From contig LSRY02000002.1 of assembly GCA_001643675.2 (NCBI GenBank), positions 930,001 to 994,000 on the forward strand: a DNA stretch of 64,000 nt, written 5' to 3'. Below, in pieces: positions 1 to 64,000 of this stretch. The notes beneath the pieces were generated by a model. It searched no databases. It was not told the DNA's origin and was given only the letters and a program-made list of their open reading frames with translations. The stretch is from Monocercomonoides exilis PA203 (Eukaryota; Protista; Preaxostyla). Every line of letters begins with the position of its first letter. The stretch's first letter is position 1. The position numbers were made by a program, and so were the translations under genes.

Positions 1-2528
1 GGTTCTATGCTTGTGGCTGAAGCCATTCAAAGGCATTTGCTTGGACGAAATTTTAGCTTCAATCCAAATTTTTTTCCTTTTTGTCCAAGATGCGTTTGGC
101 TAGCTTCTCTTTTTTCTGATGAAATGAAGCCTGGCACTCGCTATCAGCATCCTTTTTCAATTCAACATTTAATGGAACTCGGAGAAAATTACGGAAAAGC
201 TCAGGGACAGTGGTTTGCACCCGGAACTATTGCAAATGTCTACAAGAGTATTATTACAAGACATGTAGGTCCTCAACTAGGAATGGCAGTATACATTCCT
301 CCTGCAGGATTCAATACAATTTACATTGTTTGCTTTTTCAATTTTTTTGCAAGTCTTCTAAATTTATTTGTTTTCCCTTTGTACAGTCCGATGTCTTAAG
401 GCTCCTTCATTCTCCTCTTCAACAGCCTGAAAAGTTTCCAGATAGCCGTTTCACAACTCCTTCCTGCCCTTCTTGCCCAATAATTGGTTGTATGTGTTCG
501 ATTCAAAGCCGTGAGGAAAAACATAGGAAAATGGAAGAAGAAAAGAAAAAGAAGATTCTGCAAAAATTAAGTGAAAAAGAAAAGCAAGAAACAAATAAAA
601 AAGAAAGTGAGCCATCATCGTCAGATCCATCAGATTCCAGAATCGACTGCCAAAAATTAAAATTTCCAGAGCTTTCGCCTTCACAGGCAGCTTCTAACAC
701 AACGACCCCATCTTCCGTTACGTTATCTCCACGACCCTCTGAACAAGAAGGATCCAAAGAAGTGAATGAAAAACAAGAAACAAAACAAGAAACTGAAATT
801 TCTGATTCATCAAAAACTGAAATGGAAAATGAAATAAAAAATGAAAATACAACAGAAAGTGACGTTTCTTCAGAATTATCTTCTCCACAGCAGAGCCCAA
901 GCCAGCAGCAGTCTCCTTCTTCGACTCCCACTTCTTTCATTTCTTCGCATTCTGCTTCTTCAGAAAAGCTATCTTCATCAGCGCCATATTCCTTCGGCTC
1001 CGTCTCCCGCTCTTCTTCTCTCCCCACATCCTCCGGTCCCATGGCAGCATCAGCATCAGTATCATCAGCAGCATCAACAACAGAGTCACCTTCACGCGCA
1101 GTCCTTATCCTCTTCCCAACTCGCCTCGGCCTCACAAAGATTCCTTTGCATTACACACGGATCTTGTCAGCGCTGTTCCAACTCCCGTCGTTCTGTGGCA
1201 TTGCTGGTGGACATCCTTCGTCAGCTCACTTCTTCTTTGGGTGTGTGTGTGAGAAGGAGAAAGACGACAAGAGAGAGAGGCAGAGGAAAAGAGGAACGGA
1301 AAGCGTGCTCTATCTTGACCCCCACGTCACCAGAGAAGCAGAGGAGGTGAAGATGATTCGGGTGGAACACGATGAATTTTGGGAGAAAGAGAGAGAGAAA
1401 GAGAACAAAATCAAGAATTTTGATGCTGTTTCTCCGATAATCACTTCAGCTCCTTCTCCTTCTTCTCCTTCTTCTCTCTCTTCAACTTCTCCATCATCAG
1501 CTTCCCTTCCAACCTCACCATTATCAAAGTCAATGTCACCATCATCACCATCTGATCCATCATGCAATTCATCTTCACCAAACTCACCATCAGCAAACAT
1601 TCAGTCAACTTCTTCTTCTTCCACTTCTTCCACTTCTTCGACAGCATCATCACCTTCTTCAGGGAATACTGCGTATCCTCACTCATCGTCTAAATGCTTA
1701 GCTGCCAATTCCTTCCATCCACCGTCTCCCTCAGCCATCCACTCGATGCCTATCAAAGCGATGGATCCGTCGATGTGCCTGGGCTTCCTGATAAAATCGG
1801 ATGAAGAGCTGTTCGAGCTGAAGAAGCAGGTCGAGTTTATCTTCACTGTGCAGTCGGCGATCCGAAAGAAAGAGGCGAGAGAAAGAAGAGAGAAGAGGAG
1901 AATGGCGAAGAAGCTGGAGAGAGAGAAAAGGAGAGAGAAAGAGAAAGAGAAAGGACAAGGGCAAGTGGAGGAGAGCCAAGAAGCAGACGACGAAAGCTTA
2001 GAAAACGATTCGGTCACCGACGAAAGCCTGGACCCAGATGAAGATATTCCGCCTTTCATCTTTTTTGAGGGAAAGGAGTCTGCTGACGACTCGTTTGAGC
2101 AAAGAATCAAAGTGAAAGAAGGGAAAAGGCCAAACAAGAACAAAGTTGGCGGGGCAGATCAAGAGAAGTGCTGTAAGAGGAAGGCTCCTTCGCTGTCTGA
2201 AGGATTATCACAAGATATTCAAGGGCAATTGATCGATTCTGTGCCCAGTGATGAGGAAATGTCTGATGATGGAGATGACAGTCAAAAAAGAAGCAGAGCA
2301 CGGCTTGATGGCAAAAATGCTGAGAATGAAGGAGCAATTCGTTCGGGGGCTGAAGGTGATATGAGCCATGCTTCTGAGCTTGGAGGCGATGATTCGAAAG
2401 ATTCATACCATTTTGAGATAACAGGACAGCCTTCTTCGTTTGCTGCTGCACCGTATTTGGATGGCTGCGAAGACGATGAAGATGATGATGCTGGAGAAGA
2501 TTCGTTCGATATTATTGAACTCACATAA
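1..2528 (+). CDS. ATG4: Autophagy cysteine protease ATG4 (peptidase C54), 5'-partial; join(<1..327,387..2528)
   Basis: Family C54 motifs occur in order: GSMLVAEAIQRHLLGR (just after the catalytic Cys, which lies upstream of the window), HPFSIQHL..GKAQGQWFAP, VLILFPTRLG, GIAGGHPSSAHFFFG, LYLDPH (catalytic Asp/His), SFH and MDPSMCLGF. A phase-0 intron at 328-386 (GTTTGC..TACAG) joins ORF 7..399 to ORF 210..2528 in frame. Confidence 0.92.
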
Positions 2529-3272
2529 TTCTTTTGAGATTTAGATTAATTAAAACACAGTCGAAGACTTATGTATTCTGTTATTTGCATTCAATAACAT
2601 TTTGTTTGGAGGTTCAAAAAAAAAATGTTTTTTTATGTAATTTTTGGTCTTGTTTTTAGCTTTATAGGCAATCTGTCTGGACTGATTTTTTGTTTTATCT
2701 GTTTATTCTATCTTTTCAATTGTTGGGAAATAGAGAGACACTTTTATATGACATAAAAGATTAATGCATTTTTAGACTCTGTGCATTATCGACATTTCGC
2801 TTTATTCCATAACCTTTCAAATATCTCTTTTTCTTTTTGTGTTTATGAATAAATTTTGCAATTTCTTTTGTGTACATTTCGAAAAAAGTTTGTTCATCCT
2901 TTTAGATTTAGTGGAACAATTAAAGAATATCAAAGAAATAAATTCTTTCAAAGATTTGAAGGCGTTTTTCAAAAAGTTTAAAGCTTATCTATGAAAAAGA
3001 GCAAACATTTGCGTTGTTTTGGTTTCGTCAACACTTTTGCTGAAGTCTATTTTCATTTCTCACTCTCATCCTCTCTCTCGCTTGCTCATTCTCCCTCTCT
3101 ATCTCTCTCTTTTTTCAGTTTTTCTTTTTTTCTTTTTTTTTTTTTTTTTTTTTTTTTTGTATCACAAAAGAGGTGAAAATTTTGAAATCGAATTAAAATT
3201 GTGATGAATGAAAATTCATCTATTCAATGCAAAGTGTTAAAGTGCATTATCACAATTGGATATTGACACAAA

Positions 3273-3502
3273 AAGTTGTGCAAAACGTGATGCGATAATA
3301 TCCGATTTGAACTGTTCATTTTTCATTTCGTATGAATGCTTTTGAATCTAATTTTCATTTCAACAAAATGTTGCATTCACAAGAAAAAATTTAAAAATTT
3401 GGTTTCTTGTTGTTTAAATAATGAAATGAAAAAAATTTCATGTTCAAAAGTGTATGCAAAATTAGAGATGATAAATATAAACGCATTAACGTTGTGGAAC
3501 TT
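3273..3502. repeat. Degenerate long inverted repeat (fold-back) between the convergent ATG4 and M16 genes
   Basis: Nested complementary blocks centred near 3390: acaagaaa/tttcttgt, ttttcatttca/tgaaatgaaaa, cttttgaa/ttcaaaag, aacgtgatgcg/cgcattaacgtt, aagtt/aactt. Confidence 0.55.
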
Positions 3503-4050
3503 GAAACTTCATTACAGAATTTGAGAAAATCTTTGTTGCTTTGAAAAAGCAACTTTTTTAAAAAAAAATAAAAAATCTCAAGTTCTCAGTTAGCAACAAG
3601 CAAATACAATATTGTATATCGGTAATAATAAGCGCCAAACAAGTTAAAAATGCTTACATAAGTGCTGCAATCTGTTACGTATCTTTCAGAGATTGATAAA
3701 TAAAAACAAAAAAAGTGCCAATATAGAAAAATTCCAATAAAAACGTTGATTCTTTCAAAATAACCAGTGAATGATTATAACCTTTTTTAATAATTAACAT
3801 TTATAAACAAAACAAGGAAACAAATGAGTACAACTCGATCAATTCAACTGAATAAAAACATTCATTCTTTTATTCAAATATTGAATATTGAATCATAAAT
3901 AACTTCCCTTTCCTTTCCACAGAAAATATGAAAGAAAAAATAATTCTTTCAAAAAGTACCATTCAAATGAAGCAAATTCGAAATCATTTTATAAATTCAT
4001 TAAAAAAAAAAGAAAGAAAGAAAGCTTTTTTTTGAAAATCCAAATTCTTC

Positions 4051-7000
4051 TTACCAGTAATTGCTATTCTGTGTACACTCGCAACTGTTGAAAAACTGTT
4101 TTTCATCATCAATAAATATAACTGGGAGTGGCAAGCCAGGAAAGCGCACATTCAGTGTTTCTTGAGGCGTTAACGCAAGCAACTGATTTGGAGATGCAGA
4201 AGAAGGAGAGGAAACAGGCGATGCGGTTGCATTACCTTCTGCATTCGTTGACTCTGTTTGCTCCAACTTGACTTCGCGTGGGAGCTGCTTCATAAGAGAA
4301 GCAAACCTGCTTGCAAAGACACGAGCATAAATCCGCCTTCCTTTCGAATATGATCCATAATTTGCAAAGGCTCTTTTTTCTTCTTCATCAGACTCGCAAA
4401 TGTCTGCTGCTTCTATTGCTGCTTTTTCCACCTCCTTTTCATCCTTTCCTTCTGTTTCCGCTGAAACACTTTGATTTTCTGATTTCACACCAGCTACATC
4501 CTCAGGAGCATCTTTTGTCGCATCCTCTTTAATGCCAGCTTTTTCCGTGAATTTCTTAATTCTTTTTGCTTTGATCTTTCTTTTCCATTCATCCATCTCT
4601 CTTCTGTTCATATCTCCTTTCCACATCTTTGTGACACGCCACGCCATCTCCTGCATGTTCATCGATTCGGCACATACTATTTTATATTGAGCGTTCGGAG
4701 AATAAGCAGACCCAGATGAAACCATCCGCATGCTATATCTCATTTCTTGAGCTGATGAGTGGAACGACTGCTTCAAAGTCGAAAGATAGCTTTTCTTTGC
4801 AGTTGCAAACTCTTCTGGCGAAACAGTAAATAATTCCAACTGGTAGATAAGGAAAAAAAAAAAAGAAGAAGAAGAAATCAAAAAGAAGAATGTGCCCAAA
4901 CAAGCAATCAATTCAGAAATTTAATTGAAAAAAATAAGAACCAAATTGAATGATAATCCAAGAAGTAAATGAGCAAACAATAACATCTTCCAAATGAGCA
5001 TCTAATCTGCTATGCATGTGAAGAGGGTCATAAGCATCGCCCACCACATATGCATAGAAATACAACACCCCTCCTGAATCTCTCGATAAATTGAAATCGA
5101 CAATATATCCCAGCTGCTCTTTTGTCCTTAAGCGATCAAACAACGCCGATTCCAAAAAGATGAAAAAGAGCTCCACCGCAATCAAATCTCTGATGTTAAA
5201 CTGTTGCGACAACTGAATGTACACCATCACTGAAGAGTTCCTCATCGAAGGAAGCGGATGCACACGGTCGATGATGAACACATGGCCATCAGGGAGCAAA
5301 GCACTGACAGGGCATGGAATGTGGCTGACAGACAAAGGAGGAGGAAAAGGAACATGAGACAGCGGAGTTTTTATTAGACCATTGGCTGTTGTTGAATTCT
5401 TTGGTAACTCCTCAATTGACGATGATTGACTGACATAAAATGCACCTCCGTTCGTTGGACTGCTGATGGAATTGTGAGAATTTTCCAACATCAATTGCGA
5501 TGGCTCGATGTGTGGTTCAGAAACAACATCCCCACCCACTTTTTTCAGGAGGTCATTTCTGTACAAAAGCGGATTTGCCAACTGCGCCAAATGGACTGCA
5601 TTGTGCTCTGTTATGTTCCCGAGCACTATGCATTCAACGGTGAGTTCTTGCCACAGCCTAGTTTCCCACTCGCAGAAGTCCTCAAATGTAAGCTCTTGGA
5701 CGACCTGTAAATCGTGTGATGCAGAGAAGGAGTCCGGATACAAGCACATACTAACTAAATCTTTGCCGATGCGTTCAGGACTTTTGATGATGTCTGATTG
5801 AAGAATCTTTTGATACTCATCTTTGACAATGTTAAACCTGTTACCATTTAAAAAAAAAACATTATCCAAAAAAATATATATAATTATCAAAAGTTAAAAA
5901 TGAAATTGCATTCATAACAAATTGCAAAAATAAATAAATAAATAAATTTATAAAAACGAGAAAAAGACAGAGAAACACATACAATTTCAGAGACGGCTTG
6001 TGGTTAAAGAGATGTCTGAATGCAAGACGTACATATTCATCAATCCTTTGCGAATTACCCAAAACAACCAGATCGAGTCCATTTTTTGAGCTTGAGAGGT
6101 TGGCACACATCTCCGCATCCTCCAGCTCGTAGCTCTGCTCGTTCATTACTTTGCTCACCAGCGAAGTCAGAAGCGCACTGCACCAGCTTCTTTTCGTACC
6201 TCGACGAAGACTCACGGGAATGCAAAATTCGAACTTCGCCCCTATTCGCAGCACACGGTGCAGCGCACACGGCTTGTGCCACACTTTCAGCGAAGGAGTG
6301 TCGTAGATGCATACCGGAAGGCTCAAAGAAAGGCATTTTCTCGGGGGATATCCTGCAAAGGGAGACATCTGGTCAAAACGATTCCCCTTTTCAGTGATGG
6401 GTTCAGCAGCACTTGTTTGATTCACTTCGATTGATTCGCTTTCTGTTGGGGTTGTTGTATTTGCTATCTTCTCTTTCTCATCCTTCTCTTTGGATTGAGA
6501 CTCACTTTCCTCCTCTTCTTTCTTTTTTTCAATAGCCTTTTTATTCTTGTCTTCAACAACAACGACATTATCATCGCTCTCTTCTTTTTCTTTTTCTTTT
6601 TCTTTGTCTTTGTCTTTTTCTTTTTCCTCTTCTTTGTCTTCGTCCAGCACCAGCCACAGCTCCTCGTCTGTGCTTCTGTGCACCTTCACCGAATCCAATA
6701 TGATGGTGCAGTTATCGAAATGCGCTTTGGTCAGTGCGAATTTCCTTGGAAGCGTCCATTCTGCGTTCGATCGCCCTTTTCGCCTCATCTCTGCAAGCAC
6801 TTCGTCTGCTGTCTTCACAGAAAATCTGATGCGCTTTTGAAGTGGATGGAAATGGCTGCATAGATTTTGTAGAGAAATGGCAGTTGAAGAAGCTGAAGAA
6901 GCAGAAGCAGCAGCAGCAGAAGAAGAAGAAGAAGAATTTGGTGATGTGCTATTTTGTGGTAATGTTAAAATGTTTGTTTCTACTGCACCAGCTTTGTGTG

Positions 7001-9298
7001 CTTCTGTCCAGTTTGGAAAAGGAATGAGAGAAAAATCATGAGACAAATATCTGTTTGGTTTAATGAAGGAAAAAGGATATTGCTCAGATGAAGTGGAAGA
7101 AGAAGAGGAGGAAGGAGAAGAAGAAGCAAGCGTATCAGATTGATGTGCAGCTTTCTGCTTCTCCTCCCTTTTCTTCCTCGTGTCTGCTTCAAAGGGGATT
7201 TCGAAGTGGATGGTGTGATAATACTTCTCAAACTTCAGCAGCGGTGGAATAACTTCACAGAAATCGGGCAAAGAAAGCAGCGACACAAACGCTGGTGTGA
7301 TGTATGTTCTGATGTCTTCAGGTAATGAATTCAGAAGTTGTTTTTCAGAGTCAGTATATGCAGTAATGACAGAAGAAGAAGAAGATGATGATGATGATGA
7401 CGAAGATGAATCATCAGTTTCGGTTTCAGTTTCAGTTGAAGCAGTTTCTTTCAATTGCTCTTTTTGATCCTTCTCCTGTTTGATATCTACAGAAATTTCT
7501 TTCTCTTCTTTCACTTCACAAGCCTTTGCCTTTTCACCCTTTGATTTATTAGGCGTAATTTCTATTCCTTTCTCCTTCCTGTCCTTCAACCATTGCCCCA
7601 GCACCTCATCCTTCATCAGCAGCAACGCAATGGAATTCTCTTCGTTGAGCAGCTGGAGCATCTCTCTCACACAGCTCTCGTCAAACACAGGCATCGCTGC
7701 ATTCTCAAGCAGCAGAAGCTCCGGCGGCATGTCAACCAGCGCAGAGCTCAGCGATTCGGCCTCAGAGAGCGGCGATGACGACAACGTCATTGCAACCTCT
7801 GCATACATCGAGTCGCGGTAGTCTGTATGCACATGCAGCGGGAACGGGGAAGGCGTCTCCCGCAGCATCTCCACGTAGTCCAGGCACAGCCCGTACACCT
7901 CCTCGGCGTGGGCAGCTCCTTCCTTCGTCAGCGTGATGAAGAAGCCGCAGATGTCGATGTCGGGGCTGCAGTCGAGCAGTGAGAAGTCGAGTGAAATGAC
8001 CCACCCGCGCCGCAGCAGAAGCGCAGCCAGCGAGCCTTCGCTCTCGCTCCGCAGGAGTGACTCCAGACAGCGGATGGTTGTGTTCAGCTTCTGCAGATGC
8101 TCAACTGGCGGAAGTGCAAAAAGGATTCGAAACTGAATGCTCTCTTTGTCTGTGAGAAGAATGTGAAGACAATGCGAACGGAGCACAGCAGCGGGAAAAG
8201 CACGCTGCGGTGAAAGAGGAAGCGATGGAAGATGAATTTTTTTTATTCCACTTTCATCGATTTCTTCGACTGTTGAAGAGGAAGCTGAATGTGGATACAG
8301 AAGAAGTACTCCACTCTCGCTCAATTCTCCGAGAGATTCGTATTTTTTGCGCAACACTTTTAATCTCTCTTTTTTCTCTTCTTCTTTTGCTTTGCTATTG
8401 TATGCATCTGACAGCTCGATGCATGCATCATGCAGCACCTTATCGAAGACTTCCATTGGCTCTCGAATCTCCGCTGGGCAAAAGCGTTCGCTCAATGTCT
8501 GCGGATCTCCACTGCGAATTTTGGAAAAATACTTTCTGCACATCATCTCCAGCGAGTCCAGAGGCTCTTAAAGCGATAATAATTCATCAATCAATACAAA
8601 AGAACAGTGAAAATCGCAAAACATTTTAAAGAAATTTTAAAAAACTTTTTGGTGATACCTTTATCAACAAGTGCCAAATACATATTTTCCCCAACAAATT
8701 GTTGATTGAATAACGAGATTAAGGCTTCACGAGTCTGCATTATAGATGTTCCATCTGGAATCAGCGTTATTTTATTTCCAGCTTTGAATCTATGCAGATA
8801 GTGATCGTCCTTTGCAAAAGATTTCAAAACTTCCAACATTTTCCTGTTTGAACTGTTCATGTTTGTCTGATGCTCAGAGTCAACTGAACTCAATTCCCTT
8901 TCTGCACAGCTCTCATTGAACAAAGGTGAAATGAAAAATTGAGAAAATCTGTCGAGCGCATCTTCGAAATAGTTTGAGTTGATGCTGAAGTAAAATTCTG
9001 TTTCAAGTGGTCCGGTTGATGCATTATAATTCCCAAAATGCGCAGATAAAAAAGAAGAGAATTCATCTTCTTGCGGGTACTTTTCAGTGCCCAAAAACAG
9101 CATGTGCTCAAGATAATGACTAAGCCCCATCAATTCACGAGGATCATTAATCGATCCTGTTGAAATAGTTAGATGGCATGCAGAAGTGTCAGTTTCTTTC
9201 CAAGAAACAATAATGATTTTCAATCCATTTTCAAGTCCAATCAATCTGTACTTTTTGGGGTCATTAAAAGGTATAATAATTTTTTTTTCACAAAACAT
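4051..9298 (-). CDS. Insulin-degrading-enzyme/pitrilysin-like zinc metallopeptidase (M16A), ~1623 aa; complement(join(4051..4839,4979..5837,5983..8566,8659..9298))
   Basis: N-terminal DPKKYRLIGLENGL, inverted zinc motif GLSHYLEHMLFLGTEKYP, NAST, DALDRFSQFFISPLF, RELSSVDSEH and C-terminal FDRLRTKEQLGY. Three GT-AG introns (8567-8658, 5838-5982, 4840-4978) join four ORFs in frame (4872 nt total). Confidence 0.92.
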
Positions 9299-9985
9299 TT
9301 TGCGTCTGTATTGTCAACTTATTTATGAAAAAAAAGGAAAATATAATTTAAAAAAATTATGTGACACTTGTATTCTGTTGTTAACAATTTCAAATAATTT
9401 GCTTTTTCTTTCTTTCTTTTCTCTTTTCTCTTCACTTAACTTCACTTTTCTTTTGATTTCTAAACAGGACAAAATTTTTTGGTTATGCAATTTTTTTCTA
9501 CCCAATATTTTCGAATATATTTCTTAATTCAATAATTTTAATTTTTATTATTTTGGTTCAAATTCTTTCAAAAATAAGAGAATTCAAGTTATTTCCAAAA
9601 GCTCTATAAATAAAAAAAAATAAAAAAAAAATAAAAATAAAAATAAAAAATAAAAAAAAAACTTTGAAAGAGGAGACACAAAACACTGAGAAATTTGTGA
9701 CATAAACTTGACAAATAATTTTTTTAATAATTGTCTGACTCATATTCCTTTCAAAAAAACATTTTTCTAAAATGAGAGAACGCCCATAATAAATTATTGA
9801 ATAATAATGAAATGATCATTTTATGATTCTGCCTCATATACACTTTATATATTAGTTTTGAATATGATTAAATATTTAAGTTGTTTGCTTATTGTTTTAC
9901 TTTTATTATTTTCCCTCATACTCATATTTTCGTTAACAAAAATGAAACTTTGCAAATATCTTTTTTACCTGTTTTGATGAATTGT

Positions 9986-11235
9986 ATGAAGGCTAAAAAA
10001 AGGAGAAACAATTACAAACTTCAAGACTTATCAATGAAAAAGTCTAAAAGCAAGAGAATGAAATGCGTTTGGAGAATAGTTAAATACGAAGAATTAGAGG
10101 AAAAGAAAGAGAGTGTGTGAAGTCTAAATTCTTTCATGTTCCATTCATTCCTATTTTTTAATGTCCCGAAGTTCCTATTTTGAAAAGAGGAACTCCAGAA
10201 CGTGAAGAGAAAACCGAAATCTTAAGTATTTGAATTCTACATTTCAATATGAATTCTATGAATTTAATTTTTTCGCAGTCACATATTATCGCATGTGATT
10301 TTTGAGCTGAAAGATTAATCTTTTAGAGATTTAATCAATATTGAAAAAATAAAAGCAAAACATCTACTTCAAATAGGACTCCAGACGAAATGTGGTTCAC
10401 ACAATTCACAAAACACGCATTATTTTTTGAGATTATTACGAACCGCATCAGATAAAACTTCATCAGAAAACATGAATAACATTGGTTATGCTTTGCATTT
10501 TGGTTGCATGTTACTCAAACAGAGTGGGATCCTTTCTCATATAAATGGAAAAAAGAACTTTCGTGTACCTTTTCACATTAAAAAAAGTTAGAATTATTTT
10601 CTAAAATAAAAAATAAAATTTAATGATGATGAAGCAAATGGTTATTTTAGCGGAATCAACTTGATTTTTTCAACATTAACAAAAATATGTATGTTTTTTT
10701 TTCTTTCCTTTCAAATAATTTTTAAATTTCTTTCAAATGAATAGAGCAAGAAAGCTCAAGCTAATGAATTAATGAAAAAAGCACAGTTGGTATATTTTCT
10801 TCCTTTAAGAAATCATTGAGTTTTTTTAATTGAAAAAAATAGAGGTCAATGAAGTGGGACGAGCAAACGTGGGCTCATCAATAAATATCCTTATATTTTA
10901 AAGATTTTATTCATCAATATCGCTGTGCCCTTCTTTCAACAGCTGCAGTTATGAAGAGAGTTTCAATTGTATCAAAAGATGAATGTTAGAATATTTTCAA
11001 GGCTCAATTATACTATTTCAATTATTGGCTTTGATTTGCTTTATTTGTTTCATCTGTACGCTCAGAGCTATAAAGCAAAAAGCCATTCCACTGGAGATTC
11101 AACGTATTGAGGCAGTTATTAAATGAAATGGGTTGAATGCGCTTGCGCAGTAGTTTGATGCCAAGGATGAAGAATGCTAAAAGAGGATACAAAAGAAGCG
11201 GAAGCACTCAAGAGAAAAATATTTTCAAATACGAA
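9986..11235 (+). pseudogene. Possible decayed multi-exon gene remnant of unknown identity
   Basis: Coding-like blocks alternate with T-rich intron-like segments (for example GTATGT..GAATAG at 10689-10744). Block 10378-10562 reads TPDEMWFTQFTKHALFFEIITNRIR*NFIRKHE*HWLCFAFWLHVTQTEWDPFSYKWKKEL with two in-frame TAA. No stop-free spliced model could be built by eye. Confidence 0.35.
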
Positions 11236-11290
11236 TTCTGATAATTTGTTCCAGGTGTCATTTTTCAAAGGATAATTTTAATTGATAAAT

Positions 11291-14200
11291 TCAACTGGTG
11301 AATGTCAATAGACTGTCACTGCCAGTAATTCTTTCTGAATCTGCTCTATCTCCAGAACACTGCTCCACGTCAATCGCATCGGACATTGTAAGAACAGCAG
11401 CTCCAAGCGGGAAATGTTGGATAAGCACTCTTTTTATGGATGTGAGCGTTGGCCTTGCTTCAGTACTGACTGCTATGCATTCTTTTGAACATTCTCTCAG
11501 ATTGCTTTCTCCGATCATTTCGATATCTGGTCTTTCCCCATTCACAATCTTCTGCCCTGCCACCTCGGCCTCATAATCACCAAACGGGATCTGAAGTGTC
11601 AAGCACTCCCACAGCATCATCCCGATCGAGAATGAAACTGACTCTTTTGTTGCTTCCATCTTCTTGTTGATCAAAAGTTCTGGTGCCTTCCATCTCAAAC
11701 ACTCCTTTTTGTAATAATCATCATCTTCAAAGGCAGACGAGGGCAGGGAATCTTCATCATCATCATCATCAGTTGCGGATGTCACAACCGTTGATGAAGA
11801 GATAGAAGATGAGTCTGAATCATCATCTGACAACAAGTCCGAATGCATCACAATGCAGATGACCATGTGCTCTGAGAATAACACAATGTGCGGACTCAGA
11901 TTGTCCAATGACTGAAGTGGATTTTCCATTTCATCAGATGAATGAAGAGCGAGATTAGCCACCCAGAACAGAACTTGAGCTGCTGTCATCTCCCTTTCCT
12001 GAAAAGTGCCAATAGCCATTTCCTTTGTCTTATTCTTTCCATGCAGCAGCATGAACAGTGAATCCCTTAGATCCACAATCAGTTTTTCATGAGGAGACGA
12101 GCAGGCCATTGCATCTACCAGGTTTGACATGGATGAAGTGGTTGGACACAGACTCTCCGATCGAACAAATGTGGATTCTGTGTCTGAAGTGTCTGTTGTT
12201 GAAGTGGATGAAATGGATGGTGAAGGAGTTCTCTTTTGAATCTCTTCTTCCTTTTCTTCTTTCTCATCCACTTTCTCCAGCATCCATTCTGGAATCTTGT
12301 CTGAATCTCTCCCCAAGATATATTCTGTTGAACCACTCTCAGACAGAAGATGCTCGGATGATTCAGAATGCCCCAAGCTTTTCGCATACACCCTCTTCTT
12401 GATCCTCTCCTCATTCTTCTTCTCTGCCTCCCTCTCTGCTCTCCTCCACTGCTCTTCTGGCGACATCTCCATCGTCACCATCTCAAATGCCTTCGGATCC
12501 TTTCTGATGTTATCGTTCACAATCTCTCTCAGATCTTTGTTCTCGTTCTTTGCCTTCTTCCATCGAACAATGAATATCACTGCGACAATTAAAATAATCA
12601 AAAGAATAATTGCCATTGCAATAACTATTATTGGCCAAAACGACTTTCCTTCTTTTCCACTTTCAACAATTCTTTCATCTCCATTTGTTTCTGATTCGCT
12701 TCTATTTTTCAGTAGGAACGACTGTGTTGTTGAAAAAGTATTGGAATTCCCAAACAGAATGCACAAACTAACTTCAGTCTCTTCTCTCATATTCTCCAAT
12801 TGTGAAGACGTTGCGATTGTATGTATTTCATTTTCTGATAGATATCCATCTTTGTTGATCTCATGGAGTTCAATGAATTCCTCGTCTCCGCTTGTGAAGC
12901 ACAATTTCAAGGTCAGATTGCAAGGAAAAAGAAGCTCCCCAAACAGAGTCAAATTTGTTGCATTCGAGGATGTTGGTGAGCTCTTCACTTCGTGCAGCAC
13001 AGGGATAAATAGTGCCGATGGTCTCTCGCTGGCTATTCCACTCAGCTCACATCCATCATTCAAGATCCACAGTGAGGAATCTGGCAAAACTCCATCCCCT
13101 CCTTTCACACTTGCCATATCCAGCTTGGTCGAATCAGAGCACCAAATATTTCGTCGAGCTGATGGATACAACTCAATCCCTGGATTGTTGTTCACAAAGT
13201 CGCCTTTCTCGATTCTCAGAGCTCCTCCTCTTGCTGAAAGTCCACCTTCGGCAGAGTTTGTGAAAGTCGTGTCACTTATTAGTGATTTGCTTTGTACCAC
13301 ATCCACAAGCGATCCATTCCACTCGCAAATGAGGAGATTGATATTGGCCATGTGCGGCCCATCTATTTGGACTTGTTTTGCTCCATCAAACATGCATCCT
13401 TTAATCTCGATATCTTTGCAAAACAACAACGAGGCAATGCTTCCCGTTGTTTTGCATGTTTGGCATCTTGCAAACGAGCAATTGGACAATTTCGCAATGG
13501 AGTCAAATCGTTCAATTCCAATTATACTCACATCCTCTCCCTTACATGTGATATTTTCAATGAAAGAAAGCGATAAAGAAAATGAAGCTGATGAAGTATC
13601 TCCATTCGAAGTCTTGTTCTCACCTCCATTGACCGCAATAAAGCGTCCATTGCGCACTTCTACTTCTGTTACATCCAAATTTTCCATTTTTACTGCTGCC
13701 TTTCCGCTGATCTGTATAAAATCTTTTTCAATATCAACATTTTTGACAACAAAATTGTTGACTTCCGTCGACTCCTTGATGTGGATGGCATCGTCATATT
13801 CAAACGAAAGCGAAGAAATGTTCACCTTGTTCAGGAAACATTCGCCTACATCGATTGAGAACAGGCAAAATGGAAGAGATCTTTTTGATCCTCCAAGCAA
13901 GCTTCCTGCCTCAAATGAACACGAATTAAGTGTTGCCTTGCCTGAGTCCACCTTCAAGAAAGAAGTGCGTTCTGTTTGCAGCACAATCTCAAATACGAAC
14001 AGAAGGGATTGCAGCTGCACCTTGCCACTTGTGCGGATCACGAAATCCTCAGATCCCTTTATTTCTCCTTTAACAGTCACAATGCTGCCATTCTCCTGCA
14101 ATCCCCTTAACGTCAATGTTTCGAGCACAATTTCTTCGTCCACAATTGACTCCTCATCGACAAACAGCTGGCTGAAAAAATCATGAGTCAGATGCCGCAG

Positions 14201-17200
14201 CCCAAAACCGATTGTGGCGCATGGCAGCTTCGGTTTTCCACACTGCTGCTCATTGCTCCCTCTGTTCCCTTCTTTGCTCGACACCACAATGGTGTCAGAT
14301 TGATACTTCACAATCAGGTTCATCAGATCCAGCGCCTTCTCCTTGTGATCAACTTCGTCCATCCCGAATATTGCATTTTGTTTGATAAATTCTTCATCAC
14401 GGAAGTCGAGGTTGAACTGCGTTTCGTTGATCTGGCTTTCAATATGGTGGCACTCAATGAACACATCATTTCCGACTTTCGCTGTGTTTCTTCTAAAAGT
14501 CACGTTATCAAACTCAAATTTCAGTTCTCCATTCTGCCTGGTGGAAAGATGCACGCCTCCTCCTTTCCCTTCGCTCGCTGAGCATCCACATAGCGTGACA
14601 CTAGTATTCTTTAGCTTGAATGATCCTTCTTCATTCAACGCAAACAGAACTGCTCCTCCCTTTATGCTTCTCCCAGCACGACACTCTTGCCATGCACACG
14701 ATTCAATTTCAACTTTAACTCCACAAGTGCATGCGCTGCATATCAAACTTGCATCTGTGCCTTCCTCATTCACTGAAGAGAAAGTGCAATTCTTTGCAAC
14801 GATTTCGCCCGTGACATTTATTTCGTTGTTTTTGTGGCTTCTGCTTTCATCTTGCACCTTCATCAGACTTCCGCATTCAGCTTTAGTTTGTGAAACTCTG
14901 CATTCATCAAAAAAGCTCTGGACTCCAGAAAGAAATACAAAAACACTTTGCTTCGCTTCAAACGATGTGATCATGCATTTCCATAAACGCAAAATTCCCT
15001 TTTTCACAAAGCATAGAGCAGCATTATCCATTTTATCTTCGACTCCATTGGTTGACAGTGAGCAATCGTCAAATTCAAGTATTTCACCATCGCTTTCGAA
15101 TATTCCTGTTTTTCCATTTGGCTGCAAGCGATATGTGCAAATGTCAAGTTCTCTCAGTGAAAGGGTTTTGCTGTTGCTTATCAACACAGACACTGCACTT
15201 TCTTCTTTGCTCCCAATTTCAAGAGCAGAACGCACAACTTCATCTCCTCCTGAACCTTGGGACTTAACAACCAGCCCTGATAAATCGTATGAACCATCCA
15301 CTCTTGTTTTTTCTTTGATTTCCACGACCTTGCTGCTTGCATCTCCGACAATATGCTTCAGCCCCATCCACATCGACTTGCAAGGATCTTCATCACTCCC
15401 GCATCTCGCAACATCGTCTCCTTCTTCCCACACAACCGCAACTGAATTGCTGTATTCAACCAGAAATCGGAGGAGATCTGTGTTGTTCCGCTTCTCATCA
15501 GTTCCCACAAACAAATTCGAGTTGTCGTTCAACCCATCAACGCTGAATACAAATGTCTGATTTGTCACCGATTCATTCAGATCGTTGCTGAGGATAAATA
15601 TGTTTTTGCCAAGAAATGCATCATTGCCTTCGAAATGAACATTTGCAAACGCAAAAGAAATATCAGAAGCTGCCTGTTTGTTGTTCAAGAAGAGGCAACC
15701 TCCCTTGCCAAAACTACTTGTTTCAGCAGCACATCCTTTCATCTCGCAACTACTCACTTCAAACAAACAACTTCCAGATATGTTAATGTTTATCGCTCCA
15801 CCTGTGTTGCTTGCAATTGACTTCACATTTGTCATATTACACTGATCCATCTTAATTGCATTTTTTGCATCTTCGCTGAAAAGAACAGCACAATCTGCAT
15901 TTGCATTGGATAAGTCCACAAATGAGCAGTTGCTGATACTTACTATTGGCTCGCCGCATGCAATATGCTCAGCTCCAAGAAGTGACAATTCCAATACAGG
16001 CTTTAATGTTCTGATATTATGAATGGTTGTCCAATTCATAATCAATATTGTTCCACTGCTATGGATCATGGTGTATTGAATCTCTTCGCTCAACTCTTCC
16101 TGTATTTCAAAGATGCATTTCTGAACTTCCAATACTCCGTTTTGTGATGTTGAGCTGATCAAAGTGTGCTTTGTATCATCAAAGCGTTTTGGCAACTGAA
16201 GAACTGTGTTATTTATCAGAGTGTTTCCCTCAGAAATAATTACGCAATCTGACTCTCCTCCAATTGTTGACTTTATTATCACAATGATTTGGCTGTTTGT
16301 TTTGGTTTCAACACTCACACCTGTCAGATCGGTCTCCTGCTCAATTGCTGAGCATCCAGCGAGTATTATTCCTTTCTCATTATCGTCTGCAAGTCTGCAA
16401 ACTCCGTAATCCACACTTGCACATGGGCACACTTCCATGCCGCACCATATTCCATTATCTCCTGTCAGCCCATCCACTTCAATGAACAACGAGCTGTAAC
16501 CTTCGAGGAAGATGAGAAGATCAACATCATTTTCGAACTTTGATCTGTCTTTCCCCATCAGCGAGTTGTCCCTCTCAGTGATCTTTGCGTAAAATGAAAA
16601 CGTTGATGCTGTCACAGTCTTTCTCAAGTCTTGGCAGACAAGATACACATCTCTCCCACATCTTGCTTCATTCCCTTCCACATTCATTCCGGCCAAATCA
16701 AATCTCGATAATTCACCCTCAAATCCCATCCAGAGTCCTCCTCCACATCCACCTCCATTTCCTTGCTCCGTTTTTCCAGCAATGCATCTCTTTATTGATG
16801 TGGCATCACTTGTTGAACTGATTCTCAATTCTGCACTGCCTCTCATATCCATCTTCAATCCTCCTCCATTCCCTCTTTCTGCAACACAGTTTTCAATGGT
16901 TGTGTTTTCAACAACAACAATTCCACCATCAGCAATCACCCCACAAATAAACCCTCCATCTCCTGTTGACAACTTGATTCCGCTTCCATTACAATTAATC
17001 GCATGAATCTCATTTGCCTCAATTGCCTTTATCAGCCCAGAATCCGTGAACTGACAAGAACTCCAATTACACATGCTCAATCTCAACACACAACTGCTTC
17101 CTGCATAAATCAAGCTGCTTCCTTCCATGTTGCATTCGCTGGCATTCATTTCATTTGCGGTGAATGAGCCTCCATTGACAACCTCAACAAATCCATTTGC

Positions 17201-20200
17201 ACGAGAGAATGAGATATTTCTCAGATCGACATTTTCAATCACAAATTGAGAGGCATCTCCGTTTGCAGCGAAACCAGATTTCATAAATTTCATTGAGTGC
17301 AATTCCAGTGATGACACTTTCACTGTTCCTTTTTCCACAGCAAACAACGAGTATTGTATCACATTTACTCCAGTCAAATATTGAAATCCACACATATTGA
17401 ATTCCAAAGTGTCTTTTTTCAAGTAAAACAGCGTTTCATGATGCTGCAGAACTGAGGGCAAGTTCAACGCAAGATTTCTCATTGTTGTTTTGTTCAAAAC
17501 ATCAAACAATCCCTTGCAACTCTCTTCTGCACACGATGCTTCTTCGTGGATTATGAGCAACCCCCCGTCTTCAGCTGCATCAACATCTGTCTGTGTTTTG
17601 GAAAAGACAACTGTTGTGCCAACATCCACTGTGCTCTTAACTGTTATGCTTAACGGAGAGCCATTCGCTCTGTTAACTGGGAAACTCAGTGTTCTGCATT
17701 TGAAAAATGCAAAACCACAACGATGATGATCAGACCCAGAAGCAGACACTTGAATCCCACTTTGGGGCACATCTTGAGTGTAGCAAAGAATGGGGACGAT
17801 GAGTGAAGTGTTACTGGCATCGCCTATCCCTTCTGCATTACTCGGATCTTCATTTATTTGCAGGACAAATGCGAATCTCTCAACTGGGATCAACTCCAGA
17901 TGATTTGATGCAATAAACACGTTCCTCCCATGTTCTGCATGATTTCCGTTGAACACTTCATTAACAATTTCAAACACATCACTTGGCGCAGACAGCGTTA
18001 AGAACAAGCCCCCTCCTCTTCCGGTGTCACTCACTCCGATTGGATTTCCATTTCCGTTCTCAGCTCCGCAATCATGAATCTCTGTTGCAATGCCGTTTTG
18101 CCCAATCTTGAATGATCCTCCCTGAATCATACTCCAATCGAAACATCCTCCGTTTCCTTCATTGCTTGAGCAGTTTTTGAATGTCACATTTTTTATCCAA
18201 AAGAAATCACTTCTTCCGCTTGATGTGGAGAATATACCTCCATTTCCCTCTCCTTTTGAAATGTTGCTAAATGTCACATTCGTCAACATGCTTTCTCCTG
18301 TTCCACTCTCGATACATTCCTCAAAGAGCGAACAACTTGACAAGGCAGTATGCTCAATCAAGCAGTTGTCCATTTGCAATTTGGAAAAAATAATGAGAAA
18401 TAGAGGATTACTCCAAATTCTTTTGGCTGTTTCGTCAAGTCCGGAAATGGTTAAGCTTTTCAATGAGAGCATCTGTGAAGCAGGATTCATCACAAACAGT
18501 GAAGCAGAAGAATCATTGGAATTGTGACGAATGGTAACAAGCGATATTTTCATTGATCCTGAAGTCAATGTGAATAAGAATGATGAAGAATCCAGCGAGG
18601 ATGTGTTTATGATGCAATTATCAACACTTTCACCTTCAAATGACGCTTCTCCTCCATCGATGATCATTGCCGACGGGGAATATATTGAATTCAAAATGTG
18701 AACAGTCACTTTTGCGCCTCTTTCCAATGTGTTGAATGCTTTTTCAATTGTTCCACACGGTTCGTTTGACGACAACCCACATATTGTTTCTGAGATCACA
18801 TTTGCTCTGCAATATGTTGTGCGAATTGTTGGAATCCAACTATCAAATGCAGTACCACTTCCATTGTAAAATACACGATTATCTGGTGTAGTGGAAAATG
18901 ATGATTCAAATGGATTGGCATTGATAAATGGATTCAAAATTTTGATGTCATTCCCCTCGTTGCATTTGGCTTTGTTTTCAATGAAAAGACAACAAGAAAA
19001 TTTGATAGGAGGAGGATCTTCATTCATCCATTCTGTCGAATTAAGTGATATTCCTCCACCGCCACGATATTGTTCTTGTCCTGTTCCGTTAGCAACATTT
19101 TTCGAAAAAAAGCAATCAAATAACGAATATGAAAACGAATGATACTCAAAAAAAGCACCTCCTCCAAAAGTTCCAGCTTCATTGCTTTCAAAGTTACATT
19201 CACTAATCATTCCTTTCTTGGTTCCATAACTTTGATGAATGCGCATTCCACCTGCGTAATTCATTGAAGCAATACATTTGCGAAAAGAGCATTTTAATAT
19301 TTGATAGTTCCCATATAAATCATATAAAATTAGTCCTCCTGCTGTATTACTTGACACACAATTAGAGAAATTGCATTCAGTCATGTTTACGTCAGAACCA
19401 GTTTGAACATCGATTGTTCCATCGTTACGATGACTCATATTTCGAAAATTGCATCTTGTACATTCAAGAGTTGAGGAACCTCTCATATAGATAGCACTTC
19501 CATCATCATTAACACTGATATCATGCCATTCGCAATCAATGAAAACATTTGCTTCATTTGCACCAAGTTTTTGCTGCGTCATATGTTTGTTATTTGATTC
19601 AGCCACGTTGGATTGGCGAATGCAGCTTTCGAAGGTGATATTGAGAGCTGCAAGTGAAGAAGAAGGGCTATTTACAGATCTTGTAATTCCCCCATCAATA
19701 ACATCACTAACTCTACGAAAAATACAACTATCGAGCCTTGTCCAAGTTGTAATCGATTTTACCGAAGATGCAGAAGAAGCCTGAAAGGATGATGTGATGT
19801 TGCTCATAAAAATGCAGGTGGCAGAAACTGAGCAACAAATGTCTGCTGCTAGGAGCGGAGTTTTTGACATCTCAAACGATGAAAGCAACGAATCGGAAAG
19901 AGAAATGAATGCTTCTTTGTGAAATGACATTGCATTGGATGATGAACAGAATAAACCTGGAATTGGTGCGAATGAGCGAATCGAGGAAATTGAAAGATTT
20001 TTAACATCTGTCACTCCTCCATCAATCACAAAAAAACTATGTTCAGAAGAAGAAATTGCAGCACAGCTCAAGAGGAAAAGAACTGATTGCTCATTGATTC
20101 GAAAGAATGATTGGTTATTTGATGTTTTGAGGATGACACATGAGCCTTCAAGTGTTGTGTTTTGAACAGCAAAAGATCCAAGAATCGTTCCTCTTTCAGT

Positions 20201-20335
20201 TCCTTCTCGAGCAGAAAGTGATAAAGTCTGATCTAGCTCACAATCATTATTTTTCCAGTTTATTTTATCTTTCCATTTCACGGCAGAAAAGTTTGCTTGG
20301 AAGTATGCGAAGAGAATAACAGAAAATATTTTCAT
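11291..20335 (-). CDS. Giant single-pass receptor A (3014 aa): signal peptide, Cys-rich parallel beta-helix-like repeat ectodomain, one TM helix, cytoplasmic TK/TKL-like pseudokinase (C-lobe only)
   Basis: Single intronless ORF with hydrophobic N-terminus MKIFSVILFAYF. It has five CGxxxxPC-type modules ~350-425 aa apart with GG(G/A)(I/L/V) and FxxN motifs, TM segment FWPIIVIAMAIILLIILIVAVIFIV followed by RWKK, and kinase subdomain VIII-XI motifs RWKAPE, SFSIGMMLWE, IPF, RP. Confidence 0.9.
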   Translation of the reverse strand: MKIFSVILFAYFQANFSAVKWKDKINWKNNDCELDQTLSLSAREGTERGTILGSFAVQNTTLEGSCVILKTSNNQSFFRINEQSVLFLLSCAAISSSEHSFFVIDGGVTDVKNLSISSIRSFAPIPGLFCSSSNAMSFHKEAFISLSDSLLSSFEMSKTPLLAADICCSVSATCIFMSNITSSFQASSASSVKSITTWTRLDSCIFRRVSDVIDGGITRSVNSPSSSLAALNITFESCIRQSNVAESNNKHMTQQKLGANEANVFIDCEWHDISVNDDGSAIYMRGSSTLECTRCNFRNMSHRNDGTIDVQTGSDVNMTECNFSNCVSSNTAGGLILYDLYGNYQILKCSFRKCIASMNYAGGMRIHQSYGTKKGMISECNFESNEAGTFGGGAFFEYHSFSYSLFDCFFSKNVANGTGQEQYRGGGGISLNSTEWMNEDPPPIKFSCCLFIENKAKCNEGNDIKILNPFINANPFESSFSTTPDNRVFYNGSGTAFDSWIPTIRTTYCRANVISETICGLSSNEPCGTIEKAFNTLERGAKVTVHILNSIYSPSAMIIDGGEASFEGESVDNCIINTSSLDSSSFLFTLTSGSMKISLVTIRHNSNDSSASLFVMNPASQMLSLKSLTISGLDETAKRIWSNPLFLIIFSKLQMDNCLIEHTALSSCSLFEECIESGTGESMLTNVTFSNISKGEGNGGIFSTSSGRSDFFWIKNVTFKNCSSNEGNGGCFDWSMIQGGSFKIGQNGIATEIHDCGAENGNGNPIGVSDTGRGGGLFLTLSAPSDVFEIVNEVFNGNHAEHGRNVFIASNHLELIPVERFAFVLQINEDPSNAEGIGDASNTSLIVPILCYTQDVPQSGIQVSASGSDHHRCGFAFFKCRTLSFPVNRANGSPLSITVKSTVDVGTTVVFSKTQTDVDAAEDGGLLIIHEEASCAEESCKGLFDVLNKTTMRNLALNLPSVLQHHETLFYLKKDTLEFNMCGFQYLTGVNVIQYSLFAVEKGTVKVSSLELHSMKFMKSGFAANGDASQFVIENVDLRNISFSRANGFVEVVNGGSFTANEMNASECNMEGSSLIYAGSSCVLRLSMCNWSSCQFTDSGLIKAIEANEIHAINCNGSGIKLSTGDGGFICGVIADGGIVVVENTTIENCVAERGNGGGLKMDMRGSAELRISSTSDATSIKRCIAGKTEQGNGGGCGGGLWMGFEGELSRFDLAGMNVEGNEARCGRDVYLVCQDLRKTVTASTFSFYAKITERDNSLMGKDRSKFENDVDLLIFLEGYSSLFIEVDGLTGDNGIWCGMEVCPCASVDYGVCRLADDNEKGIILAGCSAIEQETDLTGVSVETKTNSQIIVIIKSTIGGESDCVIISEGNTLINNTVLQLPKRFDDTKHTLISSTSQNGVLEVQKCIFEIQEELSEEIQYTMIHSSGTILIMNWTTIHNIRTLKPVLELSLLGAEHIACGEPIVSISNCSFVDLSNANADCAVLFSEDAKNAIKMDQCNMTNVKSIASNTGGAININISGSCLFEVSSCEMKGCAAETSSFGKGGCLFLNNKQAASDISFAFANVHFEGNDAFLGKNIFILSNDLNESVTNQTFVFSVDGLNDNSNLFVGTDEKRNNTDLLRFLVEYSNSVAVVWEEGDDVARCGSDEDPCKSMWMGLKHIVGDASSKVVEIKEKTRVDGSYDLSGLVVKSQGSGGDEVVRSALEIGSKEESAVSVLISNSKTLSLRELDICTYRLQPNGKTGIFESDGEILEFDDCSLSTNGVEDKMDNAALCFVKKGILRLWKCMITSFEAKQSVFVFLSGVQSFFDECRVSQTKAECGSLMKVQDESRSHKNNEINVTGEIVAKNCTFSSVNEEGTDASLICSACTCGVKVEIESCAWQECRAGRSIKGGAVLFALNEEGSFKLKNTSVTLCGCSASEGKGGGVHLSTRQNGELKFEFDNVTFRRNTAKVGNDVFIECHHIESQINETQFNLDFRDEEFIKQNAIFGMDEVDHKEKALDLMNLIVKYQSDTIVVSSKEGNRGSNEQQCGKPKLPCATIGFGLRHLTHDFFSQLFVDEESIVDEEIVLETLTLRGLQENGSIVTVKGEIKGSEDFVIRTSGKVQLQSLLFVFEIVLQTERTSFLKVDSGKATLNSCSFEAGSLLGGSKRSLPFCLFSIDVGECFLNKVNISSLSFEYDDAIHIKESTEVNNFVVKNVDIEKDFIQISGKAAVKMENLDVTEVEVRNGRFIAVNGGENKTSNGDTSSASFSLSLSFIENITCKGEDVSIIGIERFDSIAKLSNCSFARCQTCKTTGSIASLLFCKDIEIKGCMFDGAKQVQIDGPHMANINLLICEWNGSLVDVVQSKSLISDTTFTNSAEGGLSARGGALRIEKGDFVNNNPGIELYPSARRNIWCSDSTKLDMASVKGGDGVLPDSSLWILNDGCELSGIASERPSALFIPVLHEVKSSPTSSNATNLTLFGELLFPCNLTLKLCFTSGDEEFIELHEINKDGYLSENEIHTIATSSQLENMREETEVSLCILFGNSNTFSTTQSFLLKNRSESETNGDERIVESGKEGKSFWPIIVIAMAIILLIILIVAVIFIVRWKKAKNENKDLREIVNDNIRKDPKAFEMVTMEMSPEEQWRRAEREAEKKNEERIKKRVYAKSLGHSESSEHLLSESGSTEYILGRDSDKIPEWMLEKVDEKEEKEEEIQKRTPSPSISSTSTTDTSDTESTFVRSESLCPTTSSMSNLVDAMACSSPHEKLIVDLRDSLFMLLHGKNKTKEMAIGTFQEREMTAAQVLFWVANLALHSSDEMENPLQSLDNLSPHIVLFSEHMVICIVMHSDLLSDDDSDSSSISSSTVVTSATDDDDDEDSLPSSAFEDDDYYKKECLRWKAPELLINKKMEATKESVSFSIGMMLWECLTLQIPFGDYEAEVAGQKIVNGERPDIEMIGESNLRECSKECIAVSTEARPTLTSIKRVLIQHFPLGAAVLTMSDAIDVEQCSGDRADSERITGSDSLLTFTS

Positions 20336-20729
20336 TGTATCCGTATGGGCAATTTGCGCGTTACAATCTTTTCAAAACGGAAAAGAGCAAAAACAAATCA
20401 CACAGATTGATCTTTCCCATATTATAATCTGTTCAGTTTTTCGTTGAGATGAAAATCTCAAAATGTCAATTTATTCATATTTATTTTTTCCAATTTAATA
20501 AATATTTTATCTGATGGAAAAAAATTTTTGTTAAAAATTAATTTTTCATATGGGGCAAAATATTTTCATTTATGAAAAAAACAATAATTTGTTCCAAACT
20601 TTTTCTCCAACCTTATCATTATAAGTCTTCCATTACCATATCAAAATTTTACAGAAAAATTCCAAAATTGAGACAAATATTTGTTTGAGAAGAATGGAAC
20701 AAAATTCATAAAGCTAAATATTTTGTCAT

Positions 20730-20943
20730 ATATGGCTGATCCTTTTTGAAATCATTCTTTCGTTCGAGTTTTGATCAAAATTTTGTTTTCAATGGGATTT
20801 TGAAAAAAATGAGTTGAAACAGGGAGCACTTATTGCTTATGATATTGCTATTGCAAAAACAAATTTTGACACAAATCCCATTGAAAACAAAATGTAAATC
20901 ATAACTCGAACGAAAGAATGAATTCAAAAAGGATCAACCATAT
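20730..20943. repeat. Inverted repeat with ~71-bp arms (20730-20800 / 20873-20943) and 72-bp loop, ~400 bp upstream of the receptor A start
   Basis: Left arm is atatggctgatcctttttgaaatcattctttcgttcgagttttgatcaaaattttgttttcaatgggattt. The reverse complement of the right arm is atatggttgatcctttttgaattcattctttcgttcgagttatgatttacattttgttttcaatgggattt, differing by a handful of mismatches. Confidence 0.93.
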
Positions 20944-21057
20944 TGTTAATTAAAGTTCATCAAAAAGGGAAATAGTAAATTATTAATTTGTTGGATTGAC
21001 CATCAATGTTTAACACGCAATTATAAACTAAATCTTGCAATTGATCATTCAAATAGT

Positions 21058-22078
21058 GTGGTTTTTTTATCCGGACAAAAATTTAAAATTTAATTATCTC
21101 AACAAATATTCAATATTAATTTCCAGCAATTTGCACAGTTGTATGTTAGCATATATGACATCGATTCATATACAAAAATTTTATAGCAGTGTTGTATTTT
21201 TTTTGAAATAAATAATTTTTATTTTTGAAAATCCGACTTTTGATGAATTTTTCTATTTTAATAACACGATTCAATTCATCTTTTACACATTCAACCTATT
21301 TTTTCCATGATAAAAACAATTCTGGTTATTTTATATTTTCCACAAATTGCTCTTTCTAACGGAATGAATAGCTATCATTTTTGAAAAATCATTGTCAATG
21401 GGACAACTTAAAAAAATGTTTTTCATTAAATGAAAAAGCATCTAACTGAAGCCAACACTTGTATTAATTAATATAATAGTTATATAAAAAATACCACAAA
21501 GTGATAATTTTTAATGGTTCAGTGAAGATTCCAAAAAATAAGTTTTATTCGAATTTCAATGAAACTGAATATTAATAATCAATTGTAAAACAAATGATGC
21601 TTATGAAATCTTTGATGAATCATTTTTAATCACAATTTTGTGGGAATTTTTTGTAACTATTATATTAATTAATACAAGTGTTGGCTTCAGTTAGATGCTT
21701 TTTCATTTAATGAAAAACATTTTTTTAAGTTGTCCCATTGACAATGATTTTTCAAAAATGATAGCTATTCATTCCGTTAGAAAGAGCAATTTGTGGAAAA
21801 TATAAAATAACCAGAATTGTTTTTATCATGGAAAAAATAGGTTGAATGTGTAAAAGATGAATTGAATCGTGTTATTAAAATAGAAAAATTCATCAAAAGT
21901 CGGATTTTCAAAAATAAAAATTATTTATTTCAAAAAAAATACAACACTGCTATAAAATTTTTGTATATGAATCGATGTCATATATGCTAACATACAACTG
22001 TGCAAATTGCTGGAAATTAATATTGAATATTTGTTGAGATAATTAAATTTTAAATTTTTGTCCGGATTAAAAAACCAC
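21058..22078. repeat. Near-perfect long inverted repeat: 425-bp arms (21058-21482 / 21654-22078) with a 171-bp spacer
   Basis: The arm gtggtttttttatccggacaaaaattt...aattaatataatagtta recurs as its reverse complement taactattatattaatt...aaatttttgtccggattaaaaaaccac. Only one mismatch was seen, near the outer end. No ORF and no obvious target-site duplication. Confidence 0.95.
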
Positions 22079-22254
22079 CTTTCATATTAATTATTGAGTG
22101 AATATTTTTATAAAACGACAGTGATTTGAAACTTTTGTTGAATAAATTATCTTTGTACTTAAAAATAAAAATCACTAATTCAAAAAAATCAATTATTTCA
22201 AACAATTCAAAATTTATGTGAAAATGAAAACTTTTTTAGAAAAATTATGGTTTT

Positions 22255-25200
22255 TCAGGCTCTCATCAAAAATTGTGCATTTAATTTTTTGGTAAGTTTT
22301 CTTTCGTCATCGTTGTCATCATCATCATCTTCTTCTTCATCTTCATCTTCGCTTTCATTGTTTGATTCTTCATTCTCCAGGGTTGTACTAATCTCTGCGA
22401 CTTCCCCAGAAGAGAAGGAGCTTGAGGAACCTTCTTTTTCGCTTTTGCTCGACGATTCGTCAAGAACTGACTCAGAAGAGCTTGTGATTGTTGTTGACAC
22501 CAACGACTCTTTTTCTGCTTGCGAAGTCCGTTGAGTTTGTGGATTTTCATTCATCCATTTATTACGCATCAAAAATGCAGCATTTAATTTCATAATTTCT
22601 TGCTCTTCTTCATTCATTGTTGTTTGTTCTGTTTCTTCCTCTTCTTCTTCCTCTTCCTCTTCTTCTTCCTCTTCCTCTTCTTCTTCCTCTTCCTCTTCTT
22701 CACTTTCTTCACTTGTTGAATCTTCGATATTATCTTCTTTTTGGAGATCATCATCTTTCGCACGAGTCGAACGCCTTTGCACATCCTCATTGTCGCTGCT
22801 TTGACTATCACTCTGATCCTCTTGCATTTCCTCGCTGTCGTGTTCGCCACCAGATATATTTTGCGTTTCTTTACGTTTCTCTCCACTTTCGCTATCATCT
22901 TCACTCTCTTGACTTTCTTTGCTTTCATTGCTGCTTTCATTTCCGGACTCATCTTCGCTGTGCTGCAAACTTCCTGACTCCTGTTCTTCTTTAACAGCAC
23001 GATCTTCCTCCTCCTCCTCCTCCTCTTCTTCCTCCTCCTCACTTTCACTTTCATCCTCTGTTGATTTTTCAGGATCAAATTCACTGTCGGTGTCTGAGTC
23101 CTCGTCGCTCAACTCTTTTTGCTTCCCTTCCTTTTTCAGCCTTCGAATCCGCTCTTCTGCGATTCGCTCAATTTCGTCATTCAGCAAATCCTCCCTTTCA
23201 ACAATATAAGGCTCCCGCTTATGTTTACTCTCAATCAACTTGATTGCGTTTAAAATGATAATAAAAAACAATGAAAAAATTTGAATTTTAAACAAATAAA
23301 CAATCAAAAAAATTAGAAAATAACAATTATAAACAAACAAACAAATAAATTATCAAAAATAAAAATATTTATTATTCGATATTTTAATATTGTCATTTCT
23401 TTGAAGAAATATTCTCTTCCAAACATCAAAAACAAAATAATAAGATTTCATAAAGAAAACGATTTTATTTTCTACACACTTTTGCGAGCGACTCATTCAT
23501 GTTCGTGTCCAATCTCTTCTTCTTTGCCATCCACTTCACTCGTCTTTTCTCCGTCTGCATCTTCTTCTGCCATTTCCTTTCTCTCTTCATTTCTTTTTCA
23601 TTCCTTTCGTCTGGTTCTCTCCCTCCTCTTTTCACTTTCCGTTGCTTCTCCTCTTCTTTTTCGCGCTTCTCTTGCTCTACCAACAGCTGCTGGGAAATCG
23701 TTTCTCGTGATGCTTTTTCGACTTTAACTCGCTTCAAAGCCAGAGATGCAGGACGAAGCAGAGGAAGAGCCGGAGCAGGAGCAGGAAGCGGCTGTGGAGT
23801 TGTGAATTTCTTGGCATTTTTTGAATGGCGAGAAGAAGAAGAAGAAGAGTAAGAAGAAGAAAGTGAAGAACGTCTTGATATGGATGATGCCGTCATTGAA
23901 GAAGAAGCAGATTCAGAGTTGACAGGAAAGATTGAATAGATTCCGTAATATGATTCAAATGGCAAATTCTTCAAACTGAAGTGGAACGGTACTACAAAAT
24001 ATTTAGAGAAAGACAGAAAATTTTCATATTTAAGTAAATAATTCGAATGTCAAAGAATCACAAAAAATTTTTTTCATACCAAAAACTTCATTTCTTTTTC
24101 TTTCTTCTTCTCTCCGGGCCTCTTCATCATCAAATTTATCCTCTTCTTCAAACAGCCTTTGGTTATCTTTCGTATTCTTTTCACTCAACTCTCTTTCTTT
24201 TTCCATTTCCTGTCTTTCTTTCTCTCTTCTTTCTTGTTCAAGCGCTTTTTCTTTTTCTTTTTCTTTTTCTTTTTCTTTTTCTTGTTTCCTTTTTTCTTCT
24301 TCCGCTTCATTTTCATTTTCATTCGTCGCATCACAATTTTCTGTTGCAGATTTGCTCAAGTTCTCTTCTTCACTGGAAACATCTCTTTCATCGATCTTCT
24401 CTGACTTTTCTTTTTCTTTACTATCTTTGCAACTATCACTTTCAGTTTTATCAGATTTTCTTTCTGTCAAGCCTTGTGGCTCTTCAATAGCTGAATCCTC
24501 TTTTCCTTTTGAAGAAATTCTTTCTTTGCGTTCATCTCCCTTTTCTGAACTTTCTTCCTCTCTTTCGCAGTTGGAGTCGCGTTCAGGGCTTTCAGAAGGA
24601 CTTCTTGACTGAGATGGCTTTAATTGCTTATTTTGTTCATCTTTTGGAATTGGCTCTTCTTTAACTAACATTGTCTCATCTACATCGGGAAAATATACAG
24701 AATTTTCTGTTTTGGCTTCTGATTTCCTTCTGGATGCCTTTTTCGGCTTTTCTTCTTTCTGAATTTTATCCTCATTTGCATAGGTTTCAAAACGTTCGGA
24801 TTGATTAGGCGCATTAACTGGTGTTAAAGGCGATGTGAATGATCTGCTCATCAATACTGTTTACGAAATATAAAAATTAAAATTAAAAATAAGTAAAATA
24901 ACACTTAATGAAAATACGAACATTTCTAGAGAAATGTCAACAAGTCGGTCCACATTAAAATTCATGCGAAGATGAACAATAAGAGTACAAACCAGTTTTG
25001 CTTTTTGCGTTTGAGTCTTTGTTTTAAATGAATTTAACAATTTTTCTAAAAAAAGAGAATTTTTCAAATAAAAATGGAAAAAGAAAGACAATACTGTATT
25101 GATTAATTTTATCTTTCAAAATATGATTTTTTTCTTTTTCCTCTTTTATCTATATTTCAAAGGATTCTTTATAAAAATATAAAAAGAAAGATTTCTCATA

Positions 25201-25663
25201 CAATTGAATGCAGCTGATTTTCAACTTCCATTTGCCTAATTTGATTTGACTCCATTATGTCAATTGCTGCCTTGCTATAATTCAATTAACAATTCAAACA
25301 TTTAAATAAATTTAAAAATTAACCGTTGTGATGACAATAATCCTTGGTAAAATATTAAATATTCGATTGTCAGTTGATATAACCTTATTAGCTTCTCGAT
25401 GTTCGCTTCAGGCTGAACTGATATGTCTGATAAGAATGTGGGTTTAATATGTTCGAAGAATTATTTAAAATCAAACCAGATTCCAAAATTTTAGAATGTG
25501 TTATGTTATTTAAATGCAATTGCAATTGATCAACTGCTTTTGTTTCAACGATGCTTTGTAAATCCAATTTCATAATTTCTCTCCAATTAATAGATTCAGT
25601 TGGCTTTGTAAAATGAAGCTCTGCAAGAACATCAACCATTGCTGCACTTCCTTCAGCAGTCAT
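22255..25663 (-). CDS. DZIP1/DZIP1L (Iguana)-like basal-body/ciliary protein: N-terminal Dzip-like domain plus a long acidic/coiled-coil tail; multi-exon
   Basis: The spliced N-terminus LHFTKPTESINWREIMKLDLQSIVETKAVDQLQLHLNNITHSKILESD..EKLIRLYQLTIEYLIFYQ matches the DZIP1 N-terminal domain (F.F..R.ES.DWR....DVD.......L...I.NITF..L...KLIRLAQ.TIEYL). Introns of 49-52 bp at 25427-25476, 25275-25323, 25150-25201 and 25046-25094 keep frame. Joins to ORFs 24030..24854, 23465..23974 and 22255..23340 are plausible but less certain. Confidence 0.72.
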
Positions 25664-25790
25664 ATGTCTGCTATCAATTATTCAATTTCTTTTCAGGTTA
25701 AAGTTGTTATAAAAATATTAATTCTGTATTGTTTTATCTTTTGAATTAATTCAAAAAAATAATTATTTGCATCACGATCAATTTCTTTAA
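25664..25790. promoter_or_regulatory. Short (127 bp) divergent intergenic region, probable bidirectional promoter
   Basis: The ATG of the DZIP1-like gene (-, 25663) and the ATG of the TrmO-like gene (+, 25791) face away from each other across an AT-rich spacer. Confidence 0.55.
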
Positions 25791-27002
25791 ATGAGTGTTA
25801 TCTCTGAAGCAATTGATGAAAATGTAGAAAAATTTCTTGAATTTAATTCAACGCAAATTGTTATGCAACAAAAAGCTATCGAGCAACTCGATAACGATGT
25901 TGCAGAAATTATCAAAAAACTTTCTTTTCTTGATGCTGTGAGACGAATCACAATATCTCTCATTGATAAATTAAAGTCCTCATCATCATCTACTAATTCT
26001 CTCCAGGATGTTTCGACTGATACACACTCTGAAGAACAATCTACTTTTATTGAGCAAGACGAAAGACTACGAATTTCAGAACTAAATTTCTGCTTTCTGA
26101 AAGATACTATTGCGAAAATAGATGAAAGAAAGCTTTCACTATTCCCATTTGGAACAAATGTTATTCCAAAATCGATATTTGAAAAACATCAAGCTCGCAT
26201 TCCTGTGTCAAAAATCGAGCATTCTTTTTCTCATATTTCTCCTTTACCTCTCTCAAAAGAGACACAAATTACGGAGTTAAATCCTCACAGCAATGTTTTT
26301 CGTATGCCTCCAATTGGCTATGTTTCAACTATTTTCAAAAGAAGAAGTGATGCACCTAGACAGCCGTTCTTGGGAAATGCTGCTGGTGGTGAATTAATTT
26401 TTAAAAAGCCATTTTTTAATTCATTGGAGCAATATGTGAAACCCAAATCTTTGCTTTGGGTAATATTTGGTTTGTTGCTTATTTTCACTGAACATGTTTT
26501 TCGAATTTCCATTTATTAATTATTTTTTCACATGATATGAATAGTCTTTGATAGGAACATCACAACCCCATCGAGAAATTATGTTTATCCTCCAAAGTTT
26601 CGAAGCAGGAGGCTTGGCCTTTTTTCTACAAGATGTCCTTTTCGGCCGAATCCGGTTGGATTAAGTTTGGTGCAAGTGGAATGGGTCGAAGAAATAAAAG
26701 ATAATTTGACAGAATCATTCATTAAGACTAATACAGAAGAAAAAGGAGAAGAAAAGGAAAATGATTCGAAATCAAGAATTTATGAAAACGACTCAAAATG
26801 CACTCTTCAACCGGATGATGGTGAAGACAGCTCATGCAAAAAGGGATCTTTTACTCAAAAAGATGCTTATGTTAGAATTGGATTTAGCGGAGGTGATCTT
26901 CTTGGCTTGACACCTATAATTGCCATTAAGCCTTATTCAAACAAGTTTGTTATCATCAATACCAATTGTTTTTTTCTTATCAATGTTATCAGAAGGATTG
27001 GG

Positions 27003-27038
<36 letters not shown>

Positions 27039-28592
27039 AGATTGTGAGGAAGGGTGTTGTTTATTCCTTTTTTCTTTTCAATTTTGATTTTTATGATTTT
27101 TTGTTTCCTTTTCCTTTCGCTTTTTCTTTAATTCTTTGTATTTTTCCTAAATATATTCTATCTTTTCATTCCATTCAAATATGTCAGAGCTGAATGCTTT
27201 CCCTCATCTGCCATTGGATGGCTTTCTTCGCCAGATGATATAACCACACTCTCTTATGATTCGCATAACCCAGTTGATTCAAAAGAAACTTCTTCAACTT
27301 CTTCGATTTCATCAACTTCATCGTTTAGTTCAACTTCTCTATCATTTCCATATTCTCTTCCTGCATCTTCTTCTGCTTCTGCTTCTGCCTCTGCCTCTGC
27401 CTCTTCTTCTGCCTCTGCTTCTGCTTCCTCTTCTTCCTCTTCCTCTTCCTCTTCCTCTTCTCCTGCTCCTCTTCATCTTCTTCCACCTCCACCTTCATCA
27501 AGCGAGTCCATTGGGAGAAAATGCGAAGTTGTATTCAAAGGGCGAAAGAGAGAATTCACACCAGAAATTGAAGGAGTTCGAATCAAAATTCAGAAAATAT
27601 CAGAAAGAAAATGCAAAGACGAAAGATATTTCAAAGATGAGAATGAAAATGAAAAAGAAAATATTTCTGAGAAAGAAAAAGAAGAAGACATAGATGACAT
27701 TGATGATGAAGAAGATGAAGATGACATAGATGAAGAAGGATTTGACATGGGAGATATCAAAGACGAGGCAAAGCCGTACGAAAAGAAGAAGAGCAGCATC
27801 GAAGGAAGCGACGAATTCTGCATTGTTAACCAGAAGGATGTGGAAGCACTGCCTGAAGAGCCGGATTTGCCTTTGGTAGATACAGCAGCTGAATTGAATA
27901 CAGTTTTGAGTTATGTTTCCGATTTCATAGATGAACTTGCAAGAGACGGTCTGAATTCACTGGAAAGAGAATGGCTAAGGAAAGTGGATGATTCCGAAGA
28001 AGAAGAAAAAGAAGAAGAGAAAGAGAAAGAAAAAGAGAAAGAAAAATTAAGTACAAATGACAAAAATGATCAAAAAGAAACAGACAAGCCATCCGATTTA
28101 TCTTCTTCTGATGCATCTTCAGCACATTCATCTCAAGTGAATCAATTGTCAAGCCAGCCATTTGCTCATATAAATGAAGAAGATGTAGCGGCTCTTCCAC
28201 CCGAAGAATCTTTCTTATCTCGCAAAATTGCACATTGGATTAACATGCTTGAAATGGAAGTAAATGCAGGCGAAGAACACAAGGAAGACAAAGAAAAGGA
28301 TGAAGTTGCAATGAAAGATGAAAAAAACCCAGAAAACAAACAAAGAATTTCAACTGAATTTAACAATAAAGCTGATAAAGAGCAAAAAACAGAAGATTCA
28401 TCTTCAGCGTGCTCTTCAAGCTCTTCTTCAGCCTCTTCTCTTTCTTCTTGTTTGAATCCTATTCTTTCTATACATTCTGAGCCATCTTCTTCTCTTCTTC
28501 AGCAGAAGTGCGAGTGGATAAAGAAACATGCACATGTTGATATTGTCGCGGCTGCTGTTGATTCGCTTTCATTCGACCCTTTGCTTGAGAAG

Positions 28593-28674
<82 letters not shown>

Positions 28675-29347
28675 GAGAGAAAGAGATGGAAATTGTGAAG
28701 AATGAGAACTTAGTTGTTCGGAATATTATTATTATTATTATTATTTTTCTTTTCTTTGCTTTTCTTTCTATCTAACTTTAGTTTATTGACCAAACTAATC
28801 TTTTTTGAAAAACACTCACTATTCAAATTTTCTAATTCATTTTCTCAATTTTTTCTTTCTACACCCCATCCCCTCCCCACAAATAACATAAAACAGGCAA
28901 ACAAATCCAGAAGGAAATCTCGACACCCCAACAAATCACATCCATTCGAATCAGTTTTGGCTGTTGGGGCATTTCGTGTGCTTTTCAATGTGATTGAGAA
29001 GTCTGAGCTGGAGAAAGAGAACAACCAAAATTGCGAAGTGATTCACAGGCAGTCGCAGTTTGACGAGAAAGGAAGGAAAAAGATGAGCGTGGCAGACATG
29101 GAAAACCCAGTTGTTGTTGTGAGGGACGTTGTTTCTGGCTTTAGAGAAGAAATATTAGTTTGCTTTCTTTTTTTTTTCAAGATTAGTAAATAAACTTTAT
29201 TTTTGCATGTTTCAAATGCTTTCCAATAATTTCTTTCTTTCTTTTTTTTTATTAAAAAAATAACTCTACCACTAGAATTCTGATGATAGGACAGACGCAC
29301 AAATAAAGCTTCATCGCAAGTTTATTGAAGAATATCCTCCTTCTTGA
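25791..29347 (+). CDS. TRMO: TrmO/TsaA(YaeB)-like tRNA m6t6A37 methyltransferase, ~938 aa; join(25791..26469,26545..26944,27188..28592,28897..29157,29276..29347)
   Basis: Motifs MPPIGYVSTIF..DAPRQP, LWVIF|VFD, VYPPKF..LGLFSTRCPFRPNPVGLSLV, GGDLLGLTPIIAIKPY, ..IGWL and C-terminal SLSFDP..FRVLFNV. Four GT-AG introns keep frame (2817 nt total). Confidence 0.88.
28597..28672. repeat. (GT)38 microsatellite at the 5' end of TrmO intron 3
   Basis: Uninterrupted GT dinucleotide run directly after the donor AAG|GTAT at 28593. Confidence 0.97.
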
Positions 29348-29748
29348 CACATTCATAAGACAGATCATCTTGTCACAACTTTCAGAAATTGAAATTAGGA
29401 GCTAATGTTATAAAAATATTCAAAGAGTTTTAAATATGTTTTATTTTGAGAAATTATTAGTTTTATTAATATTTTTGATGAAAAGAAAAGATATATTAAT
29501 ATTTGTTATGGTTGGATCAATATCGTTTTTTTAAAACTCTTCTTTTTTGAGCGGAAGGTTCCTTATCAAACAGAATTTATGCAACAGGTTTTTATTTACT
29601 TATGATTGAACCGCTTTCAAAGCTTTTATTTTTTGAAAATCTTCTACTTTTTGAAATGATGATTGATTACATATTCAATTTGATTCGTATGCAACTTTCA
29701 ATTATTCTTCAATGCACTGAATTTATTTTAAATAAAATTTAAATTTCA

Positions 29749-32700
29749 ATGAAGTTCAATGCCACTTTACAGAAACATTCACTTACTTCTGGAAAATTGA
29801 AAGAAATCATAAATGAATCTTCAGGTTTTCTTCAAATATTCATGTTGCAAATTTTGAAATTACCTTTCTGTTCATTGCATAGCATTTATCTTAGCTGGCT
29901 CTAGAAAATATACCTTGAGAAAGCCGACGATTTTTGGACCTTCCCAATTCAATTCTGAATATCAAGTTATAAATTCTGATCAAGAACCTTCAACATATGA
30001 ATTGATTGACCTTGCATCTCTCTCAATAAAGAATCCTTGCTTTTCTTCTCCGCTGGAACCGGCTTTTGAACAGATAGAAGAAGATGAAGAAGAATGCAAG
30101 ATTGCTCTTGTTTCTCAACAGCAAGATCTGACATCTCAGTCCATGGATGAAATTGTATCATTTGAAAACATGAAATCAAATTTGCATGTTGAAACATTTT
30201 TTAACACAGATGCTTCGAATTCTTCTGATGATCAGTTGAGACTTAATCAGTTTTATGATCAGTTTTTGAATAAGCAAAGAACATTGCTTCTTGTGGAACT
30301 TCATCTAGGGAATGAATTAATGAGATCATATGGCACCGATTCAAATTCGCAGATGACTATGCTGCGGGTCAGAAAGGGAGACAACGTGGAAAAGCTATGC
30401 GAATCATTCATTGTTGCAATGAGCTTGCCAGAACAGTTGAAACCGCTGCTTAAAAAAATTGTGGAAAAAGGCATTGAAGAGAAAAAAGTTACGAATGATG
30501 TTTTGAACAGTGATGAAGAAGAAGCGATGCTTGAGAAGAAGGAGAAAGATGAAGCAAAAAGTGCAAAAGAGGTGAGAGATAATGGAGAAGGAGAAGAAGA
30601 AGGAGAGGAGGAAGAAAATGACGATGATGACGACGGTTTGAGGGTTCCATTGACCATCATTGAGGAGATGGAGCGATATGTGCGGAAAGAGCGGGAAAGG
30701 AAACGGAAGCTGAGAGAAGAGGAAGAAAGCCGAAAGGGAACAACAATCAGAAGATGGGTGAATTCAACAATAGAAACAGCGAAAAAGGAAAGCAAAGGAG
30801 AAGCTAAAAAGATGGATGGAAGTTCGTCTTTGAACAAAAGTGAAGCGACTCCTGTTGAACTCGAAGAAAACAATGAAAATTCTTCTTCTTCTTCTTCTTC
30901 TTCTTCTTCTTCTTCTTCTTCTTCTTCTTCTTCTTCTTCTTCTTCTTCTTCATCGTCATCATCAGTTGATTCAGAAGAAGTGATAAATGAGTATGAAATG
31001 AAGTTTTATTCATTTGAAGGCGAAGAGATGGCTTCACAGGCGTCGTTTAATGAAGAAGAAGACGATCCATTTGCATATGAACAGGAAATGCTCAGAAAAA
31101 GAGAAATGGAAGAGGCGAAAAGAAGACAGGAGGAGAGGAAGAGAAAAATGAAGAAAGACCAAATGAAGGAAAGGGGGTTCAATAGAACGAAAAAACAAGT
31201 TGTGAAAAATGAAAAGAAAAATGATTCAAACACGAAAAGCAAAAAAATTGAGGGAAGGGAAGAAGAAGAGCGAAAAGAAGAGAAAGAAGAAGATGCTTAT
31301 AGCAATCAAAAATTAGAAAATGAAAAAGAAGATGCAGATGATAACAAAGCAAACGATGAACAAAATGCAAGCAAACAACAAAAATCTTCCGAAATAGCGA
31401 ACAATTCTGAAAGAAAAGCAAAAGAGGAACAAAAAGAGGAAAGTGATGAAGAAGAATATGACGAAGAGAAACGACGAAGAGAAAGAAGAGAAAAAGAGAG
31501 GAAAGTACGAGAAGAGAGAAAGAAGAGAGAAGAAGAAGAGAAGAAGAAGAAAGAAGAAATCATGAAGCAAAGAGAAGAAAAACGAAAGGCGTTTTTGATG
31601 GAAAAGGAGAAAGAAAGGCTGAAAAAGCAAGAAGTGCTCCGAGCACAGACAAAGGACTTGGAGAAGCAGAAGGAGCAGCAGAAGCAAAGGCTGGTGAAAC
31701 AAAGAGAAGAAATGCGATTGAAGCAGAAGAAGCAGCGCGAGGCAAAAGTAAACGCTAGCAGCAGCAACACCAACAATGCCAATGGCGATAAGCAGCAAAG
31801 CGAGAAAGCAGAAGAGCAGTCGAGAAGCGAGGCAAACGAGAAGCTGTTCAACAGACTTTATCAGGAGAACCGCAAAAGGCAGGCGATGATCCAGAGAATG
31901 AAAGAGGAAGAGGAGGCGAAGCAGAAGGAAGAGCTGGCTCAGAACAGCATCCACAAAAATGCAACTGTGAAGGACCCGGCCCGATTGTATCGCACACAGA
32001 CAAAGAATGCAGCAAGCTCAAAACAAAAAGAAAGTGCTGGAAATGAAGAGAATGGAGAGGGAAGTGATAATCAGAATGAACAAGAGATTTCCTCTTCTTC
32101 CTCTTCCTCCTCATTGGCAAAGGCCGCTGCTGCTTCTGCTGCTCGCGAAGAGGCAGAGCAGAAAGAATGCACGTTCCGCCCTGAAATCAACAAGAAGTCG
32201 AGGGCGATGATGAAAAACAGAACACAAGAAGATGCAATGGCTTTGAGGGAAATCGACATTATCAGAAGAGAAAGTGCGTTTGCGACTGAAGAAGAGGCCG
32301 AGCGGGAGATTCAGGAGAAAGCAGAGATTGCAGAGTGGGAAAGAGAACAGCAGAAGATGATGAGATACGAGGAGATGCAGAGGGAAATGGAGAGGGAATA
32401 TGAAGAAGAAGAAGAAGAAGAGTATGGAAATTATGAAGGAGCAGAGGAAAACGAAGGAAGAGAAGGAAATGAAGTGAAGCAAGAAAGTGAAGTTGCAGTT
32501 TCAGAAGGAATTTGTGAGAAAAAAGAAGAAACGGCTCAAACAAGCAATGATGAGAATGAAAAGGGAACAGACAATTGCGATGTGAATGACATTAACAAGG
32601 CGAATGAAACAGAAAATCAGCCTGACCAAATCCAATCTGAACAACAACAGCAGCAGCTCAATAACACGACATTGAATTTATCTTCTTATTCCGCCTATTC

Positions 32701-35700
32701 TTCCTCCTATCTGACGTATCCTTCGTCCTCTTATCAGAACTCTGCTTATTTGGCTTCCTCTGTCTTTGCCAGCATGAACGGTCACGACATCATCCTTCGC
32801 TCACCTGCGCTTTCTAACAGAAGAGGGTGCAGCTTCCACCCAGAAATCAACGCCAAATCGAGGCAAAAGGCAGAAAAACTGTTCGCGAAGATGCAAAAGC
32901 AGCAGGAAAGCGGAAAAGACTTTGAGAGATTTGAAAACGATTCTCAAACGAAAGACAACAAAAGGGTAGAAGAAGAAGGAGAAGCAATTGGAGATTTCAA
33001 TAATTCCAATGATGCTAATGCAGCTAATCCAGTTGGCACAACCCCGAAAACACCTTCTTCATATTCTTCTTCAGTTACAAGGAGCAGCCAAAGGGCATAC
33101 ATGGGATTTGTGGAGCGAATGGAGCTGGACATTGAAAGAAGGCAGGAAATGAGAGATTCGATGGTAGAGAAGAAAGGGGATGAATGCACGTTCACTCCAC
33201 GCACGATTTCAAGAAGGCCTGAAGAGAAGAAAGGAAAGGAGAAAGAAGAGAAAGAGAAAGAGAAGGAAAAGGGGGATGGGGAGGGAGAGGAAGATGAAGA
33301 AGCAAAGAGAGAGAAAGAAAGGAGGAAAAAGAAAAGAGAAGAGAGAAAGAAAAAGAGTGTGAAGTTCAGTGACGATGATTCAGACAGCGAGAATTCATTG
33401 GAAAGTGTGCTGTCATTGTCTGAAGATTCATATTCATCGAGTCATTATTCGCATAAGCAATTGAATGGAGGAAGAGAAGCAGAAGAAGAAGAGAAAAGCA
33501 ACTCAAGAAGAGAAAAGAAAGATAGAAAAGAAGGAAAAAGAAGAAGTGATTCAAAGAACAGATATTATTCGTCGAATGAAAGAGGAGCCAAAAATGTAAC
33601 CGAAGAGAAAACAGAAAAGGACAAAGGGAAGAAAGCAAGTGAGAGGCTTTATCAATTAGGAATGGAGAAAGAAAAAGAAAAACTGGAAAACGAGTTGATG
33701 CTTATGCAAATGCCAAAGGAACAAAACATCGAGATTACTCCAAAGAAAGAGGCTCATTTGACAAAGGAAAAAGACAAAGAAAAAGACAAAGAAAAAGAAA
33801 AAGGAAAAGGAAATGAAAAGGACAAAACGACAAAAACATCTGCATATTTTGTTTATGAGCAGAATGCATCGTCTCAAACACATTCTGAACAAACAGGAGC
33901 TTCTGTGTCTCCGACTTCACCAACAAGCCCATCCTCTGCTTTATTCACACCTTCTAATCAATTTTCTCCATCGTCTCAATCTCAAACATCACGAACATCA
34001 CAATCATTTCCCTCACCATCTTCTGCTACTTCTGTTACTGCCACAGTATCATCATCTTCCACTCAAACAAAAATCCCTCCTTCTCCCTCTTCCAAGTCAA
34101 ATTCAAACCAACACAGCACATCCACACCTCTCAAAGTGAGTGAAAAACAGGCAAAACTGATTGCTGTGAGGTTTGATGCAGAAGAGAAGCACAAACAGGC
34201 AGTGATTGCTGAGCAGAGAGAGAAAGAGCTGAAGGAGCTGAAAAGGAAGAGCGAAGAAGGCAAAGTGTCGAAAAGATCACAGAAAGTGCTGGGCGAAAAG
34301 GAGAAGAGGATACAAGCAATGTGTGTTGCTCTCCTGCAACTTGACGCAAATTGGAGGAAAGTCAGCTTTTTTAACAAAGAAGACGAAAAAGACAAGGAAA
34401 ATGAGTCCGGGCAATCTTCTGAAAGAACAATAAAAAGGACTTCTTTGAACGCTCATCCAGAACTTGACGATACTCCAGTGAAACTCAGTTCTCCGCCTGT
34501 TCCATTTTCTCCGTATTTCTATTATTCCTCACAAAATGCAATCCAACAAGAGGAGCCATCCAATCAAATGGGCATGAATTTCACTACGATGAGCACTTCT
34601 CCTTCAGAAAACGAGTCTTCCAAGCAAAATGTGTCATTGGCGCACATCACGTCGCACTTGATTGTGTCTGCGCTTTCGCCTTCTGTTGCGCTGGAGCTGC
34701 TGCTTCTGCTGGATTTCGCCTCGCTTCGGTTTGTGAAAAGGGCTACCCCTGTTCCTTTCATGTGGAATAATCAAGAATATGGCAAGCCTTCCTTCCTTCC
34801 CTCGCAGCAATCTCATATCCGGCTGTGTGCGCAGCACCAGCACGACCAGCCATGTTCTCTTCAATCTCCATTTTCTCCTTTGTCCTCTTCTCATTCGCAG
34901 CAGCCACCCATTCAGACTCCATCGCATTCACTTGTTTACTGGGAGCCCCTCTTGACAGTTAATGAAGAGGCACACATTTGCTTTGAGCAGGAGAACTGTG
35001 TTGATGGTTTGTTCTCTCTGATTTCGAGCTTAATGCAACAGAAGCCGCAAACAAAATGGTTTGGAGCGACAATAATGTCAAGGATTTTAAACAAAAGCTT
35101 GCAAAACATTGAGGCAACGGGTAAAGTTCGTGAAATTCAAAGCGCAACAAAAGAAGAAAAAGAAGACAAGACATCTACTGCTACTCCATTCAACATTGAT
35201 AATTCAGCTGCATTTTCTTCCCTCACGCCGGCGGGTATCGAAAACTACTGCATTTCGAAAGGGCTTGCGAGAACTGGCACGCAAAGCGAGGTTGAAGCAG
35301 CTAAAGCGATGAATGTGCATTTGAAGGCAAGTCCAGCGAGGATCAAGAAAGAGCCAGATATTCCAGTCAGACTGCTGACGAGCAAAAGGAATGGACATGG
35401 AATATCTCCTTTCACACCTCTGTCGCCTTTGTCACCTTCTGGGTTGAGCAGTTCTTCTTCACTTAATTCGTCTTCTGCTATACCTTCTGATTCGGATTCT
35501 TCTTCTCCCTCATCGTCATCATCGTCATCATCATCATTTTCTTCTTCTTCTTCTACCACTTCACCTTCTTCTATGTCTCAATGCGAACCATCTCAAGTCA
35601 TTTCTGTTGCAGAATCTTCCACTTTGTCTCCCCAGCTCATTTTTGCTAACCAGAAACCACATCAAACTCGTTCAATCTTCCCTTCATTCACTCACCCCAC

Positions 35701-36820
35701 TCAACAAACACAGCAAACTCAGGAGCCAATACGGGATTCTCGTGTAAATGCTTATAAAAACGAAGCAGCTGCCCAGTTCACATTTCCATTGATGAGCGAA
35801 TCAACGCCTCTTCAGTCATCTTCATCAGATTCTTCTGCTTCTTCTGCCTCTTCTATTTCAAACAAAACATTCTCTTCCGGTGAAGATTCTTTGACAATGA
35901 CGCAACCATCTTCAAATCAAACTTCTTCTTCTTCTGATTCAGAAGAAGAGAAAGAGAAAGAGGAAGAGGAAGCTTCACAGATAAATGAGAATGAAAACGA
36001 AGATATTACCACTAAACAAGAGGAACTTGTGCAAATGGCATCAGAATGTGGAAATTCAGATGTGCTGGACATGGTTAAGAGCATCCTTGGAAGAGATGGA
36101 GAGAAAGAAAAAGAAAAAGAAAAAGAGAAAGAGAAAGAAAATGAAGACAATAATTCAAGTGACGGAGAAGAAAGCGAAAATGAGAAAAAACCAATTGAAA
36201 ATGAAGAAGGTGAATTGAATGAACAAGATATTGAGGAAGAAATGGAGGAAGAAGAAAGGGAAGAGGAAGAGGAAGAGGAAGAAGAAGAAGATAATTCAGA
36301 AGTGGATGTAATTGAAAGTGAAAGTGACAAAGAAGAAGAAGAAGAAGAAGAAGAAGAAGAAAATGATGAACAGTTACATGAAAGGATGAAAAATGAAAAG
36401 GAAGAGGAAGAAAAAGAAGAAATTGATGATGATGAGGAAGATGAAGAAAGCGAATCACAAGCAAACGAAAGTGAAAGCGATAAACAAGATTCTGACACGA
36501 TGAAGCAAAACAATATATCCAAAGTTAATATGAGCCAACAGAAAGAAGAACAAAACCACAAACCAGAAAGTGGAAAATCTGAGAATTTTGAAGGTGAAAA
36601 GCAATCGGTTCAAAGAGAAAGGGCAGATTCTCTCGAAGAACAGCTTCTCAAATTGCAGGATGAGATGGAAGACAGCGATTTTCAAACGAACGCTGACTTT
36701 CTAACTTCTGATCAGAAAATGCCTCAAACTGTAAATGACTTTCAGAATGGAACTTTCAATGATGATGAAGCAGAAGAGAGCTTAGTTCAAAGCGATGAAG
36801 ATTGTTATGAATTTGATTAA
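29749..36820 (+). CDS. Large low-complexity/coiled-coil protein (~2337 aa) with CxFxP repeats and RLY motifs; join(29749..29824,29883..36820)
   Basis: Long ORF 29915..36820 is extended by an upstream ATG exon through phase-1 intron 29825-29882. It has repeats ECTFRPEINKKSR, GCSFHPEINAKSR and ECTFTPRT, and a small N-terminal globular segment LLLVELHLG..LRVRKGDNVEKLCESF. Confidence 0.8.
30881..30949. repeat. (TCT)23 coding microsatellite encoding poly-Ser
   Basis: Perfect trinucleotide run within ORF 29915..36820. Confidence 0.93.
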
Positions 36821-37187
36821 AAAAATTAAGTGCATATATTCTTTGATTTTTGATTATTGTATGTATTCTCCTGAACCTATGATCTTAGATTATCAATATA
36901 ATTTTTTTTTGTTGATTTTCAGCAATTATTTTATTTTGAAGAAATTACAAGATTAAGTCATTATATTGTGAATATTTTTTCATCTGAATTATTTAAAAAA
37001 TAAATTCATCTTTGATCCGAAACTTCACGCGTTCTTCATTCAGACACTGAAAGCAACATATTCTGATGAAAAAAGATTAAGTGTGTACATCAATCTATGG
37101 TGATAATCAATTTCTTTCAAATTCCATATTATAATATTGAGGGCGAATTGATCACAATTCATAAACTCTTTTTTTTATAAAAGAGCG

Positions 37188-38215
37188 ATGCAGACAATTT
37201 CTCTTGAGCCATTAACAGTCCAGTTTGGTTCAATTCAAAAAACGATTCCGTATAACCCTCACTCAACCATCAAGGCTCTTATTTCAAATGTGAGCGTTGC
37301 TTTGAAGATTTCTCCTTCTCGTCTCAGACTCACCTATAGATCTGGAGATAATAAAAAACCTACTGCTCTTACAAACGAAGAATGCACATTAATTGATTAT
37401 CAGATTCCTGCTGGGGCATTAATCAATGCAAAGGATCTTGGAATGCAAGTTGGATATCGAGCTGTTTTTCTGGCCGAGTATTTAGGCCCCTTACTGATTT
37501 TCTGGCTTATCTATCTATTTCCCAATCCAGTTTATCGAGAATTTCTTCCTGGATATGTCAAAGAAAAAACAAATCCAACTCAATATCTTGCATTATTCAT
37601 GTGGACAGCTCATTACGGAAAACGATTGTTAGAATCAGTATTTGTGCATAAGTTTTCTCATGCAACTATGCCTATTTTTAATTTGTTTAAGAATTGTGGT
37701 TATTATTGGGGATTTGCATCATTAATTGCATATGTTGTATTTCACAACGATTACACACCTCCTCCAATGCCATTTCAAATTGCTGGATTTTCCATTTGGA
37801 TTATCTGTGAATATTTGAACTTGAGATGCCACTTGCATCTTGCAAGTCTTCGTTCTTCACCAACAGATACGAAGCATCCAATTCCAACAGATCCTCTTTT
37901 CAGAATATCTGTTTGTCCAAACTACACTTTTGAAATTCTCGGATGGCTAGGATTTAATTTAGTGTGCAACTTCTTTCTTGAATATTAATTATTCACTTTT
38001 CTGATTTTTCAAAATTTAACGTTGTATATTTCTATTTAACCATTTTTTATTTCAACTGTTTATTAAAGGCTACATTCACAATGAACGGAATACTTTTCAT
38101 GGTTGCAGGGTTCGTTCAAATGCTATCATGGGCACAAAAAAAGAAAAAGCGATACATATCAGAGCATCCAGAATATCCAAAGAATCGCAAACTTCTCTTC
38201 CCTTATATTATTTAA
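37188..38215 (+). CDS. TECR: Very-long-chain enoyl-CoA reductase (TECR/TSC13), 306 aa; join(37188..37961,38069..38215)
   Basis: Ubiquitin-like N-terminus, then KDLGMQVGYRAVFLAEYLGP, HYGKRLLESVFVHKFSHATMP, NLFKNCGYYW and CPNYTFEILGW. Exon 2 gives QMLSWAQKKKKRY..EYPKNRKLLFPYII*. Intron 37962-38068. Confidence 0.95.
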
Positions 38216-39064
38216 TTTTCTTTTTCTTTTTTTTTATCAATATAGTTTTTCTTTTTTTCAATAGAAAAATTAAATTGTGATACGTCTGCTTTGAATTTGT
38301 GCGTTTGCGGATTGTATTTGAAAATGAATCATTCTTGCATCCAAACAGTTTTAACTAAAAAACGAAAAAACGTTTTCTTCAAAAAAAGAATGAAAAAAGA
38401 AAATGTTATTGAGAAAATGCATAAAACGCTAAACTTCATTGAAATAGATTTAAACGCTCATGCTTCAATTATTGTTCATTTGAAAGAAGCTGTATTTTTG
38501 AGTTAAACCTCTTTCGATACGTTTTCATTTGTCAAGAATATCTCTGACAGGATTAAGTGACACAATTCAAAACCCAAATTTGTGAATCTTGTTCAATCAA
38601 TATTTTGGAAACTTCACTTTTTTTTGATTATAACTCTTTTGTATATTTGAATAATTCGTAATCACAAAGAGTAACATCCGAAACAAAATACAAGTATTCT
38701 CTTTATCTTTACAAATATAAAATAACTTTAAAGGAAATACATCAAATTATTAAAACTGAAACAGAAAAGATGAAAGAAACAAAACAAAGAGATGAAAAAT
38801 AAGTCTCTTCCTTCCCTTCTAATCACCAAAAATGCAAAAGAAACCAGAACCTTGCAAAAACATCAATAAAATTTCAATATGAATTATATCTCGGAAGGTT
38901 TAATGAAGAGAAGAATAAACTCAGAACTCCTAATCTTTGGAAAATAACATTATTATTTCCAATTAGAAAAATAAGATCAACTCTTGCTTTAGCAAAAATA
39001 TCTCGCTAATCATAATCAAATAGATCAGACTGCATTAGGAGATTCACGCTCCAATCTTTCGCGT

Positions 39065-39832
39065 CTAGAATTTCATGTTCACATATGCATAACTTTTATC
39101 ACAATCTGTGCTGCCAAGTCCATACTTTTTCCCAAATCCTTCATCAGTAAATTGCCACATCATAATTTTGCTTTTAATGCTTTGCAATTTTTTACCCATT
39201 GTGGTGTTTGGGAGAGAACCATCCCACATTGGAAAGTCCATTGCAGTTCCATATTTAAAATAGTATGCACACCAAATTGGATATTTAATATTGTTTGTAA
39301 TAAGTCGATTGAAAATCCAATCACCATTTGCATAAAGAACAACTTTATATCCGGCAGATTTAACCATATCCATGAACATGTTCGATATTTCAGTCATTTG
39401 AGATGCTGAAAGAACGGTTGAGTATTTTGGTTCCATTTCCATATCAAGTGCAACATAACTTGTAATGTGCGTTGATTTAAGACGTGAAATAAAGTGATTT
39501 GCTTGTGATTTTGCATTTGCAACAGCTTGATTGTAATTACTTGAAACAGTGTTGTAATGCCAAGTTGCATAGACATATGCTCCCGCTCCAATTCCAGCGT
39601 TATATGCTGCATTTGTAAATGGTAGAAAAGTGTTATCATCCTTGTTTCCGTAACTTGTTCTGCAAAGAACAGCAGCAATTCCTTTTGATTTTGCAACAGG
39701 TGCATTGAATGATTGCTCCCAGACTGAAAGATCCAAAACATATTGCAACGCGTTTGATTGGTGCGATCCAATTTCCAATTCCCCAGCGCAGTGTGCAGCA
39801 AATGAGAAGAAGTAAAGCAATGTGAAAAACAT
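39065..39832 (-). CDS. Secreted glycoside hydrolase family 25 lysozyme (muramidase), 255 aa, intronless
   Basis: Signal-peptide-like MFFTLLYFFSFAAHCAG, then GH25 motifs VLDLSVWE, G-A-Y (GAGAYVY), catalytic LDME (DxE), VVLY, IWCAYY and MWQFT..G...DCD. Confidence 0.9.
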   Translation of the reverse strand: MFFTLLYFFSFAAHCAGELEIGSHQSNALQYVLDLSVWEQSFNAPVAKSKGIAAVLCRTSYGNKDDNTFLPFTNAAYNAGIGAGAYVYATWHYNTVSSNYNQAVANAKSQANHFISRLKSTHITSYVALDMEMEPKYSTVLSASQMTEISNMFMDMVKSAGYKVVLYANGDWIFNRLITNNIKYPIWCAYYFKYGTAMDFPMWDGSLPNTTMGKKLQSIKSKIMMWQFTDEGFGKKYGLGSTDCDKSYAYVNMKF

Positions 39833-39880
39833 TTTTAGCACAAGTATTTTTAGATCATACCCATTTATAATATCATTTAC
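39833..39880. promoter_or_regulatory. 48-bp head-to-head spacer between the GH25 gene and the PH-like/CXC gene
   Basis: Start codons at 39832 (-) and 39881 (+). Confidence 0.5.
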
Positions 39881-42800
39881 ATGGATCAAATAAATAAACA
39901 AGCATCCACGACACAGCACACCCCACCTCAAGATTCGCATACAAATGGAATGGAAACACTTCGTATTCCTGTTTACTACATGCAATGTGGAAGATTTTTT
40001 GCTGCAACAGAACAAAAAGGCTTTACAATTCCAAAACAGACTTTGTTGCCTCTCTTCTTTGATCATTACACATCAATACATATCTCATTTAATTTAGTAC
40101 TTTCCCCCAATACATTTTCAATTGTTTTAACACAGCCTAAATTTAATTGGACGATTCAGTTGGATGTTTTTTTCAACAAAATTAGAGGTTGTTGTTTAAT
40201 TGAGCCAACTAAAGAAAATTTTACGTGGACTAATTTTGATCATGAGCATACTTTTACGGGACTTTCTAAGTCCCCTCCTCATCCTTCGCAAGCTGTATTT
40301 TTTTTCGATACAACTCACCTTTCTCTTTCAAAAAAACGTTTTTTTGCCGTTCCAGGGAACAATGTCGAGTGGGAGCCATGTGGAGATATAAGCCATGGAG
40401 AAATTCAAAAATGGGGTCGAATTGCATGTTGGTTTGATGCATCATATATTCCGCACATACTTGCTTCGCTTGCTTCATCATCCTTGCCAAATTCAACAAT
40501 TTATCGCACGTTCAGTGCTTTGTGTTCTCAGCATACCATTTGCCCTGTATGTGGACTTCAATCGGATAACGAGGAGTTTGATGAAGCAGGGAATAGGAAA
40601 CGTTCGCAGTCAGAAGCATTAACAAGCTTCATGCAGCATATTGAAAAGAATCACTTTAACCACAAGACTGACAGCAGGCAAAAGGTTGAATCGAAGATAT
40701 TCACTTTCCCTGCAACATCGCCATTGTTTCATCCACTGGCTTCTGTGCGAAATTCTGTGAGGAACTGCGCCATAATCCATGAATATTTGGGATTACTATC
40801 TCTTTCACTTCCAATTCAGCCCAATCAAACGCCAACCGTGACATCTGCTTTGGCAGCGTTATCTTCTTCTCTTTCATCTCCTCCTTCTTTGCTGTCTTCA
40901 CCATCACCTTCACCTTCATCATTTTCTTCTCCTTCATCTCCATCATCCACTTCAACCCCTCTCTTTCCTCTTCTTTCAAACATCATTCCACACCCACCAC
41001 AGCCAAATCGCAGCTCTGTGAGCCTTCTTCCACTTCAAGTGACCACCCATTCTTTGTCTCTGCCCATCCACACACTCACCATCGGCTCTTGGCAGTGCGT
41101 TGACTCGCGTTTTGTGCCATTGTCCTGCACTTTCACTCCGCTTCAGGCAAAAGACGTGTTTGAATTCCTGCGCTGCTCAAGCATTATTGCCTCATCTCAC
41201 ATAACACATTCACAACAGTTCTGTTTTTCGTCCTCGTCTTCATCCAATGCTTCTTCTGCATCTGCTAATGCTTCTTCTTCCTCCACTTCTGGTAATCTGC
41301 TTCTTCCTGCCTCTTCTGCCCCTCTTCTTTCCTCTGCTTCTGAAATCATTAAACCCAACACTCAATCTCTTTTATCTTCTTCCTTTGCCTCCAACGAACT
41401 TGTCCGCTCGGTTGACTCGCTTTCTCAATCTGTTCGTGACTCACTTTCACTTTCTTTGAAGCAACTTCAACAGAAAATTGGAAATAATCCTTCTGTGTCG
41501 TATTCAAGATTCCTATCAAACCAATCGCAGACTGCTTTGAGCAATACATTGAACCAGCTCTATTGTGAACAAATCCAATCACACCCGGCTCCTTCGATGT
41601 TCCTGTCTTCTTTGCTTTCTTCTCCATTTCAGCAATATCTTTCAAATTCTTCTTCTTCTTCCTTTTCTCCATTTCAGAATTCTTTTCCATCTTCTTCAAC
41701 CCCAAAACTCTCTTCTCCGTCTTCTTCTTCTTCTTCCCTTTCTGATCCACAGCTTCTTTCATCTTTCTTTTCAAGCGGCTTTGCACTTTCTCGTTTTCTG
41801 GCTTCGCGATATCGTTTCCGGTTGTCAATGACATTTCAATGGATGGGTGGAACGGAATCTCCCTTATTGCTGGCTGGAATGCAGCTGGCGAAGAAGAAGG
41901 AGAAAGAAAGGGCAGAGAAGGAGAAGAGGAGGAAAGAGAGGGAGAAAAGGAAACTTTGGCTTGTAGAGCTGAAAAAGCTGAAAATGAAAGAAAGAATAAA
42001 CAGAAGAAGAGAAGCGAAAAGGAAGATGGCGCTGGACGAAACAGTTGCACTTAGAAGGACACTTGAAACAGCGCTTTTAGAGGGAAATCAAACAAACACG
42101 AAAAGAATATGGAATGGACAGGATTTAGTTAAGCCACGTAAAGAAGAAGAAGAAGAAGTAATAGAAGCGATTGAAGAAAGAAATCATTCACACAGACATT
42201 CCTCTTCTTCCTCTTCTTCATTACTTGATGCTGGTTCAATTTTCACAGCTACAAAGCGACATTCAAAAAGGCAGCAAAAAAACGAACAAAACAAAGCAAG
42301 AGAACAATTGCCTCAGCTTGATTTTGCATCTGTGATGGGGTTTCCGTTTCCAGAGAATGCATCTTCTTCCTCCCCCTTTTCTCCATCTTTCCCGTCTTTC
42401 AGCAAACTGTCTGGGTTTTCTATGCACAACACAGAAGAAATGTGTCAGAAGGCGATGGCAGCGCTGGTGGATGATGCGTTAGAGGGAGAAGAAGAGGAAT
42501 CGATCTCAGAAAGTGAAAATGATGATGAAGAAGAAGAGGAAGAGGAGGAAGATGAAAGTGAAGAGGGAGAGAGAGAAGAAGAGAAAAATTATTACAATGA
42601 TGACAACAATAAAAAAATGATAGAAGATGAAGAAGAAAACAAATTTGCAATAAATCCAACTCATTCGCTTTCACACACAAAAACTGAAAAAAGCAAAAGA
42701 ACAAAATCGAAAGTTGTATCGAATTCTCTTCAGAAATCAAACTCTGACATTTCTTCAATGTCTGACGAAAAAGACGAAGAACTTGACGAACAAGAGTCAG

Positions 42801-43807
42801 ATTCTGACGCAAAACTGTCTGAAATTACAGAACAGCGAATCAAAAACTGCATTTCCAAAACAGTCAAACAAAAAGGCGATTCGCTTGTTATTTCCACGTT
42901 GAACGAAGAGCATGTTGGTTGGAAGCTGCAGAGAACATTAAATGAAAAAGGAGCAATTTCAACTTCTTTTGCTCCTCTGATTACAACACCGTCTTTACGT
43001 GGTTCTTCTTCTTCCTCCTCCTCCTCCTCTTCTTCTTCTTTGCTTTCTTCTTCTGATTCTGCGTCTTCTTCTTCTTCTTCTTATTCACTACCCTCTCTTC
43101 GCAACACCGCAATCTCCACAACCTTCCCTCTTTCCCCCTCTTCTTCCTCTTCATTGTCCTCTCCTTCCTCCCCTTCTTCCTCTTCTCCCTCACGCCTCCT
43201 CGCCCCTTCTGCCTCAAATGTCTCTTCTTCTTCCCGCACGGCCATCTTCCTCACTGAAGCCAACGTCAACAGCGTTGCCAGGCAGCGTCTGGAAGATCTG
43301 AAAGGGGTGGACACTTTGAGATTTGAGGTGCATTTGTCCCCTCTTCCTTTGGATGAGCTGCTGTTTGAGGAGTTTGGCGTGAATGTGAACACACTGAAGT
43401 CGATTCTGATGTCGCAGTCGCTTCTTTCGTCAGTGGCAGCAAACCCAGCTGCGTTGGATGCAATTTATGGAGTGAATGGCTCTTCTTCTTCTGCTTCTGC
43501 CTCTTCTTCTTCACTTTCTTCTCCATCTTCTGCTTCTTCCTCCCCAAATTCGTTGACTTCTTCACCTTCTTCATCTCCAGCTTCCTCTTCATCTGCATCT
43601 TCTCCTTCCAACACGCAATCACCATCATCTTCTTCTTCTTCCTTTTCTTCTTCTGCTGCTTTTTCAGGCAGTTCTACTTTGTTTGGAGAAGAATGTGTTC
43701 CTCTTTCAGTTACAAAGCAGAAAAAACAGCAGGGCTCATTAGCTGCTGCACTTCAAGATTCAATTGCAAAGTATTCATCATTATCATCATCTTCAACAAC
43801 ATTATCA

Positions 43808-43838
<31 letters not shown>

Positions 43839-46800
43839 CTTCCATTTCTTCTTCTTCCTCTTCTTCTTCTCATTTTTCGCATCACCACTTCTTTTCTGAA
43901 GATATTCCATTTATTGTCTCCCAACCAATTCGCTTCGTGTTCGACATTCCACTCACAAACATTTCACACATCGATGTGCAATCACCTTTTGTGTCTCAAA
44001 CATCAGCTTCCTTTTCGACAATAACTTCTTCTTCTTCTTTCTCTTCTTCGGATTCATCAAATAGAAGCAACAGAACAGGGAAAAACGCTAAAAAGCAGAT
44101 TTCAGAGAAAGACAAAGCGTTTTTCGGAGACGATTTTGATGCCATGGAAGAAGAAAATGAAGAAGAAAATGAAAGTGAAGAAGACGATGACGATAAAGGA
44201 GATGACAATGAAGATGATGATTCATTCAGAACATCAGACGAATCAGACATAGAATCCCTGATAAGAAGGAAAGAACGTAAACAAAAATCAAACAATTCAC
44301 ATTCAAATAAAAATGGCTCAGATGAAGTCACCCAGTGCACATGCTGTGTGAGTGCTGATGCGCTGCTTGGCGGAGAAGGAGGCGAAACAGACGAGGCAGG
44401 CAATCCTTCGTGGATGGGCTCTGCTGTCCCCATCCCTCAATCTTTGTTTGCTTCCCAGGCAAATGCACAGAAAGATTCATCAGCACAAGCTTCTTCCTCT
44501 TCCTCTTCTCCTTCTTCATTTTCCTCAAATCAATCAAATTCACCTCACAACACTTCAACACAACATCATTTACACCACAAACACTCTCATTCACATGCAC
44601 ATTCACACAATTCATCATCATCTTCTTCTTCTTCTTCTTCTGCCAAATCTTCATTCATCGAAGACTCTCTGATTGTTATCGACTTCGGGCAGCGCTTCCC
44701 GCCTCGCACTTTGTTTCGGATGGACCCTCCTCTTCCACAGGTTGTTGAAGCATACGACACAGCTATTGATTCTGTCTGCTCTGCTCTCGAAACACTGCCT
44801 CCTCAGTTGCTCAATACAATCAATGTAAGTTCACCTTCTTCTTCTTCTTCTGCTGCTGCTGCAACTATCAATCTCCTCCCACTCAAAGAACGCCAAGCGC
44901 TACTCAAACAAAGAGTCGAAGCCGAGCTGAATCTCCTCTCGACCTTCTTTTCTCTTTCTGCTTCTTCTCTCCGTTTCCACCGGATTGTAGTCACTTGCAA
45001 CAACAAAGGCGCCTTGAGGACGTTGATGCGCTGTGTATATTCACACCCTCGTCTTTATCACTGTCTCTTCCACTCTTCATTTGGTGACTTGATGCCAATT
45101 ATCTCGAACAAGCTTTCAACACTGGCGCAGGAAATAACGAAGCGGATGAAGTTTGAGAAGGAGAAGGAGAAAGGGAAAGAAAGAGAAAGAGAAAGAGAAA
45201 GGCAAAAGGAGAAGGAGAAGGAAAAGGCTTTTCCAATGTTCAAGAAAAAATCTGGTTCTTCTTCATCATCATCCTCTCAACAGTCTCTTTTGCCCAAAAT
45301 CTCCGAAGTGACAACAGTTTGCCAGCGAATCCAAGCAACTTTCGCGGCAGGCACTTCTTCTTCTTCTACCTCATCCTCTTCTCTTTCTCCATTCAACGTC
45401 TTTCTGTGTGCGAACTGCTCCTTCTCTTCTGCCTCTGCTGCTGAATTTGAAGAGCATTTGAGCTCTTCTTCATCAACACTCGAGCCAGGGCAGATTCCTG
45501 CTGAGCCACTTCCACCAGCCATGGGAAATCCAATACACACCTCTTCATTCGAACAAGATCGCTCTATTTTGAGTCAAATGGCGGGGTTATCGAGATTGAC
45601 ACATCCAGAATTTACTACTACTTCTTCTTCTTCGGGTTCTAATGATACTTCGATTTCTCCTTCTTCTTCTTCCTTCTCTCTCTCCTCTTTCCCTTCCTCT
45701 CACCAATGCACACTCCGCTCTTCTGGCTGGACAAAAGGCAAAGACTCAAGCTACGTCTTTCCTTCTATCCCGATTCTTTCATCAACCACAAAGCAGATCT
45801 CTCTCAATACTCTTTCTCTCCTCTCCAATCTGCGCTCACCGGATTTCGATGCCTCTGAGCTGCCTTCATACAACACATCCATCACAACTTCTGCTTCTGT
45901 CTCTTTGGGAAACCCTGCATCTTTGCTGTCTTCTTCTGTTTTGTGCCATTCTGCACCTGTTTTGACTGGTGTGGCGTCTTCGTTTGACCCAAACATAACA
46001 GCTGCTTCGTTGTTTACTCCTTCGGATCAGTCTTCTTCATTGACATCTTCTTCTTCTTCTTCTTCTTCTCTTTCTTTCCCCTCTTTTTCTTCTTTCCCAC
46101 AACGTTTTATTTCCTCCTCCTTTTATTTCCATCCATCGCCTCTTGTTCGTTCTCGTCGTCCTTTTCCTTCTTTGTTTCCTGCTTCGATTGTTGAAATACA
46201 ATGGCTCTCTCCATTCACACAGCTGCTTCTCAGAGGCGAATGGGAAAAGGCCTTTGGCATTGTTCCTGTTGAAAGCAAGATATCCAAAAGAGAAGGAGGT
46301 AAAACCAAAAACGAGAAAAAAGGAGACGATTTTGCATTTGATGCAGATGAACGTGCTGGTTTTGATTGGATGAAGGAAATGTGGGAGAGCTCTGTACTTC
46401 GTCTTGTTCGTCTGCAAAATGCTTTATCTTCGCCAAAGCCAAGAAAAGACAAAGAAGAAGACATTTTCGAAGGAGAAGGAGAATTCAAAGCAGGAGAAGA
46501 AGGAAACATCCAAATGACTGTGAAAACTCCTTTCACATTCCCAAGAGAAGTTTTGCTTCATCCTTCGCTTTATCCAACAGCACCTCCAATCCGCATAGCA
46601 CGCACAACCACATCAAGTTTCAACTCACCACTTCACTTACGCACAATCTCTTCATTGCACCGCACTTCATCAGACACATTTGCCCCAATCCTTCCATCTG
46701 TGCCTCGTCTGCTCCCTGCTCCTCTTCCACTTCACCCAATCAACATCCCTTCGACTTCGCATTTTCTGAACCCATCTTCCTGTCTAACCAGATCAACCAC

Positions 46801-49800
46801 ACTCACAATACCTTCTGTGTCTGCGTCTGGTGCAGTCACCGAAATTGCTGCTCCGCCTAATCACATCTGCTTCGATTCTGTTCCACTCGATTTCTCTGCC
46901 ACTCTTCCGCAGACCTCTTCTTATCTTTATCATTTAACTGATTCTACTTCCACTTCACATCAAAGCACTTCTTTTAATCCTCGCAATCCACTTTCATCTC
47001 CAACTTTCCCTTTCCCATCGCAGCCACCTCCTCTTTCGCTTGTCCCACCTCAAGTCTCTTCCCTCATTCCCCGCCTTCCAATCATCCCTCTTCCCCTCTC
47101 AGACATCCGCATCGGAAACTGGATCGCCTCCTCTTCTTATCCCAACGGCTCCTCAAACAGTGTGACAAGTGATGCTGAACTGTCCCTTGTCATCTACCCG
47201 AGAAAAGGAAGATTTACATACAGAGTCAAAACAAAACGGCCTCCTCATTCAGCATACGTCAACTGCATTGACGTGCCCTTCCGCTCGATTGTGCACGCAT
47301 CGGTTTCTCTGCCTTCATCTCTAACAGGCAACGGTTCATCAATTTACTCGCAGTCTGTATCGTCTACGCCTTCGACGGCTGCACTTACAGAGAGAATGCG
47401 CATAGCAGATGGCAGGTGTGTCCTGTGTTTGGTGCTTGGGTCTCCTCCGAAGTTCAGATTGGGCATCAATTCGGGGCAGAAGGAGGCGTTTTTGAGCCAG
47501 CCGGATTTCACACAGAACGACCAGGCGTCGATTGTGATGAAACATTATCTGCACTTCCCGTCAGAAAAGGAGTTGGATGTTGTATTGAAGGTTTGATCTC
47601 TTTTGTTGTAATAATCGTCTCTTTAAATTTTTGAACAAAAATCCTTTTTTTTAAAAAAAAAAATCTATTGTTATTCATTTATTTATCACACAATTTCATT
47701 TATTCATTTGCTATATTTTTTTACAGACACTTGAGCATCACTCTGGATTCTACTCACTATTTGTACGATCGAACTATTCAAAGCTGATACAAGCTGTTCC
47801 AAACCTTCTTTCCAGCGGAGGTGCATCTGAAGCGCGCAGCAACCCTCTCATCACTGTCGATGCCTATTGCAATCTACGGCCTGATTTGTGGCTGATGGAT
47901 GTTGTGGCTACTGGAGTCAGTGGAGAAACAAGGCGAAACGAGAGGGTGTGCGTTGTGGAAGGAAAAGAATGGGGTGGAGGAGAAGAAAGGAATAAGATGA
48001 GAGTTAGAAGAATCAGAAAAATGTTAATGAGAAAAAAAGAAAAACTGGAAAAAAGAAGAATGAGGCAACAATCAGCTGTTAAAGCGAATAAAGCAGAAAA
48101 TTTATCATCTGCTCTATCAAATCTTAATGAATTGTCTTTAGAATCTGACCACGTTTGCAAGTCACGTCACTCAAATTCAAAAAAATCCAAAGAAAGTGAA
48201 TTTACCTGTGATGATTCGCTTTTTGATAGTGATTGTGTGTTCAATGAAGAAGCAGAAGACGATGATGAACTTGTTTTTGGTGCAATTGATGAAGACGAAT
48301 TGAGTGGTGCATCTGAAATTGATTCTAACGACAGTCAAAATCAATCAATCCAAACTGTTCAAGAAAGCATTCTTGCACATGAACATTCTTTAGCACGAAC
48401 CAACAAGCGCAATTTTTCATTTGCTTCTCTTCGTAATCTGCTTCGCGTCTCGCCAAACACTCCAATTCTTCCCCCAGCTTCTGTCACTGTGTACGAGATG
48501 ACATATTTCTTCTACTTTACCATTGTTCCTCCTTCAGCCTCTCTGTCCACCCTTCTTGCACCGCTGCTTGTAATCCCTCCACACCATCCCCAGTCACACT
48601 TCTTCCCTGTTGGCCCATTCTCAATGATTGCTCAAGGAAATCAGCTTGGCCCGCAGCTGTGGCGGCTCACCACTCTGCCGTCTGCAGTGCACTTCTTCCC
48701 GGATGTGCAGGGCGATTCGCAGCTTTGCCAAAGAACTGCGTATCGCGCAGAGAAGACAGACATTCCAAAGCTGCAGATGATGAGGGCTGTGGAAGATATG
48801 ATGAGAGATAGAAGAAAGAAGAGGACGGAAATACGGATGAAGAGAGAAGATTTACTGATGATGCAAAGGATGCAGAAGGGTGTAGATTCATATTTGAAAA
48901 TTTCTATGGGCCTTCATAATACTAATTCCACAACAGCTCTGATAAATTCATCTTTTTTGAATGACATAGAATACAAACTGTTTCACCTTTCCATTTCTCG
49001 AATGAAACTTGGACTGAAGGACAGTCCCCAGGATTTGACCAAAGATAAGGAAGATAAAGAGAAAAAGGCTAAAGATGCGAAGACAGCAACACCTGGCGTT
49101 GCTTTGAATGCGCTGAGCGTCAGGCAGCGTCTGTTGGAGATTGAAGGCGCTGAATCAAATCATTCTTCGAAGACACAAGAAAAGCAACATTCTCCCACAA
49201 GTACAGAATCTTCATCACACAAGCAGAATTCAACTCATCCGCAGACTCCTGTAACAGCAGCAGCACCAAAAACACAGATTGTAATTCCGCCATTTCCTCG
49301 TCCAATTCCTCTTCTTGCACAACAAAACATTCTTCCATATCCAGTTGCAGAATGGAGGCTGAGGAGACATCGCCTTAAGACAATGCTGAAGGCGTTTTTG
49401 ATGAAAACTCAAGAAGAAATTCAAGAAAAAATTGAGAATTACAAAGAAGCAGAAAAGCACAGGTTAGAGAAAATTCGTGTTATGCAGGAAGCAGAGCGCC
49501 TTGCCAAGCAGATTAGTGCACAAGAAAAAGCAAAGGAAGAAAAAGAAAAAGAAGAAAAAGAAATGGAGAAAATTACAAACAAAGCCGAAAGCTCGTTAAA
49601 TGTAGAAATGAAACAAGATGATAAATTGATTCCAACAGTTTTATCTCAAGAGCCAACTTTAATTTCTGATAATTGTCAAGAAAAGCCCCTAGTGAAAATG
49701 TCAAAACTCAAAAGAGAACTGCGACTGATGGCAATAGGCATGAATGACGTGAATGATGACGACTGCCTGATAATCGATCCACCGGAACTGTCTGCTAACC

Positions 49801-51149
49801 CTTCGAAGCGTAAGCGTTCTGATGATGATGATGAATTGAATCGAAAAAAATATGATGATTTCGAAGAGAAAACAGAAAATGCAAAAGGAGGTGCGGTCTC
49901 CAATGAAGAAATTTTGAGGAATCACGAAATTAGTGAATCTGTAAAAGAAAAGGCTGAAATACGAAAATTGAGAAAAAGACTTTTGTCTTTGCCAAGCGAA
50001 AGAGCACTGAAAATGCTTGAAGAAATGACAGAAGAAGAACTTTTCGAGCTGACTGGAATCCCTCCACAAGCCGAATGCTCGAAGCTTTACCATAAAACTG
50101 TTTATTGCTGCTGTGGTTTAATGGAAAAGATGAAGGATCAAAAAAGCGAGAAAAATAGAACTTCTGGAGAAGATGATGTCCATACGATTCATTGCGGAGA
50201 TTTACCACTTCTTGCAGGGTCAGATCAAAATGGTTTGTATTGTTTGTTCAAAATTTTCTTCTTATATGTTTTAACTTGTTTAAAATTATTTCATTTCTCT
50301 TTTTCTGATTATATTTTTAAACCTTGCTGGATTTTATTTATTAATTATGAAAAATTGATTGATTTGTTTAATTTGATATTTATTTCATTTTTCATCTGTC
50401 TTTTTTTTTGAATTCATATATTAATAGATATATTTCATATAACTTGCCCTTGTCTTTTAGCTGGAGAGCCCTGTTCGCCTGGTTGTATTTGTGTTTCATG
50501 CACAAATCCAATTTCTTCTCTTTCTTTTACTGCGCTTTATGATTGTGCAAAGGGTAATCTTCTTTCTCTGTTACGATCGCTTCGCCAAGGAGATTTATCT
50601 CAGTTGATTGCATTAACTTGCGCTAAACATATATCAATTGAAGGTGAACCTTCCAATTCTCAAAGAACAATTGATGCAAACAAACTGCCACACAAAGCAA
50701 GAAGAGGCGAGCTTCTCACATCAGAGTTTGCTTGTCGTTGCAAAGAGCATTCGTTTTTCTCATTTTGTCTGAACATGGGAGTCTCACGACATTTGTTCTG
50801 GCACTGTCCAGTTTGCAATCTTTGCCGTGATGGTGCCTATAAGCATTGCAAACGATGTGAGCAATGCACGAAAGAGCCTGATTTGCCATGTGAACATTGC
50901 ACACATCGTAAAGTTCTTGAAAATTGGAAAATTGTGGTTGCAGAATATGAACAGAAAAAATTTGGAAAAGGAGGAGATCCAAATGCTCCTTTTCCAAGAC
51001 CTGTATTAACAGACAAAGAGAAACTTCAAATTGGAAAGTGGGAAAAAAAAGTACTTTTGAGAGATGTGTGTTGGATTGGAAGAGAAAAGAAAGGAGGAGT
51101 AATGTGGGTTGGGCAAGATTTCGAAATACCTGAGCCTACACCTCAGTAG
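39881..51149 (+). CDS. ~3645-aa putative nuclear regulator: three TRF2/HOY1-type PH-like domains, degenerate C2H2 fingers, C-terminal CXC/CRC-like plus multi-CxxC zinc cluster; join(39881..47590,47727..50232,50428..51149)
   Basis: Introns 47591-47726 and 50233-50427 join three ORFs in frame (10938 nt). Motif IRIGNW..LVIYPRKGRFTY..IDVPFRSI..LVLGSPPKF..DFTQNDQASIVMKHYLHF resembles the plant/fungal TRF2/HOY1 PH-like domain (L.IG.W..DFT.GQAS..R.H.L). Also CPCLLAGEPCSPGCICVSCTNP and WHCPVCNLCRD..HCKRCEQCT..LPCEHC. Confidence 0.8.
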
Positions 51150-52174
51150 TAAAGAGCAATTAACAGTTGATTTGTTTATTTTGTATCTAATTTTTGAAAA
51201 TTATTCAAAAGTGACGGTCATTTTCTTTTGGAAATAGAATCTTTCAAATCAAAACTTTTGAAATTTTTTTGGTATTTATTAAACAAGAATAACTCAAAAT
51301 TGAAATTATATTTCGAATTCGAATTTATAATCTTTAAAGTAAAAATTGATTAGAAAAGTTCAGTTATTCAATTATTCATACCAATTAACGAACAGATGAC
51401 TACGAATAAGGTTAATGGCAAGAAACAATTTATCAGAAAATGGGTAATAATTATTCGAAATCATAGATTTTCTATCAAAACGATCGGTTTTTGAATTCTT
51501 TTGGAAAATTGATTTGTGAACACTGAAAAGTTATTACTCCTTTCAAAAACAATATTTTTATGATAATAATCTCAAACATTGTGATTGCATGCAATTATCA
51601 CGGCTTTTTCTTTCGAACGAATAATTCCTCTTCAAAGAAACAAAACATTTGAAAAATCAACACACTGAAAAATGTTATAATTTCGAAAATAAACTGCCAA
51701 ATGAAAAAACGTTTTAAAATTCATTTCATGTGAAGTCCTTTCCATTTTTAAATATTCCTTATTTATGCAAAATTACTTTTCTTTAATTGAGATTTTTGAA
51801 ACATTTGAAAAATTAATTGGACAAAAAGTCCATTGTGAATTTTCCTCGAGACATAAAACCTGTGTAGATTGTTGACTTTTAACAATAAACAATTTAGGTG
51901 AATGAAGAAAATGATAAAAGAGTTTTATAAAGAGATCACCACTCTGATTATTCAAAATTAGATAATTTTAAATCGAATTTAATATATATTCAAGCAATAT
52001 GATATTTGTCATTTTTCTTTATTTTTTTGTTTTTCTTCACTTTATAATTTGCACTTTAAATACATTTGAACAAATAGTTTTTCTTGAAATCTTTATTCTT
52101 TCAATCTGTAGACTCTGTCAAATAAATGTTTTTTGAATAATGATTAATGAACACTGAAAAGGAAAATACTCAGA

Positions 52175-52537
52175 TGCAAAACCAGCACTTGTGCATAAAC
52201 CCTCACACATGATGTTTTCCTTCGAAAAACTCATCCACATTCAAATATGTGAAAACGTTCAGCATTTCACTGCCATCCGTAACTTTTATTTGTCCAATAT
52301 TTCATATTTCGATTGAAAAATTAAATACAAAAAATTTTGATCAAAAGATCAAATAAGATCAAATAAGATCATATTATTATTTATATTTTCTTTTTTTATC
52401 GAAATGTTAAATATTGGACAAATAAAAGTTAATGGTTGCAATAAAATGCAAAACACTTTCACATATTTGAACGTGGATGAGAATTTGGAAAGAAAATGTC
52501 AAGTGTGCAATTTTTTGCACAAGGGCTGGTTGATGCA
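52175..52537. repeat. Diverged inverted repeat (~155-bp arms, 52175-52331 / 52380-52537) with tandem AAGATCA-type repeats in the loop
   Basis: Complementary blocks: aaccagcacttgtgca/tgcacaagggctggtt, tcatccacattcaaatatgtgaaa/tttcacatatttgaacgtggatga, taacttttatttgtccaatattt/aaatattggacaaataaaagtta, atttcgat/atcgaaat. Confidence 0.9.
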
Positions 52538-53754
52538 CACACCATAACAATAATCAAAGAGATTTTCTTTTTTTTTCTGATCAAATCATTGTCTTTCAAA
52601 ACTGTTGAATATCATTAACGTTTGAATGATATTTTGCTATCAGCTACGAAAACTTTTTTTAAAATTTTTCACCCTGAAAAAATGTTTTGATTTCGATAAT
52701 CTTCACCAACAAGAATTCCAAATTAAATGGAAAGGAAACGAACTACTTGTATAAAGAAATATTTATTTAATATTCAAAACATTTCATTTTATTCAAATGT
52801 GAATCGTTTATTGAACAATCAATGGAAAAATCATTGAAATGAGAAATTCACTAGAAATATTGAATTATTGATTAATTATTTGGAAAGATGGAAAACAAAT
52901 AATAATTATTATATAATTAATTTTTATGAAAAATCGCAAATGTAAAAAAATATGGGCTAAATGAAATTGGACATCATTTGATAATTTTTCGTGAAAAATC
53001 CATCAAACTTCATCGCTCTGCAAATAAGAATAAAAAGACCTATTTGTTTTGATGGCAAACATATTGTGGAGAAATTTGAATAATGTGTTACAAAAAATAA
53101 TCAAACAAGGCTTAATTTTATTTCTCCTTGATATTTAATGTTTGCGACTTTTCAAAAAGAATAACACGCATTGTTGATCCTAATAAGACACATATTTCCT
53201 TTTGAGTTTTGATCTTTTTTTACTAAATGAGAAAAATGACAAATACATTTTTTTATTCCAAGATCAAAGACAGAAAGTGTTTCATTATTTATGAAGTCAT
53301 TTATTTTTTTGGAGAGATGAAAGAAACTTTTATTTCACGTCAACATAACAAACATTTTATTTCCAAAAGTTCAAAATATCTCAATGATTTAAAAATCAAA
53401 ATTTCTGAATTGAAATAAGCTAAAGAACTGTTATTTCAGTGTTATACTTATTTCATTTTCTTTCTTGTCCAATTATTTTGATTTGAAAACAAATTATTCG
53501 ACAGAAAAAAATATGATATCGATAATAATACTCTTGTCTTTTATAGATGTATTTTCTCACACAAATCTTTTTCTTTTTCATATTTTTCTTTTTTCATTTC
53601 CACTAAAAATAAAGCAATTTTTTGGATTGAAAAAAATTTCTAATAAAAACAATGTTTTATTCCATTCAGAATATGGATTTGTCTTTTCGTTGTTGATGAA
53701 TAAACAAAAAATATGAGAAGAAAAAAGTTCCTTGATAACTTGTTTGAGTGGCAC

Positions 53755-53770
53755 CTCCTTTGCAAAGGAG
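53755..53770. repeat. Perfect 16-bp palindrome CTCCTTTGCAAAGGAG, ~150 nt downstream of the receptor B stop
   Basis: The sequence equals its own reverse complement and is GC-richer than its surroundings. Confidence 0.75.
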
Positions 53771-53923
53771 TGTTCTTTCTGTTTTTTTGAAAGTTGCGCA
53801 TAACCAATTACAACACAAAGAAAACAAAGGATGAACAAAATATTCACTCTTTTTCATTTTTCAAAACTCACCAGTATTTGGTTCCTTTTGATCCTTTTTT
53901 GTGCATATTAACAAGCAACTGAC

Positions 53924-56900
53924 TCAACGAGAATCAGTGATAAAATGGATGCTTGTTGTTGAACAAGATTCGCTTCCCGACCTGCCACTTTCATTGATTC
54001 TGCGATCCCCGTCATAGCCAGTATTAAGTCCTATTGCATCAGAAACTGTGAGCATCACAGCTCCAGCTGGAAAGCGTTGGATAAACTCCCGCTTCAGCTC
54101 GTTCAGAGATGGTCTTTCCTCTGCTGATTGTTTTTTGCACCTTCCAATCAACCCACAAAGTGAACTTCCTTCAATGGCTTTACAACCCTGCCTTTCTCCA
54201 TTGGCAATCTTCTGTCCAGCCACTTCTGCCTCATACTCCCCAAACGGGATCTGAAGTGTCAAACATTCCCAAAGCATCATCCCAATCGAGAATGACACTG
54301 ACTCCTTTGTTGCTTCCATCTTCTTGTTGATCAGCAGCTCAGGCGCCTTCCACCTCAGACACTCTTTTTTGTAATAATCATCATCCTCAAAAGCCGAAGA
54401 AGGCAGAGAGTCACTATCATCATCATCGTCATCGCTTGTTGATGTCACAACAGTCGATGAAGAGATGGAAGACGAGTCTGAATCATCAGATGAAAGGAAA
54501 TCAGAGTGCATCACAATGCAGATCACCATATGCTCTGAGAACAGCACAATGTGCGGACTGAGATTATTCAATGACTGAAGCGGGTTTTCCATTTCGTCAA
54601 ACGAATGAAGAGCGAGGTTAGCCACCCAGAACAGGATTTGGGCAGCTGTCTGCTCCCTTTCCTTCAAGGAGCCAATAGCCATCTCCTTTGACTTATTCCT
54701 TCCATGCAGTAGCATGAACAGTGAGTCCCTCAAATCAACAATCAGCTTTTCATGAGGAGATGAACATGCCATCGCATCCACAAGATTCGACATTGATGAG
54801 GTGGTTGGACACAGACTCTCCGATCGAACAAATGTGGATTCTGTGTCTGAAGTGTCTGTTGTTGAAGTGGATGAAATGGAAGGAGATGGTGATCTCTTTT
54901 GAATCTCTTCTTCCTTTTCTTCTTTCTCATCCACTTTCTCCAGCATCCATTCTGGAATCTTGTCTGAATCTCTTCCAAGAATGTATTCAGTGGAGCCGCT
55001 CTCAGACAGAAGATGCTCGGATGATTCAGAATGTCCCAGACTTTTCTCATAAACTCTCTTCTTTATCCTTTCCTCATTCTTCTTCTCTGCCTCTCTTTCT
55101 GCTCTCCTCCACTGCTCTTCAGGTGATATCTCCATTGTCACCATCTCAATCAGCTTTGGATCCTTCTTCACTGTATCATTCACAATCTCTCTCAGATCTT
55201 CTGCTTCATTCTTCACCTTTCTCCATCGAACAACAAATATCACAAGTGAGATAAGAACAACCAACAATATCGCAGAAAGCACAATCACTACCAACAACCA
55301 TGAAGATTTTCCTTCCTTTCCTCCTTCAACAATTCTTTCATCTCCATTTGTTTTTGGTTCGCTTCTGTTTTTCAGAATGAAAGAATCAGTTGAAAATGGA
55401 TTATTTACATCCCCAAACAGAATGCTCACACTCATTTCGGTCTCTTCTCTACAGCTGCTGATCAGCTCTTTCTCCACACTCCCTTTCACTTCAGTCTCTG
55501 ATATGCACCCTTCCTCCAGAAATGAATACTTCACAATCTCTTTCTCATCCCTAATGTGCTTCACAACCATGAATGACAGGTTGCATGGGAGAAGAAGAGT
55601 GCCTCTGAAAACAATATTCAATGTTCCTTCTTTCTCCTCTGTTTCAACTGATCGAAGTGTGGGGATGAACAACACTGATTCTCGCTCTGATCCAATCCCA
55701 CTCATCGCACATCCATCATTCAGAATCCATAGAGAAGAACCATCTTTTATCCCGTCTCCACCTTTCAGACTCTTCACATCCAGTGTGCCTGAACCAGAGC
55801 AAATAATGTTCCTTCTCACAGAAGGATATTTTGTTATTGATGGATTGTTGTTCAATAATTCTCCTTTCTCGATTGTCACTTCCCCACCAGAAACAGACAG
55901 TGCTCCATCATGTGCATTCCATATCGTTGTGTCTCTCACTTTCCCTTCACTCTCAGATATGTCTGCAACAGATCCATTCCACCTGCATATCTCCTCAGCT
56001 GCATCTGCATTCACCTTCAAAGTGCTTTCTGTCTCGCTCCCATCAATTTTGCACCCATCCAACACAACCTTCCTGCTCTTCCACACCCCAATCACACTTC
56101 CCTTTGCTCCTGAGCTCTGGCACGTCTCAAATGAACAGTTAGACAGCTCCAACTTTGCTCCCTCGCATCGGCTCGTCACTGCTGCTGCTCTCTCTCCAGC
56201 ACTCGAGATGTTCACAAACACAGCTCGACTCACTTGCACAATGTCAGCTCCCTCTCCACTTGCTGCTTCCTCCATCTCCACCACTGACCCCTTCTCCGTC
56301 CTCATCCCATCTGCCTTCAACTCGTCAATCACCATGCTCCCTTCTCTCACCACTATCCCTCCTCCTTGGCACTCAACATTCAATATCCTCAGCTGTCTCA
56401 CAATCACATCTCCTCCACACCTCAGCAAGCACTCACCACACACATCCTCTATTTCGCACCCCCTCATCTCCAGTTTCCCACTTGCACACTTCATGAGAAT
56501 AGGAACTGATGCCTTGTGTCCATCTCCTTCCAATGAACTAAATCTCACACGATCAAACATCACATTCCCTTCCTCCATCCAGAAGAGACTTGTGTGTGAT
56601 GTGAGGAAGACTCGCGGCATCTTGAACCCCACCAGCTCCACAGCAGTGCTCCCTCCAACACCAATCATATATTCCCGAGTGCTGGTTATGCCTGTCCCAA
56701 TCTTCACACTCGCCACCTCCCAGCTCTTCGACCTCACCACCATGCTCAAAATATCTATCTCCATCTCCACTTCGCTCTCCCCGTCCACTGCTAGCATCGA
56801 GTTGAACTCTGCCACCACATGATCCAGTCCATATCCCAATGTCAGACACGGCTGCTCCACTGTCCCGCACTTCCGCCAGTTCCTGCCGCCTTTCCCAAGC

Positions 56901-59900
56901 ACACTCGACACCACAATCGTTGCTGCCTGATATACTGTGATCAGATCCATCAGGTTCACTGGCGTATCGCTCCGCTTGTCCACCCCGAAGATTGCATTCC
57001 CTTGGATATACACCTCCTGCCGCAGATCCATCTTAAACTGGCTCTCGTTGATCTGCCTACTGATGTTCACACACTCAACAAAGATGTCCCGCCCCACAAA
57101 CGCGTTGTTCCCGCTCAACGACATCCTCTCAAACACAAAGTTCAGATCTCCTCCAAGTTCTGTCCCCAGATACACTCCGCCTCCCCGCCCTTGCGTTATC
57201 GAACAGCTGCTTTGCACAATCTTCCCTCCCTTCATCCGGAACTCACCTCCCTCATTCAGCTGGAACTCCACCACTCCGCCTTTCTTGCTCTCTCCTGCCT
57301 TGCATGACTCGAATGTGCTCTCATTCACCACCACCTTCACACTCCCTCCACACACTCTCTCCACAACACACGGCCCATCATCCTCCCGCTCCGCCATCAC
57401 AAATGTCGATCCATTCACTGTCACACTCGTTCCACTCATCCCTCCTGCATTTTCCAATCTACCGATATCATTCAAACTGCTGCTCACAACACTGATTGCA
57501 CACCCCTCGTGATACTCCTGCGAGCTCATCCGCACCTCCCTCAGATTGCAGCTTACCCCTTCAAACACCATCACCACACAGCCCTTCACCTTCATTCGCT
57601 CAAATCTCACATCCTCCACCACCAATGCCCCTGCTTTCACAACAACAACCGATCCACACAACTTCCCGCTAGATCCCGCTCCTCCAATCACACATCTTTC
57701 CATTTCCAGCAGTGTTCCTCCTCCACTCAAAATCTCTTTCTTCTCCACTCCACCTGAACCCCCAACCACCATCTTCATCCTCCGAACACACAGCGTCCCA
57801 GTGTATGTGATGAACGGATCCTCGCTCAACACACTCTCCCCTCCTTTTCCACTGAATACAAGCTCATCCTTCACATCCTCCTCCTCTCTTTCTCCTCCCA
57901 CACCACTCACAACCATATTCTTCATTGTCCAGTCATCCTCCACTCTCGCCTCTCCTCCAACAACTATTTCTTTCATCTCCTCCGTCCTTTCCACTTGCTC
58001 CATCCCCTTCCACAGCGTCTCACATGGATCATTCACACTTCCACACCGCATCACATCCTGCCCTTCTGAACTCACATGTATCTTCCGGCTCTTGTATCCC
58101 ACAACATATCGCAGGAGATCTGTCTCGTTCCTGCTTTCATCGTTCCCAACAAATCCGTTCCCGTTCTCTTTCATCCCCTGATAGTCAAATCCAAACGAAG
58201 TTGTTGTCACAGTTTTGTTCAGATCTCTTGCCAAAACAAACATATGCTCACCAACTTTTGCCCTGTTCAATTTGAACGTAACCTCTTTCAGCTCAAACGA
58301 CTGATCAATCAACGACCCTGAGCAATCCACAAACAAAAACCCTCCTCTCCCAAATGCAACTGAGCACTCGCATTCTTCTGCTGTTGTGTTCTTCAGCACC
58401 AAAATCTGTTCACCCTTCACAATCATTTTCATCCCTCCTCCCTCCTTCTCTTCTGGTGCTTTCACCTTCTTCATTGTGCAATCTTCAATCATCACACTCG
58501 ATCTGAACTCAAAGGCACTCTCACTGAATGTTGCCTTTTCTATCGAACATCCAACGAGCTCCACCTTTCCACCTATTGCCTTCATCACTCCATATCCCAT
58601 CACACTTCCACTCTCAAACTGGAATATGCAATCCGTCATGCTCAATGTCCCTTCTTCTGTCTCCGAAAGCAGCACCACTTCCTGCCCACTTGCAATCATC
58701 CCTGGTAGAACAAACACGACCCCTTCAAATCCTGCTCTCCTGTTGTTCTCAAATACACATTTCCCATCTCCTCCACTGATCTCCTCCCCAACCTCCATCA
58801 CACACCTTGTGACTGCTCCTGTTCCTGCCCCATTGCACACCGTTCTTATCCCCGACACATCAAACCAATCTGCAACCCTCATCTCCCCTTTCGCCATGAT
58901 CTTTGCTCCCTCAACTATTTCACGATCTGCATTCTTCATCCCTCTCCAATATGTCTCACATGGCATTTTCTCACTCCCACATCCTATCATGTCACATCCG
59001 CCTTCTCTCACATGCACTTCTCCCCACTTATGTTCCACCAGAAACACTACAAGATCTACTGCCTCCTCAACAAATCGCACCCGATCCACTCCTTTCATAT
59101 CAACAATCACCTCCCCTTCTCCGTTCTTCACTGCAAACCGAAATCGAGATCGAGTCACTGTCTTGTTCAGATCATCACACTCCACAAACACATCTCTTCC
59201 ATATGCTCCTGCGTTCTCTGCAAACTCAAGCCCATCAAAATTCATATCTCCCATTCTTGAGCTTGCAACATTCAAATATATCCCTCCACCTCTTCCACTT
59301 TCACCATTTACAGAACACCTCTTAAACACTACATCTGTGATGCACAAGCTGCTTCCTTCACTTACTTCGAAGTGCACTCCTCCTCCATCCACATGTGTCG
59401 ATCGACATCCATTGAATATGCTGCCTTCTGTAATCTCCAAACTTCTCACATTCTCCATCCACACCACTCCCCCATCTGTCACATCCACTTCCTCCACGCA
59501 TCCCTTGTGCATCCCAAACTCAGCCTCTCCACTCCCTTCAATCAACCCCTTCCCCGTTCCTCCAACATTCGATATGTTCGTGTTGTTCATGATGATCATT
59601 CCTCCCTCCATCTTCACAAAGCCTCCATCCACTCCAAAATTTTCATCTTCCACTGAAACTTGATTCATCCGGACCTCTCCTCCAGTTTCACTTACTATCC
59701 TCATTCCCGTCTCCCATCTCACATCAGCTCCTGCTTCCTCTCCTCCAGCATCTGTTCCTGAACTTGCCCCAAACACACAGTTCATCACAATCACCACGCC
59801 CACACTCACACTAATCATCCCATCCACTTCCTCTGATGCCACCATTGGCAGTCTGAAATTCAGGCGACTGAGTGACAGTGTTGTTTGCGAGTATCCAATG

Positions 59901-62900
59901 CTTTGTTTGAAGCATCCATGTACTCTTATCTCCAAGCTGCATCCAGCACTTTTCCCTCGCACTGCCAGCGATTTCCCCTTCCGATCAATCACATTATCCA
60001 TCCAGTTTCCGTTGTTCATCTGGATCGTCGTCTTCTCCTCCCCCATGTTCATAAACCCATCGATGAACCTGTCACAAGGTGACACCTCGCTTCCACACGA
60101 ATCGGCTACTGTGCTCCTCCCTGCCTCCACATACACAATCGCCCCTTCCACAGGGAACAGATACTTCTTCACTGACAAGTCGATCACTGTGTTTGTCACC
60201 GAGTCAATTACCCACACATTCACCTCTGGCGTGCTCTCCTCATCCACTGTCCCCACCCACAGATCCTCACGAAGCATCACCTCTGGCTCACCACACACAA
60301 CAAACACATCCAGTCCCTTTGCTGCAGCATTCCACTCAAACACATCCTCTCGAAGCGAGTACTTCGCCTCCCTATCCTCCAGCTCCATAAACACTCCTCC
60401 TCCATATCCTGCTGTTCCCACCACTGCACACCTCTCCACTCTGTTCGAATCAAACACAAATTCCCCTTTCCCTGCAACACTCACAAACACACATCCTCCA
60501 CAAGACGGATTCCCCATGCATACATCCTGCACAAATGTGCTCTCCTTCACCTCCACTTTCTGCCCTTCTCCCACTCTCCCTGCAAACACACCCCCATTTC
60601 CACTCTTCCGTGTCTTTCCCTCCACGCTGATGTTCTTTGCCCCAACACTCGCCCTTTCTTCAAACACAACAACACTTCCATCATCCATTGTTGTTCCCTT
60701 CACTGTGCTGTTTTCCACCCTCAGTGCCGATCCCTCCCTCACACAAATTAGCCCACTTTCTGCTCCACAAACAACATTCTCCATCTCCAATCCTTCAAAC
60801 GCCCCATCACCTCCACACAACTCAAACAACTCAAATTCCACTGTGTTCATGTTTGCCATCTTCAACCCATCCACAATCACTTTTCCTCCACTCGCTTTTA
60901 TCAATGAATACTTCATTTTCAACTGCCCATTCACTTGCTCCACCTGGCAGTTCTCCAGCTCAAGCTCCCCTCCTTTGCACGCAAACAGACACTCCCATCT
61001 GGCTCCCGAAAACTCGTTGGGAACAGAAAATGATATATTCTTCACAAATACATTCACTCTGGTTTCCAACAGCCCTTCTCCCTCCCCTGCTCCATCATCA
61101 CGAACCAGAACACTCGTCTCTCCATCCTGAACAACCCCTTTCAATTTCACTCCCTGCGATTCAAGCACTACATGGTCTTTCAGCTCAAATGATTCCATCG
61201 CCACCACTTCTCCACTTCCAACTACTCCTCCAAAACGCACTTTCAGCGCCTGTTCAATTGTTCGACAGGGAGCATATGCCATTCCACAACCTGAATGATC
61301 ATATCCCCAATCTGACGCTCCTCCAACATATGCTGTTCCACCAAACTGATCAAGATATGCACCAAGTGGAATTCCAAAAGTATCACCTGTTGAGCAACGC
61401 TCATATCCCATTAGATCCCTCATCTCCATCCCACAATTCTCAAAATTCAATGAGTCTCCACTCACAATAACACTCAAATTCCTCCCTTCCACAAACACAT
61501 TCTTCCCCTTCCACGCTTTGCACCCCTCAAACTCCAGCCCTTTCAATTCAAACCCACTCACTCCATCCGAACACAACAAATACACACCTCCTCCCAATCC
61601 TCTCCCTTCTCCTCCTTCTCCTTCAGGCACTTCACATCCTTCAAACTTTGTCCCCTCTATCACCACTTCTGCTCCCTCACCCTGCCTCACAATCATCCCT
61701 CCTCCTCGAAGCCCATTCCCACCTCTGCACTTTCCTTTGATCGTGCAATTCTCCACATGGACATCTCGCAATTGACCAGGTCCACTCTCCACTCCAATGC
61801 ACCCTCCATCTCCTCCTCTGTGCCAAGCACAGCCAAAAACACTGTTGTTCACCTTCATCTTCCCGCCTCCTCCAATATCAATTGGCACTCCCACAAACCC
61901 TATTTCCCCGCTTCCCTCAACCACAAACTTATCCAATACCACTCCGCCTCCCTCAACTTTCAACAGCCCACCATTCACACCATCCAACACCTCTTCGCCA
62001 GATAGCCTCATCACACACCACATCATCTCCAAATCACCTCCCACACACTCAATCAAACTACCCACTGCTTCACTCTTCACCAACACCCCAAATGTGCAGT
62101 TTGCCATCTGTGTTTCTGTTGCTGTGTGAATCATCCCATTCCCAACCCCCGCCTCTCCCCACACCACATTCACATTTGTTCCTCTCTCCACGCCCTTCAG
62201 CTCCCACTTCCATCCGCTCATCTCCACCTTCTCGCTCCAGCTGAACCCTTCATTCACAATTATCTTCTTCTCGCTGTTCGCAAACCTCAATCCAACCAGC
62301 TTCCCAATAGTCGCACATTCATATCCTTCAAACCCACACCCTGAAAAGTCTCGCTCATTCACTCCTCCAACATACCCTGCAATGCCTTCAACTTCAACCA
62401 TGAAAAACATCAGCGGAATCAGAAAACTCTCATCACCATCTTCAAACCCCATCGCCTCTCTCACTCTCCCTTTATCTGTCGCAATCACTCCCACAAACCC
62501 TTCACTTCCCACTGCTTCACTCAGATCTTCAGCTTGTACAAAAACATTGTCTCCTCCTCTCGCTGCTTCATTCTTCCCCACACCTGTCCCAAACACCACT
62601 CCACACACCTCATGATCCCATCGTTTTGATCCACTGCCTCCCTCCATTTTCAAAAACATCCCTCCTCCACATCCTCCAACTCCTTCACTCAAACTGCTCC
62701 TGCACTTTTCAACCAGTGTTTCTTCCTCGCTCCTCCCTATTCGAAAATATCCTCCTGCTTCTATCTCCATACACACTCCACCTCCACATCCTTTCTCCAC
62801 ACAACACACAGAAAAGCTGCTGTTTCCAATCGCAACGCTCTCCCCATCTCCAATCATGCACCGCACTCCACTCCCATTCCCTGCTGTGCTCTCAATCCCG

Positions 62901-64000
62901 CTGAATGTGCACTTCTCCATCTCCAGATCGCTCCCTCCTCTCCCAACCACAATCCCACTCAACGAGCATGCAATCTCCTCAAATTTCGTCTGCTCAACAA
63001 CAAGCTTCCCACTGGATGCATAATATACCAATCCATTTTCACATTCCACTGTTCCTCCACTAATGTTTGTCTGGGAAATTAACCCTTCTCCATTATTGCT
63101 CACACAGACCATGCAGCTCCCCCCAAAGCTCAGCCCACTCGCTTCCACCTGTTGCACGCTCATCTTGCCTCCTCTGCATCGCATAACTACATATCCGATC
63201 CTCTCTCCTTCTCCTCCCTCGAAATTACACTGTCTCACCTCCACACTCCCACTCCGACACGCAATCACGCTTCTTCCCTCACCCACACTTGCTGGAAGCG
63301 ATATCACAAGATTCACAATCGTTGTTGTTGCTCCAGCTGTTGTGAACACTCCCTCTGCTCTCCCACTCTCACTGCTCTCTATCACCACTCGAGGTGGAGA
63401 TGCTTGTCCTTTCACCACAACAACTCCATTCATAAGTTCAACCTCGCCTTTCACGACCGCCCCGCTGTTCGCCACAACTGTTATCCCTGCCCCAGTTCCA
63501 TGCTTCCTGATCGCATAATCCACACTCGCACACTGCACATCTCCAAATCCACACATCTCCCAGTCTCTCTTGTTCAGCCCTCCAACATAGTATTCGCTTG
63601 GCTTGCTCCGCAGATACACCACAAGTGGAATAACATTCACTTCATCGCCATTCTCATATCCACACACCTCACTCAGATTGCTTTCATCAATCGCAAACTT
63701 CAGCCGCTCTCTCTTCGCCACCTCTGCCAATCGAGGCGCTCTCATGAACAGCTTGCTCCCTGCCTTTGTTGCCGCACACCCTGCAAACGATGCTTTATCA
63801 ATCACAAAATCATATCCTCCTTCCTTCACTTCAATCATCATCCCTCCTCCACATCCTCCTCCACTGCTCTGCCCTTCTCTCGCCTCACACCCACCAAACA
63901 AAACTTCGCTCTCATTCCCCACACGAGCACGGGCCCCCGATTCCATCCTAATTGCCATTCCTCCTCCGTTCCCGCTCTCACATCTGCATCCCTGCATCGT
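53924..64000 (-). CDS. Giant single-pass receptor B (>3357 aa, 5'-partial), paralogue of receptor A
   Basis: The intronless ORF is open to the window end. It has at least seven CGxxxxPC-type modules, TM segment WLLVVIVLSAILLVVLISLVIFVV followed by RWRK, and a cytoplasmic region nearly identical to receptor A including DDDYYKKECLRWKAPE. Confidence 0.9.
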   Translation of the reverse strand, partial: TMQGCRCESGNGGGMAIRMESGARARVGNESEVLFGGCEAREGQSSGGGCGGGMMIEVKEGGYDFVIDKASFAGCAATKAGSKLFMRAPRLAEVAKRERLKFAIDESNLSEVCGYENGDEVNVIPLVVYLRSKPSEYYVGGLNKRDWEMCGFGDVQCASVDYAIRKHGTGAGITVVANSGAVVKGEVELMNGVVVVKGQASPPRVVIESSESGRAEGVFTTAGATTTIVNLVISLPASVGEGRSVIACRSGSVEVRQCNFEGGEGERIGYVVMRCRGGKMSVQQVEASGLSFGGSCMVCVSNNGEGLISQTNISGGTVECENGLVYYASSGKLVVEQTKFEEIACSLSGIVVGRGGSDLEMEKCTFSGIESTAGNGSGVRCMIGDGESVAIGNSSFSVCCVEKGCGGGVCMEIEAGGYFRIGRSEEETLVEKCRSSLSEGVGGCGGGMFLKMEGGSGSKRWDHEVCGVVFGTGVGKNEAARGGDNVFVQAEDLSEAVGSEGFVGVIATDKGRVREAMGFEDGDESFLIPLMFFMVEVEGIAGYVGGVNERDFSGCGFEGYECATIGKLVGLRFANSEKKIIVNEGFSWSEKVEMSGWKWELKGVERGTNVNVVWGEAGVGNGMIHTATETQMANCTFGVLVKSEAVGSLIECVGGDLEMMWCVMRLSGEEVLDGVNGGLLKVEGGGVVLDKFVVEGSGEIGFVGVPIDIGGGGKMKVNNSVFGCAWHRGGDGGCIGVESGPGQLRDVHVENCTIKGKCRGGNGLRGGGMIVRQGEGAEVVIEGTKFEGCEVPEGEGGEGRGLGGGVYLLCSDGVSGFELKGLEFEGCKAWKGKNVFVEGRNLSVIVSGDSLNFENCGMEMRDLMGYERCSTGDTFGIPLGAYLDQFGGTAYVGGASDWGYDHSGCGMAYAPCRTIEQALKVRFGGVVGSGEVVAMESFELKDHVVLESQGVKLKGVVQDGETSVLVRDDGAGEGEGLLETRVNVFVKNISFSVPNEFSGARWECLFACKGGELELENCQVEQVNGQLKMKYSLIKASGGKVIVDGLKMANMNTVEFELFELCGGDGAFEGLEMENVVCGAESGLICVREGSALRVENSTVKGTTMDDGSVVVFEERASVGAKNISVEGKTRKSGNGGVFAGRVGEGQKVEVKESTFVQDVCMGNPSCGGCVFVSVAGKGEFVFDSNRVERCAVVGTAGYGGGVFMELEDREAKYSLREDVFEWNAAAKGLDVFVVCGEPEVMLREDLWVGTVDEESTPEVNVWVIDSVTNTVIDLSVKKYLFPVEGAIVYVEAGRSTVADSCGSEVSPCDRFIDGFMNMGEEKTTIQMNNGNWMDNVIDRKGKSLAVRGKSAGCSLEIRVHGCFKQSIGYSQTTLSLSRLNFRLPMVASEEVDGMISVSVGVVIVMNCVFGASSGTDAGGEEAGADVRWETGMRIVSETGGEVRMNQVSVEDENFGVDGGFVKMEGGMIIMNNTNISNVGGTGKGLIEGSGEAEFGMHKGCVEEVDVTDGGVVWMENVRSLEITEGSIFNGCRSTHVDGGGVHFEVSEGSSLCITDVVFKRCSVNGESGRGGGIYLNVASSRMGDMNFDGLEFAENAGAYGRDVFVECDDLNKTVTRSRFRFAVKNGEGEVIVDMKGVDRVRFVEEAVDLVVFLVEHKWGEVHVREGGCDMIGCGSEKMPCETYWRGMKNADREIVEGAKIMAKGEMRVADWFDVSGIRTVCNGAGTGAVTRCVMEVGEEISGGDGKCVFENNRRAGFEGVVFVLPGMIASGQEVVLLSETEEGTLSMTDCIFQFESGSVMGYGVMKAIGGKVELVGCSIEKATFSESAFEFRSSVMIEDCTMKKVKAPEEKEGGGMKMIVKGEQILVLKNTTAEECECSVAFGRGGFLFVDCSGSLIDQSFELKEVTFKLNRAKVGEHMFVLARDLNKTVTTTSFGFDYQGMKENGNGFVGNDESRNETDLLRYVVGYKSRKIHVSSEGQDVMRCGSVNDPCETLWKGMEQVERTEEMKEIVVGGEARVEDDWTMKNMVVSGVGGEREEEDVKDELVFSGKGGESVLSEDPFITYTGTLCVRRMKMVVGGSGGVEKKEILSGGGTLLEMERCVIGGAGSSGKLCGSVVVVKAGALVVEDVRFERMKVKGCVVMVFEGVSCNLREVRMSSQEYHEGCAISVVSSSLNDIGRLENAGGMSGTSVTVNGSTFVMAEREDDGPCVVERVCGGSVKVVVNESTFESCKAGESKKGGVVEFQLNEGGEFRMKGGKIVQSSCSITQGRGGGVYLGTELGGDLNFVFERMSLSGNNAFVGRDIFVECVNISRQINESQFKMDLRQEVYIQGNAIFGVDKRSDTPVNLMDLITVYQAATIVVSSVLGKGGRNWRKCGTVEQPCLTLGYGLDHVVAEFNSMLAVDGESEVEMEIDILSMVVRSKSWEVASVKIGTGITSTREYMIGVGGSTAVELVGFKMPRVFLTSHTSLFWMEEGNVMFDRVRFSSLEGDGHKASVPILMKCASGKLEMRGCEIEDVCGECLLRCGGDVIVRQLRILNVECQGGGIVVREGSMVIDELKADGMRTEKGSVVEMEEAASGEGADIVQVSRAVFVNISSAGERAAAVTSRCEGAKLELSNCSFETCQSSGAKGSVIGVWKSRKVVLDGCKIDGSETESTLKVNADAAEEICRWNGSVADISESEGKVRDTTIWNAHDGALSVSGGEVTIEKGELLNNNPSITKYPSVRRNIICSGSGTLDVKSLKGGDGIKDGSSLWILNDGCAMSGIGSERESVLFIPTLRSVETEEKEGTLNIVFRGTLLLPCNLSFMVVKHIRDEKEIVKYSFLEEGCISETEVKGSVEKELISSCREETEMSVSILFGDVNNPFSTDSFILKNRSEPKTNGDERIVEGGKEGKSSWLLVVIVLSAILLVVLISLVIFVVRWRKVKNEAEDLREIVNDTVKKDPKLIEMVTMEISPEEQWRRAEREAEKKNEERIKKRVYEKSLGHSESSEHLLSESGSTEYILGRDSDKIPEWMLEKVDEKEEKEEEIQKRSPSPSISSTSTTDTSDTESTFVRSESLCPTTSSMSNLVDAMACSSPHEKLIVDLRDSLFMLLHGRNKSKEMAIGSLKEREQTAAQILFWVANLALHSFDEMENPLQSLNNLSPHIVLFSEHMVICIVMHSDFLSSDDSDSSSISSSTVVTSTSDDDDDDSDSLPSSAFEDDDYYKKECLRWKAPELLINKKMEATKESVSFSIGMMLWECLTLQIPFGEYEAEVAGQKIANGERQGCKAIEGSSLCGLIGRCKKQSAEERPSLNELKREFIQRFPAGAVMLTVSDAIGLNTGYDGDRRINESGRSGSESCSTTSIHFITDSR

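Follow-up and report, generated by a model that had tools for sequence, protein, structure and literature searches.

Giardia VSPs, encoded by many genes, join variable, cysteine-rich ectodomains to a near-invariant transmembrane (TM) segment and a tail of only five residues (CRGKA), and their exclusive expression has been shown. The TMKs of the anaerobic gut protist Entamoeba histolytica form a multigene family of type I surface proteins in which a single TM helix connects a variable ectodomain to a kinase-like cytoplasmic domain, and one of them, PATMK (TMK96), whose ectodomain carries 25 CXXC motifs, acts in phagocytosis and may be a pseudokinase (PMC2211552). The right-handed beta-helix adhesin fold is represented by chlamydial Pmps and the Pmp-like proteins of Trichomonas, and in trichomonads about 90% of the expressed Pmps carry a TM domain (PMC11166332, PMC10715098, PMC6701047). 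Kinase-derived domains kept for binding, not catalysis, occur among tyrosine-kinase-like (TKL) receptor/scaffold pseudokinases such as ILK, which keep a complete bilobal fold.

Monocercomonoides exilis is an oxymonad without mitochondria. It is described as a gut endobiont (PMC12308965), and the literature searched lists the protein family considered here only as protein tyrosine kinases, the largest gene family of the organism (PMC6759080), and as overlapping RepeatModeler “unclassified repeats” (PMC8767320). We analysed a stretch of 64,000 nucleotides of its genome (the window; positions 930,001 to 994,000 of contig LSRY02000002.1), in which two giant genes, A and B, had been initially annotated as candidate variable receptors. 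Our main reading, to which we assign a probability of about 0.78, is that A and B belong, as unexceptional members, to a family of about 940 genes for giant beta-helix surface proteins with a dead-kinase tail, homogenised by selection and gene conversion. Each protein would start with a signal-peptide-like N-terminus and continue with six to nine right-handed parallel beta-helix modules in a chain, every module being about 350-500 aa long and headed by a CG..PC motif. A single TM helix would follow, and then some 420-435 aa of cytoplasmic tail, whose ordered part would be the C-terminal lobe (C-lobe) of a TKL kinase now devoid of N-lobe and catalytic residues. Strong purifying selection would keep the tail protein constant, with frequent ectopic gene conversion restricted to the core between the TM helix and the C-lobe.

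The size of the family was gauged from the tail pattern GSTEYILG, which has 942 matches in the 82-Mb M. exilis genome (a control pattern has none), so that it amounts to far more than a few copies. In a protein search of the same genome with the tail, the best 90 of 1467 candidates lie at 75-85% identity and mostly have open frames of 2100-4235 aa; some copies are truncated or stop-bearing, such as L004, where one TAA occurs and the open frames measure 585-1700 aa. The tail homologues among the matches listed in the protein database are named M. exilis proteins, from M. exilis only, and no Entamoeba protein was among the matches listed, including ten from a representative library that were looked up by name. 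A and B both have the combination that defines the family, tandem modules delimited by CG..PC followed by a TM-tail block conserved at 75-85% identity, and the identity between their tails is the family norm. They are thus two ordinary members among about 940 paralogues and not the two-receptor system of the initial annotation, whose broader idea, that a large number of diversified ectodomains built of beta-helical modules share a conserved cytoplasmic tail, is supported by the 942 tail matches and by the beta-helix modelled with high confidence for one module.

Gene A occupies window positions 11291..20335 on the minus strand as a single ORF that encodes 3014 aa and closes with a stop codon. 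Of gene B, the last 10 kb at the 3′ end lie within the window, at 53924..64000, also on the minus strand, with the stop codon at 53924; the next 5 kb, fetched to complete it, place its far end at extended window coordinate 66496 (contig position 996496) and give a full length of 4190 aa from the first ATG. Read as ORFs, both frames are uninterrupted, with 33.6 kb between the start of A and the stop codon of B, in agreement with the earlier description of same-strand, intronless giant genes some 34 kb apart, and the products are intact, intronless type I membrane proteins. RNA-library contigs (four runs, one study), which show presence and not level or strand, cover the coding region of A at window positions 16000-20343, in line with the expression expected of it; they end at about its start codon, and contigs from the four runs are absent from the upstream intergenic positions 20531-21900. 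Two plus-strand giant ORFs, at 29915-36820 and 39881-47596, look by eye unlike the receptor family, one being acidic and of low complexity and one Pro/Ser-rich, and gave no match in a Pfam search.

The ectodomain of A (residues 1-2566; 12638..20335, minus strand) opens with a hydrophobic, signal-peptide-like segment (residues 1-19, MKIFSVILFAYFQANFSAV; 20279..20335, minus strand), recognised by reading the sequence. Junction motifs divide it into six modules, all on the minus strand: module 1 (18782-20335) is followed by a CG..C junction at residue 519, module 2 (17720-18781) lies between the junctions at 519 and 873, module 3 (16445-17719) between those at 873 and 1298, module 4 (15404-16444) spans residues 1298-1644, module 5 (14243-15403) residues 1645-2031, and module 6 (12638-14242) starts from a junction at residue 2032. 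Junctions at residues 633, 982, 1387, 1737, 2134, 2506, 2818 and 3210 make nine modules in full-length B. The earlier count of at least seven holds for B, of which seven modules are wholly and one more is partly within the window, whereas the five counted for A become six by CG..C junctions. All four junction motifs quoted earlier were located, RCGSDEDPC at residue 1645 and QCGKPKLPC at 2032 of A, RCGSVNDPC at 2818 and KCGTVEQPC at 3210 of B. As also proposed, the ectodomains are collinear and strongly diverged: the three membrane-proximal modules of A (1298-1644, 1645-2031 and 2032-2544) pair one-to-one with the B modules from 2506, 2818 and 3210 (109, 181 and 250 bits), and identity is 18-45% in 100-aa bins.

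One of these modules, module 5 of A, is predicted with high confidence to be a right-handed parallel beta-helix. Its AF2 model (pLDDT 88.7, pTM 0.88) aligns in VIA-align over 250-312 residues, at Z 21-22, with PL6 lyases, tailspikes, Vag8 and PfbA, and the clusters that it matched at TM 0.68-0.74 in an atlas fold search carry Chlam_PMP or Beta_helix; Foldseek against the PDB returned weak rows only (best E 2.6e-3), and a profile of 62 modules had no match among PDB sequences at E up to 1. The guess of a beta-helix was therefore sound, and so was its likeness to Pmps as regards the fold, but not as regards sequence membership, the Pfam profile Chlam_PMP (PF02415) having matched 3 of the 62 modules non-significantly (best E 0.15). 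GGA[ILV] occurs just three times in each ectodomain, A and B alike (0.2-0.7 expected), and is less common there than GGG[ILVM]; FxxN occurs 18 times in one ectodomain (10.6 expected) and 11 times in the other (6.7 expected).

The TM helix of A (residues 2567-2590; 12566..12637, minus strand), placed by hydropathy, is its sole 19-aa window with a Kyte-Doolittle hydropathy above 2.2 and is followed by RWKKAK; that of B comprises residues 3733-3756 (55229..55300, minus strand). A type I orientation is supported by these sequence features: a single TM helix flanked by basic residues on its C-terminal side, the hydrophobic N-terminus and an enrichment of NxS/T sites in the ectodomain of A (48 against 32 expected). 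Beyond the membrane, the conserved tail core of A (residues 2591-2936; 11528..12565, minus strand), which has long invariant blocks in an alignment of 26 paralogues, contains a juxtamembrane helix, Ser/Thr/Asp-rich linkers and a degenerate catalytic-loop region that extends past the APE motif to include the next helix. The putative C-lobe remnant, from APE to subdomain XI, occupies residues 2876-2970 of A (11426..11710, minus strand; Pfam PF07714, E 5e-8) and is included in the cytoplasmic tail of B (53927..55228, minus strand; PF07714, E 9.5e-9, and alignment with A). These matches to PF07714 (PK_Tyr_Ser-Thr) exceed the curated cut-off, covering only profile positions 164-257 of 258, and PDB profile matches fall on the C-lobes of ZAK, ILK (second-best) and TAK1 at E of about 1e-5, so the tail is homologous in sequence to the TKL-like kinase superfamily through its C-lobe, APE through subdomain XI.

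The rest of a kinase is missing. Profile positions 1-163, the N-lobe, are uncovered in both the Pfam and the PDB profile searches, and nothing resembling a Gly-rich loop or a VAIK lysine appears in the 26-paralogue tail alignment, where a charged helix and Ser/Thr/Asp-rich low-complexity sequence fill the stretch from the TM helix to the C-lobe. APE is invariant in these 26 tails; where HRDLKxxN and DFG were placed by manual alignment, the paralogues have an invariant NLSPH..L and a nearly invariant V.HSD, and the HRD aspartate, the catalytic-loop Asn and the DFG aspartate were not encountered. An AF2 model of the tail from the 26 paralogues was unusable (pLDDT 38), and hence the absence of the N-lobe is read from sequence and profile coverage only. 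With neither N-lobe nor HRD or DFG, the tail could not be an enzyme and looks like a C-lobe remnant, so the common signalling tail proposed at the outset could signal only by scaffolding or docking. Scanning the tail of A for NPx[YF], YxxPhi, DxF and [DE]xxxL[LI] revealed none of these motifs, only acidic clusters.

The near-identity first noted between the juxtamembrane-to-kinase regions of A and B (~11575-12710 and ~54232-55375) amounts to 88.6% of protein residues over 378 aa, with 91-94% in the core and only 59% in the final ~110 aa. The variable C-terminal segment of A (residues 2937-3014; 11294..11527, minus strand) tracks the ectodomain lineage, being 95.6% identical in nucleotides to the sister gene L002 and 51.6% to B. 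Purifying selection on the tail core is strong: A and B differ there by a dN of 0.056 and a dS of 0.75 (dN/dS 0.07), against a dN/dS of 0.25-0.48 in ectodomains. Pairwise statistics on 30 of the ~940 copies, picked as the best tail matches to A, give a median tail identity of 82.3% over 435 pairs, uncorrelated with ectodomain identity (Spearman rho 0.02). In sister pairs, dS is 0.13-0.36 in the ectodomain and 0-0.22 in the C-terminal segment, compared with 0.56-1.34 in the tail core, so that synonymous divergence between sister genes is 2-8 times higher in the core than in its flanks. Sliding windows place the effect, A and L002 being mostly 85-99% identical in the ectodomain and 1.5 kb of 3′ flank and falling to 63-87% only from the TM helix to tail residue ~392.

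Triplet tests agree with this picture, with a maximum chi-square of 100-130 reached in none of 200 permutations, and the best donors genome-wide vary by segment, from L025 for the TM helix and juxtamembrane region to B for tail nucleotides 331-600. The latter segment of A (12104..12373, minus strand), for which B at 54768-55036 is the best genome-wide match (92% of nucleotides; sliding-window peak 97%; supported by the triplet tests), is a converted patch that A and B share. In AU tests on tail residues 111-300, a grouping that joins A to its ectodomain sisters was not rejected (p 0.085), nor was one of B with L005 (p 0.27); the mosaic claim accordingly draws on the contrasts in dS, the sliding-window and triplet analyses and the best matches across the genome. 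By the dS contrasts, the rho of 0.02 and the triplet tests, tail and ectodomain do not share one history and synonymous divergence varies along the genes, which favours the initial annotation. The tail core is thus a family-wide gene-conversion pool. Conversion is confined to the TM-to-C-lobe core, which is the sole stretch sufficiently similar in all copies to recombine, and purifying selection and conversion together leave gene pairs about 82% identical in the tail whatever their ectodomain relationship.

Other readings of the same data fare less well. Were the proteins active receptor kinases, like the receptor-like kinases of plants or the receptor tyrosine kinases of animals, a ligand bound by the ectodomain would trigger phosphotransfer in the tail; the score above the Pfam cut-off, the resemblance to TKL kinases and the published annotation speak for this, but retention of APE and the later helices without the Gly-rich loop, VAIK lysine, HRD aspartate or DFG, in a match that starts at profile position 164, makes it very unlikely. 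A further proposal is a dedicated system that deliberately recombines diverse ectodomain cassettes onto one signalling tail, to which the clustering of mosaic breakpoints near the TM helix and near tail residue ~392 might seem to point. These are, however, the places where similarity between copies starts and stops, as homology-dependent conversion predicts, and the patches are short, old (86-97% identity) and from many donors; since purifying selection and ordinary ectopic conversion account for the constancy of the tail, a dedicated mechanism of variable/constant joining is unneeded and highly improbable. That the family is an expanded, decaying repeat, non-functional and keeping long ORFs by chance, is hardly credible: its overlap with unclassified repeats and the truncated or stop-bearing copies fit such decay, but most of the best 90 scored copies keep long frames, dN/dS is low in both tail and ectodomain, and RNA-library contigs cover A.

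A variant surface coat, with one or a few of the ~940 genes active per cell as in Giardia VSPs or trypanosome VSGs and a tail for sorting and switching, would suit proteins variable outside and constant inside, their huge copy number, the frequent conversion between copies and life as a gut endobiont. We nevertheless regard it as unlikely: the conversion tracts observed lie in the tail, with no ectodomain replacement seen among them, and the bulk RNA contigs show A alongside reads 95-99% alike from close paralogues, which is neutral on exclusivity. A bolder and quite doubtful extension of our own reading is that the homogenised TM-tail core acts for all members as a common handle for recombination and sorting in a system of ligand or antigen variation, in which conversion and crossover starting from the tail would transfer entire ectodomain arrays from one locus or expression state to another. 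If so, the cell would display a changing subset of ~940 beta-helix receptors, a repertoire of the VSG/VSP type with a dead kinase as its base, in a mitochondrion-less commensal.

Under the preferred reading of a selected and converted family with a dead-kinase tail, we infer that the proteins are exposed at the surface, with ligands outside and tail partners inside: the beta-helix chains may be adhesin or sensor domains that bind glycans or surfaces and face bacteria or the gut of the host, and the tail a common docking, trafficking or phospho-scaffold module and not an enzyme. By our estimate, about a tenth of the M. exilis genome encodes the family if most copies are near full length, and identifying it as giant beta-helix surface proteins with a dead-kinase tail alters how this genome is read, offering candidate machinery for the contact of oxymonads with bacteria and host. 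It would also provide a natural example of a kinase C-lobe retained as a stand-alone module, and a clean case of recent duplicates whose synonymous divergence is greatest in the very segment that is best conserved as protein.

Compared, by description, with the E. histolytica TMKs, the M. exilis family shares the general plan outlined at the beginning, but TMK ectodomains are rich in CXXC repeats whereas A and B have three CxxC each in 2545-3715 aa and a predicted beta-helix fold, and the family runs to ~940 copies and proteins of up to 2500-4200 aa. With Pmps it would share the beta-helix fold, without a significant Chlam_PMP match and with only three GGA[ILV] per protein; in place of a C-terminal autotransporter beta-barrel there is a single TM helix, then a kinase remnant within about 420-435 aa of cytoplasmic tail, and several helices stand in tandem. 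Giardia VSPs offer the same contrast of many variable ectodomains with a near-invariant TM segment and tail, but on a far smaller tail and a Cys-rich ectodomain instead of beta-helices. The tail, finally, would parallel ILK and other TKL pseudokinases in being kept for binding and not catalysis, but whereas these retain both lobes, in M. exilis the C-lobe is the part that can be detected.

A back-translated pattern for the tail motif GSTEYILG matched 942 places in the 82.3-Mb assembly of the amitochondriate oxymonad Monocercomonoides exilis (101 contigs, with the window at C14:930001-994000) and its reversed control matched none, so receptors A and B are two of about 940 copies. By this genome-wide count of tails, proposed in the initial annotation, the pair has no special standing, and the likeness of the two tails is the norm of the family. 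Of 1467 first-look candidates in a protein search of the same genome with the tail, 90 were scored; these are 75-85% identical and lie in open frames mostly of 2100-4235 aa, with length classes near 2600, 3050 and 4100 aa, a pattern that suggests a small set of architectures with fixed module numbers instead of a continuous range. Among the named matches listed, all tail homologues are M. exilis proteins.

As first described, the two are giant genes on the same strand. Receptor A is a single ORF of 3014 aa (11291-20335, minus strand), while receptor B, with its stop codon at 53924 and its 5′ part beyond the window, comprises 4190 aa from the first ATG when the next 5 kb are included. Both have a hydrophobic N-terminus and a single strongly hydrophobic stretch (A 2567-2590, B 3733-3756) with basic residues after it, features that point to type I membrane proteins; NxS/T sites are enriched in both ectodomains, as expected of an extracellular domain. 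The junction motifs originally quoted are present in both, and the ectodomains are indeed heavily diverged (18-45% identity per 100-aa bin). Their collinearity holds for the three membrane-proximal modules, which match one to one, with extra distal modules in B; B has the more modules, as claimed; by CG..C junctions A has 6, one more than the 5 first given, and full-length B has 9, in keeping with the original "at least 7". The tails, taken to be almost identical, are 88.6% identical over the juxtamembrane-to-kinase ranges first delimited, with 91-94% protein and 85-88% DNA identity across A residues 2601-2900, but identity drops to 59% in the last ~110 residues.

The neighbours in the window are ordinary eukaryotic genes, encoding an Atg4-type peptidase C54, a steroid reductase, and an M16 (insulinase-like) peptidase on the minus strand at 4051-8546, apparently spread over three adjoining ORFs (5862-8546, 4913-5890 and 4051-4911), a split that may be due to introns or frameshifts. 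Three large plus-strand ORFs have no Pfam match: an extremely Glu/Asp-rich, low-complexity one of 2301 aa (29915-36820), whose DNA is strongly skewed towards purines (AT skew +0.39, GC skew +0.2 to +0.3), and a Pro/Ser-rich one of 2571 aa (39881-47596) adjoining one of 841 aa (47886-50411), the latter two appearing by eye unrelated to the receptor family.

The tail had been regarded as a kinase, an assignment that its sequence does not bear out. The Pfam PK_Tyr_Ser-Thr match is restricted to profile positions 164-257 of 258, and a profile of 26 tails matches the kinases ZAK, ILK and TAK1 over that same part only; language-model features likewise indicate kinase fragments. At a pLDDT of 38, the AF2 model of the tail does not confirm a fold. 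In the alignment of the 26 tails, APE and the helices after it do not vary, the catalytic-loop and DFG positions, as we place them, read NLSPH..L and V.HSD, and nothing similar to a Gly-loop or VAIK occurs upstream, where a charged helix and Ser/Thr/Asp-rich linkers are found. On these sequence grounds, the tail is a dead C-lobe remnant, a pseudokinase.

With dN 0.056, dS 0.75 and dN/dS 0.07 between A and B, the likeness of the tail cores is due to purifying selection and not to a recent copy; ectodomain synonymous sites are saturated between the two. Tail and ectodomain histories are also incongruent. A tree of the membrane-proximal 500 aa places A among genes on contigs C49, C1 and C6, at 86% identity, and pairs B with C14:662988, at 89%; the last ~55 tail codons recover these groupings. 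By contrast, the juxtamembrane segment joins A to L025, another member of the family (96% nt), and the middle tail segment joins A to B (support 99). On its own, this middle segment did not reach significance in the AU test (p 0.085), so the case for conversion rests on the other tests. Between A and L002, its ectodomain sister, identity is mostly 85-97% in the ectodomain, declining to 76% in the window just ahead of the TM helix, drops to 63-87% precisely between the TM helix and tail residue ~392, and is mostly 85-99%, with dips to 67-79%, in the 1.5 kb of 3′ flank. Across five sister pairs, dS is 0.13-0.36 in the ectodomain, 0-0.22 in the C-terminal segment and 0.56-1.34 in the tail core. 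Over 435 pairs from 30 genes, tail-core identity (median 82.3%) is uncorrelated with ectodomain identity (rho 0.02, p 0.68), and where ectodomains are <95% identical it stays at 77-87.5%, save for the identical tail cores of L015 and L019. Triplet max-chi-square values of 100-130 were equalled by 0/200 permutations. Across the whole genome, A's TM and juxtamembrane part is matched best by L025 (91%) and its tail nt 331-600 by B (92%), while for the next 576 nt many copies tie at 86%; none of A's ectodomain sisters is among the best 40 matches for any of these three segments. These results are most simply read as frequent ectopic gene conversion, limited to the stretch that all copies have in similar form, a process that would drive sisters apart and hold unrelated copies together. 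On the same reading, A and B, which lie 42 kb from each other and point the same way, would have one old converted patch in common. Tail constancy is thus the product of selection and ordinary gene conversion.

Many family genes form tail-to-tail inverted pairs whose members lie ~5-6 kb from each other and have the same motif DNA, as at GSTEYILG sites C1:2067(+)/7783(-), C1:75376(+)/81047(-), C1:189328(+)/195028(-) and C6:727138(+)/732106(-). The inverted pair L015/L019 (C6, 4.4 kb apart) combines its identical tail core with different ectodomains. Two further inverted pairs are more widely spaced: in L021/L022 (20 kb apart) both the tail and the proximal ectodomain are identical, and L012/L013 (44 kb apart) are near-identical; such pairs look like recent palindromic duplications. 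The family also includes decaying copies, since L004 (C6:1154906-1156312), closely related to A's ectodomain lineage, carries a single in-frame TAA in its tail and stays open over only 1478 aa.

RNA evidence, in the form of assembled contigs, concerns gene A only. In four metatranscriptome runs from one study, 60-74% of sampled words from its 5′ 5.9 kb were present; contigs cover 16000-20343 and none, in the four runs, falls on the AT-rich DNA upstream (20531-21900), the pattern expected of RNA rather than contaminating DNA. Some are only 95-99% alike, which indicates that close paralogues are expressed too, and those at 17208-17611 and 16319-16709, with 7-20 differences per 390-404 nt, are presumably their transcripts. 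Protein tyrosine kinases have been described as the largest M. exilis family, with 332 genes, 320 of them tyrosine-kinase-like (PMC6759080), and as overlapping unclassified repeats (PMC8767320); in the literature searched, nothing turned up on the ectodomain, on the beta-helix modules or on the missing catalytic parts.

The modules themselves gave nothing significant in Pfam (Chlam_PMP in 3/62, best E 0.15; Beta_helix in 1/62). Searched exhaustively with HMMER, A residues 1645-2031 (module 5) matched 221 clusters, of which ten were looked up: seven M. exilis proteins (up to 7937 aa), two unnamed entries (one ENA, one Logan), and a partial 568-aa protein of the termite-gut oxymonad Streblomastix strix (KAA6367142.1). 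The last shares with M. exilis modules the end GRDIFV...NAVYG...CGKIQLPCLTLNYG and the CG..PC junction, so the module type predates M. exilis. An AF2 model of the module, built with 62 diverse module sequences, is confident and has short strands throughout (pLDDT 88.7, pTM 0.88). Foldseek returned weak rows, every one a beta-helix; VIA-align superposed the model on PL6 lyases, phage tailspikes, the Vag8 autotransporter passenger and the PfbA adhesin over 250-312 residues, at Z 21-22; and an atlas fold search gave TM 0.68-0.74 to clusters bearing Chlam_PMP and Beta_helix repeats. The modelled module is, by this prediction, a right-handed parallel beta-helix, and to judge by shared end and junction motifs the others would have this fold too.

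The initial observation holds, and its interpretation was partly right: a varied set of beta-helical ectodomains does sit on one common tail. Three points need correcting, since the family has about 940 members and is not a pair, the tail is a pseudokinase remnant, and its constancy comes from selection with ordinary conversion. The best inference for function is an adhesin or sensor whose tail serves for docking, adhesion specifically having about even odds. As for the proposed likeness to chlamydial Pmps, the fold bears it out and the sequence does not: the module is like the Pmp family in shape, without belonging to it by sequence.
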